NCBI RefSeq assembly: GCF_964213995.1
Contig: NW_027590172.1
Location: 62,001 to 126,000 of the forward strand
Reading direction: 5' to 3'
Origin: Mustelus asterias
Lineage: Eukaryota
DNA length: 64,000 nt
The notes under the pieces are model-generated. The model ran no database searches. It saw only the letters and a list, made by a program, of their open reading frames with translations, and was not told where the DNA came from. Made by a program: the position numbers and the translations under genes. Positions 1-64,000 of the stretch are shown one piece after another. Position 1 is the stretch's first letter; every line of letters begins with the position of its first letter.

Positions 1-911
<911 letters not shown>

Positions 912-1029
912 CGGCTCTGCTCTGATTCTGCTGTTGTTAATCAGATTCAGGACTGAACCTTGTTCATCACGACACTGGGGAAGTGTTGATGATGTTGCTG
1001 CTAACTACAGTAACTGGGCTGGAGCTGAT

Positions 1030-1260
1030 AGAACTTGCATTCATATAGCACCTTTCACAACCTCAGGACATCTCTGTGTACAGTCAGCCTCCACAAACAG
1101 CAATGTGGCAATGAGCAGTGATCTGTTTGCAGTGAGATTGGGAGAGGGGTAATACTGGTCTCACCAGGGTGAGCTCCCTGCCCTCCTTCCAAATAGAAGC
1201 CATGTGATCTTTCATCTCCGCCTGACAGAGCAGGTGGGGCCCTTGGTTTAACATCCTCAT
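1030..1260 (-). mobile_element. DeuSINE-like (SacSINE1/AmnSINE1-type) fragment
   Basis: Minus strand GATGTTAAACCAAGGGCCCCACCTGCTCTGTCAGGCGGAGATGAAAGATCACATGG resembles the Deu domain; tail GTGCTATATGAATGCAAGTTCT. Confidence 0.6.
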
Positions 1261-1980
1261 ATTAGTGAAGTGAAGAGCCTTAATTCTGAGACAATTGAAG
1301 AATAAGCAATTAAACAATAGTTGTACTTGTCAGACTGGTAATATAACCTGTAACACAAAGGCTGTAATTGTTTATTATTATAAACAATATGATTTTAAGT
1401 ACACTGGTCATAAATCATGAGAACTGTCAAATTATGTTTTCCAGTCAATCTAGAAAGATAAGGTAGAGCTCACAAAACATTTATGGCTTTGACAAGTTAC
1501 GTTAAGTTGGGGAATGAATGGGACCTTACTCAAGTTGTCTAATTTATTGTACTCAGACATCAGGAGATGCCAGTAGGTGTCAGGGGCCAATCAGACAGTG
1601 AAGTTACTCAAATATAGTTCAACACTGAGGCTAATTTGAGCAAATGAGAGTTGAGGGGGTAAAAATAAAGGTTTTGAGTCGCCATTCTGTTAACATGTTA
1701 TCCACCTTGTCTGATTATCATTTTACGTCTTTGGCTGATCAACCGAGGAAAGTTTTGAGAAGTCTGTTTCATTGTGAAGGATAAGCTTTCTCCTTTCTGC
1801 CAATTACTGTTCATTCGAACTTTGTTTTTTATCTTTCTAACTTTTTAACCTTTTAATGGTTAATAAATCTTCTGATTTTACCAATTAAAATGTTCATTCT
1901 GGCGAGATAGATAAATCTTAATTGAAAATTGGGGATTTATTGCAAACAACCTCTACCCGATAAATCAACTTCAAAGTGCA

Positions 1981-2082
1981 AATGCTCCCCTGGATTTGGT
2001 GTCTCGGTGGAAGTGGTCCCTGGATTTTGTGTTTCTGTGTAAATGGTCCTTGGACTTGGTGTCTCAGTACAAGTGGGCCCCG
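1981..2082. repeat. ~30-bp degenerate minisatellite, ~3.5 copies
   Basis: Units resembling AAGTGGTCCCTGGATTTGGTGTCTC... Confidence 0.7.
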
Positions 2083-4209
2083 CACTGCTTTCAGTCCAAC
2101 TGTCTATATTCCATCTTTCATTGATTCAATGTAATGGAAACTGGGAGTTGGAACCTGTCAGCATTTGAAAGATATTCACAAATAATTGGAGGATTTCTTA
2201 CATTTTGGGATCTTTCTCTGTTCTGTCCTCTCGAGGTGTTAGATAACAGACTTCACCCTGTGAATATCCAGCTGGAGTATTGGGCCCAATGTGTTTCCTT
2301 GTTTATATTGTTGACTCTAAATATTGAATCTTGTGGTTTCAGACGTCAGATAATCAAACTCCCAACAACAGATTGTCTTTTACTGACTTTATTAACAGCA
2401 CTGCAATAATAGACAGAATATAGTTACTTGTTCTGGAGAACAGAGATAATATCATAGATTCAGAGCTCTCTATCCTGAGCAAGCCATTCAGTTGTGACAA
2501 ATTGCTACAGAAAAGTCAATGAAAAAACTACACAGATCAGCCCACATTGACCGAGGTTCCAGAAATGACAACAGCACACTGTTCCCAAGACAATCCTGCA
2601 AAGATTTCCTGGCTAACAGCTGGGGGCTTGTGCCAAATTTAGCAGAGATTTTCTGTAAGACCTGGATTCACCTCAACTTAAATATAAGACTTAACGTCAA
2701 TTATAATTGTTGGACTCAGTTGGGAGATCTGATTTAAAAGGGACTTTCATTTTTAACTAGCTACAGGACCAAACTTAGTACAAATATTGTTCCAAGCTTT
2801 ACAGAATTTACTAAGTTAATCACATAAGTACAAAATGCAAAACTTAATAAAGGCAGTGGAAGCAGTCAGTTCACTTTGTAACGCTGGCGCACAACTTCCA
2901 GCCGACTGCAGCACTGTCTCTTGTCCTGTTGATTGTTGTCTACCTTCTTCCTGCTCAGCTTCTCTGAGCTGTGAACTTGGCAGCTGAAAGCTGATGGTTA
3001 TTAACCCTTTCTAGACACAGCCCCTGTGCACGATCAATGGTGTTCCTGAACTCTGGTTCACCATGATCAGTCCCTGATGGATGTCGGTGGTGTGTAATCA
3101 GTTTCTGATTGGTTTCTTCATGGTGATGGTCATCTACTGACCATTTCCTGCAATCTCCCGACTGGCCCTCTAATGTATCAGTTACTTTCGGAGTCTGCCC
3201 CACGTTATAACCTTTCCTGTCATTTCATTAAATTTTATGGCTTTGTACTGAGATAATGGGGGGCGTGAAGATATCTTCTTTGTCACTTATTTGAAATAAG
3301 TAAATTTATGGTGTCAAATCCCAATGGTTAACATTTGGACCAAAATGTCTAATTGATGTGTAGGAATCCTGTAGAGTTCTCATTGGGGCAGGTGACTCTC
3401 AGTATATTTTGGTTAAAGAAAGTGCTTGCTGGTTTTTGTAGTGGTTGCCAGAGCTTGGAACACAGTTAATTAAAAGGACACAAAGTGACACACAGCCTTA
3501 AACTAATACAGAAATTACAAAGTTACTTCAGATCTGAAATCCAAAGAATGTGGGCATCAAATCAGTGTGTAAAAGGTGAGATAGCAAGAAACACATAAAT
3601 ACAGCATGATACATTCAATTGATAAATGTTCAACACTAATGAGTCAGAATAACTACTGCGCTACGAAAATTAAACTGAAACCTTTAATTTTTCAAACCAA
3701 TGATGGTTATATAGTGTGAAGGAAAGTGATTGCTTCTTTTAAGATATTACAAGTTAAAAGTTTAAACTAATTTACGACAGTGCTGAAGGTTTGAAACTTC
3801 ACAGCTGGTTTCTTCACACAATATGGCCTCTAATTCAAGTATAACTGTTATTATCAATGGCTGAGGAGTTAACAGTTCCAGACCTTAGCTCATCCAGAGT
3901 TGATGGGATCCACAGGACTCTGTAATTAAAGTATAAAAGTGTAGCTTTACACCGGCCTCGGGTCATGTGATGTATTTCACTTGTCAAATAAGGATGCAGT
4001 TACAGACAAAGCCAGTTACATGATACGAATATATTATAATTAAGCAGAATATCGTATCAGGTTAATTGATTAATAAGCTTCAATTACTTGATCATTACAC
4101 ATAACTAAGCTACAAACTATTAAACATGACCGTTCCTACAGTCAAACAGTCCAGTCAAGCAACAGGCTGACACAGTCATACTTTGAATCATATCTTACTG
4201 CCAATGTCT

Positions 4210-5350
4210 CACAGGAACAAGGAGCAGGATTCGGCTATTTGGCCCCTTGAGTCTGCTCCACCATTTAATCAGATCAGGGCTGATCTGATAGTAACCTTAA
4301 ATCTGCATCCTGCCGACCCCCAATAATCTATCACCCACTTGCTTGCCAAGAATCTATCTACATCTGCCTTAAAAATATTCAAAGATTTTGCTTCCACCGC
4401 CTTTTCAGAAGAGCGTTCCAGAGGTTCACGACCCTCTGAAAGAAAATATTTCACCTCATCTCCGTTTTAAATGTGCGAACCCTTATTTTTAAACAGGGAC
4501 CCCTAGCTCTCGATTCTCACACAAGAGGAAACATCCTCTCCACATCAACCTGTCAAGACCCTTCAGGATCTTCTATGTTTCGATCAAATTTATCTTACTC
4601 TTCTAAACTCCAGCAGACACAAACCTAGCCTGTCCAAGCTTTACCCATAATCCACACATTTCTGGCATTAGTCTGGTCAATTGACTGCTTCCAATGTATT
4701 TACATCCTTGCTTAAACAGGATGACCAATACTGTACACCGTACTCCAGATGTGGTCTCACTGGTGCTCTGGATAACTGAAGCATAACCTCCATATTTGTG
4801 TAATCAATTCCCCTCACAAATGAGAGCTTTCCTAATTACTTGCTTTTCCTGCTTACGAGCTTTTTGTGATTCATGCAAAGAACAGGAACAGGCCCTTCGG
4901 CCAACGCTGATCACATTGTCCTATCGAGACCAACCACTTATATCCCTCTATTCCCCGTCTGTTCATGTGTCTATCAAGATAAATCTTAAATGTCACTAAC
5001 GTATCTGCCTCAACCACCTCACTTGGCAGCGCATTCCAGGCCCCCACCACCCTCTGTGTAAAAACCTTCCCCGCACATCTCCACTGAACCTTTCCCCCTT
5101 ATCTTGAACTTGTGCCGCCTTGTAATTGTCATTTCTGCCCTGGGAAAAAGCTCCCAAGTGTTCACCCTATCCATGCCCCTCATAATTTTATAAACGTCTA
5201 TCAGGTCGCACCTCAGCCTCCATCTTTCCAGGGAGAACAATCCCAGTTTAATCAATCTCTAGAACACCCAGATCCCTCTGCATCTCAGAGCTCTACAATC
5301 TCTCACCATTTAGATAATCTGCTTCCCTTTTATTCTTCCTGCCAAAATGT
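4210..5350 (-). mobile_element. CR1-clade LINE 3' fragment with a second CR1 3' fragment nested at ~4877-5240
   Basis: ORFs 4269..4454 and 5019..5255 (LGLFSLERWRLRCDLIDVYKIMRG) match the CR1 ORF2 C-terminus; the outer element resumes at ~5262. Confidence 0.8.
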
Positions 5351-5444
5351 ACTGTCCTACCAGCAGTTCAGACCTGAGTAGGGGGAGCAGCACAGAGGTG
5401 TACAGTGCAAGTGAGTCATCCTGGGAGTCCTCAACTTGAAATTC

Positions 5445-5800
5445 TTTTTTATTCATTCGTGGGAAATGGGTATTGCTGGATGGCCAGCATTTATGGCCCA
5501 GTCCTTGTTGCCCTTGAACTGAGTGACTTGCGAGGTCATTTCAGAGGGAGTCACATGTAGGCCAGACCGGGTAAGGATAGCAGATTTCCTTCACTAAAGG
5601 GCATTAGTGAACCTGATGGGTTTTTTACGATAATCAACAATGGTTTTATGGTCATCAATAAATTCTTAATTCCAGATTTGTTTTATTGAATTCAAATTCC
5701 ACCAACTGATGTGGCAGGATTCGAAGCCCGGTCCCCAAATCATTAGCTGAGTTTCTGGATTAATAGTTCAGCAATAATACCACCAGTCATCACCTTCCCT
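5445..5800 (-). mobile_element. tRNA-derived SINE, same family as 37786-38135
   Basis: Reverse-complement similarity to 37786-38135 (GGTTCACTAATG..AGGAAATCTG..GGCCTACATGTGACTCC core); B-box-like GCTTCGAATCC. Confidence 0.7.
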
Positions 5801-5879
5801 AGTTCAAGATGGAGTGTAGGAGAACAAGTCAGGAGCAGCACTGGGCACCCTAAAACTGAGATTCCAACCTGGTGACTCT

Positions 5880-6175
5880 GTAACATGGGACTATAAGCAT
5901 GCTAAACAGCAGAAGCAGCATGTTCCAGGCAGGGCCAAGCGATCCCACAAACAACGGATCAGATCAAAGCTGCAGTCCCCCCACATCCAGTCGTGAATGG
6001 TGGTGGACAAGAGAAAGCTCCACAAACATCACCGTCCTCAATGACTGGGGAAAGAAGTGGATCAGTGCAAACAACTGTGATTTGTGTTTGGTGATCGCGG
6101 ATGTGTTACTGATGCCTTCCATGGATTCCAAGGCCAGGAAAAGCACTCTGGAAGGTGTGGGGAGCTGGGACTTGT
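5880..6175 (+). mobile_element. Degenerate non-LTR retrotransposon ORF2 fragment
   Basis: Another frame reads IRSKLQSPHIQS/SREWWWT..NITVLND, typical of CR1-group LINE linker regions. Confidence 0.45.
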
Positions 6176-6425
6176 CCAGGAGAGTAACAAGGTATGAAAA
6201 CTGAAATAATCCAGAGTTAGAAAGGAGAAAAGGCCACAAAAATGCAGCAATTAGTAACAAGACATTGATTAATCTTTTCTTGTCCTGGAGAAATGAAGGT
6301 CCCAGCTTTGTGTCTTAAACAATATTAGTTAATTTGACATTTATCCGGAGTAATAAACTCCAGCCCAGTTATAGCAATCACAAACATCAGCGAAAACACA
6401 CCCCAACTGTCAGAATGAACATTGT

Positions 6426-7487
6426 TCAATCCTGGATGTGATTAACAGCAGCAATAACAGCAGAATCCAATTCCTCCAGACACTTGTCAATTTGCTGGTG
6501 TGTTAGAAGGTGGGTTGACTGAGTGAATCCCATCTCACACTCAGAGAAGGTGAACGGTCTCTCTTCATTGTGAGTGTGTTGATGTCTCAGCAGGTGGGAT
6601 GAGTGAGAAAATCCCATTCTGCACTCAGAGCAAGTGAACGGTTTCTCCCCGGTGTGAATGTGCTGGTGTGTTCGCATGTTGGATGAGCAAGTGAATCCCT
6701 CTCCACAGTCAGAGCAGGTGAACGGTCTCTCCCCAGTGTGAACTTGCTGGTGTTTCAGCAGAATACTTGAGGTCTTAAAGCTCTTCTCACATTCAGAACA
6801 TCTGAAAGGTTTCTTATCCGAGTGAACAAGTTGGTGTGATCTGAGGCTGGTTAAATAAATGAATCCTTTTCCACACAAGGAGCAGGTGAATGACCTCTTC
6901 CCAGTGTGAACTCGCTGGTGTTTCTGGAGGCTGGATAACAGAGTGAATCCCTTCCCACACACTGTACATCTGAATGGCCTCTCCTCATTGTGAACTCGCT
7001 GGTGTATCAGCAGATCACTTGTGGTTTTATAACTCTTCTCACATTCAGTACATTTGAAAGGTCTGTTATCAGTGTGAACCAGTCGGTGTGTAGCGAGGTG
7101 GGATGATCGTGTGAATCCCTTCCCACACACACAGCAGATGAATGGCCTCTCCCCAGTGTGAGTGCGTTCGTGTTCAATGAGGTTCTGTGATCGTTTAAAC
7201 AGCTTCCCACAATGAGAGCAACTGAACTGTCTCGCAATGTGAACAATCTGGTGCTTGACCAGGTCCTCAGAGCTTTTAGAGTTGTTATCACTGTCAGAGT
7301 GGCTAAAAAGCCTCTCTTCAATGTGAACTTGCTGGTGGGTCAGCAGGTGGGATGACTGAATGAATCCCTTCCCGCATACGGAGCAGGTGAATGGTCTCTC
7401 CCCAGTGTGACTGCGGCGATGTATTTCCAGCAGCGATGGGTAACTGAATCCCTTCCCACAGTCCCCACATTTCCATGGTTTCTCCAT
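6426..7487 (-). CDS. C2H2 ZNF protein, 10 canonical + 2 degenerate fingers, C-terminal tail CLEELDSAVIAAVNHIQD
   Basis: Open frame from MEKPWKC (ATG 7487) to TGA 6426. Finger 3 has lost its Cys pair; the last finger is degenerate. Confidence 0.85.
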   Translation of the reverse strand: MEKPWKCGDCGKGFSYPSLLEIHRRSHTGERPFTCSVCGKGFIQSSHLLTHQQVHIEERLFSHSDSDNNSKSSEDLVKHQIVHIARQFSCSHCGKLFKRSQNLIEHERTHTGERPFICCVCGKGFTRSSHLATHRLVHTDNRPFKCTECEKSYKTTSDLLIHQRVHNEERPFRCTVCGKGFTLLSSLQKHQRVHTGKRSFTCSLCGKGFIYLTSLRSHQLVHSDKKPFRCSECEKSFKTSSILLKHQQVHTGERPFTCSDCGEGFTCSSNMRTHQHIHTGEKPFTCSECRMGFSHSSHLLRHQHTHNEERPFTFSECEMGFTQSTHLLTHQQIDKCLEELDSAVIAAVNHIQD

Positions 7488-7564
7488 AGTGTAGGTGTCC
7501 TTGTGTCTCTCTAGGTTAAACAATCTGTTCAAGCCTTGTCCACACAAAGAACTTGTGTATTATT

Positions 7565-7690
7565 TCTCAGTAAGGGAATCAAGGGTCATGGGGATAAGGC
7601 TGGAAAGTGGAGTTCAGGATTATATCAGATCAGTGAATAGTGGAGCAGACTCAATGGGCCCAATGGCCTAATTCTGCTCCAAGATCTTCT
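7565..7690 (+). mobile_element. CR1-type LINE 3' tail inserted in the ZNF exon leader
   Basis: AAGGGAATCAAGGGTCATGGGG...GGAGCAGACTCAATGGGCCCAATGGCCTAATTCTGCTCC tail. Confidence 0.7.
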
Positions 7691-8552
7691 CATCCTTTGG
7701 CTCTCTGCTGTGAATAATGACACTTTTTTAAAATCAGGCTGTGTAACCGGTTAAAGCTCTTTCCACAGTCAGTTCACTGGAACACTCTCACTCGGGTGTG
7801 TGTGTGTCTCGGTGCTTTTCCAGTCACACTGATGTTTGAAATCTTTCCTCACCGCCAAAACAGAGAAACATTTCTCCTTCCACATTTAAAGGTCAATGAT
7901 ATTCAGGTTCTGATGAATTGAGTGACTCTATCAGATCTTGATGTGATGTTTGGTTTCAGTTTCCAATCTGTAATTCATCGCCCTCGTGGACCTTGTAAAA
8001 GACATTGGCAGAGTCAGTATCATTGTCAGCACAGGATAAAAAGTCATAACAGACAATTCTCATTTCCATGGAATATTCTTTTCTCTCTTGTTTCCGCAAT
8101 CTTGTGGTCCAATCAAACTTCCATCTCAACTAAACCAGAACTTTGTTTCCAGTGTCTATGAGACACTCTGTACCCTGAGTTGTGGAAGATATCGAGTGTT
8201 GCAGTCGACACTGCACGCTTCTTCTCCAGGACCACACGAGCATGGACAAGACCGTGGGAGAGAGGCCAACAACCTAGTTACCCCATGCTGATCTACAAAT
8301 CACTGTTTTAACCAGCCCCAAGAGAGCAGGTCCAGGAAAAGGTCCTCTGACCTCCCAAGCCTCCTCCACATGGGAAGCCAATGATTAGGAGCATGGGGCA
8401 GAATAGAAGTGTAACTAAAAGTGGAGAAGCAGCTCCTTCAGGGACTGCAACCTCTCACACTGAATATGTACATGGTTCATGGACTCCTGCAAACATCAGC
8501 TGCAGGCTGGGAGCGGGTGAAACTGTTTAGACACCTGTTGCCCAGTTTGCTG

Positions 8553-8820
8553 GGAGGCACAGTGACACAGTGGTTAGACCTGGCTTCAGTTCCCGGATTG
8601 GGTCACTGTCTGTGTAGAGTTTGCAGATTATCCCTGTGTCTGTGTGGCTTTCCTTCAGGTGCTCAGGTTTCCTCCCACAGTCCGAAAGATGTGCTGGTTA
8701 GGTGCACTGGCCATGCTAAATTCTCTCTCAGTGGACCCGAACAGGCGCCGGAGTGTGGCGACGAGGGGATTTTCACAGTAACTTCATTGTCGTGTCAATA
8801 TAAACCTACTTCTGACACGA
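8553..8820 (+). mobile_element. V-SINE, subfamily with GTGACACTAATAAATAAA-type tail
   Basis: tRNA-like head, V-domain GTCTGTGT..GGTTTCCTCCCACAGTCCGAAAGA, then CTAAATTCTC..CACAGTAACTTCATTG. Confidence 0.8.
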
Positions 8821-8929
8821 ATTGATCTTTCTCTACAGATTCATTATCCTGTCAATGTAAACCTACTTCTGACACGAAAGATCAATGTTAACTCTAATGT
8901 GCTGGAAACTAGGACCCGGTGGGAACTGT

Positions 8930-9270
8930 AAAATCTCAGCCCCGCCCTTACTATTGCGCAACGAAGACCCTGGCGCATGCGCCTCTCGCTGATCCAAGAT
9001 GGCGGCCGTTAACCTGGACTTGGGCCTCCGGGCGGAAAAAGATCCGGAGCTGCAAACACGGAAGCACAGAGTCTCAATCGGGGTTTGAGGCGTCCACCAG
9101 GTGTTTAGAAACTCTCCCTATCCAGAGCCGGCTCCATCGCTCCCTCAGAGTTTCCGCTGCCTTCCCCGTGGCAAAGAGACAAAAAGAGAGACTCACCCCA
9201 TCGCCATAACTGACGGTGCGCATGCGCCAGATCTGGTAATTCTGCGCCTGCGCGGTGCCTTCCTCAGGTG
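8930..9270. promoter_or_regulatory. CpG-rich bidirectional promoter of ZNF pair 1
   Basis: GC box at ~8941; NRF1 GCGCATGCGC at 8973-8982 and 9218-9227; YY1 CAAGATGGCGGC at 8995-9006; lies between divergent ZNF arrays. Confidence 0.75.
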
Positions 9271-9273
9271 TAA

Positions 9274-9613
9274 ATAGAAATCATAGAAACCCTACAGTGC
9301 AGAAGGAGGCCATTCGGCCCATCGAGTCTGCACCGACCACAATCCCACCCAGGCCCTATCCCCACATATTTACCCGCTAATCCCTCTAACCTACGCATCC
9401 CAGGACTCTAAGGGGCAATTTTTAACCTGGCCAATCAACCTAACCCGCACATCTTTGGACTGTGGGAGGAAACCGGAGCACCCGGAGGAAACCCACGCAG
9501 ACACGAGGAGAATGTGCAAACTCCACACAGACAGTGACCCGAGCTGGGAATTGAACCCGGGACCCTGGAGCTGTGAAGCAGCAGTGCTAACCACTGTGCT
9601 ACCGTGCCGCCCC
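9274..9613 (-). mobile_element. HE1-like V-SINE, full length, CR1/HER1 tail
   Basis: Head GGGGCGGCACGGTAGCACAGTGGTTAGCAC, V-domain, tail GGGCCGAATGGCCTCCTTCTGCACTGTAGGG..CTATGATTTCTAT. Confidence 0.9.
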
Positions 9614-9784
9614 ATAGGGGACATTCACCACCGCGGCGAATGCTGGGTAAACCCTCCGTCATTGAAAGTCGTTATTGTTGACTGGTGATCTTTTTGCTGT
9701 GATGTGGAGATTGGGAGGAGGGTCGGAAAAGCTGTGCACAGATCCTTCATTCATCAGAAAGAACAGAAGTGGGAACTGGTGGAT

Positions 9785-10670
9785 AATTTTGATTTATTGT
9801 CACATGTTATGGTTTACAGTGAAAATTATTATTTCTTGTGCACTGTACAGACAAAGCATTCCATTCATAGAGCAGATAGGAGAGAAGGAAAGAAAAGGGT
9901 GCAGAATGCAGTGTTACAGTCATATCTAGGGTGTAGCAAAAGATCAACTTAATATAAGGCAGCTCCATTCAAAATTCTGATGGCAGTAGGGAGTAAGCTG
10001 TTTTTGAGTCAGTTGGTACCTGATCTCAGACTTTTGTATCCTTTTTCCCAATGGAAGAAGGTGGAAGAGAGTATGTCTGGAAACATAGAAACCCTACAGT
10101 GCAGAAGGAGGCCATTCGGCCCATCGAGTCTGCACCGACCACAATCCCACCCAGGCCCTACCCCCACATATTTTACCCGCTAATCCCTCTAACCTACGCA
10201 TCCCAGGACTCTAAGGGACAATTTTTAACCTGGCCAATCAACCTAACCCGCACATTTGGAGTGTGTGGGGTTCTTATTTGATTTGATTTATTATTGTCAC
10301 ATATATTAGTGCACAGTGAAAAACATTATTCCTTGTGCACTATACAGACAAAGCATACTGTACATAGGGAAGGAAAGGAGAGAGTGCAGAATGTAGTATT
10401 ACAGTCACAGTTGGGCTGTAGAGGAAGATCAAATTAATAAGAAGTAGGTCTATTCAAAAGTCTGATGGCAGCAGGGAAGAAGGTGTTCTTGAATCGGTTG
10501 GTACATGATCTCAGACTTTTGTACCTTTTTCTTGGCAGAAGAAGGTTGAAGAGAGTATGTCCGGGGTGTGTGACATTCTCGATTATGTTGGCTGCTTTTC
10601 CGAGGCAGCGGGAAGTGTAGATGGAGACAATGGATGGGAGGCTAGTTTGTGTAATGGACTGGGCAAATTC
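9785..10670 (-). mobile_element. Two Rex1/Babar-type LINE 3' fragments (9785-10080, 10277-10670) separated by an HE1 3' half (10085-10260)
   Basis: ORF 10434..10697 (LPSIVSIYTSRCLGKAANII..HPGHTLFNLL..RFKNTFFPAAIRLLN); tail TGTGACAATAATAAATCAAATC. Confidence 0.75.
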
Positions 10671-10829
10671 CCCAAAGTTTTCCACAAACAACAACAAAAT
10701 CCAACCACTTCAGTCAAATATAAACTCAGAAGCTGGTGTGACTGAGTGAAGTATTTATTTGAGTAACTGTCAGGATTGTTTTCTCATGGATATTCCAAGT
10801 CATTTTTAAAATTGTTCAATTGATTCTAG

Positions 10830-11090
10830 TCGTTGGCTAGACTAGCATTTATTGCCCATCCTTAATTGCCCTTGAAAAGGTGGTGGTGAGCTGCCTTCTT
10901 GAATCGCTGCAGTCTATGTGGCGTAGGTACATCCACAGTGTTATTAGGGAGGGAATTCCAGGATTTTGATCCAATGACAGTGAAGGAACAGTGACATATT
11001 TCCAAGTCAAGATGCTGAGTGGTTTGGAAGGGGACTTCCAGGTGATGGCTTTCCCATCTGTCCACTGTCCTTGTCCTCCTGGATTGCAGC
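10830..11090 (-). mobile_element. LINE 3' end sharing its tail with the 37786 SINE family
   Basis: SFTVIGSKSWNSLPN..LQRFKKAAHHHL; tail GCAATTAAGGATGGGCAATAAATGCT. Confidence 0.7.
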
Positions 11091-11458
11091 GGTCATTGGT
11101 TTTGTTTCCTTGTTTTCCTTTCATCTGTGGAATTTGCTACCCCAAAGTGCGGTGGATGCTGGGCAATGAGTAATTTAAGGAGGAGTTGGACAGATTTTTA
11201 ATTGGTTATGGGTTGAAAGGTTATGGGAGAAGGCAGGAAAATGGGGATGAGAAGCATATCAGCCATGATTGAATGGCGGAGCGGACTCAAGGGGCCGAAT
11301 GGCCTAATTCTGCTCCTATATCTTGTGAACGTATGAACTTGCAGGTTTCATACAGATTTGCAAATAAACAAAAAATTCTTTGGAAGTGGACATTACTGAC
11401 AAGACCCAGGTATCTGTAATGAATTACTATAATAACTGTAATGAATTTTATTACTATA

Positions 11459-11822
11459 AAATGTCACACTATTTGTAACTCCCACAGTTGCGTGGACCTG
11501 CAGAGTTTCACTGGCTGTCTTGTCTGGAGACAATACACATCTTTTTAGCCTGTCTTGATGCTCTCTCCACTCACATTGTTTCGTCTCTTAAAGACTTGAT
11601 TAGTTGTAAGTATTTGCATTCCAACCATTATTCATGTAAATTGAGTCTGTGTCTTTATAAGCTCTGTTTGTGAACAGAATTCCCACTCACCTGAAGAAGG
11701 GGCTAAGAGCTCCGAAAGCTTGTGTGGCTTTTGCTACCAAATAAACCTGTTGGACTTTAACCTGGTGTTGTTAAACTTCTTACTGTGTTTACCCCAGTCC
11801 AACGCCGGCATCTCCACATCAT
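11459..11822 (+). mobile_element. Penelope-like element pLTR fragment
   Basis: Near-identical to 47598-47920; homologous to the sequence downstream of the GIY-YIG ORF at 15820-16395; contains a hammerhead motif. Confidence 0.8.
11683..11727 (+). ncRNA. Minimal type I hammerhead ribozyme
   Basis: CAC-CTGAAGA-A-GGGGC(TAAGA)GCTCC-GAAA-GCT-T-GTG: conserved core, stem I CAC/GTG, stem II GGGGC/GCTCC, palindromic AGCT stem III. Confidence 0.75.
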
Positions 11823-12487
11823 GAATTACTATCACAGACTATTACTATCATATGTTACCAATCACCAATTGTCCTTTGTGATGGTGATAGTTGGCCTTCT
11901 TCTTGAACCTCTGCAGTCCGTAGGTGCTCCCACAATGCAAGAGTATTAGAATTTTAACCCAGTCACGTTGAAGGGACAGTGATATTTGTCCAAGTCAGGG
12001 AGTTGTGTGGTTTTCCCATGTCGCAGCTGCTCTGGTACTTCCAGGTGGGGAAGATTGTGGGTTTAGGAGATTCTGCCAAAATCCTGGTTGAGTTGCTGAT
12101 GTATAAAGTCTCTCTCCGTCACCCTCCTCCCGACCTCTCCCTCTTCACGCATAAAGGCTGGATTCTTGTTGTTGGCTCTGAAGAGGTGGAGGGTTCCTTT
12201 CCCTCAGTGCACTGGTAAACAGTTTGAGGCTTTGTCACAATCCAGCAGCTTTCATATCCAGTATTTCCTAGTCCCAATCCCACAATTTACCAGATTAGTT
12301 CAACTCAATTTCACATTTTGTCTTTGTATATTTATGGCTTGTCTCTCATGTTTCCCTCTTTCTGTTTTCAATTCATTTTTCAGGGGATTAGAAGGTGAGG
12401 AATTACAGAAAACTGTAAATCAAGGATCACATCAAGATCAGACAGAGCTTTGATTCATCAGGATCTAAACATCATCGGCCTTTGAAC

Positions 12488-13692
12488 ATGGAAGGAAAAA
12501 GCACCGTTCACAGAGAGGAGAAACCGTACACGTGTTCTGTGTGTGGACAAGGCTTCAATCGATCATCTGGCCTGTAGAGTCACAAGCGCAGTCACACCAG
12601 GGAGAGACCGTATAAATGTGGAGACTGTGGGAAAGGATTCAATTATCCAGTTGACCTGAAAAATCACCAACGCACTCACACTGGAGAGAGACCTTTTAGC
12701 TGCCCTGTGTGTGGGAAGGGATTCACTCAGACAGCTGGCCTGTTGATTCACCAGCGCATTCACAGCAGGGAGAGGCAGTTCACCTGCTCTGAATGTGGAA
12801 AAGGATTTACTCAGTCATCGGCCCTGCTGATACAGCGACACATTCACACAGGGGAGAGGCCATTCACCTGCTCCGTGTGTGGGAAGGGATTCACAGATTT
12901 CTCTGCCCTGCAGAGACACCAGCAAGTTCACACCGACAGGAGAGAGTTTAAATGCACTGAGTGTGGAAAGAGTTTTAAAACTCCACGCACACTGCGGGAG
13001 CACCAGTACATTCACACCGGTTCCACACCGTTCAGCTGCTCCCACTGCCAGAAGGGGTTCAGGACATCATTCCACCTTGTGGCACATGAGCGCGTTCACA
13101 CTGGAGAGAGGCCATTCACCTGCTCTGACTGTGGGAAGGGGTTTAACCGATCATCCAACCTGCAGAAACACCAACGAGTTCACAGTGAAGAGAGACCGTT
13201 TAAATGTCCAGACTGCGGGAAGGGCTATAAAAGTTCTGAGGAACTGCGTCACCATCAACGTGTTCACTCTGACGAGAGACCATTCATGTGTTCTCACTGC
13301 GGGACTGGCTTCAGGCGATCAGGCGACCTCACTGTACACCAGCGAATTCACACTGGGGAGAGGCCGTTCACCTGCCCTGTGTGTGGGAAGAGATTCACTT
13401 GTTTATCCTCTCTCACTTCACACCAACTTGTTCACACAAATGAGAGACCGTTCAGATGTTCTGACTGTGAGAAGAGCTTTAAAAGCAGAAAACTTCTGCT
13501 CGCACACCAGCGAAATCACTCTGAGGACAAACCGTTCACCTGCACTGAGTGTGGGAAAGATTCACCCGGTCATCCATTCTGCTGAGAAACCAACAAGTTC
13601 ACAGTGAGGAGAAGCCGTTCACTTGTTCAAAGTGTGGAAAGAGATTCATCCAGTCATACAACCTGGTGAGACACCAGCGAGTTCACCAGTGA
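12488..13692 (+). pseudogene. C2H2 ZNF array, ~14 fingers, MEGKSTVH-type start, in-frame TAG and 1-nt frameshift
   Basis: ATG 12488; TAG at 12575-12577 in finger 1; frameshift at ~13557 (TGT GGG AAA GA TTC); terminal TGA 13690-13692. Confidence 0.8.
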
Positions 13693-14169
13693 TCACAGGG
13701 GTGTGATTCTGCTGTTATTGCTGCTGTTAATTACATCCCAACTAAATTATGTTTATACTGATAGTTGGAGTTTTTCTGATGTAAATCAACCCTGTTGGAC
13801 TTGTAGAATGCCCCACAGCATCTCTCATTCATGTGTCAATAAATCTTCACGCATGCAGACCTTGTTTTAAATTTAAATCACTCAGAAACTGTTTTGAACA
13901 AAGATGAATAATAAACAGGTCACAGTCCAATCCACCCCTGTGTGAATGTGCCGATGTATCAGCAGGCCGATGACTAAAGTCTGTTTTGTAACTTCAGGAT
14001 AAGGATTTGAAAGCTCTGAATGTTGGTCCTCTCATATGTAGGCTGGAGCTATTTGATAGGCAGGATGTTAATCGCTGTAAACTTGTCAGATGTCGAAAGA
14101 ATTACTATTGGAGTAAACTCACCCATTGATAACCTCAGACTCTGGTCCCTATTGTAATGAACAAGTAAC

Positions 14170-14475
14170 ACAGTGGAATAGCGGGATAAATATGTGGGGC
14201 TACGGGGATAGGGCCTAGGTAAGATGCTCTGTTGGAGAGTCAGTGCAGACTCGATGGGCCCTGTACCCTTGTGCATTTACCCTGCTAACCCCCCCTAACC
14301 TACACATCTTTGGACGCTAACGGATAATTTGACATGGCCAATCCACCGAACCTGCACATCTTTGGAATGTAGGAGGAAACGGAAGCACCCAGAGGAAACT
14401 CAGACACAGGGAGAACGTACACAGAAACCCACTGCTGTCAGGCAGCAGTGACAACCACTGTTCCACCGTGCAGCC
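14170..14475. mobile_element. Two degenerate HE1-like SINE pieces in opposite orientation
   Basis: 14170-14250 plus-strand tail portion; 14260-14475 minus-strand V-domain. Confidence 0.65.
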
Positions 14476-15106
14476 CTTCATCTGCTGCTGAATCCCACAT
14501 CCACACATTACTGCCAGACTTGACAATTTCAACACATTCCTGACTGGTCTCCCACATTCTGTAATTTTGAGATAATCCAAAATGTCCCCATGTCTTGCAG
14601 ACGCTTCCTCCATCTCCACAACCCCCTCTTCTAATTCTGGACCTCTGTGCAGCCCCTTTGCAATTCCTGCAGCATTGCTGGAATGCGGACTAATGTATGG
14701 TTCAATTCCCATTCCAGCTGAGGTCGGTGTCGGAGCTGTCTCCTCACCCTGCCCAAGAGTGGATGGTAACAGCAGCCTGCTACTGACACAAACTGCCAGG
14801 AAAACAGCTCTGGATGACACATCAGCAGACATTTGGGGTTCCAAATGCTTGAAAAATGTTAACCTGTGTGAAATTGAGGTGTATTCCAGACTAATTTAAA
14901 TATAGGATGAGTGTCATTGCTTATTTAGTCACTGCTATAAACAGCGGAATTCTCACTTTGTAAACCTCAGCTTGAAGGAATAAAGTGAATAAATTGGGAT
15001 ATTAACTTTTACCATTATCCATCTGAAGCCAATGGTCTCCTTTTCCCCGTCCTGATGTGACACTGGATCTTCTTAGGTTTGAAGAAGAAACTTAACCTTA
15101 GAGCAC

Positions 15107-15408
15107 TGGGTGGTACAGTGACCCAGTGGTTCGCACTGCTGCCTCACAGCGCCAGGGATTTGGATTTGATTCCCAGCTTGGGTCACTGTGTGGAGTTTAC
15201 ACATTTTCCCCGTGTCTGCGTGGGTCTCCTCCGGGTGCTCCGGTTTCCCCCCACAGTCCAAAAGATGTGCTGGTTAGGGTGCATTGGCCATGCTGAATTC
15301 TCCCTCAATGTACCCGAACAGGTGCCGGAGTGTGGCGACTCGGGGATTTTCACAGAAACTTCATTACAGTGTGAATGTAAACCTTCTTGTGACACATAAA
15401 TAAACTTT
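15107..15408 (+). mobile_element. V-SINE, GTGACAC(T)AATAAA-tail subfamily
   Basis: tRNA head, V-domain and tail TTGTGACACATAAATAAACTT. Confidence 0.85.
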
Positions 15409-15534
15409 ACTATTGGCCTCAGTACCCGAGACCTGGCAGGATGGCAAGAATGGCCTGGGGCTCCAGTGAGGTGTACTGGAGGGGCCGGAGTGGGCAAGAG
15501 GTGACACTGGGAGGAGCAGCAGCTGGGAGGCCTA

Positions 15535-15553
15535 CAGCGACCCCTGGTGGACA
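15535..15553 (-). promoter_or_regulatory. Candidate CTCF site
   Basis: Minus strand TGTCCACCAGGGGTCGCTG versus CTCF consensus TGGCCACCAGGGGGCGCTA. Confidence 0.5.
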
Positions 15554-15819
15554 GGAGGGGAAACAGCAGCAGTGCAGTCTGCGCAAAAGCTTCCCCAGTT
15601 CAGCTGATCAGAGTGACTGGGAACCTCTTCAAATGTAAACTTCAGCTTCTCACATTCACCCCCATTCATCCCTCTCTCCCCCCATCCACCTCACTCTCCC
15701 TCCCTTCTCCATCCCTCCCTCTCACCATCCATCCCTTTCTCCCTCCTCCCATCCCTGTAAGTTTCAGGGCAATCCTCCATATTTTAAAAGGACTCAGGAG
15801 AAACCTGACAGTTTAAAAG

Positions 15820-16395
15820 TGATGTGGAGATGCCGGCGTTGGACTGGGGTGAACACAGTAAGAAGTCTCACAACACCAGGTTCAAGTCCAACAGGTTTAT
15901 TTGGTAGCAAATACCATAAGCTTTCGGAGCGCTGCTCCTTCATCAGATGGAGTGGAAATGTGCTCTCAAACAGTGCACAGAGACACAGAATCAAGTTACA
16001 GAATACTGATTAGAATGCGAATCCCTACAACCAGCCAGGTCTTACAGGTACAGACAATGTGGGTGGAGGGAGCATTAAACACAGGTTAAAGAGATGTGTA
16101 TTGTCTCCAGACAGAACAGCTAGTGAGATTCTGCAAGTCGAGGGGGCAAGCTGTGGGGGTTACTGATAATGTGACATAAATCCAACATCCCGGTTTAGGC
16201 CGTCCTCATGTGTGCGGAACTTGGCTATCAGTTTCTGCTCAGCGACTCTGCGCTGTCGTGTGTCGTGAAGGCTGAGAACGCTTACCTGAAGATCCAAGAC
16301 TGAATGCCCGTGACGGCTGAAGTGCTCCCCAACAGGAAGAGAACAGTCTTGCCTGGTGATTGTCGAGCGGTGTTCATTCATCCGTTGTCGTAGCA
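15820..16395 (-). mobile_element. Penelope-like element 3' fragment (GIY-YIG C-terminus + pLTR with hammerhead at ~15914-15955)
   Basis: LRQRMNEHRSTI..PVGEHFS..RRVAEQKLIAKFRTHEDGLN; minus strand CCAT-CTGATGA-A-GGAGC(AGC)GCTCC-GAAA-GCT-T-ATGG. Confidence 0.85.
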
Positions 16396-17700
16396 GTTTA
16401 AAAGTGGCCAACTCTGGCTGTTGGCTGATAAAAACCTCCCAGAAGGTTCGGCAGGACAAACATAACCTGTCGGTGGACTGTGCTAAGAGAAAAAAAGGTG
16501 TGAGCCCCCTGAATATGCAAGTGGCCAAAAAGGCAGACACACCAGTGATCGAATCATCAGAAGGACAAAGGACAGTAAACAGACCAGCAGGGAGTCCATG
16601 GCCACAGAAATCGGCCCATCCACAGAAGACATTGAAATAACGACCCACGGGGGGTCAAGGCAGTTCCAGCCTTTTGTGTGTGGACTTGACTAAATTAAAC
16701 TGAAGCTGCCGGTGATTGAAAGCCCCATTGTCCTTGAAAATCACCTATTGGGACAGGGAAGGTGTTTTTGTTAAATTGAGCTCAGAGTCAAACAAGCAGA
16801 ACCGAGCTCTCTTCCAGAATCACAAGCAGGGACACAGACAAGCAGGACCAAGCTCTCTTCCAGAATCACAAGCAGGGACACAGACAAGCAGGACCAAGCT
16901 CTCTTCCAGAATCACAAGCAGGGACACAGACAAGCAGGACCAAGCTCTCTTCCAGAATCACAAGCAGGGACACAGACAAGCAGGACCAAGCTCTCTTCCA
17001 GAATCGCAAGCAGGGACACAGACAAGCAGAACCAAGCTCTCTTCCAGAATCGCAAGCAGGGACACAGACAAGCAGGACCAAGCTCTCTTCCAGAATCGCA
17101 AGCAGGGACACAGACAAGCAGAACCAAGCTCTCTTCCAGAATCGCAAGCAGTGACACAGACAAGCAGGACCAAGCTCTCTTCCAGAATCGCAAGCAGGGA
17201 CACAGACAAGCAGGACCAAGCTCTCTTCCAGAATCGCAAGCAGGGACACAGACAAGCAGGACCAAGCTCTCTTCCAGAATCGCAAGCTGAGAAGCAGACC
17301 AGCAGGACCAAGCTCTCTTCAGTTTCGACCCTGCACTAAGACATTTGAGCCGACCACAAAGGAACCCCTTTTAGAATTGTGAGTATCCCAGCCAAACTTG
17401 CGAAGCTCCCGAGGATAGGATAGAGGTTGAGGCAAGGGGAGGGGTGGTGTATTGTAATTTTAAAGTTCAGTAATACGTTGTACCCATTAGCATTTCTCCC
17501 ATAGTGTAGTATAAAGTATAAGTTTTATTCCTGTGTGGTGGGGTATTGAAGAGGTTGATTTTATTATTAAATAAATCACTGTAAATTTTGAAACTCATTT
17601 GGAGTCCGTCTTGCCTCTTGTTCTCTCATCAGTGCACTCTGACGAGGTCACAGCTTCAATATCCCTTACCATAAATCCGGAGTCTGGAACCGAGGGTGAT
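16396..17700 (+). mobile_element. Possible LTR-like element containing a 46-bp tandem array
   Basis: Non-coding block starting at the Penelope breakpoint, with an internal tandem array and AATAAA at ~17570. No clear TG..CA ends or TSD seen. Confidence 0.3.
16793..17321. repeat. 46-bp minisatellite, ~11.5 near-perfect copies
   Basis: Unit CAAGCAGGACCAAGCTCTCTTCCAGAATC(A/G)CAAGCAGGGACACAGA. Confidence 0.95.
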
Positions 17701-18240
17701 CTGAGCGATTCGAACCCACTCACTCAAGGGAGACTGCTGGTCAGGAGATAAAGAACAGAGTCTCTCTGTTCTCTCTCTTGGAGACCTACACGAGTGGAGT
17801 GGGTGCAGGGTGGCCGTTGTCCCACTGACAATGGAGAGAATCACTCAGGCCTTGGTGGTGGTTTTGGGATGACTGTGTGATATAAGTATCAGGTTACCGG
17901 TCAGGTATAAACAGTGAGCCTGGTTCAGCGCTCTCTCCTGTGGAGTTGCCCCAGTGCAGCATTCCCCAGCCTTTGAAATTTCAAGGCCTGTAAGAGAGAG
18001 ACACTCACAGCTATCGGCAGACCCTCAAACATCGGCCTGTAAGTGGAGTAACAAGGAAGATCCCGCTACATCCCTCCCTCCAATAAGAACCACTCACTGA
18101 GCACAGCAGTTTCAGCCTCATTCCCACAGTCTGTATTCCAGCCTTTATCACATCCACTCTGCTCCCAGATACTTTACACCATTAGATATTACAATTCAAA
18201 CTTTATAATCTCTACAATTTACTATTTGTTCAAGGAGATG

Positions 18241-18570
18241 AGGGCGGCATGGTGGCACAGCGGTTAGCACTACTGTCTCACAGCACCAGGGACCTGAGTT
18301 CATTTCCTGGCTTAGGTCACTGTCTGTGCGGAGTCTGCACATTCTCCCTGTGTCTGCGTGGGTTTCCTCCGGGTGCTCCGGTTTCCTCCCACAGTCCAAA
18401 GATGTGCTGCTTAGGTTGACTGGCCATGCAAAATTGACCCCAGTGTTAGGAGGATTAGCAGGTTAAATATGTGGTGTTCCGGGTTAGGGCCTGGGTGGGA
18501 TTGTGGTTGGTGCAGATTCGATGGGCTGAATAGCCTTCTTCTGCACTGTAAGATTCTACGATTCTATGAG
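18241..18570 (+). mobile_element. HE1-like V-SINE, CR1 tail
   Basis: Full head, V-domain and ATTCTACGATTCTATG tail. Confidence 0.9.
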
Positions 18571-18589
18571 TTCACAAAATTAAAGTTAA

Positions 18590-18850
18590 AAGTTAAATTT
18601 ATTTATTAGTCACAAGTAAGGCTTACATTAACACTGCAATGAAGTTACTGTGAAATTCCCCTCGTCGCCACACTCCAGCACCTGTTTGGGTCAATGCACC
18701 TAAATAGCGCATCTTTCAGACGGTGGGAGGAAACTGGAGCACCCGGAGGGAACCCACACAGACACGGGGAGAACGTGCAGACTCCATACAGACAGTGACC
18801 CAAGCTGGGAATTGAACCCGGGTCCCTGGCACTGTGAGGCAGCAGTGCAG
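18590..18850 (-). mobile_element. V-SINE, GTGAC(A)TAATAAATAAA-tail subfamily
   Basis: Reverse complement of the V-domain and alternative tail. Confidence 0.8.
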
Positions 18851-18914
18851 ACAGACAGTCAAGAAATCATCAATTCCACTCCCACCCGGAGCTATGGGGA
18901 TATACTTAGAGTAA

Positions 18915-19375
18915 CAGTTTTAACAACACCAGGTTAAAGTCCAACAGGTTTATTTGGTAGCAAATACCATTAGCTTTTGGAGCGCTGCTCCTTCGTCAGA
19001 TGGAGTGGAAATCTGCTCTCAAACAGGGCACAGAGACACAAAATCAAGTTACAGAATACTGATTAGAATGCAAATCTCAACAGCCAACCAGTTCTTAATC
19101 ATACAGACAATGTGAGTGGAGGGAGCATTAAGCACAGGTTAAAGAGATGTGTATTGTCTCCAGACAGGACAGCCAGCAAGTCCAGGAGGCAAGCTGTGGG
19201 GGTTACTGACAGTGTGACATAAAGCCAACATCCCGGTTTAGGCCGTCCTCATGTGTGCGAAACTTGGCTATCAGTTTCTGCTCAGCGACTCTGCGCCGTC
19301 GTGTGTCGTGAAGGCCGCCTTGGAGAATGCTTACCCAAAGATCAGAGGCTGAATGCCCATGACGCACTTCAGCGG
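18915..19375 (-). mobile_element. Penelope-like 3' fragment with mutated hammerhead core (GAAA>AAAA)
   Basis: Near copy of 15860-16320; ORF 19203..19385 is the GIY-YIG C-terminus. Confidence 0.8.
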
Positions 19376-19389
19376 TCACGGGCATTTGT

Positions 19390-19945
19390 CAAGAGAGAAA
19401 AGTGCTGACGTTTCAAGTCCAGATGACCCTTTGTCAAAGACTGACCTCTGAAGAATTGAGAGAGGGAGGTGGAGAAGAACAAAATGAAAGATCTGCAAAC
19501 TGACAAAATGTTTCACGGCCCAAGACCAAAGCGAGTGGTACTGGGACAAGTAAAGACACAAAAGATGTTCTGGATGAGGTGTGAATAGCCGGTGAGCGAT
19601 AGTCTGAATGTAAAGTAAAGAAAACAAGAGGGAAATGAGGTGAAAAAAGCAGCAACGAAACACAGAACACAATGGGGGCAGAAATTGTGGTGTAAAATTG
19701 TTGAGCTCAGTTTTGTTCTGAAGGCTGTAAAGTGTCTCTTTCAGTTGCGAGAAATAATATTATATTTCCCAGTTCCGATGACAGGTCACATTCAGTCTGT
19801 TTCTCTCTCCACAGAGGCTGCCTGACTTGTTGAGTATTTCCAGCCAAAAGAGAAAACGCTGGAAAATCTCAGCAGGTCTGGCAGCATCTGTAAGGAGACA
19901 AAAAGAGCTGTGGTTTCGAGTCCAAGTGACCCTTTTGACAAAAGC
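19390..19945. mobile_element. Fragments of a second Penelope-like family with degenerate hammerhead-like ends
   Basis: Minus strand TTTGACAAAGGGTCATCTGGACTTGAAACGTCAGC; CAGATGCTGCCAGACCTGCTGAGATTTTCCAGC-type ends. Related pieces at 20755-20912, 24655-24735, 36125-36220, 46260-46410 and 53160-53240. Confidence 0.55.
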
Positions 19946-20212
19946 AGCAATTTGCTGTGAACTGGGCCGGGTTGGGGGTTTGAGTGACAGTCCTGGGGCG
20001 ATATCAGGACAGGAACAGCCACAGATTCCCCCTTTTCCCTGGGACATTTCACTGGAGCTGTGTTGGTGAGTGTTTGTAATCTCTGTCTCACTGTCTCGGT
20101 AATGGGGGCAATTTCCAGCATTTCCCGTTTGATGTCAACCAGAGAATGTGTAAGAATTGTCACACCCGAAACAGAGGTCTCTTACTCAGGACACCCCAGC
20201 TCGGGTCTGGTT

Positions 20213-20302
20213 GGGGGGGCGGGGGGAGGAGGGGGGGGGGGGCGGGGGAGGAGGGGGGGGGGGCGGGGGGAGTTGGGGCGGGGGGAGTTGGGGGCGGGGG
20301 GG
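20213..20302 (+). repeat. G-rich low-complexity tract (G-quadruplex potential)
   Basis: About 90 nt, almost all G runs. Confidence 0.85.
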
Positions 20303-22254
20303 TAACGTTCACAATTTTGTGTTTATGTCTGGTGCGAATAATACTTTGGATTAAACGGAGAAGTTTTTTAAACTGAGGAGAGTAACTGCATTTGGGCGCT
20401 GACTTTAAACAACATTAACAAGCCCGGGCTGCTGGAGAAACATTTAGGGATTTGTGAGCAGTGAATTCCGGCTGGTTTGAAGTGAAATCCTGTCGGTGCT
20501 GCGGCAAATCTGAACTCAAACCAGACAAACTGGAACCGCTGGGTTAGAGATTCCGGGTGTTGGGATGTGGAGGCTGGGGGAGGGGGAGATGGCGGTAAAA
20601 CTCTGAGCCTGAGTTTCGAGCGGGATGTGAGCGGGATAAAGGGAAGGAATGACAGTTAATGTGGGAGTCAGGGACAATAGCAGAAGGTGGGAAGCTCTGG
20701 AAAGGAGCACGGAGGGTAAAGGCCATCAAAGAATGCTTGTTTAAATGAAGATAAAAGCAAAATACTGCGGGTGCTGGAATCTGAAACAGAAAATGCTGGA
20801 AATCTCAGCAGGTCTGACAGCATCTGTGGAGAGAGAATAGAGTTAATGCTTCCAGTCTGGATGATCACAGATGCGATCAGACCTGCTGAGGTTTTCCAGC
20901 ACTTTCTGTTTTTGATTAACTGAAGGTTCAGCAGGGAAAGAAGCAGCGAACTGAACACACTGGACCCAGGGGGAGGGGGTGACCCAGGATAAGGGACAGG
21001 CGCAGCTCCGTGAGGCTCTGCAATGTCCATCAACACATCCACATTCAGACCTTAGAGCGTCAAGGGGGAGGGGAAGGAGAAACTATCTGGGGCACAGCAG
21101 GAGGTCACCCCTCCCCCCCACTCTGTGGTTCCACATCCCTCCCACACCTGGACAGGGTTGGCTCAAGGTGCAGGAAGCTGCAAGCTGAGAGGCTGAGCTG
21201 TGAACTGGGCGGGGTTGGGGGTTTGAGTGACAGTCCTGGGGCTATTTCAGGACAGGAACCGCCACAGATTCCCTCTTTTTCCTGGGACGTTTCTGTGGAG
21301 CTGTGTTGGTGAGTGTTTGTAATCTCTGTCTCACTGTCTCGGTAATGGGGGTGGGTTGTAGATTGCTGTGAGTGTTAGACTAAATAACCTCTCCTCATGC
21401 TGCCAGTTCCAGTCTGCAGACTCCATTTCTCAGTCCAGTTTGCTGCTCTGTCTCTGTCTCTCTGTACTTTGCTGCAGTGCTCCACATTCTGAGCAACATC
21501 CAGCCCATTGTTATCACCCGAAATTTGCGGCAAACTCCCTTCACTGTGGCACAGTGGTTCGCACTGCTGCCTCACTGAGTCTGGGTTCGATTCCAGCGGT
21601 GGGTGACTGTCTCTGTGGAGTTTGCACAGTAAGAAGTCTCAGAACACCAGGTTAAAGTCCAATAAGTTTATTTGGAATCAAAGCAAATTACTGCGGATGC
21701 TGGAATTTGAAACTATGTTCTGTGGAACATCGTTTCCTCACTTGTTCCTGTAAAGCAGTAAATCCTCATCCTGAACACTTTCCCTCCTCCCTGTCCTGCA
21801 ACCAACTCCCACACTGACCAACCATCTCATATTTCAATGGATTGTCCCATGACTCCAGTGTGCCAGGCTGCATGGCGTATGGGCGCTGTTTCACCCATAA
21901 GATGGATGTGTGCAGCACCCTCTTCCAACTGTTCTGGCTGCCAACCAGCCCGTGCCCACCCTCGCAGTTCCAGCAGCACCGCACACAATACTGCTCACCT
22001 GCTCCGACAGACTCATGAAGGATGTCCTTTCATTTTCTCAGAGAGAGTTGGTCAGCCTGGCAAACCCAGTGTGAAATATCTTCACAAATCTTTTCTCCCA
22101 CCCTCTATTCTGGCTGGGTTCAGTTCTCTTTTGTACAGAGTGAAAATAAAATCAATTATTTTCTTTCCCGGTCACTGCAGGGAGCTGCAGCTTTTTACTG
22201 GGGGTGTTGGGACCTCCAGCGGGTGATTGTGAATCCTCCCCGCCCACCTCCCAG

Positions 22255-23050
22255 GGCAAATGGAGTTTAACCCTGATAAATGTGAGGTGATTCATTTTGG
22301 TAGGACAAATTTAAATGTGGATTACAGGGTCAAAGGTAGGGTTCTGAAGACTGTGGAGGAACAGAGAGATCTTGGGGTCCATATCCACAGATCTCTAAAG
22401 GTTACCAGTCAAGTGGATAGAGCTGTGAAGAAGGCCTATAGTGTGTTAGCTTTTATTAAGAGGGGGTTGGAGTTTAAGAGCTGTGGGGTTATGCTGCAAC
22501 TGTACAGGACCTTGGTGAGACCACATTTGGAATATTGTGTGCAGTTCTGGTCACCTCACTATAAGAAGGATGTGGAAGCGCTGGAAAGAGTGCAGAGGAG
22601 ATTTACCAGGATGCTGCCTGGTTTGGAGGGTAGGTCATATGAGGAAAGGTTGAGGGAGCTAGGGCTGTTCTCTCTGGAGCAGAGGAGGCTGAGGGGAGAC
22701 TTAAGAGGTGTATAAAATGATGAAGGGGATAGATAGAGTGAACGTTCAAAGACTATTTCCTCGGGTGGATGGAGCTATTACAAGGGGGTATAACTATAGG
22801 GTTCGTGGTGGGAGATACAGGACGGATATCAGAGGTAGGTTCTTTACGCAGAGAGTGGTTGGGGTGTGGAATGGACTGCCTGCAGTGATAGTGGAGTCAG
22901 ACACTTTAGAAACATTTAAGCGGTTATTGGATAGGCACATGGAGCACACCAGGATGATAGGGAGTGGGATAGCTTGATCTTGGTTTCAGATAAAGCTCGG
23001 CACAACATCGTGGGCCGAAGGGCCTGTTCTGTGCTGCACTGTTCTATGTT
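22255..23050 (+). mobile_element. CR1/HER1-type LINE, 5'-truncated, relatively young
   Basis: ORFs 22260..22715 and 22708..22977 ([24 protein letters not shown]); 3' tail GGGCCGAAGGGCCTGTTCTGTGCTGCACTGTTCTATGTTCT. Confidence 0.9.
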
Positions 23051-23149
23051 CTTCCCAGAGATCGGAGTCCTCATTGATTTGAGGTCAAAGTGTAACCTCT
23101 TATTTATTGTCCCCCTCCCCCATCCTCTGATGTGAACCATCCTCCAGTG

Positions 23150-23525
23150 GCTGAGCCAGGATGGGGCCGTTAACCTGGGCCTGTTCCCGGGAGGGAGGGA
23201 GGGAGGGAGAAGCCCCGCAGCTGCAAACCAGGGAGCTGACAATGATTCTGAAGGGTTTGCGGATCCACAAAGTGTTTCCAAATCCTCCCAGCCACCGCCT
23301 AACGCTGACTCCGCTTCTCCGGGACAAACAAGCGCCAAGGACAGCAATGACACTGCGCATGCTCCACATCACAATGCCCCGGGACTGATTGACGGCAGCT
23401 CCGGGCCAATAGGAAGAGGGGGCGGGGCTGGATGACCGAGCGGGAGCGGCTGGTCCTCCAACCAATCGGAGTGAATGAGGGGCGGGACCTGAAGCATGCG
23501 CAGTGCGGGTAATGGCGACGGACGG
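23150..23525. promoter_or_regulatory. Orphan paralog of the ZNF promoter modules
   Basis: Homologous to 8994-9230 (YY1 site mutated to CAGGATGGGGCC), followed by CCAAT/GC boxes and the TGGTCCTCCAACCAATC motif also seen at 27845-28181. Confidence 0.55.
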
Positions 23526-23529
23526 TTAA

Positions 23530-23930
23530 GAAAATTGAACAACATCAACTATCTCCCTCTGTTAAGACCCGAGAATGAAGCCCAGCAGGACCCGAGAATG
23601 AAGCCCAGCAGGACCCGAGAATGAAGGCCAGCAGGACCCGAGAATGAAGCCCAGCAGGACCCGAGAATGAAGCCCAGCAGGACCCGAGAATGAAGGCCAG
23701 CAGGACCCGAGGACTCATCAGCCCACAGCTCCAACAGTTTGCTGAGGACCACTTCCCTGGGAATTGTGCTTTTTCAGAGTTCATCCCACACTTCTGTTTT
23801 CTGATTTCCAGCTGTTTCTGAGTTTTAACTGTATCCTCTATTGTGAACACCGAGGCAAAATACTTGTTCAATTCATCTCCCAGCTCCTTATTTTTCATCA
23901 TCAATTCCTGGACTCACTTTCTATTAGACA
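23530..23930 (-). mobile_element. CR1 ORF2 fragment
   Basis: ELNKYFASVFT.ED and SGPAGLHSRVL (canonical SPGPDGLHPRVL). Confidence 0.75.
23566..23711. repeat. 23-bp minisatellite x6 with A-A-B-A-A-B order
   Basis: Unit GACCCGAGAATGAAG(C/G)CCAGCAG. Confidence 0.95.
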
Positions 23931-23934
23931 GTTA

Positions 23935-24650
23935 AGAAACGAGGTGGAGCAAGTGACTGAAGTGTCAGTCAGGGAGCACTATTGGGAGCACCAATAGTTT
24001 CAAAATAGTTCTGGAAAAAAATAGGACAGGTCCACAGGTCAAGGCCCTAAACTGGAGCAGGGCCACTTTTGTGGGCATTAGGCAGGATCGAGCAGATGTC
24101 GATTCGGTGAGTTTGTTTGAAGGGAAAGGAATGACTGGCAAATGGGAGGTTTTAAAAGTGTGATATCAAGAGTCCAGGGGCAGTATATTCCTGTTAAGGT
24201 GAAGGGAAATAATGGTAAATTTAAGGATCTCTGGCAGACAAGGGACATTGAGGCTCTGGTCAGGTAAAAGAAGGAAGCATACATTGGGTTTAGGAAATCG
24301 GGGACAAGTGAATCACTCTGACTATAAAAAGTGTAAGAAAATACTGAGGAGGGAAATCAGGAGGACAAAAAGAGGGTATGATATGGATCTGGCAGGTAAG
24401 ATTAAAGAAAATTCCAAGAGGTTCTATAGCTATATTAAGAGTAAAAGGGTGGCTAGAGAGAGAATAGATCCCCTTAAAAATCAGTATGGCCATCTGTGTG
24501 TGGAGCCACAGGAGATGGGTGAGATTTTTAATGAATACTTCTCCTCTGTGTTTACTGCGGAGAGCACCATGGGTGCTAAAGAAATAAGGGAAACAAGTGA
24601 TGATGTCTTGGGCACACGCATGTTACTTGGGAGGAGGTATCTGCAGCCTT
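23935..24650 (+). mobile_element. CR1 ORF2 internal fragment
   Basis: LAGKIKENSKRFYSYIKSKRVARERIDPLK..EMGEIFNEYFSSVFT. Confidence 0.85.
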
Positions 24651-24654
24651 ATAA

Positions 24655-25440
24655 AAGCAAATTACTGCGGATGCTGGAATCTGAAACCAAGAGAGAAAAT
24701 GCTGGAAAATCTCAGCAGTTCTAGCAGCATTTGTAAGGATCAAAGACAACCAGAGTAAAAGGATGTTCACAATGTTCTGGACACAAATGGGTTCTCTTTA
24801 ATTCATCTGTAGCCTGTTCCTTGCCCTCTTTGTGGAACACCTCCGCTCAGTCCACAAGCATGACCCTGACCTTCCGCTTGCCATTAGAATTCACCACCTT
24901 GCTCTCACGCTCACATTTCTGTCCTCGGCCTGCTGCAATGTTCCGGAGAAGCCCAACACAAGCTGGACAAACAGCCCCTCATCTTCCGATGAGGCACTTT
25001 ACAGCCTTCTGGACTCAACGTTGAGTTCAACAACTTCACACCCTGAACTCTCTCCTCCATTTGGATTTGTTTTTTATTTGCTGAGTGTCAGTTTGCATCT
25101 TGTTTTCATGTTTTTTTGCTTCCAGACAGAGCTGTCCTTTATTCTACCATTCACACTTACTCTGGGCCAATGCTTTGTTTCTTTACGATGTGGAGATGTC
25201 GGCGTTGGACTGGGGTAAACACAGTAAGAGTTTTAACAACACCAGGTTCCTCTTGGACTTTAACCTGCTGTTGTTAAAACTTCTTATTGTTTCTTTATTA
25301 CAACCATTACCTCTCCCTTTGCCTTGGGTTCCGGGACATTTTTGTCATTTAATCTCCACCCGCCCTCTAACCAATCCCTGACTTTCTCTTTGTTCTACCT
25401 GACCCTCCCCCCTTTCTCACCAGCATCAAACCCATCACAT
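24655..25440 (+). mobile_element. Penelope-like fragments; an inverted pLTR piece of the other family is inserted at ~25188-25290
   Basis: EHLRSVHKHDPDLP GIY-YIG-like text at 24832 and TLQPSGLNVEFNNF near 25000; inverted repeat GTTTTAACAACACCAGGTT/AACCTGCTGTTGTTAAAAC. Confidence 0.65.
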
Positions 25441-26178
25441 GTCTCTGCAAGTTGCATAACAATGTGAATCCCTTCCCACACATGGAGCAGGTGAACGGCC
25501 TCTCCCTGGTGTGAACTCGCTGGTGTTTCATCACGGTTGCTGAATGTTTGAATCCCGTTCCACACACACAGCAGTTGAATGGTTTCTTCTCAGTGTGAAC
25601 TTGCTGGTGTGTCAGCAGGTTTGATGAATCACTGAATCCTCTCCCACACTCAGAGCAGGTGAATGGCTTTTCCCCTGTGTGGACCCGCTGGTGTGTCAGC
25701 AAGTGGGATGACTGAATGAATCCCTTTCCACAGTCAGAGCAATTGAACGGTCTGTCTCCAGTGTGAACTCGCTGGTGCGTCAGTAGCGTGGATGAATTAC
25801 TGAAAATTTTTCCACAAACAGGGCAGGTGAATGGCTTCTCCCCAGTGTGAACTCGCTGGTGTGCCAGCAGACGGGATGATTGAATGAATCCCTTCCCACA
25901 GTCAGAGCAGGTGAATGGACTCTCCCCATTGTGAATTCGCTGATGTCTCAGCAGTGTGGATAAATCACTAAATCCCTTCCCACACTCAGAACAGGCGAAC
26001 GGCCTCTCCCCGGTGTGAACTCGCTGGTGTGTAAGCAGAAGGGAGAATTGGCTAAATCCCTTCCCACACTGAGAGCAGGTGAATGGCCTCTCCCCAGTGT
26101 TTCTGCGTCGATGCGTTTCCAGCTTTGATGGGTAATTGAATCCCTTCTCACAGTCCCACATTTCCACTGTTTCTCCAT
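25440..26178 (-). pseudogene. C2H2 ZNF array, 9 fingers; 1-nt frameshift after the start and last finger truncated by the PLE
   Basis: MEKQWKCG (ATG 26178) is out of frame with the array because a G is missing at ~26155; the array ends at LQRH/V, joined to PLE sequence. Confidence 0.8.
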
Positions 26179-27180
26179 GGTGCGGGTGTCCTTGTGACTC
26201 TGCTGGTTTCACGATCTACTGAGGCTCGTCCACACACAGAACACAATTAATTTCTCTCCCTGATGTGAATGGTGCAATGTTTGTTCAACTGTGTTAAAGC
26301 TCTTTCCACAGTCCGTGCACTGGAACACGCTCACTCAGGTGTGTGTGTGTTTCAGTGCTTTTCCAGGCACACTGATATTTAAGATCTCCTGAAAAAGACA
26401 GAACAGACAAAAATTTCTCCTTCTAAATTGAAAGACTGATGATATTCAGGTTCCGATAAATAGAGTGAATTTGTGAGATCTTAGTGTGACATTTGGTTTG
26501 ACATTTCTGCCTGCAAATCTTCACCTTCGGATATCCTGTAAAAGGAGTTTACAAAATTCACCACTGTCAGTACAAGATAGAAATTCAGAACAGACAATTC
26601 TAGTTTCTATGGAACATTCTTTCCTCTCTCATTCCCCAAAAGCTGTGAATCTCCATCCCACACACTCTCCCTCCATTCTCACTCTGCTGTATCTAATATT
26701 CACCCTCCCAATTCCCCTGAAGGTGCTGATTGAGGCTGATTGACAGATCCATGCTCACTGCTTCCAGAACTAAGAGACTTTTACCAAGAGTCAGGACGGA
26801 CTTGTGTGGCTGAAAGGACCCCTTTGCTGGAATGACTCTATAACTGGAAGTATATAACATAGGTACAGTACAATATTACAAGAATATAAATAAGAATAAA
26901 TTACTTCATTGCAGAACCATAAATAATTTATCGAATCTGTGACAAAAAAAATCACGAGATATATCTCTGTCCTATATTAACTTACTGTCCCCTTAAATGT
27001 CAGCCATCTCCTGGGGAAAGCAGCCCTTTAATTCTGAACATTAGGAAAGAGAACATCCTCTTAACCAGACAAATCAATGTGTCAAGCTGAGGGAGCAAAG
27101 AATGTCAATGTCTTTAAGAGAGGGAGAGAGAGAGAGCTGGGCCAACCTTTCCAGAGTCTGCACCCTCTCTGGATTCACTT

Positions 27181-27511
27181 CATAGAATCATACAATCCTA
27201 TAGTGTAGAAGGAGGCCATTCGGCCCATCGAGTCTGCACCAACCACAATCCCACCCAGGCCCTATCCCCGTACCCCTGTGCATTTAACCTAACTTGTCCC
27301 CCTGGCACAAAGGGTCAATTTAACATGGCCAATCCACCTGACCCACACATCTTTTGGACTGTGGGAGGAAACCGGAGTACCCGGAGGAAACCCACGCAGA
27401 CATGGGGAGAACATGCAAACTCCACACAGACAGTGACCCAAACCAGGAATCGAACCCGAGTCCCTGACGTTGTGAGGCAGCAGTGCTAACCACTGTGCCA
27501 CCATGCCACCC
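27181..27511 (-). mobile_element. HE1-like V-SINE, CR1 tail
   Basis: Full head, V-domain and tail. Confidence 0.9.
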
Positions 27512-27512
27512 T

Positions 27513-27623
27513 AAAGTCTACTACACCTGGTATTCCCAGGAGGTCTTCCATTCAACTACTAACCAGGCCTGAGTCTGCTTAGCTTCCGAGATCAGGCGTT
27601 TTCAGACTAGTATGGTCGTAGGC
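27513..27623 (-). pseudogene. 5S rRNA pseudogene with a ~10-nt internal deletion
   Basis: GCCTACGACCATACTAGTCTGAAAACGCCTGATCTCGGAAGCTAAGCAGACTCAGGCCTGGTTAGTAGTTGAATGGAAGACCTCCTGGGAATACCAGGTGTAGTAGACTTT: A box AGCTAAGCAG and C box region present; one GATCTCG repeat lost. Confidence 0.9.
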
Positions 27624-27829
27624 ATTGGCTGATTCTTTTCACTTCCTTGAGTCTGTGTCTGAAGCTCAATCTTCATTCAGAGAGAGAGAGCGGCAGCAGC
27701 TTCGCTGGGCAGGAATGAGCAGCTGAACAAGCTCGAAATCAACCATGATTGAATGGTGGAGTGGACGCGATGGGCCGAATGGCCTTACTTCCGCTCCTAT
27801 GTCTTATGGTCTTATTGTCCACTTCCGCA

Positions 27830-28215
27830 TTCAGGCAATGGGGAGCTCTGATTGGCTGGAGGACCAGAGAACCTCTGGTCCTCCGGAGTTTCCATTGGTC
27901 AAACCCCGTTGACAGACAATGAGGGGCGGAGCCCCACGTGGGGGTGGGCGGGACTTTGTCCTCCAGCCGCGCTGAGCTGTTGTCCAATGGGAAAGGCTGG
28001 AAGAGCCGGACAGACAATGGTCAGTGCGCCGACTTTGTCCCGGGCCCCGCCCCACACCCGCACATGCGCATTCCCCCCAAACTCGCACATGCGCACCTTT
28101 GATTCACGGCCCCTTACCAGCTCTGGCCAATAGGAAGATTTGGAGGACCGGAAGGACTCTGGTCCTCCAGCCATTGAGAGCGCGGGCCTTGTGTGATTGA
28201 AGATGGAGATTCAGA
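27830..28215. promoter_or_regulatory. Bidirectional promoter of ZNF pair 2
   Basis: Multiple CCAAT/ATTGG boxes, GC boxes, E-box CACGTG, two GCACATGCGCA NRF1-like sites; bounded by a 40-bp inverted repeat. Confidence 0.75.
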
Positions 28216-28409
28216 GAGAGTCAAACTTTCTCCTGTCGTTCACATCTGTGAGTTTGACCTAAAGGAGGCCAACATCTGTGAGTTTCTCTTCTCATTCTGC
28301 GGGAAATTGGGGACTTGCAGCAACTGAAGGGAAAGGAAGTGAATCCAGGGAGGTTGCAGACTCTGGGAAGGTTGGCCCAGGTCTCTCTCTCTCTTAAAGA
28401 CATTGATAT

Positions 28410-28885
28410 AGAAACATAGAAGATAGGAGCAGGAGGAGGCCATTTGGCCCTTCGAGCCTGCTCCGCCATTCATTACAATCATGGCTGATCACCCAACTCA
28501 ATAGCCTAATCCTGCTTTTTCCCCGTAACCTGTGATCCCATTCGCCCCAAGTGCTATATCCAGCCACCTCTTGAATACATTCAATGTTTTGGCACCAACT
28601 ACTTCCTGTGGTAATAAATTCGACAGGCTCACCACTCTTTGGGTGAAGAAATGTCTACTCACCTCCGTCCTAAATGGTCTGCCCTGAATCCTCAGACTGT
28701 GACCCCCAGTTCTGGACTCCATCGGGAACATCCTCCCTGCATCTATCCTGTCTCGACCTGTTAGAATTTTATCAGTCTCTTTGAGATTCCCCCCTCATTC
28801 ATTTGAACTCCAACGAAAACAATCCTAACCGAGTCAGTCTCTCCTCATACATCAGTCCCGCGATTCCCTGAATCAGCCTGGTAAA
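28410..28885 (-). mobile_element. CR1 LINE 3' fragment in ZNF intron
   Basis: FFTQRVVSLSNLLPQEVV..FKRWLD; the paralogous inverted arm at ~27100 lacks it. Confidence 0.85.
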
Positions 28886-29559
28886 CATCCTTTGCTCCCT
28901 CAGCTTGACACATTTATTTGTCTGTCGAAAAGGATGGTCTTTTTCCTCATGTTCACATTAAAGGGCAGCTTTCCCCAGGAGATGGCTGACATTCAGGCGT
29001 ACAGTAAATTAATATAGGACAGAGATATGTCTAGTGTTATTATATGGTACTCAGATTAGATACATTCTTTATGCTTCTGTAATAAAATACATTTATTATT
29101 ATTTCATGCATTGTAATATAATGCTGCAGCGATGTTATACACTTCCAGTCATAAAGTCATTACAGCACAGAAGGAATCCATTTGGTAACTCGAGTCCAGG
29201 CTGACTCTCTGTATAACATTCCAGTCCCATTCCCACTCGATATCCCCATTCTCCTGCAAGTTTATTTCCTTCAAGTGCTCATCCACTTTCATTTGTAAAT
29301 AGAATCCATAGATATGGATGGAGATTTACAACTTTTTGGGAATGAAATAGGAAAGAATGTTCCAGAGAAACTAGAATTGTCTGCTCTGAATTTCTATCCT
29401 ATACTGACTGTGATGACTTTTGCAAACTCATTTCACAGGATTTTGAACGAGGAATCACAGGCAAAAATCTCAACCGCCACATCTAGAAAGAGTCATATTC
29501 CTTGGGATCTGAATATCTTGTAATATGGAACTGTAGCTACGTTATATATTTCCAGACGT

Positions 29560-29960
29560 CTCTTCCCTCAGAGGGTTGTTAGTCTTTTGGATTTCTCTTC
29601 CACAGGGACCAGTGGAGGCTGAGGATCATTGAATATATCCCAGTTAGACAGATCTTTGACTGACAAGGGTTATGGGGAACAGACAAGAAGATGGAGCAGA
29701 AGCTAATACGTGGGGGGATTTCTTCACCCAAGGATGTGGTAAAGATTTGGAATTCTCAACCCCTGAGGACAGTGAAGCCTCAGTCATCAACTATTTTCAA
29801 GAGAGAGATTGATTGGTTTCTAGATATTGAGGATATCAAGGGATATGGGTTTAGTGTGGGGAGAATGATGCCGAGGTAGATGAACGAATTATCTCATTGA
29901 ATAGTTTAAAAGGCTCGATGGACCAAATGGCCGACTGCAGCTCCTATTTGTTATGGTCTC
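29560..29960 (+). mobile_element. Two CR1 3' fragments
   Basis: VVKIWNS..IFKREIDWFLD plus hairpin tail. Confidence 0.7.
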
Positions 29961-30554
29961 TGTGTCCAGGACAGGAAGCAGTGAGCATGGATCTGTCAAT
30001 CAGCCTCAATCAGCACCTTCAGGAGAATTGGGAGGGTGAATATTAGATACAGCAGAGTGAGAATGGAGGGAGAGTGTGTGGGATGGAGATTCACAATGTT
30101 TTGGGACTGAAATAGGAAAGAATGTTCCATAGAAACTAGAATTGTCTGTTCTGAATTTCCATCCTGTACTGACACTGATGACTTTTGTAAACTTGTTTCA
30201 CAGGATACTGAAAGAGGAATCACAGGCCGAAATCTCAAACGTCACGTCTAGATCTGACAGAGTCATATTCCTTGGGAGCTGAATATCATCGGCCTTTGAA
30301 TCTAGAAGGAGAAATTATTGTCCAGTCTGTTGATTTGAAAAGATTCCAAACATCAGTGTGACTGGAAAAGCACCAACACGCTGCCACACTCAAGTGAGAG
30401 TGTTCCAGTGCATGGACTAAAGAGCTTTAACCAGTTACACAGCCTGAATAAATATCACACCATTCACAGCGGGGAGAGACTGTACTCGTGTTCTGTGTGT
30501 GGACGAGGCTTCAACTGATTGTCCACCCAAGAGAACGGCAAGGACACCTGCACC

Positions 30555-31466
30555 ATGGAGAAACCATGGAAATGTGGGGACTGTGGGAAGGGATACAGAG
30601 CCCCATCTCTGCTGGAAGCTCATCGGCGCAGCCACACTGGGGAGAGGCCATTCACCTGCTCTCAGTGTGGGAAGGGATTCACTGAGTCATCCACCCTGCA
30701 GAGACATCAGCGAGTTCACACTGGGGAGAGACCATTCACCTGCTCTCAGTGTGGGAAGGGATTCACTCGATCATCCAACCTGCAGTCACACCAGCGAGTT
30801 CACACTGGGGAGAGACCGTTCACCTGCTCTCAGTGCGGGGAGGGATTCACTCTGTCATCCAGCCTGCAGAGACATCAGCGAGTTCACACTGGGGAGAGAC
30901 CATTCACCTGCTCTCAGTGTGGGAAGGGATTCACTCAATCATCCTACCTGCAGTCACACCAGCGAGTTCACACTGGGGAGAGACCATTCAGCTGCTCTCA
31001 ATGTGGGAAGGGATTCACTTGTTCATCCCACCTGCGGATGCATCAGCGAGTTCACACTGGGGAGAGGCCATTCACCTGCTCTCAGTGTGGGGAGGGATTC
31101 ATTCAGTCATCCAGCCTGCAGACACACCAGCGAATTCACACTGGGGAGAGGCCATTCACCTGTTCTCAGTGTGGGAAGGGATTCATTTGTTCATCCCACC
31201 TGCGGAGGCACCAGCGAGTTCACACGGGGGAGAGACCATTCACCTGTTCTCAGTGTGGGAAGGGATTCACTTGTTCATCCAACCTGCAGGTACACGAGCG
31301 AGTTCACACTGGGGAGAGACCGTTCACCTGCTCTCAGTGTGGGAAGGGATTCACTTGGGTATCCAACCTGCGGGCACACCAGCGAGTTCACACTGGGGAG
31401 AGGCCATTCACCTGCTCTCATTGTGGGAAGGGATTCACTTGTTCATCCCACCTGCACCCAGTGTGA
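30555..31466 (+). CDS. C2H2 ZNF protein with 10 complete, highly homogenised fingers; degenerate fingers continue to ~31790
   Basis: MEKPWKC ATG 30555; near-identical 84-bp units; deletion and frameshift at ~31457; downstream fingers contain stops. Confidence 0.75.
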
Positions 31467-32099
31467 GAAGAGATTCGCTGACTCATCCAACCCAGCAATA
31501 CACTGGCGAACTCACAAAGAGGAGAGGCCATTCACCTGCTCCCAGAGTGGAAAGGGATTTAATCGTCATCCAAACTAGTTGTACACCAGCGAGTTCACAC
31601 TGGAGAGAGGCCTTTTACCTACTGTGTGTGTGGCAAGAGATTCATTGATTCATCCAGCCTAGCAATACACCAGCGAATTCACAAAGGGGAGAGGCCATTC
31701 ACTTGCTCCCGGTGTGGGAAGGGATATGTTACCTCATCCACTCTTCTGAGACACCAGTGAATTCACAAGGAACTATTGTGATTGTATTTTCCTGTTGAGC
31801 ATATTCAAACTAAACCATGTTCCTTTGGGTCTGTTTCTGCTGAATTGAAAAATAACTTCAGCTCTGTTTCAGTGTTAATATAGTTGGTTTGAGAAGAGGA
31901 GGATTTGGGGTCAGGAAACTTGCACAAAGCATCAGATTATCTGAACAGCAGAGAATTTTGTACATGGAAGGAAACAACTCCGTTCTCAATCACATTAGGG
32001 AGAAGCCATGCAACTGTGGAGACTGAAGTGATTGGTGGACCATTTTTTATGGTTTTCTAATTCAACACATTTCTATTTTTATTAGTTTACTATCATATT

Positions 32100-32387
32100 A
32101 TGGTGAGCACTGCTGCCTCACAGCGCCAAGGACTCGGGTTTGATTCCTGGCTTGGGTCACTGTCTGTGTGGAGTTTGCACATTCTCCCCGTGTCTGCATG
32201 GGTTTCCTCCGGTGCTCCAGTTTCCTCCCAGTCGGAAAGACATGCTGGTTCGGTGCATCGGCCATGCTAAATTCTCCCTCTGTGTATCTGAATAGGCACC
32301 GGAGTGTGGCAACTCGGGGATTTTCAGTAACTTCATTGCTGTGTTAATGTAAGCCTACTTGTGACACTAATCAATAAACTTAAACTA
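32100..32387 (+). mobile_element. V-SINE, GTGACACTAAT-tail subfamily
   Basis: V-domain and tail. Confidence 0.85.
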
Positions 32388-32479
32388 TATTACATGTAGC
32401 TACGCTGTATCTTTCCAGTCAGAGTCATTACAGCTCAGAAGGAATGCATTGGGTTTCTCAAACCTATTTGACTCTTTGT

Positions 32480-32900
32480 AGACGAGTTACACGGCCTGAA
32501 AAAAACACCACAACATGCAGCGTGGGGAGAAACTGTAGACACGTTCTGTATGTGGACGAAGCTTCAACCTGGAGAGACACAAGGACTCTGGCACCACAGA
32601 GAAACTGTGGAAATGGGAGGATTGTGGGAAGGGATTCAATTACCCATCTGCACTGAAAACTCATCAATGCAGTCACACTGGGGTAGAGGCTGTTCAGTCG
32701 TGCTGACTGTGGGAAGGGATTCACTCAGTCATCTGCTCTGCAGAAACAGCAAGTTCACACTGGAGAGAGACCATTCACCTGCTCTGAGTTTGGGAAAGGA
32801 TTCACTGAGTCATCATCTGTGGAGAAACCAGAGAGTTCATCTAGGTGAGAGGCCATTTACTGGCACTCAGTGTGGGAGCAAAAGAATGATTCAACCCCTG
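32480..32900 (+). pseudogene. Degraded C2H2 ZNF exon fragment
   Basis: Frameshifted finger and linker sequence (GGGAAGGGATTCAATTACCCATCT.., CACACTGGAGAGAGACCATTCACCTGC). Confidence 0.75.
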
Positions 32901-33357
32901 TTGAGACATTATGGCAATCACTCAGATTAGACCCATTATCTGCTCCAACTCTGGGTGTTAACTAAATTATTTGAGATTAAATATATACAAATGGAGGGCA
33001 TTGATTGGACGAGTGCAAATAAAGAGACACTGTCACAGAGTGGAGTTGGGAGGTATGTACTTGTAATGTTTTACTCTGCAAATAAATCTATTCCAAATAA
33101 AGGTTAGCTTCAGTTTCTTCCTTCACCATAATGCTGTCAGGATTATAACATGGTAACAGGGAATGTTTGTCTCATGGTGAATTTTAAAAACTAAAGGAAA
33201 GTATATTTCAGGCAGGAGCTTACAATCCCAGCAGTTTTTGTGAGAAATGGTTGAAAGCCAGTGGGAATTGTCAGGGTCTGATTCCCCGCTGATGTTCTTG
33301 AAGTCTGAACCATCCGATCAATGTAAGAATGAGGTGGAGATGTGGACACGGGTTCAA

Positions 33358-33697
33358 TCATAGAAACCCTACAGTGCAGAAAGAGGCCATTTGGCCCATC
33401 GAGTTTGCACCGACCACAATCCCACCCAGGCCCTACCCCCTTGTCCCTACATATTTATCCACTAATCCCTCTAACCTACACATCTCGGGACACTAAGGGG
33501 CAATTTTAGCATGGCCAATTAACCTAACCCGCACATCTTTGGACTGTGGGAGGAAACCAGAGAACCCGGAGGAAACGCACGCAGACACGAGGAGAATGTG
33601 CAAACTCCACACAGACAGTGACCCGAGCCGGGAATCGAACCCAGGTCCCTGGAGCTGTGAAGCAGCAGTGCTAACCACTGTGCTACCGTGCTACCCC
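33358..33697 (-). mobile_element. HE1-like V-SINE, CR1 tail
   Basis: Near-identical to 9274-9613. Confidence 0.9.
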
Positions 33698-33699
33698 AG

Positions 33700-35760
33700 G
33701 TTACATTCCCGACCAAGGAGAAAACAAGGTCTGGCCTTGGCACTGTCACTTCTTGACAAAAAGATCAGAAGCAAAGTATTTTGTGAGCTGGATGTCCATC
33801 AGTTGGATACTGATGAAGGTTTGAATCTTTTATAAAGATTCATTGAGATTTACAAGATAGATGATCTATTGGTTGCCTGTGAAGCATAATTGGACTTTGA
33901 CAGGTTTCGTGTGAGGGTGAAAGCATCTTTAGTGTGTCTGGATATCGCAACAAAAGACAGGATTGGAACAGCACTAATAGGTGATTGAACCCCAGCAATG
34001 ACTGGGGAACTATTAACAGGTGTTTCAGGTCTGAATGAAAACATCATCGTGTGATAAACTTTCACAGTGAGACACAACACAGAGAATTCTGAGGCTGAAC
34101 ACAATGATGATGGTTATCACTCTGAAGGAATTGGAATATCAGAAGGAATTTGGTCCAGTGATGAGTGTGTTAGTCACAGACTCAGTCACCTGTTCTGTGT
34201 TTGATACATTCAAGTATATGAGTTGGGAGCAAGCACTGGCCACTCAGCCCCTCGAGTCTGCTCTGTCGTTCAGTAAGATAATGGCTGATCTGATTGTAAC
34301 CTCAACCCCACATTCCCACTTACCCCGTTAACCTTTCACTCCCTTGTTAATCAAGAATCTATCTCGCTCTGCCTTCAAAATATTCAATGGTGATTCTTAC
34401 AGCAACTTTTGAGGAAGAGTTCCAGGAACTGTCAACGCTCTGGGGAAAAAAAAGTTTCCTCATCTCTGCTTTAAATGAACTTATTTTAAACAGTTACCCC
34501 TTGTTCTGGATTCTCCTACTAGAGGAAACATGCCCTCCACATCCACCCTGTCAAAATGCCTCAGGATCTTATATGTTTCAGTTAAGTTGCCTCTTACTGT
34601 TCTAAACTCCAGGGGACAAAACCCTCACCTGTCTAACCTTGCCTCATTCCACAGTGGCTGCACCTCAACAGTGTGTGGATCAGATTGAAGATGTTACCAA
34701 GATTCACCTCATGGTGAAGAGTGACACAAGGCTAAGGAGTATGAAAGGTTTCCAGTTGGTGATATCAATAGATTGAAGCCACTAAAGAGAGTGTTGATTC
34801 CATGTAAAGTAGCTGGAGTCAGCACTCCAGGACTGGTGTAGTCTGGTGTGTCTGACAGTGAACCTGCTCAGTTTAATGTTGAGTGAACCTTTCATGAAAA
34901 AGGCACAAATGCAACTGGACATGGAACAAGGAATGATTGTTTTATTTGGAAAGTCAGTAGATCTGCAGTTTACTCAATCAGGACATTATCGTATCCTCTT
35001 AACAAAACCTGATGTTTCTAATCATAGGGTTTGAGAAGGATTCGTGACATCAGGCGAAGAGAATCAGAAAAAAATTACAAATTGTCTTAAAGCTGCACAA
35101 ACAATTTGCTCGTCCTATCGAACAAAGATTAAAAATCCTGCGACAAGATGCAGGGCTGGTTGGTGAAGAGTATACGAGACTCAGAACAGATTAGTACAAA
35201 GTATCGGACAAAGCGATTACATCCTTCCCTTGGCTCATGAAGAAGTTGCTGTGCATCTAAAGGTATGAGACAAAGACAGAATTATTTTAATTCTACATTT
35301 TATCGATATGGTAACCCAACTTAGTCTTTCTCCAATAATACATGGTAAGGACAAAAGGGTGATTCTAGAACAAGTCACTGAGAAGTGGACAGGGACTGGA
35401 CCTGGAGCACCAGCTAGGTTTCTGACTGATAATGGAGGGGAATTTGTTAATGATGAGTTTGGAGACGTGTGTTAAAACATGAACATTCTGGTCAGGAACA
35501 CGGCAGCTGAAAGTCCTTTCAGTGATGGTCTCTGTGAAAGGAATCACACGGTGATCGATGAAATGCTGCAGAAAATCTCAGCTGATCAGCCAAACTGCAA
35601 GTTGATACCTGCACTGGCCTGGACGGTTCATGTAAAGAATTCACTTCAGGTGGTTGGAGAGTATAATCCCTGTTAATTGGTTTGGGAGAAATCCCAAATT
35701 ACCCTCTGTGCCGGGTGATAAACCTGCTTTCGAAGGGACGACAATTAGTACAATTTTTAT
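33700..35760 (+). mobile_element. Ty1/Copia (GalEa-like) retrotransposon relic: gag, protease, integrase; interrupted by a CR1 piece at 34215-34650 (-)
   Basis: gag RKQGLALALSL..IRSKVFCELD..DEGLNLL; protease-like SGCTSTVCG (~34655); KLHKQF; integrase FLTDNGGEFVNDEF..NTAAESPFSDGLCERNH..FGRNPKLP. Integrase follows protease directly. Confidence 0.75.
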
Positions 35761-36294
35761 TCATTTATTATCGAATTGTTTCACTAAAATAATTGTTCGA
35801 GCTAAGAAATTGTGGATCCGAGAAGAGCGGTGTCTTATAATGTAATACTTTGTACAAAATAAAGACCATCATACATTTCTTCTACGATTTGTTTTGAAAT
35901 ATTGTTGTGTGAGTTGTTACAATTTGGGTTGGAAACATTAACGTTTCAAGAGAAATGTAAACACCCAGCGATTAACTGGAAAAATTACATCAGAAGATTC
36001 CAGGTTTTTAATCAAAAACAAACTTTCCTTCATATAAAATAGAAATATTAATAATCAGCATGACCAATTATATTTTGTGAAGATTTATGCTGTAAACTCA
36101 GTTCTAATTTTCGACCCCTCTTTAGCTCCGAAGCGTCACGTGGACTCAAAACATGAATCCTATTTTCACTCACCACAGATGCTGTCAGACCTGAGTTTTT
36201 GCAGTATTTTTCAGCTTTTGTTTGTAGTTTTTACCCTCCTCCCTGCGCGCGCGCACGCACACGCACAAGTTCCCTTATATTTAACAATTTACAA

Positions 36295-36450
36295 ACATAG
36301 AAACTAGAGGCAGGAATAGGTCATTTGGCCCTTTGAACCTGCTCCATTTATCGTGACCATGGCTGATCATCGAATTCAGTATCCTGATCCCCCCCTGTCT
36401 CCCATATCCCTTGACCCTTTTAGACCCAAGAGTTTTATCTAATTTCTTCT
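36295..36450 (-). mobile_element. CR1 3' tail fragment
   Basis: GGAGCAGGTTCAAAGGGCCAAATGACCTATTCCTGCC..TTCTATGTT tail. Confidence 0.65.
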
Positions 36451-36980
36451 TCAAGGTTCATTCACTTCTGTTCCTGGAACCATCCCAAAGGAATGTCAAA
36501 GCTCTCCAAGATTCACTTCAATTCTCCTCACTTTTTCAGCTATTCTCCAAGGTTTTATGGGGATCCTTCCATTAGCTTTCAAATAAGTAACTTTCCTTTA
36601 AGACCTCAAAACTGTGGCCTCCCCAGTTCAAGCATGGGCTTCACTGCCTTCTCCCTGAGGGATTTAAACATTGGGAACACCCCTGATTCCTTATGACCCT
36701 CTCGGCTCCTGCTCCCATAGCTGGTTCACAGCTCCTGGTCCCACAGTTGACGGTTTCCAAGCTAACTGCAGACTGCCTGCTTTCTGTGAGAAACACCCAG
36801 AATTCCAATCAAGGCTCGACCCTGAATCACTTATCCCCATGGTAACAGAGACCAATTGGGATGTCCAATAGATGTTTAAAATAATTAACTTGCAATTTCA
36901 AAACCAAACATGTGACCCTGAGGTCTGCCTGATGAGTTCACCTCTGTAACAAAGGCAGGACGATAAGTGTCAGACCCAAT

Positions 36981-37101
36981 GGCCCTGATTTTACCGGCAC
37001 GCCCGCCCCAAATTCAGGTGGACAAGGCTCACAGAATGGAATTCTCCATTGCCCTCGGGCACCATCCTACGAGCCTCGGGCAGGCCGGTAAAATTCCGGC
37101 C
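36981..37101. mobile_element. MITE, PIF/Harbinger-like, 121 bp
   Basis: TIRs GGCCCTGATTTTACCGGC / GCCGGTAAAATTCCGGCC; 3-bp AAT duplication on both sides. Confidence 0.8.
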
Positions 37102-37785
37102 AATGTCTCCAGGTCTCCTGCTAAAAGAGGCTGAGCCCAGCCCCCTTTTTACAGCATTAGCTGCTGTACTCTGCTCAATAAGAGCTTAAATGTCCCAAAT
37201 CTTGCGTTAATTGTGCTACTTCCAGCTGATTTTCACAGTAGAAAATGTGATTTTCAGCATCTACAATAATCAAATACCCCGTGGCTGTTTTTTTCGATAT
37301 CAAATTACTTGCAATCTTTTTGAATGAACATGTCAAAACTGAGGGAATTCCCTCTGTGTATTTAATTAGAAATGTCTCACTGTGACTCAAAGAGGAAGAG
37401 TCCAGCTGCCCTTTTACAGTTCTTATCCTTCCAGCTGTGACTCCTCAAATCAACATGGGCCACACCTTGTGATTGCGAATTCTCTTAGGGTGTTTTTACC
37501 AGATTCTCAACCCAGATTTTTCATTTTTTAAAAACTAATTCTCAAGCTCAAAGTTAATTTGTAAAACAGGAAAGATTAGATAGACACAAACCTCTTCCTC
37601 AGGAAGAAATGAAAATGTATCACCATCTGAATATCCTATTTAGAAGATTACAATTTGCTGTACATATTAATAACAGCCATGATCATATTGAATGGCGGAG
37701 CAGCTCAAAGAGCTTCAGCCCACTGGAAGCTAAATCCTGAGACTGGTCAGTCCCGCAGAAAGAAACCGTCCGACCGTCCCACTTT

Positions 37786-38135
37786 GGGGAGGCGATGGCC
37801 TGGTGGAACAATCGCTAGACTATTAATCCAGAAACTCAGCTAATGTTCTGGGGACATGGGTTCGAATCCCACCACGGCAGATGGTGGAATTTGACCTCAA
37901 TAAAAAACATCTGGAATTGAGAATCTACTGATGACCATGAAACCGCTGTTGATTGTCGGAAAAACCCATCTGGTTCATTAACGTTCTTTAGGGAAGGAAA
38001 TTTGTCGTCCTCACCTAGTTTGGCCGACATGTGACTCCAGAGCCACAGCAATGTGACTGACACTCAACTACCCTCTCGAGAGCAACTAGGGATGGGCAAT
38101 AAATGCTGACCAGCGACACCCATGTCCCACACTGA
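37786..38135 (+). mobile_element. tRNA-derived SINE with GGGATGGGCAATAAATGCT tail
   Basis: A-box-like TGGCCTGGTGG, B-box GGTTCGAATCC; LINE-like tail shared with 10830-10870. Confidence 0.8.
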
Positions 38136-38220
38136 ATAAACATAAAACTGTCAGAGTGAACATGGTTCAGTTCTGGATGTGAATAACAGCAGCAATAACA
38201 GCAGAATCCAGTCCCTGTAA

Positions 38221-38960
38221 TCATTTGTGAGCTCACTGGTATCTGAACAGATTGGATAACTGAGTGAATACCATCCTGCACAGACCCAGTGAATGGCCTC
38301 TCCCCAGCATGAAGACACTGGTGTGTCAGAAGGTTGGATGAATCAATGAATGCTTTCTCATTCAGCTGAACAGCCTCTCCCTGTTGTGAACTCGCTAGTG
38401 TGTTTGCAAGTGAGATAATCGATTAAATCTCATCTCACACTCGAGACAGCTGAATGGCCTCTCCCCTGTGTGAACTCGCTCGTGTCTCAGCAGGTCAGAT
38501 GGAGTAGCGAAAGCTTTCCCACACTCAGAGCAGGTGAACGGTCTCTCCCTGGTGTGAACTCGCTGGTGTATCTGTAGGTTGTAGGAGAGAGAGAATCTCT
38601 TTCCACATTCAGAGCAGGTGAATGGCCTCTCCCCAGTGTGAACTCGCTGGTGTGTCTGCAACTGATAACCGACTGAAACTCATCACACACTTGGAGCAGG
38701 TAAATGGCCTCTCCCCACTGTGAATTCGCTGGTGTATCCGGAGGTTGGAGGAGCGAGAGAATCCCTTTCCACACTGCAAACAGATGAACGGCCTCTCCCC
38801 TGTGTGAACTCGCTGGTGTGTCATTACATCGGATGAATTCGTAAATCCCTTTGCACACTTAGTGCAGGTGAATGGTCTCTCCCCAGTGTGACTGCGCCGA
38901 TGAATTTCCAGCTCCGACGGGAATCTGAATCCCTTTCCACAGTGTCCACATTTTCTCCAT
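38221..38960 (-). pseudogene. C2H2 ZNF array, ~9 fingers, several disablements
   Basis: ATG GAG AAA at 38960 followed by an 8-nt deletion; frameshift at ~38660; TAG at 38395; degraded last fingers. Confidence 0.85.
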
Positions 38961-39009
38961 GGTGCCAGTGTCCTTGTATCTCTCCAGGTTTGCTGATCAG
39001 TTGCGGTTG

Positions 39010-39031
39010 GTGTGTGTGTGTGTGTGTGTGT
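39010..39031. repeat. (GT)n microsatellite
   Basis: About 11 GT units, an expansion of the ACACACAC present in the paralogous leaders. Confidence 0.9.
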
Positions 39032-39818
39032 TACACCAATGTTTAAGATCTTTTGAAGCAGATAGAAGAGAGAAACATTTCTCCTGGACTCAAATGCCGA
39101 TGATATCCTGGTCCCAATAATCGAACAATTCTGTTAATTCTTCACTTGATGTTTCCTTTGAGATTTCAATCTGTCAATCCTCCCCTCCATTATCCTGTAA
39201 AAGGAATTGATAAAAGTCATCACCGTCAGTACTGGATAGAAATTCAGAACAGATAATTTTGAATATAACTGGACTAAAAACATGTGGTATACAGTGCCGC
39301 ATTTCTTAATTAGAGAGGTGATAGGAAGGAGATTTGAGAAAACTATATTTACTCCAGATTTTAAAAGCAATCTTTCTGAATTGTAATGTCTCTTTGACTG
39401 GAACTATATAACGTAACGACATGCTGTATTACAAGAATAAAACAATGAATCTTATTACCGAAACATAAATATACCAAATATATGAACACAAGATATATCT
39501 CTGTTGTTACTAATCTAAAAAGTAAACAAATTTCAGAAAGTTCCAATGGAATACTGAAGGACAAGGTTTCACATTTTAAAAAATACTTTACAAATCAATT
39601 TAAAACCAGCATCACTAAATCATGCAAAGAAACATTATTTGAATGCACAAGATAAATTACACTTTAAAAAGCTCAGACAATAAAAACAGGTTCCACAAAA
39701 TCACAAACATTTCCCCCTCAGTATATTTAGCTCTAATTCCAGTTCCAGAGTCCCACAACTCTCTGTAATTCCCAGGGGGAGAAAGAAAGTGTTTTCCTCA
39801 CAGATGTTGTCCAGAGGA

Positions 39819-40099
39819 TGAAGTTTGAGTCTGTGGTGAAGTTTTAGTCTGTGTGTGAAGTTTGAGTCTGTGGTGAAGTTGGAGTCTGTGGTGAAGTTTG
39901 AGTCTGTGGTGAAGTTTGAGTCTGTGGTGAAGTTTGAGTCTGTGTGTGAAGTTTGAGTCTGTGTGTGAAGTTTGCGTCTGTGGTGAAGTTTGAGTCTGTG
40001 GTGAAGTTTGAGTCTGTGGTGAAGTTTGAGTCTGTGTGTGAAGTTTGAGTCTGTGTGTGAAGTTTGAGTCTGTGTGTGAAGTTGGAGTCTGTGGTGAAG
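39819..40099. repeat. 18/19-bp minisatellite, ~15 copies
   Basis: Units TGAAGTTTGAGTCTGTGG and TGAAGTTTGAGTCTGTGTG. Confidence 0.95.
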
Positions 40100-40129
40100 C
40101 TACAAACAGAAGCTGTTCTGTTTCAAATC

Positions 40130-40560
40130 AAACTGCGGGACTTGGAAGAAAATGATGGGAAGAGATTTTGCAAAGTCCCCTCCCCCACTCCCTCAGCTGG
40201 CAGCCCAGCACGCAGGCGCAGAGAGCGCTGCTGAGCCGAGCTGTCCGGAGCAGGCGCAGTGCGGCTGCCGCCAGCGGTCGCTCTCGATCTCTTTTTGGAG
40301 CAGCAGCCGCCGTAGAGAGAGGGGGGAGGGGGAGATCACCGAGCGGCTTCTCGCTCTGGCCGGAGCCGCCAGCCGGTTGCCCGGAAACCTTGGCTCGAGG
40401 AGGTGCAGAGGGAGGGGAACAATAGGTGGGGTGGGGGCGGGACTCCCGTGTCCGCGCGCCCAGGCCTGCGCACTGGAACCCGAGGATGTCACTGCGGTGC
40501 AGACTGATTCCTATTGGCTGATATAGGCAGGCCTCCATTGACGTCACAATGCAAAAGTTT
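40130..40560. promoter_or_regulatory. CpG-island bidirectional promoter of ZNF pair 3
   Basis: High CpG density, GCAGGCGCA NRF1-like sites, GC box at ~40433, ETS CCGGAA, ATTGG, perfect CRE TGACGTCA at 40539-40546. Confidence 0.75.
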
Positions 40561-42083
40561 GTTGATGATTTTCAGAGTGAAACTTCCTCCTCTGGACAAC
40601 ATCTGGGAGGAAATCAATGTTTCCCCCTTTCCATTTCTTTTCTCATTCTGGGGGAAATTGGGCACTTGCAGCAACTGAAGGGAGAGGAAGTGAATTTAGG
40701 GAGGCTGCAGACTGGAACTATTACAGACGAACATCGGGCATTAGGAGCAGGACGAGACCCAGGTATATTTTTCTTTCTCTCTCAAAGATATTGACATCTT
40801 TTGACTCCCTCAGGATGTCGCACCTATTTATCTGGCTAATAGGATAGCCTCTTACCTAATGTTCACAATTAAAGGGGGAGTTTTCCCAGGAGAAGGCAGT
40901 TTAAATGAACAGTAAATTCGCTTGGGACAGAGATATGTTTAATGTAGTTATATGGTACGTGCTATGTTATTTATGATTCCCTATTTCTTGTCTTGATATA
41001 TAAAAGGCACTGTGTCAACGTTACCTATTTCCACTGATGGAGACATTACAACATAGAAGGAATCCATTTGGCAACTCAAATCCATGCCAACCCTCTTTGG
41101 AGCAATTCAGCCAGTCCCATTCCCCCTCTATATTCCCATTCCCCTGAGTTTCACATCACAATGGAATGGATGAGAATTCCAGATGAGCTGAGACTGGGGT
41201 GGAGTCGGGCGATGTCACTGAGATGGAAATAGTGATGATGATCTGGATATGTGGCTGGAAGCTCATCTTTGGGTGAAATATTTCACCAGGATTGTGAACA
41301 GCCTGGTTCAGGTCAGACATGTTGCCAGGAAGAGGGATAGAGTTGTTGGCGAGGGAGTGGAGTTTGGAGAGGGGACTGAAGACAGTGGGTTCAGTCTTCC
41401 CAGTATTTATATGAAATAAATTTCTGTTCGTTTAGTACTGGAAGTCAGATAAGTCAGGATGGTGTGTGGGTTGGAGGAACTCGGAGGTGATGGTGTTTAT
41501 ATCCATCTGCTATCTTGGTCCTTCGAGTTGGTGGAGTTGAGGGTTTGTGAGATTCTGTCAAAGTTCTTGTCAAGTTGTAGATGTATAAAATCCCTTGCCT
41601 TCACCCCGGCCACTCCTACTTCTCTCTATCTCCTCCCAAAGTCTTGTGTAGACCCAGACCTTCTGGCAGGTTTCATTCCCTGAAGGATATCAGTGAACCA
41701 GCTGGGTTTGTATGACAATCCAGCAGCTTTCTTGGTTACCCTTTCCTCACCGCGGCCCCACAAATTAGCAGATGCATTCAGCTCAATTCCACAACCCACC
41801 TTTGTGTTTTTGTGGGTTCTTTCTCACTCACTTTTTTCTGTTTTAAATCAATTTCACAGGGTTTACAAGAAGAAGATTTGCAGTTGAGAAACTGAAACAA
41901 AACATGATATCAGAATCTGATGAGTCGGCCAATTTACTGTAACCTGAATATCATTGTATTTTGAAATTGGAAGAAAAAAGCACCGTTCACAGTGGAGAGA
42001 AACTGTACATGTGTTCTGTTTGTGGATAAGACTTCAACCAATCATCTGGCCTTTGGAAACATAATTGCAGTCACAACAGGGAG

Positions 42084-42923
42084 ATGGCATGGAAGTGTGA
42101 GGATTGTGGGAAGGAATTCAATTACCCATCCCTGCTGGAAACTCATCGACGCAGTCACACTGGGGAGAGGCCATTCACTTGCTCTCAGTGTGGGAAGGGA
42201 TTCACTCAGTTATCCAGCTTACATATACACCAGAGGACTCATGCTGAGGAGAGGCCGTTTACCTGCTCCCAATGTGGGAAGGGATTCAATCAGTCATCCA
42301 ACCTAGCAATACACCAGCGTGTTCACACTGGGGTGAAACCGTTCACCTGCTCTGAATGTGGGAAGAGATTTTCTCACTCATCCACTCTGCTGATACACCA
42401 GCGAACTCACACTCAGGAGAGGCCATTCACTTGCTCCCAGTGTGGGAAGGGATTTGCTGACTCATCTACTTTATTGAAACACCAGCGAGTTCACACTGGG
42501 GAGAGGCCATTCACCTGTTCCCAGTGTGGAAAGGGATTTGCTCAGTCAGCCACCTTGTTCACACACCAGCGAATTCACACTGGGGAGAGGCCATTCACCT
42601 GCTCTGTGTGTGGGAAAGGATTCAGTCGGTCATCAACTCTGCTGACACACCAGCGAGTTCACACTGGGGAGAAACCATTCATCTGCTCTGTGTGTGGGAA
42701 AGGATTCAATCACTCATCCAACCTAGCAATACACCAGCGAATCCACACAGAGGAGAGGCCATTCATCTGCTCTGTGTGTGAGAAGGGATTCAATCAGACG
42801 TCTAAACTAGCAATACATCAGCGGGTTCACACTGGGGAGAGGCCATTCACCTGCTTGCAGTGTGGGAAGGGATACGTTACCTCATCGAATCTTCTGACGC
42901 ACCAGCGAATTCACAAGTTGTGA
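42084..42923 (+). CDS. C2H2 ZNF protein, 10 intact fingers
   Basis: 279-aa ORF. The older MEGKS-type start upstream is mutated (TTG at ~41968, TAA at ~42027); splice acceptor TTTCACAG at ~41858. Confidence 0.85.
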
Positions 42924-42934
42924 TTGGATTTCAA

Positions 42935-43690
42935 ATTAGGGAGAAACCATGAAAATGTGCAGACTGTGAGGAGAGTTTCAGTTACCTGTCAGAGCTGGAA
43001 GCACACCGGGGGCTGTTTGAAGATGGAGGGTTTCTACAAGCTGCTCTAAGACTTGTCTTCTCTCTGAAACTTCAGGACAGTCTATACTCATTATAGCAAG
43101 TATATTTATGGTTTCTAACTGTAATTGAAGTGGGATCTACATCTCTGAGGAATGTTGCATATTTGGAACTGAAATTGTGCTAAATTAGAAATTAAAGTTG
43201 TTTCCTTTCACTTTTAAATATTGTTCAACTGTTAATAGTTAAGCTGCTTCATTTTTTGGAATTATATTTAAGCTGTTGTTAAATAAAGTTTGTTTTACCA
43301 TGAAAGATTCCTAATTTGTCAGTGGAATTACTCCTGGAGTGAAGCATCCTATCCTCACATTTATGCCAAAATAGAAAACTTTGTTTGGATCTAATCTGGC
43401 TTCCGAACATAATTTATGGGTTCTGGTCCAGGACACTTTTGGAAGGGATTCACTCCATAATCTACCCTCCAACCACCCCCGCTTCACACTGGGGAGAGAC
43501 CTTTTAAATGCCAAGACTGTGAGAACTGCTATAAAAGCTGTAGAGAACTGATGTCTCATCAACGTGTTCACACTGATGAGAGACCATTCAGCTGCTTTTA
43601 CTGTGAGACGTGGTTCAGGGAATCCCTGTACACCAGCGAGTTCACACTGGGGAGAGGCTATTCACCTGCTCTGAGTTTGGGAAGAGATCC
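42935..43690 (+). pseudogene. Degraded ZNF fragment split by an LTR-like insertion (~43010-43435)
   Basis: GGGAGAAACCATGAAAATGT at 42938; finger text at 43440-43690 ([18 protein letters not shown]). Confidence 0.65.
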
Positions 43691-44979
43691 ACTCAGTTTT
43701 GAGGTTCGATTTCCAGTATCTGCAGTATCTTATTTTGATCTGATTTTTTGTTTGATTTATTATTGTCGCATGGATTGGGATCCAGTGAAAAGTATTGTTT
43801 ATTGTGCGCTTTGCAGACAACACATACCGTTCCAGCATTTTCTGTTTTAGTTCCTTTTGAAGGATCCTCCCTCTCTCCTCCATCCTCACCTACAACAGCA
43901 AGTCTGAGGAGCTCATGGAGCTCCTTTGTCACTAAGATTGAGACAGTCTGATCAGCTGCCTCTGCTGTTTCCCTCGCTTCCATTGGGTCAAACTGTGTCT
44001 AACAATTTGCCCAACCCTAAACTCATCTTTCTTTAGTTTCTCTCTGTCAAGCAGTCGATTTAGTAACCTATATTTTTATTGTTGGATATTAGAAATAAGA
44101 TATACATTTAAGTGAGTTTAATTCGGTGTTTCTGTATACAGAAGGGTTAAAACTTTCATAGATTAATGTTAAATAAAGGTGTTTGCATGTATGGGGTTTT
44201 GGTTTCATTTCGAACTGTGCCTGTATTGTATTCAGAGAGTTTACAATGTGAAAACACACATAAGGAAAGACGAGGTAAGGAAAGACTTGGCAACCAGTGG
44301 CCATTTTGGGTCAGAAATAATTTTTGAGTTAGCTGAAGAGGAAACTGCCAGAACCATTAGGCAGAACAATGGAGTAAGGGCAAGAAAGAAAGTCCCAGAA
44401 GTTGAAGAACAGATAGTTCCAGAAACCAGGGAATGAAAAAAGTCTGAGGAAAACTGAAGTCAAAGGGAATCTGAACAAGATACTGTTCCCTGAAGTTAAA
44501 GAAAGGGGTAGAGAGAGGCTTCCAGTTCAAGGCAACACACCTGGTGAAGTTGGCTGGCAAAAAGCCAGAATCTGAAGTAATCCTAAGGTTGGGACTTTGG
44601 TACTACCTGTGAAACAGTGGTGTTCTGTTGATATGGCTGGGTACCTGAGAGATTGTGTGGAAGCTTGAGTGCATGTGATAATCTGAGGCAGAAGAATAGT
44701 GAAAGGAGAGATTGAAATCCTGGAAGTGGATCCTTGCTGAAAAGATCTGAGAGAGTGCGTTGTTTGGGAGAACATTTTTGAGAGTGGATCTGATTGATGA
44801 AAATTTCTGTGCACCAATTTCAATGACAATGTTGCAATTTGTAATTTTACACATGACAGAATCTCAGTGTGATTACTCAGCATCAGGTTATACTCTGACC
44901 GGTGCAGTGCAAATGGTGGAACTTACTGATCAAGAACCGGTCAGAGATTACATTGAATCACAGAGAATTCTCTCATTCT

Positions 44980-45293
44980 TGGGCGACACGGTGACACAGT
45001 GGTTAGCACTGCTGACTCACAATGCCAGGGTCCCGGGTTCGAATCCCGGCTTGGGTCACTGTCTGTGTGGAGTTTGCACATTCTCCCCGTGTCTGCATGG
45101 GTTTGCTCCGGTTTCCTTCCACAGTCCAAAGATGTGTGGGTTAGGTGGATTGGCCATGCTAAATTGTCCTGAGTGTCAGGGGGGCTAGCTAGGGTAAATG
45201 CACGAGGTTATGGGGAGAGGGCCTGGGTGGGATTGTGGTGGGTGCAGACTCAATGGGCCGAATGGCCTCCTTCTGCACTGTAGGGATTCTATG
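44980..45293 (+). mobile_element. HE1-like V-SINE, CR1 tail
   Basis: Head, V-domain and tail GCACTGTAGGGATTCTATG. Confidence 0.9.
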
Positions 45294-45499
45294 AATATCC
45301 AGACCAGAAAGACATTGTTCGTTTTAACTAGTCTGTGCTGGGGTTTATATTTCACACAAGACACCTCCCATTCTATCTCCCTCATTTCAGCCTTTCAGCT
45401 CATCTTTCTAATCTCCTTTCCCTCATGTACTCATCACATTTCCTTTTTAAACTATGAGTTGTCCAGCTAGTTCCTGTGGCAGTGAATTTCACATTGTGA

Positions 45500-45780
45500 T
45501 CAATCTCTGAGTATAGATGGTGAGTGACTTGGAGGGGAACGTGCAGGTGATGATGTTCCCAGGCATTTGCTGCCCTTCTCCAAGGGGCTAGAGGTTGCGG
45601 GTTTGCAACATGCTGTCAAAGAAGCCTTGGTGAGTGCTTGCAGTGCATCTTGTAGGTGGTACACACAGCTGCCATGTGAGTCAGTGTTGGAGGGAGTAGA
45701 TGTTTGTCGGAGGATTGCCAATCAAGCTGCTTTGTCTTGGATGGTGTTGAGCTTCCTGAGTTGTTGGAGCTGCACTAAGT
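45500..45780 (-). mobile_element. LINE fragment, same family as 10830-11090
   Basis: LRKLNTIQDKAA; ARSPPSHS-type C-terminal text. Confidence 0.6.
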
Positions 45781-46605
45781 CAGAAAATTGGAGCTTATTC
45801 AATTGGACACAAGAGTTGTGCCTTGTAGATGCTGGACTTTGGGGAGAAGGATTAAACAGAGCTTTTAGTGGAAAATTCACCTGATCTGGTCCAGACACCA
45901 CGAGGAGGTGGAAATGGGATGTGCTATGATTCTCAATTGAAACCCTACCCAACTGAAAAGGTGAACATTGAAGAGTTGAACACGGAGGGAGGGATGTCTG
46001 TTAGTGTTCTTCAGCAGTGGAAGTGGGGATTGGGATTGCGCTGGAAGAATAGGAGTGATGGTGAAATGAGTCAGCAAATAGGGAACGGTTATTTAACCAC
46101 CAGCTCGGGTTACTGAAGCCTGAATATTGTGGGAGAGAAAAGGTGAGAGTGCTGCAGAGTTTAAAGTGGAACAGGAGAGTTTTAAGCTGGTGGAGTCAGT
46201 GAAATCTGAGTCTCGGTTTTGTCTGCTGTCATTTTACAGAGGCCCCGTTTTGCTGAAAGCAATAGAGAAAACACTGGAAAATCTCAGCAGGTCTAGCAGC
46301 ATCTGTCAGGAGAGAAAAGAGCTGATGTTTCGAGTCTGGATGACCCTTTGACAAACCTTTTTCTCTTTTGGTTTCAGATTCCAGCATCCGCAGTAATTTG
46401 CTTTTATCCCATTTTGCTGAAACTCTTTATTTCCACAGTTACAGAATCAGTGAAAAGACATGACACATTCTTCACAGCAGCATCAAACTCACACTGACTG
46501 TTTCCTCACTCACCTCGAGGTTATCGATTCACCTCCGGCCTCTTCCGTTCACTCCTGCTTCGGGTGTGGTCTCAGAATGGGGAGGGGGAGGATTAGTGAC
46601 CACCT

Positions 46606-47493
46606 NNNNNNNNNNNNNNNNNNNNNNNNNNNNNNNNNNNNNNNNNNNNNNNNNNNNNNNNNNNNNNNNNNNNNNNNNNNNNNNNNNNNNNNNNNNNNNN
46701 NNNNNNNNNNNNNNNNNNNNNNNNNNNNNNNNNNNNNNNNNNNNNNNNNNNNNNNNNNNNNNNNNNNNNNNNNNNNNNNNNNNNNNNNNNNNNNNNNNNN
46801 NNNNNNNNNNNNNNNNCACCCCCCCTCCCCTCCCTCACCCCCCCCTCACCCCCCCCCTCCCCTCACCCCCCCTCCCCTCACCCCCCCTCCCCTCACCCCC
46901 CCTCCCCTCCCCTCACCCCCCCCTCCCCTCCCCCCCCCCCTCNNNNNNNNNNNNNNNNNNNNNNNNNNNNNNNNNNNNNNNNNNNNNNNNNNNNNNNNNN
47001 NNNNNNNNNNNNNNNNNNNNNNNNNNNNNNNNNNNNNNNNNNNNNNNNNNNNNNNNNNNNNNNNNNNNNNNNNNNNNNNNNNNNNNNNNNNNNNNNNNNN
47101 NNNNNNNNNNNNNNNNNNNNNNNNNNNNNNNNNNNNNNNNNNNNNNNNNNNNNNNNNNNNNNNNNNNNNNNNNNNNNNNNNNNNNNNNNNNNNNNNNNNN
47201 NNNNNNNNNNNNNNNNNNNNNNNNNNNNNNNNNNNNNNNNNNNNNNNNNNNNNNNNNNNNNNNNNNNNNNNNNNNNNNNNNNNNNNNNNNNNNNNNNNNN
47301 NNNNNNNNNNNNNNNNNNNNNNNNNNNNNNNNNNNNNNNNNNNNNNNNNNNNNNNNNNNNNNNNNNNNNNNNNNNNNNNNNNNNNNNNNNNNNNNNNNNN
47401 NNNNNNNNNNNNNNNNNNNNNNNNNNNNNNNNNNNNNNNNNNNNNNNNNNNNNNNNNNNNNNNNNNNNNNNNNNNNNNNNNNNNNNNNNNNNN
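46606..47493. other. Two assembly gaps (46606-46816, 46943-47493) flanking a C-rich (CCCCCCCTCCCCTCA)n island
   Basis: N runs; 15-bp C-rich repeat at 46817-46942. Confidence 0.95.
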
Positions 47494-47559
47494 AATTCTG
47501 ATTCTAGGATCGCATGATAAAGACTCAGGAGGAAAAAAGCAGAAATATTTATGTGAAAT

Positions 47560-47920
47560 AGTGTGACATAAACCCAATATCCCGGTTGAGGCCGTCCTAT
47601 GTCACACTATTTGTAACTCCCACAGTTGCGTGGACCTGCAGAGTTTCACTGGCTGTCTTGTCTGGAGACAATACACATCTTTTTAGCCTGTCTTGATGCT
47701 CTCTCCACTCCCATTGTTTTGTTTCTTAAAGACTGGATTAGTTGTAAGTATTCGCATTCCAACCATTATTCATGTAAATTGAGTCTGTGTCTTATAAGTT
47801 CTGTTTGTGAACAGAATTCCCACTCACCTGAAGAAGGGGCTCAGAGCCTCGAAAGCTTGTGTGGCTTTTGCTACCAAATAAACCTGTTGGACTTTAACCT
47901 GGTGTTGTTAAACTTCTTAC
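47560..47920 (+). mobile_element. Penelope-like pLTR with 5' inverted piece and hammerhead at 47820-47864
   Basis: 47560-47597 is an inverted GIY-YIG end; CAC-CTGAAGA-A-GGGGC(TCAGA)GCCTC-GAAA-GCT-T-GTG. Confidence 0.8.
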
Positions 47921-48058
47921 AGCCAGAGATGCCCATGTCCCACGAATGAATAAAAAGAATTGGGCCCAATCTACTCAACCTCTCAGGCTCCACAGCCCTG
48001 AATGGTTTCCTCTTCCTATTTTCCTGGCTCCCCCTCACATACAAAGTACGGATCTCAC

Positions 48059-48219
48059 CTGTTGCGGCTGGATGAATGCCAGCCAGTCAGAGGCGTGTGT
48101 GGGCAGCAGCCCCATTGCCTGGCACTTGTAGATGGCCAAGGCCAACCCCAGCAGGTTGCCGATGAAGTAGATGAGACGCTGCAGCCAGTGCTGATTCGAA
48201 TTCCCCAGGACCCTAAAGA
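48059..48219 (-). pseudogene. EMC4: EMC4 exon 4 (161 nt)
   Basis: [53 protein letters not shown], with AG/GT splice sites. Confidence 0.9.
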
Positions 48220-48289
48220 CTGAGAGCGAGAATGGAAAAGCAGGAAGTTCAGGAACATGTGAGAATCTTTCCTCATAACACAGCCCATC

Positions 48290-49660
48290 CATTTTAGGTA
48301 TCAGTGTCTGGTAAACCGTCTCTGAACTGTCTCCAGCATACTTGCACACTTCCTTAAATAAGGTGACCAATATTGCACACAGTACTCCAGATGTGGTCTC
48401 ACTAGTGACCTGTACAACTGAAGCATAACCTCCCTAGTTCTGTATTTAATTCCCATCACAATGAATGATAACATTCTATTAGTTTTCCTAATTACTTGCT
48501 GTACCTGCATATTAGCCTTTTGTGATTTATGCACTCGGACACCCAGATCTTGATCAATTGGGCCAGTGGGCTGACGAATGGCAGATGGAGTTTAATTTAG
48601 ACAAATGCGAGGTGATGCATTTTGTAGATTGAACCAGGGCAGGACTTACTCAGTTAATGGTAGGGCGTTGGGGAGAGTTACAGAACAAAGAGATCTAGGG
48701 GCACATGTTCATAGCTCCTTGAAAGTGGAGTCACAGGTGGACAGAGTGGTGAAGAAGGCATTCGGCATGCTTGGTTTCATCGGTCAGAACATTGAATACA
48801 GGAGTTGGAATGTCTTGTTGAAGTTGTCCAAGACATTGGTAAGGCCACACTTGGAATACTGTGTGCAATTCTGGTCACCCTATTATAGAAAGGATATTAT
48901 TAAACTGGAAAGAGTGCAGAAAAGATTTACTAGGATGCTACCGGGACTTGATGGATTGAGTTATAAGGAGAGGCTGGATAGACTGGGACGTTTTTCTCTC
49001 GAGCGTAGGAAGCTGAGCAGTGATCTTAGAGAGGTCTATAAAATAATGAGGGGCACAGATCAACTAGATAGTCAATACCTTTTCCCAAAGGTAGGGGAGT
49101 CTAAAACTAGAGGGCATAGGTTAAGGTGAGAGGGGAGAGATACAAAAGTGTCCAGAGGGGCAATTGTTTCACACAGAGGGTGGTGAGTGTCTGGAACAAG
49201 CTGCCAGAGGTAGTAGTAGGGGCAGGTACAATTTTGTCTTTTAAAAAGCATTTAGACAGTTACATGGGTACGATGGGTTTAGAGGGATATGGGCCAAATG
49301 CGGGCAATTGGGATTAGCTTAGGGGTTTTAAAAAAGAAAGGGCGGCAAGGACAAGTTGGGCCGAAGGGCCTGTTTCCCTGCTGTAAACCTTTATGACTCT
49401 CTGACTCAATCCCTCTGATTCTCAAAGCTCTGCAATCTCTCACCATTGAGACAAAATGCTTCTTTTTCATTCTTCCTGCTGAAATGGACAATTTCATATT
49501 TGCCCAAATTCTACTCCATTTACCAGATATTTCCCCACTCACTTAACCTTTCTGTCTTTCTGTACTCTCTGTATGTCCGCTTCACAACTTACTTTCCCAC
49601 CTATCTGTGCGTTATCGGCAAATTTGCCAAACATCCTTTCATCCAGTCATTCATATAAAT
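48290..49660. mobile_element. CR1 fragment (-; 48290-48550 and 49405-49660) interrupted by a plus-strand CR1/HER1 3' end (48553-49400)
   Basis: ORFs 48301..48534 (-) and 48605..49317 (+) contain RPHLEYCVQ(Y/F)WSP. Confidence 0.85.
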
Positions 49661-49856
49661 TTCATTCCTTGCCCTAAATTTGATTCCTTTTCCACTATTT
49701 AGTTTAAAACCGTCTCTATTTTCCTCATTATGGGGTTCGCAAGAACACCAGCCCCAGCACAGTTCAGGTGTAGATTGTCCCAATGGTACAGATCCCACTT
49801 TACCCAGTACTGGTGTCAGTGTCCCATCAACCAGAACCCACCTCCCACACCAGTTA

Positions 49857-50443
49857 GGGTGGCACAGTGGTTAGTACTGCTGCCTCACAACACTAGAGAC
49901 TCGGGTTCTATACTGGCTTAGAATCCCTACAGTTCTGAAGGAGGCCATTCAGCCCATCGCTTCTGCACCAACTATAATCCCACCCAGGCCCTATCGCTGT
50001 AACACCACATATTTACTCTGTTAGTCCCCCTGACACTATGAGACAACTTACCATAGCCAATCAATTTAACCCGCACATCTTTGGACTGTGGGAGGAAACC
50101 GGAGGAAACCCACGCAGATAGAGAGAGAACATGTAAACTCCACACACACTCGAGGCCGGAATTGAACCTGGGTCCCTGGCGCTGTGAGGCAGCAGTGCTA
50201 ACCACTGTGCCACCGTGCCGCCCCTTGGGTCACTATCTGTGCAGAGTTTGCACTTTCACCCCGTATCTGTGTGGGTTTTCTCCCACAGTCTGAAAGATGT
50301 GCTGGTTAGGTGCATTGGCCATGCTAAATTCTCCCTCAGTGTACCCGAGCACGCACCGGAATGTGGCGACTAGGGGATTCTCACAGTAACTTCATTGCAG
50401 TGTTAAAGTTAGCCTACTTGTGACACTAATAAATAAACTTTAA
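49857..50443. mobile_element. Plus-strand V-SINE (49857-49917 + 50225-50443) with an HE1 SINE (-, 49918-50224) nested inside
   Basis: The head ends ...CTGGCTT and resumes TTGGGTCAC after the insert. Confidence 0.85.
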
Positions 50444-50459
50444 AGCAGCCTTTCAGTCA

Positions 50460-51200
50460 TGCATTCATCCCTCCGATCTAATCTGTCCTATACCTATTAG
50501 CGGGCACTCAGGTAATAATTCAGAGATTATAACCATTGAGGTTCTGCTTCTGGTGCCCAAGTCCTCACATCGACACCGAAAACCTCCTTCTTTGTCTCTG
50601 TTGTTTGTACCTACATTGACGATGACAACTGAAAACTTCCCCTCCCCAATGCAAGTTCCTCTCCAGCCCTGATCAGATGTCCTGAACCCCGGCCCCAGAC
50701 AGGCACCACAGCTGCCTTGATTCACATTCTTTGCTGCAGAGAATGTGCCAATCCCTTTGACTGTACTGTCCCCCATTATCACTGCATTCCTTTTCACTTC
50801 CCTCACCAGAATGGTTTCCTTACCACAGTGCCATGGTCAATTGGCTCATCCATCCTGCAGCTCCCATTCATCCAAACAAGCTGAAAATACCTCAAACTGG
50901 CTGGACAATGGTAAAGGCTAAGGCTCCTGTCTGTGAGTTCCCTTATCTGTCTCACTCAGTCACTCTCCAGTTCCTGACCACTGACCAAATCAGCAGACCC
51001 TGTGCCAAGAGGTGTGACTGCTCCCTGATACAAAGAATCCAGGTAACCTTCCCCCTCCCTGATGCATTGCAGTGTCTGTAGTTCAGCCTCCAGCTCATAA
51101 ACTCTGAACCAGAGCTGCTCGAATTTCACTTACTGCAGACATGTTTGCCCTGGATCAAACTGACAGCCACGAGCTCCCACACGCTGCAGCTGTGACACAT
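50460..51200 (-). mobile_element. CR1 ORF1 fragment (esterase domain and N-terminal region)
   Basis: AVIMGDSTVKG..VVIVNVGTNN SGNH-esterase motifs. Confidence 0.7.
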
Positions 51201-51565
51201 CTTTAATGTGTGCGAATAAACTATTTAATTATTTTATCCAATTACATATTTTGTTTTTGTTTTAAGTATTTTAGTTTTTAAGTATTTTATTAATCTTACC
51301 ACCAGTTGCTGTACTGTTTTAATCTTTAAGCATAGAATAAACCGTAGTCACTTAGCAGATACTCACCAAAAATCTAGCTTCTTCTCCTGTGGAAGAGTAA
51401 GATCACTTCCTGAAGGCTGAGAATATTAGAAAGCAAAAGGGCACCTCTTTCCCTTCCTTCCCTAACTCCCTTAATTACCCAACTCTCAGCACTCTATTCT
51501 AAGCTGCACTCAAGTGATGCCAGTTCAGAGCTGTTTCTGAGCTGCAGATTCAATATAGTACTCAC

Positions 51566-51719
51566 TTGCAGACATGGACATCAAGGCCTGTATGGGTCTC
51601 GAGGCCATCATGCACACCATCATGATAGGGAGGATGGAGATGGTGTTGCCAGCCATGTACATGGTGAACAGATTCATGGGCAGCTGTTTCAATGGGCCCA
51701 AGGCAATGTCCCAGCAGCG
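51566..51719 (-). pseudogene. EMC4: EMC4 exon 3 (154 nt)
   Basis: [51 protein letters not shown], bounded by TTTTCAG and GTGAGT. Confidence 0.92.
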
Positions 51720-51935
51720 CTGAAAACAGAAAGTGAGCAGGGTATCAGTGAAGGGGGCCGGTTAGGGGAGGCCATATACTGATCTTATACCCGGGCCTGG
51801 AAGTTAGGATGATGATTAACACAACAAGTCCCTTTATCACGCAGGCTGCTGTGGTTCACCAAGGTACTTCACCACCATGGACAAACCAGGGGCGTTGTCA
51901 GCCACACACTAAAGACACATTCAAATCCAACTTAC

Positions 51936-52047
51936 TTTCTCAACCAGGATCCGGTCTGTTTCTTGGACGCAGATGTCCGGTAGCTGTTTGTCTGAATATG
52001 CGACTGGGTACATGGAGTCTCTCTGGCCACAATGTTAATCACAGCTC
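51936..52047 (-). pseudogene. EMC4: EMC4 exon 2 (112 nt) with in-frame TAA
   Basis: (R)[36 protein letters not shown]; TAA at 52035-52037; CAG/GTAAG splice sites. Confidence 0.88.
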
Positions 52048-52691
52048 CTGTGAGAAACAGAAAACACAAATTGGTCACCCTTTCAAGACCTTCTTTAAAG
52101 AGGGAGTCTCTCTGTTGAGGACCCTAACGTGGTGGCAATCGTGCCAGCATGAACTAAAGCTTGGGCAAACATCAGACACACACTGCCATTGCGTATACCA
52201 AAGTGCCAGGGGAACGGAGGGCTGCAGAAGTGGATTATTGTCAATCAGGGTGCCAATCCACTTGCCCTCCATTGAGGGACAAAGTGACAAATCACCAGAT
52301 GTACCAAATTGTATCTTGAAAACAAACACTGCGGGACATTGAGAGAGATCCAGTTCAGCACCCGGCCCTGGAAACGAGCAATCGTTCCCCCAACCACCAC
52401 CGCAGTTGGCACCTGATCAGGTGGAGGGGCTGAAACCAAAAGGGCATCTCAGGGTCATGACCTGGGGAAATGATGCCAAGTGGGGTCTGAGTGATTTCTG
52501 GAGGATTTGAGGGGCTGCTTTGTGCTGAGGAGCTGGGTGAGGGGTAAAAGAGGCGTGAAAAATCCGGGGTTAGGAAGTTTTGGGTTGGTCCACATCCCCG
52601 GGTCAGTGTGCGGTGGCCTCCCCTCAGGAGAGACGGGCTGACCCGGCTTGCCTCCTACTCGAGCCCCCGGCTTCCCGCGCGGCCTCCGCAC

Positions 52692-52771
52692 CTGCTGCTG
52701 CCACTCAGGTTAAGCTCGAAGGTCCACTTGTGCCAGCGCGCGTCGTTGACAAGCCCCGCCCCTGCCGCCAT
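52692..52771 (-). pseudogene. EMC4: EMC4 coding exon 1
   Basis: MAAGAGLVNDARWHKWTFELNLSGSS(R); donor GTGCGG; phase fits exon 2. Confidence 0.8.
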
Positions 52772-52990
52772 GACAACGCCGCCGACCGTTAACCGTCCCC
52801 CCTTTTCAAATCTGATTCCGATCCGGGGAAGAACCCGCGCGCTTCCGTCAACAAACCACTCCCGCTGCAATGCGTATGTGCGGTCGCAACCTCTTCAGCT
52901 CTTCTTACGCCGCCCATTGCCCCGCCCCCACAACTCCGCCATGTTTATTAGGGGCACATCGGCTCCGACTCGATTCACTCTCCGGCTAAA
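52772..52990. promoter_or_regulatory. CpG-rich EMC4 promoter
   Basis: GC boxes, ETS CTTCCG, YY1-like CCGCCATGTT at ~52937. Confidence 0.6.
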
Positions 52991-53359
52991 TAGAGAGCCT
53001 CTGACCCGCACAAAGATGGACACCACTCAATATCAGAGATTTATAATGTTGCTTCCTTAATTCCCTCACGAAAATGTCTTACACCGTATAAAACATCAAT
53101 AAAACCTAAAGGACCAGATTATCCTTCTCATTCTGCAACCAAAACCAATCCAATGTTAATGGGTTTCTCCACAGATACTGCCAGACCTGCTGATGTTATC
53201 CATCATTTTCTGTTTTTATTTCACATTTCTGCAGTATTTTACATTCTGCCTCGAAGGGTTGATCCTTCAACCAAGTTACAACGGACAGAACAATATAACA
53301 TTGTGGCTTCCTCCAAGTATGAGAACTGAAGGGTGGACAATTTGCATGTATTAGTTCAA

Positions 53360-53655
53360 GTAAAGTTTATATTAGTCACAAGTCGGCTTAGATTAACACT
53401 GCAATGAAGTTACTGTGAAAATCCCCCAGTACTCACAGTCCGGCACCTGTTCGGGTGCACTGAGGGAGAATTTAACATAGCCAATGCACCCTAACCAGCA
53501 TGTCTATCGGACTGTGGGAGGAAACCAGAGCACTCGGAGGAAACCCATGCAGACACGGGGAGAACATGCAGACTGCGCACAAACAGTAACACAAGCTGGG
53601 TATCAAACCCAAGTCCCTGGCGCTGTGAGGCAGTAGCGCTCACCACTGTACCAAG
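53360..53655 (-). mobile_element. V-SINE, GTGACTAAT-tail subfamily
   Basis: Reverse-complement V-domain and tail. Confidence 0.8.
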
Positions 53656-54439
53656 GTTGATTAGAATCACAATATCACTGATGTAACCTAGTGATGCCAA
53701 TGAAATAATGGCAGTGATCTCATTGACGAGACACAGTTTGATATTCAATTAATTTGAAATAAGTCAGCAAACGGAAAGAATACAGGTGTTGAATATAAAT
53801 GAAGAGTTCAGTTTATTTTGCTCACTCTCACGAATCAGGCTGAACCTTCTACTGAGGACATACAAGGAGAAGATTTTGTCTTGTCATCCTGTTACTGACA
53901 TATCAAATAGAGCAGGAAAATACATGGGCATTGAATGGAATCTGACTTCTCCAACTGGAGTCAATGGGAGCTGTCTTGAGAACATTGTCTGGACACTATT
54001 TTCAGTAAAATACTGGAACTCTGCATATCTCCCTGCACAGCACATTTCTCCATTCAGCTTGTTCCATTTTTGTACATGGTTCCCTCTGATTCCTGTCTCT
54101 GTGTCTCTCAGCCCGCAGTAATTTACCGTGCTGTCAGACAGCAGCTCGTGGATGGTTCCTCACTTTTCAAACTGTCGAATGATGCAGAAAATTAAGTCCC
54201 CACACCCTCTGCTCTAAAAACACTTCCATAATTAGGGATGCGGATGAAGAAGTTAGGAGCTTTATCCTGGACTTGATGGTACAGCCCTAAGGAATATGAA
54301 TGAGCTGTGCTCAAAAAACTCTAATTAATGGTAACTGAATCTCCCTCACACTGTGTCATTGTAACTGGCTCCTGTGAGACACGGACACTAAAACTGATTT
54401 ATTTTACATATTCTGATATATCCTGACCATTGATTAACT

Positions 54440-54645
54440 GTAAATAGCTCCTGAACCTTGGGGAGGAAAGTGTGCAGGTGACTTTCTCCCTCTCTGATGC
54501 CCCACAATTTCAGCAGCTCAGACTCCAGCTCAATAACCCTGAGCACAGATTCCGCCAGCTGCAGACACTCGCCACAGATATGATTGTCCAGGTTTGCACA
54601 AACTCTCACATGCTGCAGTTCTGGCACACCACCTGCCCTGTGAAG
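54440..54645 (-). mobile_element. CR1 ORF1 N-terminal fragment
   Basis: HICGECLQL..RVIELESELLKLWGIREGESHL. Confidence 0.65.
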
Positions 54646-54714
54646 AACATCAAACTCCGGTCCAGTTACAGGAGAAATAAAAAAAGGATTAACAACAGCA
54701 TTCAACCCCTGCAG

Positions 54715-55221
54715 TTACACATGAATTCGCTGATGTCTCAGCAGGTTGGATGACCGATTGAATCCCTTCCCACACTCTGAGCAGGTGAACGGCCTCTCCC
54801 CACTATGAGTGTGTTGGTGTGTCTGGAGATTGGATGATTGAGTGAACTGCTTCCCACACACAGAGCACCTGAACATTCTTTCCCCATTGTGAACTCGTTG
54901 GTGTTGAATAAGATGAGATGATTGTCTGAATCTCTTTTCACAGTGAGGACAGCTGAATGGTCTCTTGTCAGTGTGAACAAGCTGGTGTTTCACTAGATCT
55001 GGAGAGGTTTTAAAGCAATCCCCACAGTAAAAGCATTTATATGGTCTCTTGTCACTGTGAACTCTCTGGTGTGACCCTAGGCTGGATGACTTTGTGAATC
55101 CCTTCCCACATGTGGAGCAGATGAACGGTCTCTCTCCAGTGTGAGCACGTCGATGGGTTTCCAGCTGGGATGGGTAACTGAATCCCTTCCCACAGTCCCC
55201 ACATTTCCATGGTTTATCCAT
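54715..55221 (-). CDS. C2H2 ZNF protein, 6 intact fingers
   Basis: 168-aa ORF MDKPWKC..HQRIHV*. Confidence 0.88.
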
Positions 55222-55779
55222 GGTGCCGGTATCCTTGTGTCTCTCCAGATTGGATGATCAGTTGAAGCCTCGTCCAAACATGGAATACGTGTATGGTTTC
55301 TCCCCGCTGGGAATGGTATGATTTTCTTTCAGGCTGTGTAACTGGTTAAAGCTCTTTCCACAGTCAGTTCACTGGAACACTCTCATTCGTGTGTGTGTGT
55401 ATCTCGGTGCTTTTCCAGTCACACTGATGCTTGAACTCTTTCCCCACAGGCAGAACAGAGAAACATTTCTCCTTCCACAGTGAAAGGTTGATGATATTTA
55501 GCTCTTGATTAATTCAGTGACTCTGACTGATCGCAAAGAAATGTTTTTCTGTCTTCAGATCATCTCCTACTAACTCCCTGTAAAAAGAATTGATGGTGTC
55601 AGTGTCACTCAGTCCAGGATAGAAATTCAGAACAGAAATATCTAGTTTCTGTGCAACATTCCCACCCTCTGTTCTTCCAAATATGTGATCCAATTAAACT
55701 AAAATAAGCTAAAAGCAGCAACAAAGTCCTCACAAAAGGAAAGGGAATGTTCTTAACTAAACCAGAATGTTTTTTACAA

Positions 55780-56975
55780 ACACATGAACAAGGAGCTGAA
55801 GTAGGCCATTCAGCCCCTCCACCATTTATTGAGACTGTGGCTGATTTGATGGTAACCTCAAATCTGCAAGATGCTTACCTCTGATAATCTATCACCCCCT
55901 TGCTTACCAAGAATCTATCCACCTCTGCCTTAAAAATATTCAAAGATTCTGCTTCCACTACTTTTTCAGAAAGAGATTTTTAAAGACTCACAACCCTCTG
56001 AGTGAAAGAATTTCTCCTGACCTCTGGTTTAAACGGACGACTCCTTATTTTTAAACAGTGACCCCTAGTTCTAAGTTCTCTCGCAGAAGGAAACAGCCTC
56101 TTCACAACCACCTTGTCAAGACACCTCAGGATCTTATAATGGTTTAGTCAAGTCTCCCCTTGGTATTCTAAACTCCAGTGGATACAAGCCAAGTCTGTTC
56201 AACCTTTCCTTACAAGACAATACACCCATTGCTGCTATTAGTCTGTTAAACCTTCTCTGAACTGCTTCCAACATATTGACATCCTTCCTTTAATAAGGTA
56301 ACCAACACTGTACACAATATTCTAAATGTGGTCTCACCAATGCCCTGCACAACTGAAGCATAACCTGGTTACTTTTGCAATCAACTCCCTCACAATAAAT
56401 GGTAACATGCTATTAGCTTTCCTAATTACTTGCCCTGCTTGTATAAGAGCCTTCTGTGATTCATGCACTGTGACACAAAGGTCTCTCTGCACCTCAGAGC
56501 TCTGCAATCTCTCACCATTTAGATAAGTTTATCTTTTATTCTTCCTGCCAAAGTGGACATTTCACAGTTGCCCAATTCTACTCCATTTACCAGTTTTTTG
56601 CCCACTCACTTATCCGATGTGTATATTTTTGTAGTCTCCTTATGTCATCTTTACGACTTATTTTCCTGCTTATAGTAGATTGGCCATGCTTAGTGTCCAA
56701 AGATGTGTAGGTTAGGTAGACTAACCATGATGAAATGTGTGGCATTATAGGGATAGGGCTGGTGGTGGGCCTGGGTAAGGTGCTCTTTTGGAGAGTCAGG
56801 GCAGACCTTATGGGCCAAATGGCCTCCTTCTCCACTGTACGGATTCAATGCTTCTATGGCTTATCTTGTGTGATCATCAAATTTGGCAATCATTGCTGCA
56901 ATTCCTTCATCAAAGTCATTTCTATATATTGTAAACAGTTCAGTTCCCAGCAGTGATTCCTGTGGCACACCACTT
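55780..56975 (-). mobile_element. CR1 LINE 3' fragment with an HE1 3' half inserted (+, ~56675-56860)
   Basis: Similar to 4210-4876; RRLQKYTHRISEWAKNW. Confidence 0.75.
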
Positions 56976-56989
56976 GCCAAAAGGGCCAC

Positions 56990-57440
56990 CCAGATTTCCC
57001 TCAGTGTACCTGAACAGGTACCGGTGTGTGGCGACTAGGGGATTTTCACAGTAACTTCATTGCAGTGTTAATTTACCCTACTTGCGGCACTAATAAATAA
57101 ACTTTAAACATTAATGATCCACAAACTCCTCTGGGCAGCACAGTGGTTAGCACTGTTGCCTCACAGCGCCAGGGACCCCGGGTGCTTTCCCAGCTTGGGT
57201 CACTGTCTGTGTGGAGTTTGCACGTTCTCCCCGTGTCTGCGTGGGTTTCCTCTGGGTGCTTCTGTTTCCTCCCACAGTCCGAAAGACGTGCTGGTTAGGT
57301 GTATTGGCCATGCTAAATTCTCCCTCAGTGTAACCGAACAAGCGCCGGAGTGTGGCGACTGGAGGATTTTCACAGTAACTTCATTGCAGTGTTAATGTAA
57401 TCCTACTTGTGACACTAATAAATAAACGTTAAAACTTTAT
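56990..57440 (+). mobile_element. Tandem V-SINEs of the GTGACACTAATAAATAAA-tail subfamily (partial 56990-57110, full 57133-57440)
   Basis: V-domain and tails. Confidence 0.85.
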
Positions 57441-57489
57441 ATTGGTTCCTGTGACTCTGCGGGAACTCGGACCTCATTGGAAACAGACA

Positions 57490-57850
57490 CTGAAGCCCCG
57501 CCCTCTATTGCGTCACCAAGGGGGCACGCATGCGCGCCATTCCCCGTTGGAACAAGATGGCGGCTGTTCACTCCGGCTTTGTCCCGGGAAACAGACAGGG
57601 AGCTGCAGACACGGGACCTTCAGGTCAGTATTTTAGGTTTGAGGCTTTCACCACGTGTTTCGAAACATTCCCCGTTCCACGGTTGGCACTATCACTCCCT
57701 CTGGGTCACCATATTCTTACCCGTTTGGAGATACGATTGACAACGAACACTCCGTGGCCATTGCTGCGCATGCTCCGAATACAGAGCGTTATTGCGTTTG
57801 CGCACTGCCCTGGATAGGGGACATCCACCGCCGCGGAGAACTCTGGGTAA
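57490..57850. promoter_or_regulatory. Bidirectional promoter of ZNF pair 4, paralog of 8930-9660
   Basis: CCCGCCC, ATTGCGTCA, ACGCATGCGC, YY1 CAAGATGGCGGC (57553-57564), TGCGCATGC at ~57765, in the same order as in pair 1. Confidence 0.75.
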
Positions 57851-58542
57851 AGTACCCACCATCTACTGTCCAAATTAATTTTTCTGCTATGATGTAGGGA
57901 TTAGGGCGGCGGGGCAAATAAATGAAGTTAGGAACCAAATAATATGTAAATCCAAGTGCACAGATCCTCCATAGAAAGAAGGAAAGTGCGAATTGGTGGA
58001 GAATCAAGAGTTCACAAAGCAGTGGCAAAAACTGCAGAAACCTACCCCTGCAATCACATAGGAACTGACCAAGTGAATCCTATCAGTGAGTAATTGTATG
58101 ACCTCGTGTATGACTTAGATCATATATTTTAGTCATGTTAGCACACTAATAAAACTGAATTACTGGAAACAGGCTGCAGCTCTTTTCATTTTCATATATT
58201 ACAGAATGCAGGTGTCACTGACATTTATTATCATTGCTGAATACTTTTGAGAAGGTGATGACAATCTGTCTTCCCTAACCACAGCAGCCCATGGAGGTTT
58301 CGGATGGTTTCTGGGTCCCCAGAATATTAGCCTGGGCCTTTGGATTACTAGTCCTGTGATATTACCACTGTGTCATCATCTTCCATCACAAAAAATACCC
58401 ATTTTAGCATTTCCTGCTATTGAGGCAATTTTGTATCCAAAATGTAACTTGCTCGTGGATCTCTTGAGATGTGGTGTTTCTGCCCAGTCTGCCATGTGGG
58501 AACACTGTCGATGTGGATAGAATGTTTCCTTGTGTGGGAGAA

Positions 58543-58812
58543 TGGGTGGCACAGTGGTTAGCACTGCTGCCTGACAGCGCCAGAGACCTGGGTTCAATTC
58601 CCGGCTTGGGTCACTGCCTGTTCGGAGTCTGCACGTTCTCCATGGGTTTCCTCCCACAGTCCGAAAGACGTGCTGATTAGGTGCATTGGCCATGCTAACT
58701 TCTCCCTCAGTGTATCCGAACCGTGGTTAGAGTGTGGCGACGCGGGGCTTTTCACAGTAACTTAATTGCAGTGTTAATGTAAGCCTACTTGTGACACTAA
58801 TAAATAAATAAG
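58543..58812 (+). mobile_element. V-SINE, GTGACACTAATAAATAAA-tail subfamily, inserted in a CR1 3' fragment (~58500-59110)
   Basis: Head, V-domain and tail; CR1 text on both sides. Confidence 0.8.
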
Positions 58813-59461
58813 TAGAATCATCCAAAATGAGGGGCCAGAAATGTAAGATAGTCACAGACAAATCCAATAGGGGAAATAAGGAGAAATGTGTTTATCAGAG
58901 CAGCTACAATGTGGAACTCACTACTACAGGAAATAGTTGTGGCAAAAAACCTTTCAAAATGAAACGAGATGAGTGGATAAGAGGGAAAAGAATAGAGCAC
59001 GAAAGTGAAAGACTGAGCTGAGGGAGGTGGAATGGAAGGAGATGCTTGTGGAGTATCAACAACAGCAGAGACTGACTGGGCCAAATGGCCAGTTTCTGTT
59101 CTATATATTCTGTGTAATTCTATATAAACTGTTTCCACAGGATGTTCGAAGAGGAGGATTTACAGATAGGAAAAAAAATAATTTTTAAGATCTTCAGAGT
59201 GACACAATTCATCAGGACCTGAATATCATCGGCTGTTCAATGTGGAAGGAAAAATGCTTTTCTGTTCAAACCTCGGTGTGACTGGAAAAGCACTGAGACA
59301 CACACACATCCGAGTGAGAGTGTTCCAGTGAGCTGACTGTGGAAAGAGCCTGAAAAAAACATCACCCCATTCGCAGCGAGGAGAAACTGTACACGTGTTC
59401 TATGTGTGGTTGAGGCTTCAACTGATCATCCAACCTGGAGAGAGACAATGACACTGGCACC

Positions 59462-59968
59462 ATGGAGAAACCATGGAAATGTGGAGACTGTGGGAAGGGA
59501 TTCAAATACCAATCTCGGCTCGAATATCATCGACACACTCACACTGGGGAGAGACCGTTCCTTTGCTCCATGTGCGGGAAGGGATTCACTCGGTCATCCG
59601 ACCTTCTGAGACACCAAACCACTCACAATGAGGAAAGACCATTCACCTGCTCCACGTGTGAGAAGGCATTCATTCAATCATCCAATCTCAGGATACACCA
59701 GCGAGTTCACACTGGAGAGAGGCCATTCACCTGCTCTGAGTGTGGGAAGGGATTCAGTCAGTCAGCCCACCTGCTGGCACACCAGCGAGTTCACACTGGG
59801 GAAAAGCCGTTCACCTGCTCTGAGTGTGGGAAAGCATTCATCCATTCATCCCACCTGCTGAGACACCAGCGAGTTCACACTGGGGAGAAGTTGTTTAACT
59901 GCTCCATGTGTGGGAAGGGATTCACTCAGTCACCCCACCTGGTGAGACACCAGCGGCTTCACAAATGA
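59462..59968 (+). CDS. C2H2 ZNF protein, 6 intact fingers
   Basis: 168-aa ORF MEKPWKC..HQRLHK*; acceptor TTTCCACAG at ~59140. Confidence 0.88.
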
Positions 59969-60839
59969 CTGCAGGGATTGGATTCTACTGTTAATCACAT
60001 CCAGAACTGAACCATGTTCATTCTGACAGTTAGTGTTTCCTTCTGCTGAAAATAATTTAACTGAAGTTTTATATTCTGGTTATATGTCCAATAAACCAGC
60101 TTTGTTTTGAACCTATTGTTTTAGATTTTTATCTTTCCCACCCAAGTGTTTAACATCACCTGTCTGGGGCTCAAAAAGGACAATCTGGGGGAGGATCGTA
60201 CGGCAGGAACAGAACTTCAGGCTGGACACAGTCCAGGAACACGGTGACCATCCACATTTTGTCCCCGTTGAATAAAATCGAACACAGCGTTTATTCTCCA
60301 TCCAGTTATCTGACGTTTTCTATTAGTCCAGCTTACACTGATCTCCCTGGTAACAGATATTGTGCTTCCTTCCCTCATTTCCAATTAGTTATTATAAAAT
60401 CTGTTTCTTCCAATCTATCTGGAACATCAGGTGGACCTCCCCAAGTGGAATTGAGACAGAGGTGAGATCAGCCATGATCAGATTGAATGGCGGAGCAGGC
60501 TTGAGGGGCTGAATCGCCGACTCCTGTTCCTAGTTCTTATGTTTTTCAGTTAACGATCATCACTGTCCCTGTGAGGGAATGTTGTGAATTTCTATCCTGG
60601 ACTCGCTGTGATGGATTTTGGAAACTCCTTTCAAATGGACTTAGAGGGGGAGGATTTACACATCGTAAACCTAAACTAAGAAAAATATTTGTCTTTGATC
60701 AATCTTTAACTTTGGACATTTTTTTCACAGGACTTCAGAAGCTCAGTGGTGGAAGGCAAAAAACTCAAACAAAACATCACAGCAGCATCTGACGCTATCG
60801 CCTAAATAATTGTAATCTGAATATTATTGTAATTTGAAC

Positions 60840-61463
<624 letters not shown>

Positions 61464-62032
61464 CTGGATTTGCTGTTAATCACACGCAGGACTGAACCGT
61501 TCTCATTGGCACCTGTTTCTGCTGATGTTAATCAGCCCCAGCACAGTTGTACAGCTTATGTTGTGGGTTAAAAGTCAAATAAACCGGCGATGTGTAAAAT
61601 ACGGTTTGATGAATGTTTATAATTTCTCTAACACAGGTTATTTCCTTTTGAAGAGCTCCCCACTCCTCCATCGTCACCTCAACAGCAAGTATGAGGAATC
61701 ATGGAGCTTCTTTGTCACTGAGTCAGGGATTCTGCTGTAATTGCTGCTGTTAATCACATCCGGGACTGAACCATGTTCATTCTGACAGTTGGAATTTGTT
61801 CCTGCTGATATTAATAATCCCTATAACTGGAATGGAGACTGTCAAGTAACTGAGCTTTGTTTAAACCTGTTGTGTATTTTTATCTTTCCCACCTGAGTGT
61901 TTAACAACACAAGGCTGGAGTTCAGAAAGGATAATCTGGGGGAGGATCATATGGCAGGAAGAGAACCTCAGCCTGGACACAGTCCTTCAAGGTCACACTG
62001 AGAGGGACAAACAACACTTTGGTCTTTCTATA

Positions 62033-62345
62033 AGACCATAAGACATAGGAGCAGAATTAGGCCACTCAGCCCATCAAGTCTGCTCTGCCATTCAATCATG
62101 GTTGAAACTTTTCTAATCCCCATTCTCCTGCCTTTTCCCCATAACCCCTGATCCCCTTGTTAATCAAGAATCTATTTATCTCTGTCTTAAAGACACTCAA
62201 TGACTTGGCCTCCACAGCCTTCTGCGGTAAAGAGTTCCACAGATTGACCACTCTCTGGCTGAAGAAATGAGGGGCATGGACAGGGTGCAGAGGGAGCAGC
62301 TGTTCCTCTGAGTTAAATAGTCAGTTACCAGGGGACACAAGATAA
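62033..62345. mobile_element. CR1 3' fragments (62033-62268 -, 62266-62345 +)
   Basis: CTTATGGTCTTAT tail; ATGAGGGGCATGGACAGGGTGCAGAGG also present in 62762-63120. Confidence 0.7.
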
Positions 62346-62460
62346 AAGCACAGTCAAGCTGGAGGGAAACCATGGAAATGTGGGGACTGTGGGAAGTGAT
62401 TCATTTGTTCATTCCACCCCCCCCCTCCCCCCCCCCGGCTGAAGCACAAGTGGGCTCACC
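62346..62460 (+). pseudogene. Short ZNF fragment duplicating 60936-61035
   Basis: AAGCACAGTCAAGCTGG..AAACCATGGAAATGTGGGGACTGTGGGAAG..ATTCATTTGTTCATTC. Confidence 0.75.
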
Positions 62461-62761
62461 CCCCATTTTATCTTTATCTCATCTCTCTTCACTGACAGCT
62501 TGTGGGTTAATCCTGAGGTGCGTGAGAAATGTGTCCAGCCGCTCTCTTCCATGACTCTGAGCTCCTGGACACGGAACAGAAACTCCTTTACAATGTGTTT
62601 TAGAGTCAGGAAGAAGAACAGTGAATAATGGAAACGGGCTGTCAAATCAGAGATTGGTGTAAAACTGGGATCTGTTCCTGACTGAGGAAAATGGCAGGTT
62701 TAAGTTTCAAAATGTTAGTGTAACATTTGTGAATCTACCAATGTCAGGTAATGGTAACAGA

Positions 62762-63120
62762 ATCACAGATTACTACAATGCAGAAGAGGCCCTTTGGCCC
62801 ATCGAGTCTGCACTGATGCATGAAAGGCCCTGACCTGCCCACCTAATCCCACTTGCCAGCACTTGGCACATGTTATGAATGTTATGGCCAGGTACTCATA
62901 CAGGTACTTTTTGAAGGATGTGAGGCATCCCGCCTCCACCACCCTCTCAGGCAGTGCATTCCAGACTGTCACCACCCTCTGGGTAAAGTTTTTCCTCAAA
63001 TCCCTCCTAAACCTCCAACCCCCCACTTTTATCTTGTGTCCCTTTGTAACTGACTGTTCAACTAAGGGGAACAGCTGCTTCCTCTGCACCCTGTCCATGC
63101 CCCTCATAATCTTGAACACA
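62762..63120 (-). mobile_element. CR1/HER1 3' end
   Basis: FKIMRGMDRV..FTQRVVTVWNALPERVVEA. Confidence 0.85.
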
Positions 63121-63334
63121 TCAAGTTACATTTCTATATGGAACCTTTAACCATTTCTCCCCTTCCATTGACTTCAATGTGATGGAAGCTGACTGTTAGA
63201 ATGTCAACATATAAAATATATTTACAAATGATTGCACAGTTTCTTACATTTGGGAACTTTCTCTGTTTTGTGCACTTGAGGTGTTAGATAACAGACTTTC
63301 TCATGTGACTATCCAGCAGGAATATTAGTTTTAG

Positions 63335-63622
63335 AGCTCTTTTTTATTAGTGTCACAAGTAGGCTTACATTAACACTGCAATGAAGTTACAGTGAAAATT
63401 CCCCAGTCGCCACACTCCGGCACCTATTCGGGTACACTGAAGGAGAATTTAGCATAGCCAATGCACCTAACCAGCACAAGAAAACCAGAGCATCCAGAGA
63501 AAACCCATACAGGCACAGGGAGAATGTGCAGACTCTACATAGATAGTGACCCAAGCCAAGAATTGAACCCATGTTCCTGGTGCTGTGAGGCAGCAGTGCT
63601 AACTACTGTGCCACCGTCCCGT
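63335..63622 (-). mobile_element. V-SINE, GTGACACTAATAAA-tail subfamily
   Basis: Reverse-complement head, V-domain and tail. Confidence 0.85.
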
Positions 63623-63884
63623 CCAAAATCAGTTGTGAAACACAAATCAATCTGATTTTAAGGCTTCCTGGTGCAATAAACTGATCAAACTCTTCCCAGC
63701 TAACACCATTTCACACCCGCATCTGTTGGATTTTAATGTGATTGTCCAACGTCGAAACCTTGCATCTTTTAGCCACTTTGAATTCATGCACCCCCTTCTC
63801 CCTCCACCACCTCCCCCCCGCCACCCCCCACCCCACCCAAAGAGATTGTCTTTGAAATCAGTCGTTCCTGAACGATATAAAATT

Positions 63885-64000
63885 GTGTATAAAATTATGA
63901 AGGGCATAGACAGAGTGAACAGTGGGAAGCTTTTTCCCAGGTCAGAGGTGACGAACACAAAGGGTCACGGGTTCAAGGTGAGGGGGGCAAGGTTCAACAC
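63885..64000 (+). mobile_element. CR1 ORF2 C-terminal fragment running off the window
   Basis: VYKIMKGIDRVNSGKLFP..TKGHGFKVRG. Confidence 0.8.

What the first reader, a model, noticed from the sequence alone, without database searches (positions are those of the whole stretch)
909..60010. Conserved, frame-preserving extension after the ZNF stop codons (xQGLDSAVIAAVNHIQD*)
Seen: after the last finger, divergent paralogs share a ~50-70 nt element whose translation stays in frame. 909: *RLCSDSAVVNQIQD*. 13690: *SQGCDSAVIAAVNYI. 38223(-): *LQGLDSAVIAAVIHIQN*. 54717(-): *LQGLNAVVN. 59966: *LQGLDSTVNHIQN*. In the 6426 gene the first TGA is TGT (6480-6482), so the tail is constitutively coding (CLEELDSAVIAAVNHIQD*). 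Length differences in the core are multiples of 3, a second TGA is kept at the same position in four copies, and the first stop is often followed by C, a known leaky context. Inference: this may be a family-wide readthrough-encoded C-terminal motif (cofactor motif or degron standing in for the absent KRAB domain) or a shared 3'UTR RNA element. The element contains TGCTGCT, a miR-15/16 seed match, and a TGAAC-CAT-GTTCA hairpin. Caveat: the internal GCTGTT repeat 12 nt apart could produce 3n deletions neutrally, and the 13690 and 61461 pseudogene copies break frame.
Basis: partly seen in the sequence, partly recalled or inferred. Interest (0 to 1): 0.72.

Follow-up and report, generated by a model that had tools for sequence, protein, structure and literature searches.

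The report
Inherited tail behind shark zinc-finger stops
A very large family of zinc-finger genes in a shark-like genome shares a short stretch after the stop codon that looks like a hidden peptide, but it mutates like untranslated DNA and is most likely just the inherited gene end, not a stop-skipping switch.

Summary
The element is real and family-wide: 149 of 191 sampled zinc-finger arrays in G000 carry it, including 99 of the 100 that end His-X-stop. The readthrough reading fails. Only 9 of 39 intact gene lineages have an open frame to the second stop. Of the rest, 14 are blocked within three codons, 7 are frameshifted and 9 lost the second stop or the tail. The extension has dN/dS about 1.0 and 10 stop gains against 9.9 expected, while finger linker and scaffold codons give 0.35-0.41. 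Indels show no significant 3n bias, and 3n slips also occur in copies out of frame with any ORF. There is no UGA-CUAG, covarying structure or Rfam match, and the miR-15/16 site is in 10 of 39 lineages. Best reading: the ancestral 3' UTR start, copied with each gene duplication. About ten independent stop losses made it coding, including the 6426 subfamily; two horn-shark proteins also end in it. A weak RNA-level constraint on the core is not excluded. The scan noted this before on other DNA (e1-9548137, e1-9162418).

The parts
909..956 (+). Stop TGA (909-911), 14-codon tail with a 9-nt deletion, homologous second TGA (954-956); this gene copy is frameshifted upstream
   Evidence: paralogs L123-L133 mostly intact
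6426..6482 (-). Stop-loss copy: TGT (6482-6480), 17 further coding codons, TGA (6428-6426), behind a decayed last finger; member of a recent subfamily
   Evidence: 29 of 30 nearest loci TGT, 1 TAT; one TGA>TGT event on the tree
13690..13745 (+). TGA plus tail with a 1-nt deletion, also present in the intact paralog L169; this gene copy is broken
31770..31870 (+). Divergent tail copy with GAA at the stop position and an in-frame TGA three codons later; broken gene
   Evidence: profile E 8e-9
38167..38223 (-). TGA, 17 open codons, TGA, in a pseudogene with in-frame stops upstream
42915..42931 (+). Shortened remnant of the tail after an intact 10-finger ORF ending HKL* (TGA 42921-42923)
   Evidence: homology judged by eye, not reached by the profile search
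54687..54717 (-). TAA plus the first part of the tail; the second stop is gone; intact 6-finger ORF
59966..60010 (+). TGA, 13 open codons (short form), TGA (60008-60010); the only intact gene of the window with this arrangement
60090..60095 (+). AATAAA about 120 nt after the stop, a candidate poly(A) signal (use not shown)
61461..61553 (+). TGA plus tail with a frame-breaking deletion; broken gene
61722..61836 (+). Orphan copy of the tail with no finger or stop directly upstream, still reading DSAVIAAVNHIRD*
   Evidence: profile E 1e-26

Best explanation
The element is most likely the first 75-130 bases of the ancestral 3' UTR of one huge zinc-finger gene family, copied with every gene duplication and evolving without protein-level selection. 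Shown: it follows the last finger in nearly all members, it has dN/dS near 1, it gains stops at the neutral rate, and it takes frameshifts in intact genes. Inferred: ribosomes normally terminate at the first stop. The frame looks preserved because 13-17 codons are open by chance 44-54% of the time, because the family is young relative to the slow shark clock, and because the GCT/GTT-rich core with a 12-nt tandem duplication slips in units of 3, 9 and 12. Point mutation of the first stop has made the tail coding about ten separate times; these extensions are probably tolerated rather than selected.
For: 149 of 191 arrays carry the element, 99 of the 100 that end H-X-stop, and 0 of 19 in the separate C8 zinc-finger family. 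Of 39 intact lineages, 9 are open, 14 blocked within 3 codons, 7 frameshifted and 9 lack the second stop or tail; in random tiles 4 of 23 intact genes are open. Extension omega is 0.98 with stop gains 10 vs 9.9, and the two other frames give 1.11 and 1.04. Open-and-intact branches give 1.0-1.09 against a control of 0.35-0.41. A 9-nt slip varies among L196-L206, where the tail is out of frame behind an earlier stop. The orphan copy at 61722 keeps the 'peptide'. The non-coding 5' leader is shared just as widely. Sense codons at the stop position are diverse and nested in stop-bearing clades, with root TGA. Stop-to-stop swaps are at the neutral level (6 vs 5-7) and stop losses at about half (10 vs 17-21). 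In organism B raw reads, 247 of 1197 show T>G at the second base of the first tail codon, the change that makes TGA-TGA, and 97 of 1195 show TAA. A slow shark mutation rate is reported (PMC10587355, passages).
Against: The tail evolves somewhat slower than the comparators: 0.55 changes per unit against 0.64 at fourfold sites and 0.68 in the leader. In a 25-gene subset its best 12-nt window (93%) beat every leader window (best 91%). With the tree-based measure the same core was not significant (permutation P 0.07; 7.8% of leader windows as slow). Thirteen replaced tails were masked, and the tree was built from tail and fingers; both favour a lower tail rate. Two Heterodontus proteins end in near-consensus tails, 15-16 of 17 residues; they are the top hits of a search for that tail. 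Several 3n events define clades while most non-3n events are singletons; sampling was enriched for the 909 and 59966 clades. The open-and-intact test rests on about 33 changes. No ribosome data.
Confidence: 0.8

Rival explanations
1. The GGATTCTGCTGTT core, with a second CTGCTG copy further on, is a weak cis-acting RNA element (microRNA or RNA-binding-protein site) that co-regulates the family's mRNAs.
For: Slowest window of the tail, 0.32 against a mean of 0.55. Best tail window above all leader windows in the 25-gene subset. [CT]TGCTG in 38 of 53 and a second CTGCTG in 26 of 53 representatives. Contigs of RNA-guess runs from three other organisms bridge the last finger and the tail.
Against: Permutation P 0.07-0.21. 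No contiguous invariant motif in 44 sequences. No covariation beyond shuffles, 49-127 of 500 reach the observed values. RNAalifold predicts 0 pairs. Folding z mean 0.16, 0 of 53 below -2. No Rfam match at E up to 1 in 5 loci. Intact genes have the tail replaced by other sequence (L200 clade, L254).
Confidence: 0.12
2. The tail is an old protein C-terminus, cut off by a premature stop in the family's ancestor, much as decayed fingers now form the 5' leader; it is a relic today.
For: The consensus is open to a stop, and coding forms exist in G000 and in Heterodontus. The leader shows that the family does turn coding sequence into UTR.
Against: The coding forms carry many different residues at the stop position (C, R, G, Q, W, S, E, K in G000; I and R in Heterodontus), where a shared ancestral codon would give one; the parsimony root is TGA. 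Another Heterodontus protein ends at HK (P0004). The tail does not resemble a decayed finger (P 0.30). Loss before the family's common ancestor cannot be excluded.
Confidence: 0.08
3. Programmed stop-codon readthrough adds a functional C-terminal motif (cofactor site or degron) across the family or in one subfamily.
For: TGA is the commonest first stop (30 of 39 lineages) and is followed by C in 11 of 30. The 909 clade includes TGA-CGG, a context used by animal viruses (PMC4132726, passage). Readthrough of two adjacent stops has been predicted in insects (PMC5100048, passages), so TGA-TGA alone is not proof against.
Against: Omega about 1 in every class of branch, including open-and-intact. 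Stop gains at the neutral rate. 0 of 99 have TGA-CTAG. The first stop swaps among TGA, TAA and TAG six times. 11 frame-breaking indel events in intact genes (hand count).
Confidence: 0.03

Closest known systems
Vertebrate programmed readthrough genes OPRL1, OPRK1, AQP4, MAPK10 (PMC4132726; passages read)
   Same: A UGA followed by a short open frame and a second stop, shared between paralogs.
   Different: There the stop is always UGA, CUAG follows it almost invariably, and a coding signature continues. Here 0 of 99 have CUAG, the stop swaps, and omega is about 1.
Non-readthrough 3' ends as defined in comparative readthrough screens (PMC5100048, Fig. 1A legend; passages read)
   Same: Radical substitutions, frameshifting indels and poorly conserved in-frame stops after the stop, with swaps between stop codons: the pattern seen here.
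   Different: Their comparison is across orthologs of many species; mine is across paralogs of one genome.
Lineage-specific tandem C2H2 zinc-finger expansions, KRAB-ZNF of tetrapods and FiNZ-ZNF of fish (PMC10547256; search listing, start of abstract and one term search)
   Same: Rapid birth and death of clustered finger arrays with many broken copies; flanks are copied with the genes.
   Different: The term search found no mention of sharks or cartilaginous fish in its main text. I did not test this family for an effector domain.
Selenoprotein UGA recoding (features recalled, not from a call)
   Same: A TGA aligned with TGT/TGC (Cys) in some paralogs.
   Different: TAA, TAG and many non-Cys codons occur at the site, and no SECIS family matched in 5 loci.

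Membership tests
Programmed stop-codon readthrough | First stop conserved as UGA | tested here: not met
   30 TGA, 8 TAA, 1 TAG in 39 intact lineages; 6 stop-to-stop swaps, neutral expectation 5-7
Programmed stop-codon readthrough | Conserved leaky 3' context (CUAG in vertebrates) | tested here: not met
   0 of 99 TGA-CTAG; 17 different 7-mer contexts in 39 lineages
Programmed stop-codon readthrough | Coding signature between the stops | tested here: not met
   omega 0.98 overall, 1.0-1.09 on open-and-intact branches; control 0.35-0.41
Programmed stop-codon readthrough | Frame and second stop preserved in intact genes | tested here: not met
   9 of 39 lineages; 4 of 23 intact genes in random tiles
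Programmed stop-codon readthrough | Ribosome footprints, peptides or reporter readthrough | not testable with these tools
   no Ribo-seq or proteomics on hand
Selenocysteine recoding | UGA exchanges only with Cys; SECIS in the 3' UTR | tested here: not met
   no Rfam hit at E up to 1 in 5 loci
Structured 3' UTR element (hairpin with three-base loop; Roquin/Regnase-type, recalled) | Conserved stem with compensatory changes | tested here: not met
   perfect five-pair stem in 13 of 53
   TGCTGCT in 10 of 39 intact and 6 of 15 broken lineages
Paralog-shared 3' UTR inherited by duplication | Fixed position after the stop, confined to one family, divergence near neutral sites and other flanks | tested here: met
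   rate 14-20% below fourfold sites and leader, so mild constraint is left open
Paralog-shared 3' UTR inherited by duplication | Present in the mRNA | tested here: inconclusive
   contigs of runs only guessed to be RNA, from other organisms, bridge finger and tail; no RNA holder on record

The most novel reading that the evidence does not exclude
The tail is a family-wide control module after all: either its CTGCTG core co-regulates on the order of two thousand zinc-finger mRNAs, or the ready-made peptide has been repeatedly recruited by stop loss (about ten times in this sample, once amplified to at least 30 copies, and in horn shark) as a constitutive degron or cofactor motif for effector-poor shark zinc-finger proteins.
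Probability: 0.12. Interest if true: 0.55.

Novelty: new member of a known kind. Interest (0 to 1): 0.12.

Why it matters
As found, it matters little. It shows how paralog families in slowly evolving genomes mimic a readthrough signature, and it warns against scoring such tails from a handful of copies. It also gives a handy nucleotide marker for this shark zinc-finger family. If the novel case held, it would offer a shared post-transcriptional control or a C-terminal effector for a family that earlier unchecked notes describe as lacking a silencing domain.

Tried and rejected
Selenocysteine recoding: rejected. Two hand-drawn hairpins, one with the indels in its loop and one with a three-base loop: no covariation beyond shuffles, no consensus fold, no folding excess. 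Tail as a decayed zinc finger: consensus P 0.30, 3 of 53 copies at P<0.05 (the script stopped with an error during the leader control after one value, z 4.05). Pairwise projection onto one reference mis-aligned divergent copies, so the multiple alignment was used. Whole-finger omega (0.94) was useless as a positive control because contact residues vary fast; linker and scaffold codons were used instead. Word-index protein search with the last 45 residues: 1 candidate, none at E<=0.001. Sequencing-run search: no RNA holder listed, which is no evidence on expression. Look-up of earlier findings by sequence: nothing. Paper searches for a description of this tail or of readthrough in shark zinc-finger genes returned 0 papers or no title on it (listing only). 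One search returned 0. One search was seen as a listing only and not used. PMC11620358 (abstract and outline) concerns decay driven by the fingers themselves and was not used as support. No ray or chimaera DNA could be reached. No supplements were opened.

Full report
Setting. The window is G000:C140:62001-126000 in a 3.68-Gb genome. It holds about eleven C2H2 zinc-finger arrays, many broken. I infer a shark because the tail-bearing proteins found by sequence search that carry names are named from sharks.

Observation. The quoted stops and translations are correct, and the core motif exceeds chance (18 vs 7.67, 0 of 100 shuffles). But the 909, 13690, 38223 and 61461 copies are broken genes. 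The 54717 copy has TAA and no second stop. Only 59966 is an intact gene with TGA, open frame, TGA. An orphan copy at 61722-61836, with no finger or stop in front, still reads DSAVIAAVNHIRD*.

Sample. I took 100 arbitrary 10-kb tiles, mostly from contigs known to hold hits, and 40 tiles centred on PF00096 matches. I added 120 loci from four searches, three with queries that exclude the tail and one with the tail. This gave 231 arrays of three or more fingers, 191 unique. A profile of the tail found it behind 149 of 191: 99 of the 100 ending His-X-stop, and 0 of 19 in a separate family on C8. The profile was built from those 100, so that fraction is partly circular; the alignment is clear by eye. 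The 99 fall into 47 clusters at 90% identity, and 73 are intact, meaning five or more fingers in one ORF.

Frame. Of 39 lineages with intact members, 9 are open to the homologous second stop, 14 hit a stop within three codons (7 with the context TGATGAC), 7 are frameshifted, and 9 have lost the second stop or had the tail replaced. In random tiles 4 of 23 intact genes are open. By hand count on the alignment there are 9 in-frame and 15 frame-breaking events apart from the 12-nt slip (p=0.67 against one third); 11 of the 15 include intact genes. Adding five 12-nt events gives 14 of 29 (p=0.11). Large replacements were left out of this count. The 12-nt unit is a tandem duplication that slips repeatedly: it is missing in 5 of 30 loci of the TGT subfamily, and both forms occur in organisms B and G. 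A 9-nt slip varies among L196-L206, where the tail lies out of frame behind an earlier stop. Against this reading, several 3n events define clades while most non-3n events are singletons; two of those clades were oversampled on purpose.

Codon test. Parsimony on a tree of the 99 sequences, with 13 replaced tails masked, gives 159 non-synonymous, 61 synonymous and 10 nonsense changes against 165.8, 62.2 and 9.9 expected (omega 0.98). The other two frames give 1.11 and 1.04. The same method gives 0.35-0.41 for linker and scaffold codons, so it detects purifying selection. Branches leading only to open, intact copies give 1.0-1.09 on about 33 changes.

First stop. It is TGA in 30, TAA in 8 and TAG in 1 of 39 lineages, and never TGA-CTAG in 99 sequences. 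On a tree of 149 sequences the root is TGA, with 6 stop-to-stop swaps and 10 credible losses; two further events (TTT, AGT) look like offsets and were dropped. Rough neutral expectations are 5-7 and 17-21. So termination here is mildly protected and the identity of the stop is free. Known vertebrate readthrough genes show the opposite (PMC4132726, passages). The 6426 gene is one such loss, since amplified, behind a finger that has lost its first Cys and last His.

Level of conservation. In 25 genes, pairwise identity is 81.2% in the extension, 81.3% in the next 25 nt, 80.7% at fourfold sites, 74.1% in the 346-nt 5' leader and 66.6% in the intron. Tree-based rates in 45 genes are 0.55, 0.52, 0.64 and 0.68 for extension, next 25 nt, fourfold sites and leader. 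Conservation does not end at the second stop. The leader, which is full of stops and frameshifts, is alignable over about 450 nt, more widely than the tail. The tail is somewhat slower than the comparators. Its best window beat all leader windows in one measure but not in the other (P 0.07). Masking and tree construction favour the tail, so a mild RNA-level constraint is open but unproven. Structure tests were negative.

Other species. Coded organisms A, B, G and H hold the element behind a finger. In raw DNA reads of B, 247 of 1197 carry T>G in the first tail codon (TGA-TGA if its neighbours are unchanged, which is inferred) and 97 of 1195 carry TAA. That depth from 1,922 million letters would mean roughly 2,000 copies if the genome is of similar size (my estimate). 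Runs guessed to be RNA from F, G and H have contigs bridging finger and tail; transcription is not shown. A search with the last 35 residues gave 17 hits at E<=0.001. Two Heterodontus francisci proteins end HKILQGLDSAVIAAVNHVQD and HMRLQNLDCAVIAAVNHIQD, while a third ends at HK. Mustelus asterias records also carry coding tails; their independence from G000 was not established, so I do not count them. The element is therefore old; the split of horn sharks from other galeomorphs is about 200 million years by recall. A mutation rate of 7e-10 per base per generation in epaulette sharks (PMC10587355, passages) makes neutral retention plausible, though I did not calibrate it.

Mechanism. Shown: family-wide position, neutral codon behaviour, slippage, repeated stop loss. 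Inferred: normal termination at the first stop, inheritance through segmental and tandem duplication, and toleration of the extension where the stop is lost.

Comparison and novelty. The pattern matches the non-readthrough case in PMC5100048 (passages), not programmed readthrough. My searches found no paper describing this tail. Two earlier unchecked notes of this scan reached a similar verdict on other DNA; they are not independent support. The feature is real but ordinary.

Noticed in passing
about 350 nt upstream of MEKPWKC starts, e.g. window 59080-59460 and 55220-55600(-): Shared non-coding leader made of decayed fingers with stops and frameshifts, after a TTTTACAG acceptor-like site; a second subfamily appears to start at an upstream Met ([12 protein letters not shown]). 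Also in earlier notes e1-9534447 and e1-9551152.
   Followed up: partly
window 61722-61836: Orphan second copy of the tail about 260 nt after the 61461 stop, probably a local duplication or deletion product.
   Followed up: partly
L221-L238, L219 (G000 C8:33-39 Mb): A separate tandem zinc-finger family with TGEKPF linkers, decayed terminal fingers and no trace of this tail.
   Followed up: partly
window 909 and 6426 genes; C613, C218, C667, C754, C395: The head-to-head-facing pair of these two genes recurs at similar spacing on several contigs, which points to block duplication.
   Followed up: no
window 16716-17370: Long open frames on both strands made of a repeated unit (KQGHRQAGPSSLPESQAGTQTSRTKLSSRI), a tandem repeat.
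   Followed up: no
window 22233-22715, 24203-24724, 48596-49129: Fragments that read like LINE reverse-transcriptase tails (recalled resemblance); similar sequence replaces the tail in the L200 clade.
   Followed up: no
last finger of 99 arrays: Changes pile up at the variable helix codons while linker and scaffold codons are conserved, as expected for diversifying DNA contacts; not tested formally.
   Followed up: no
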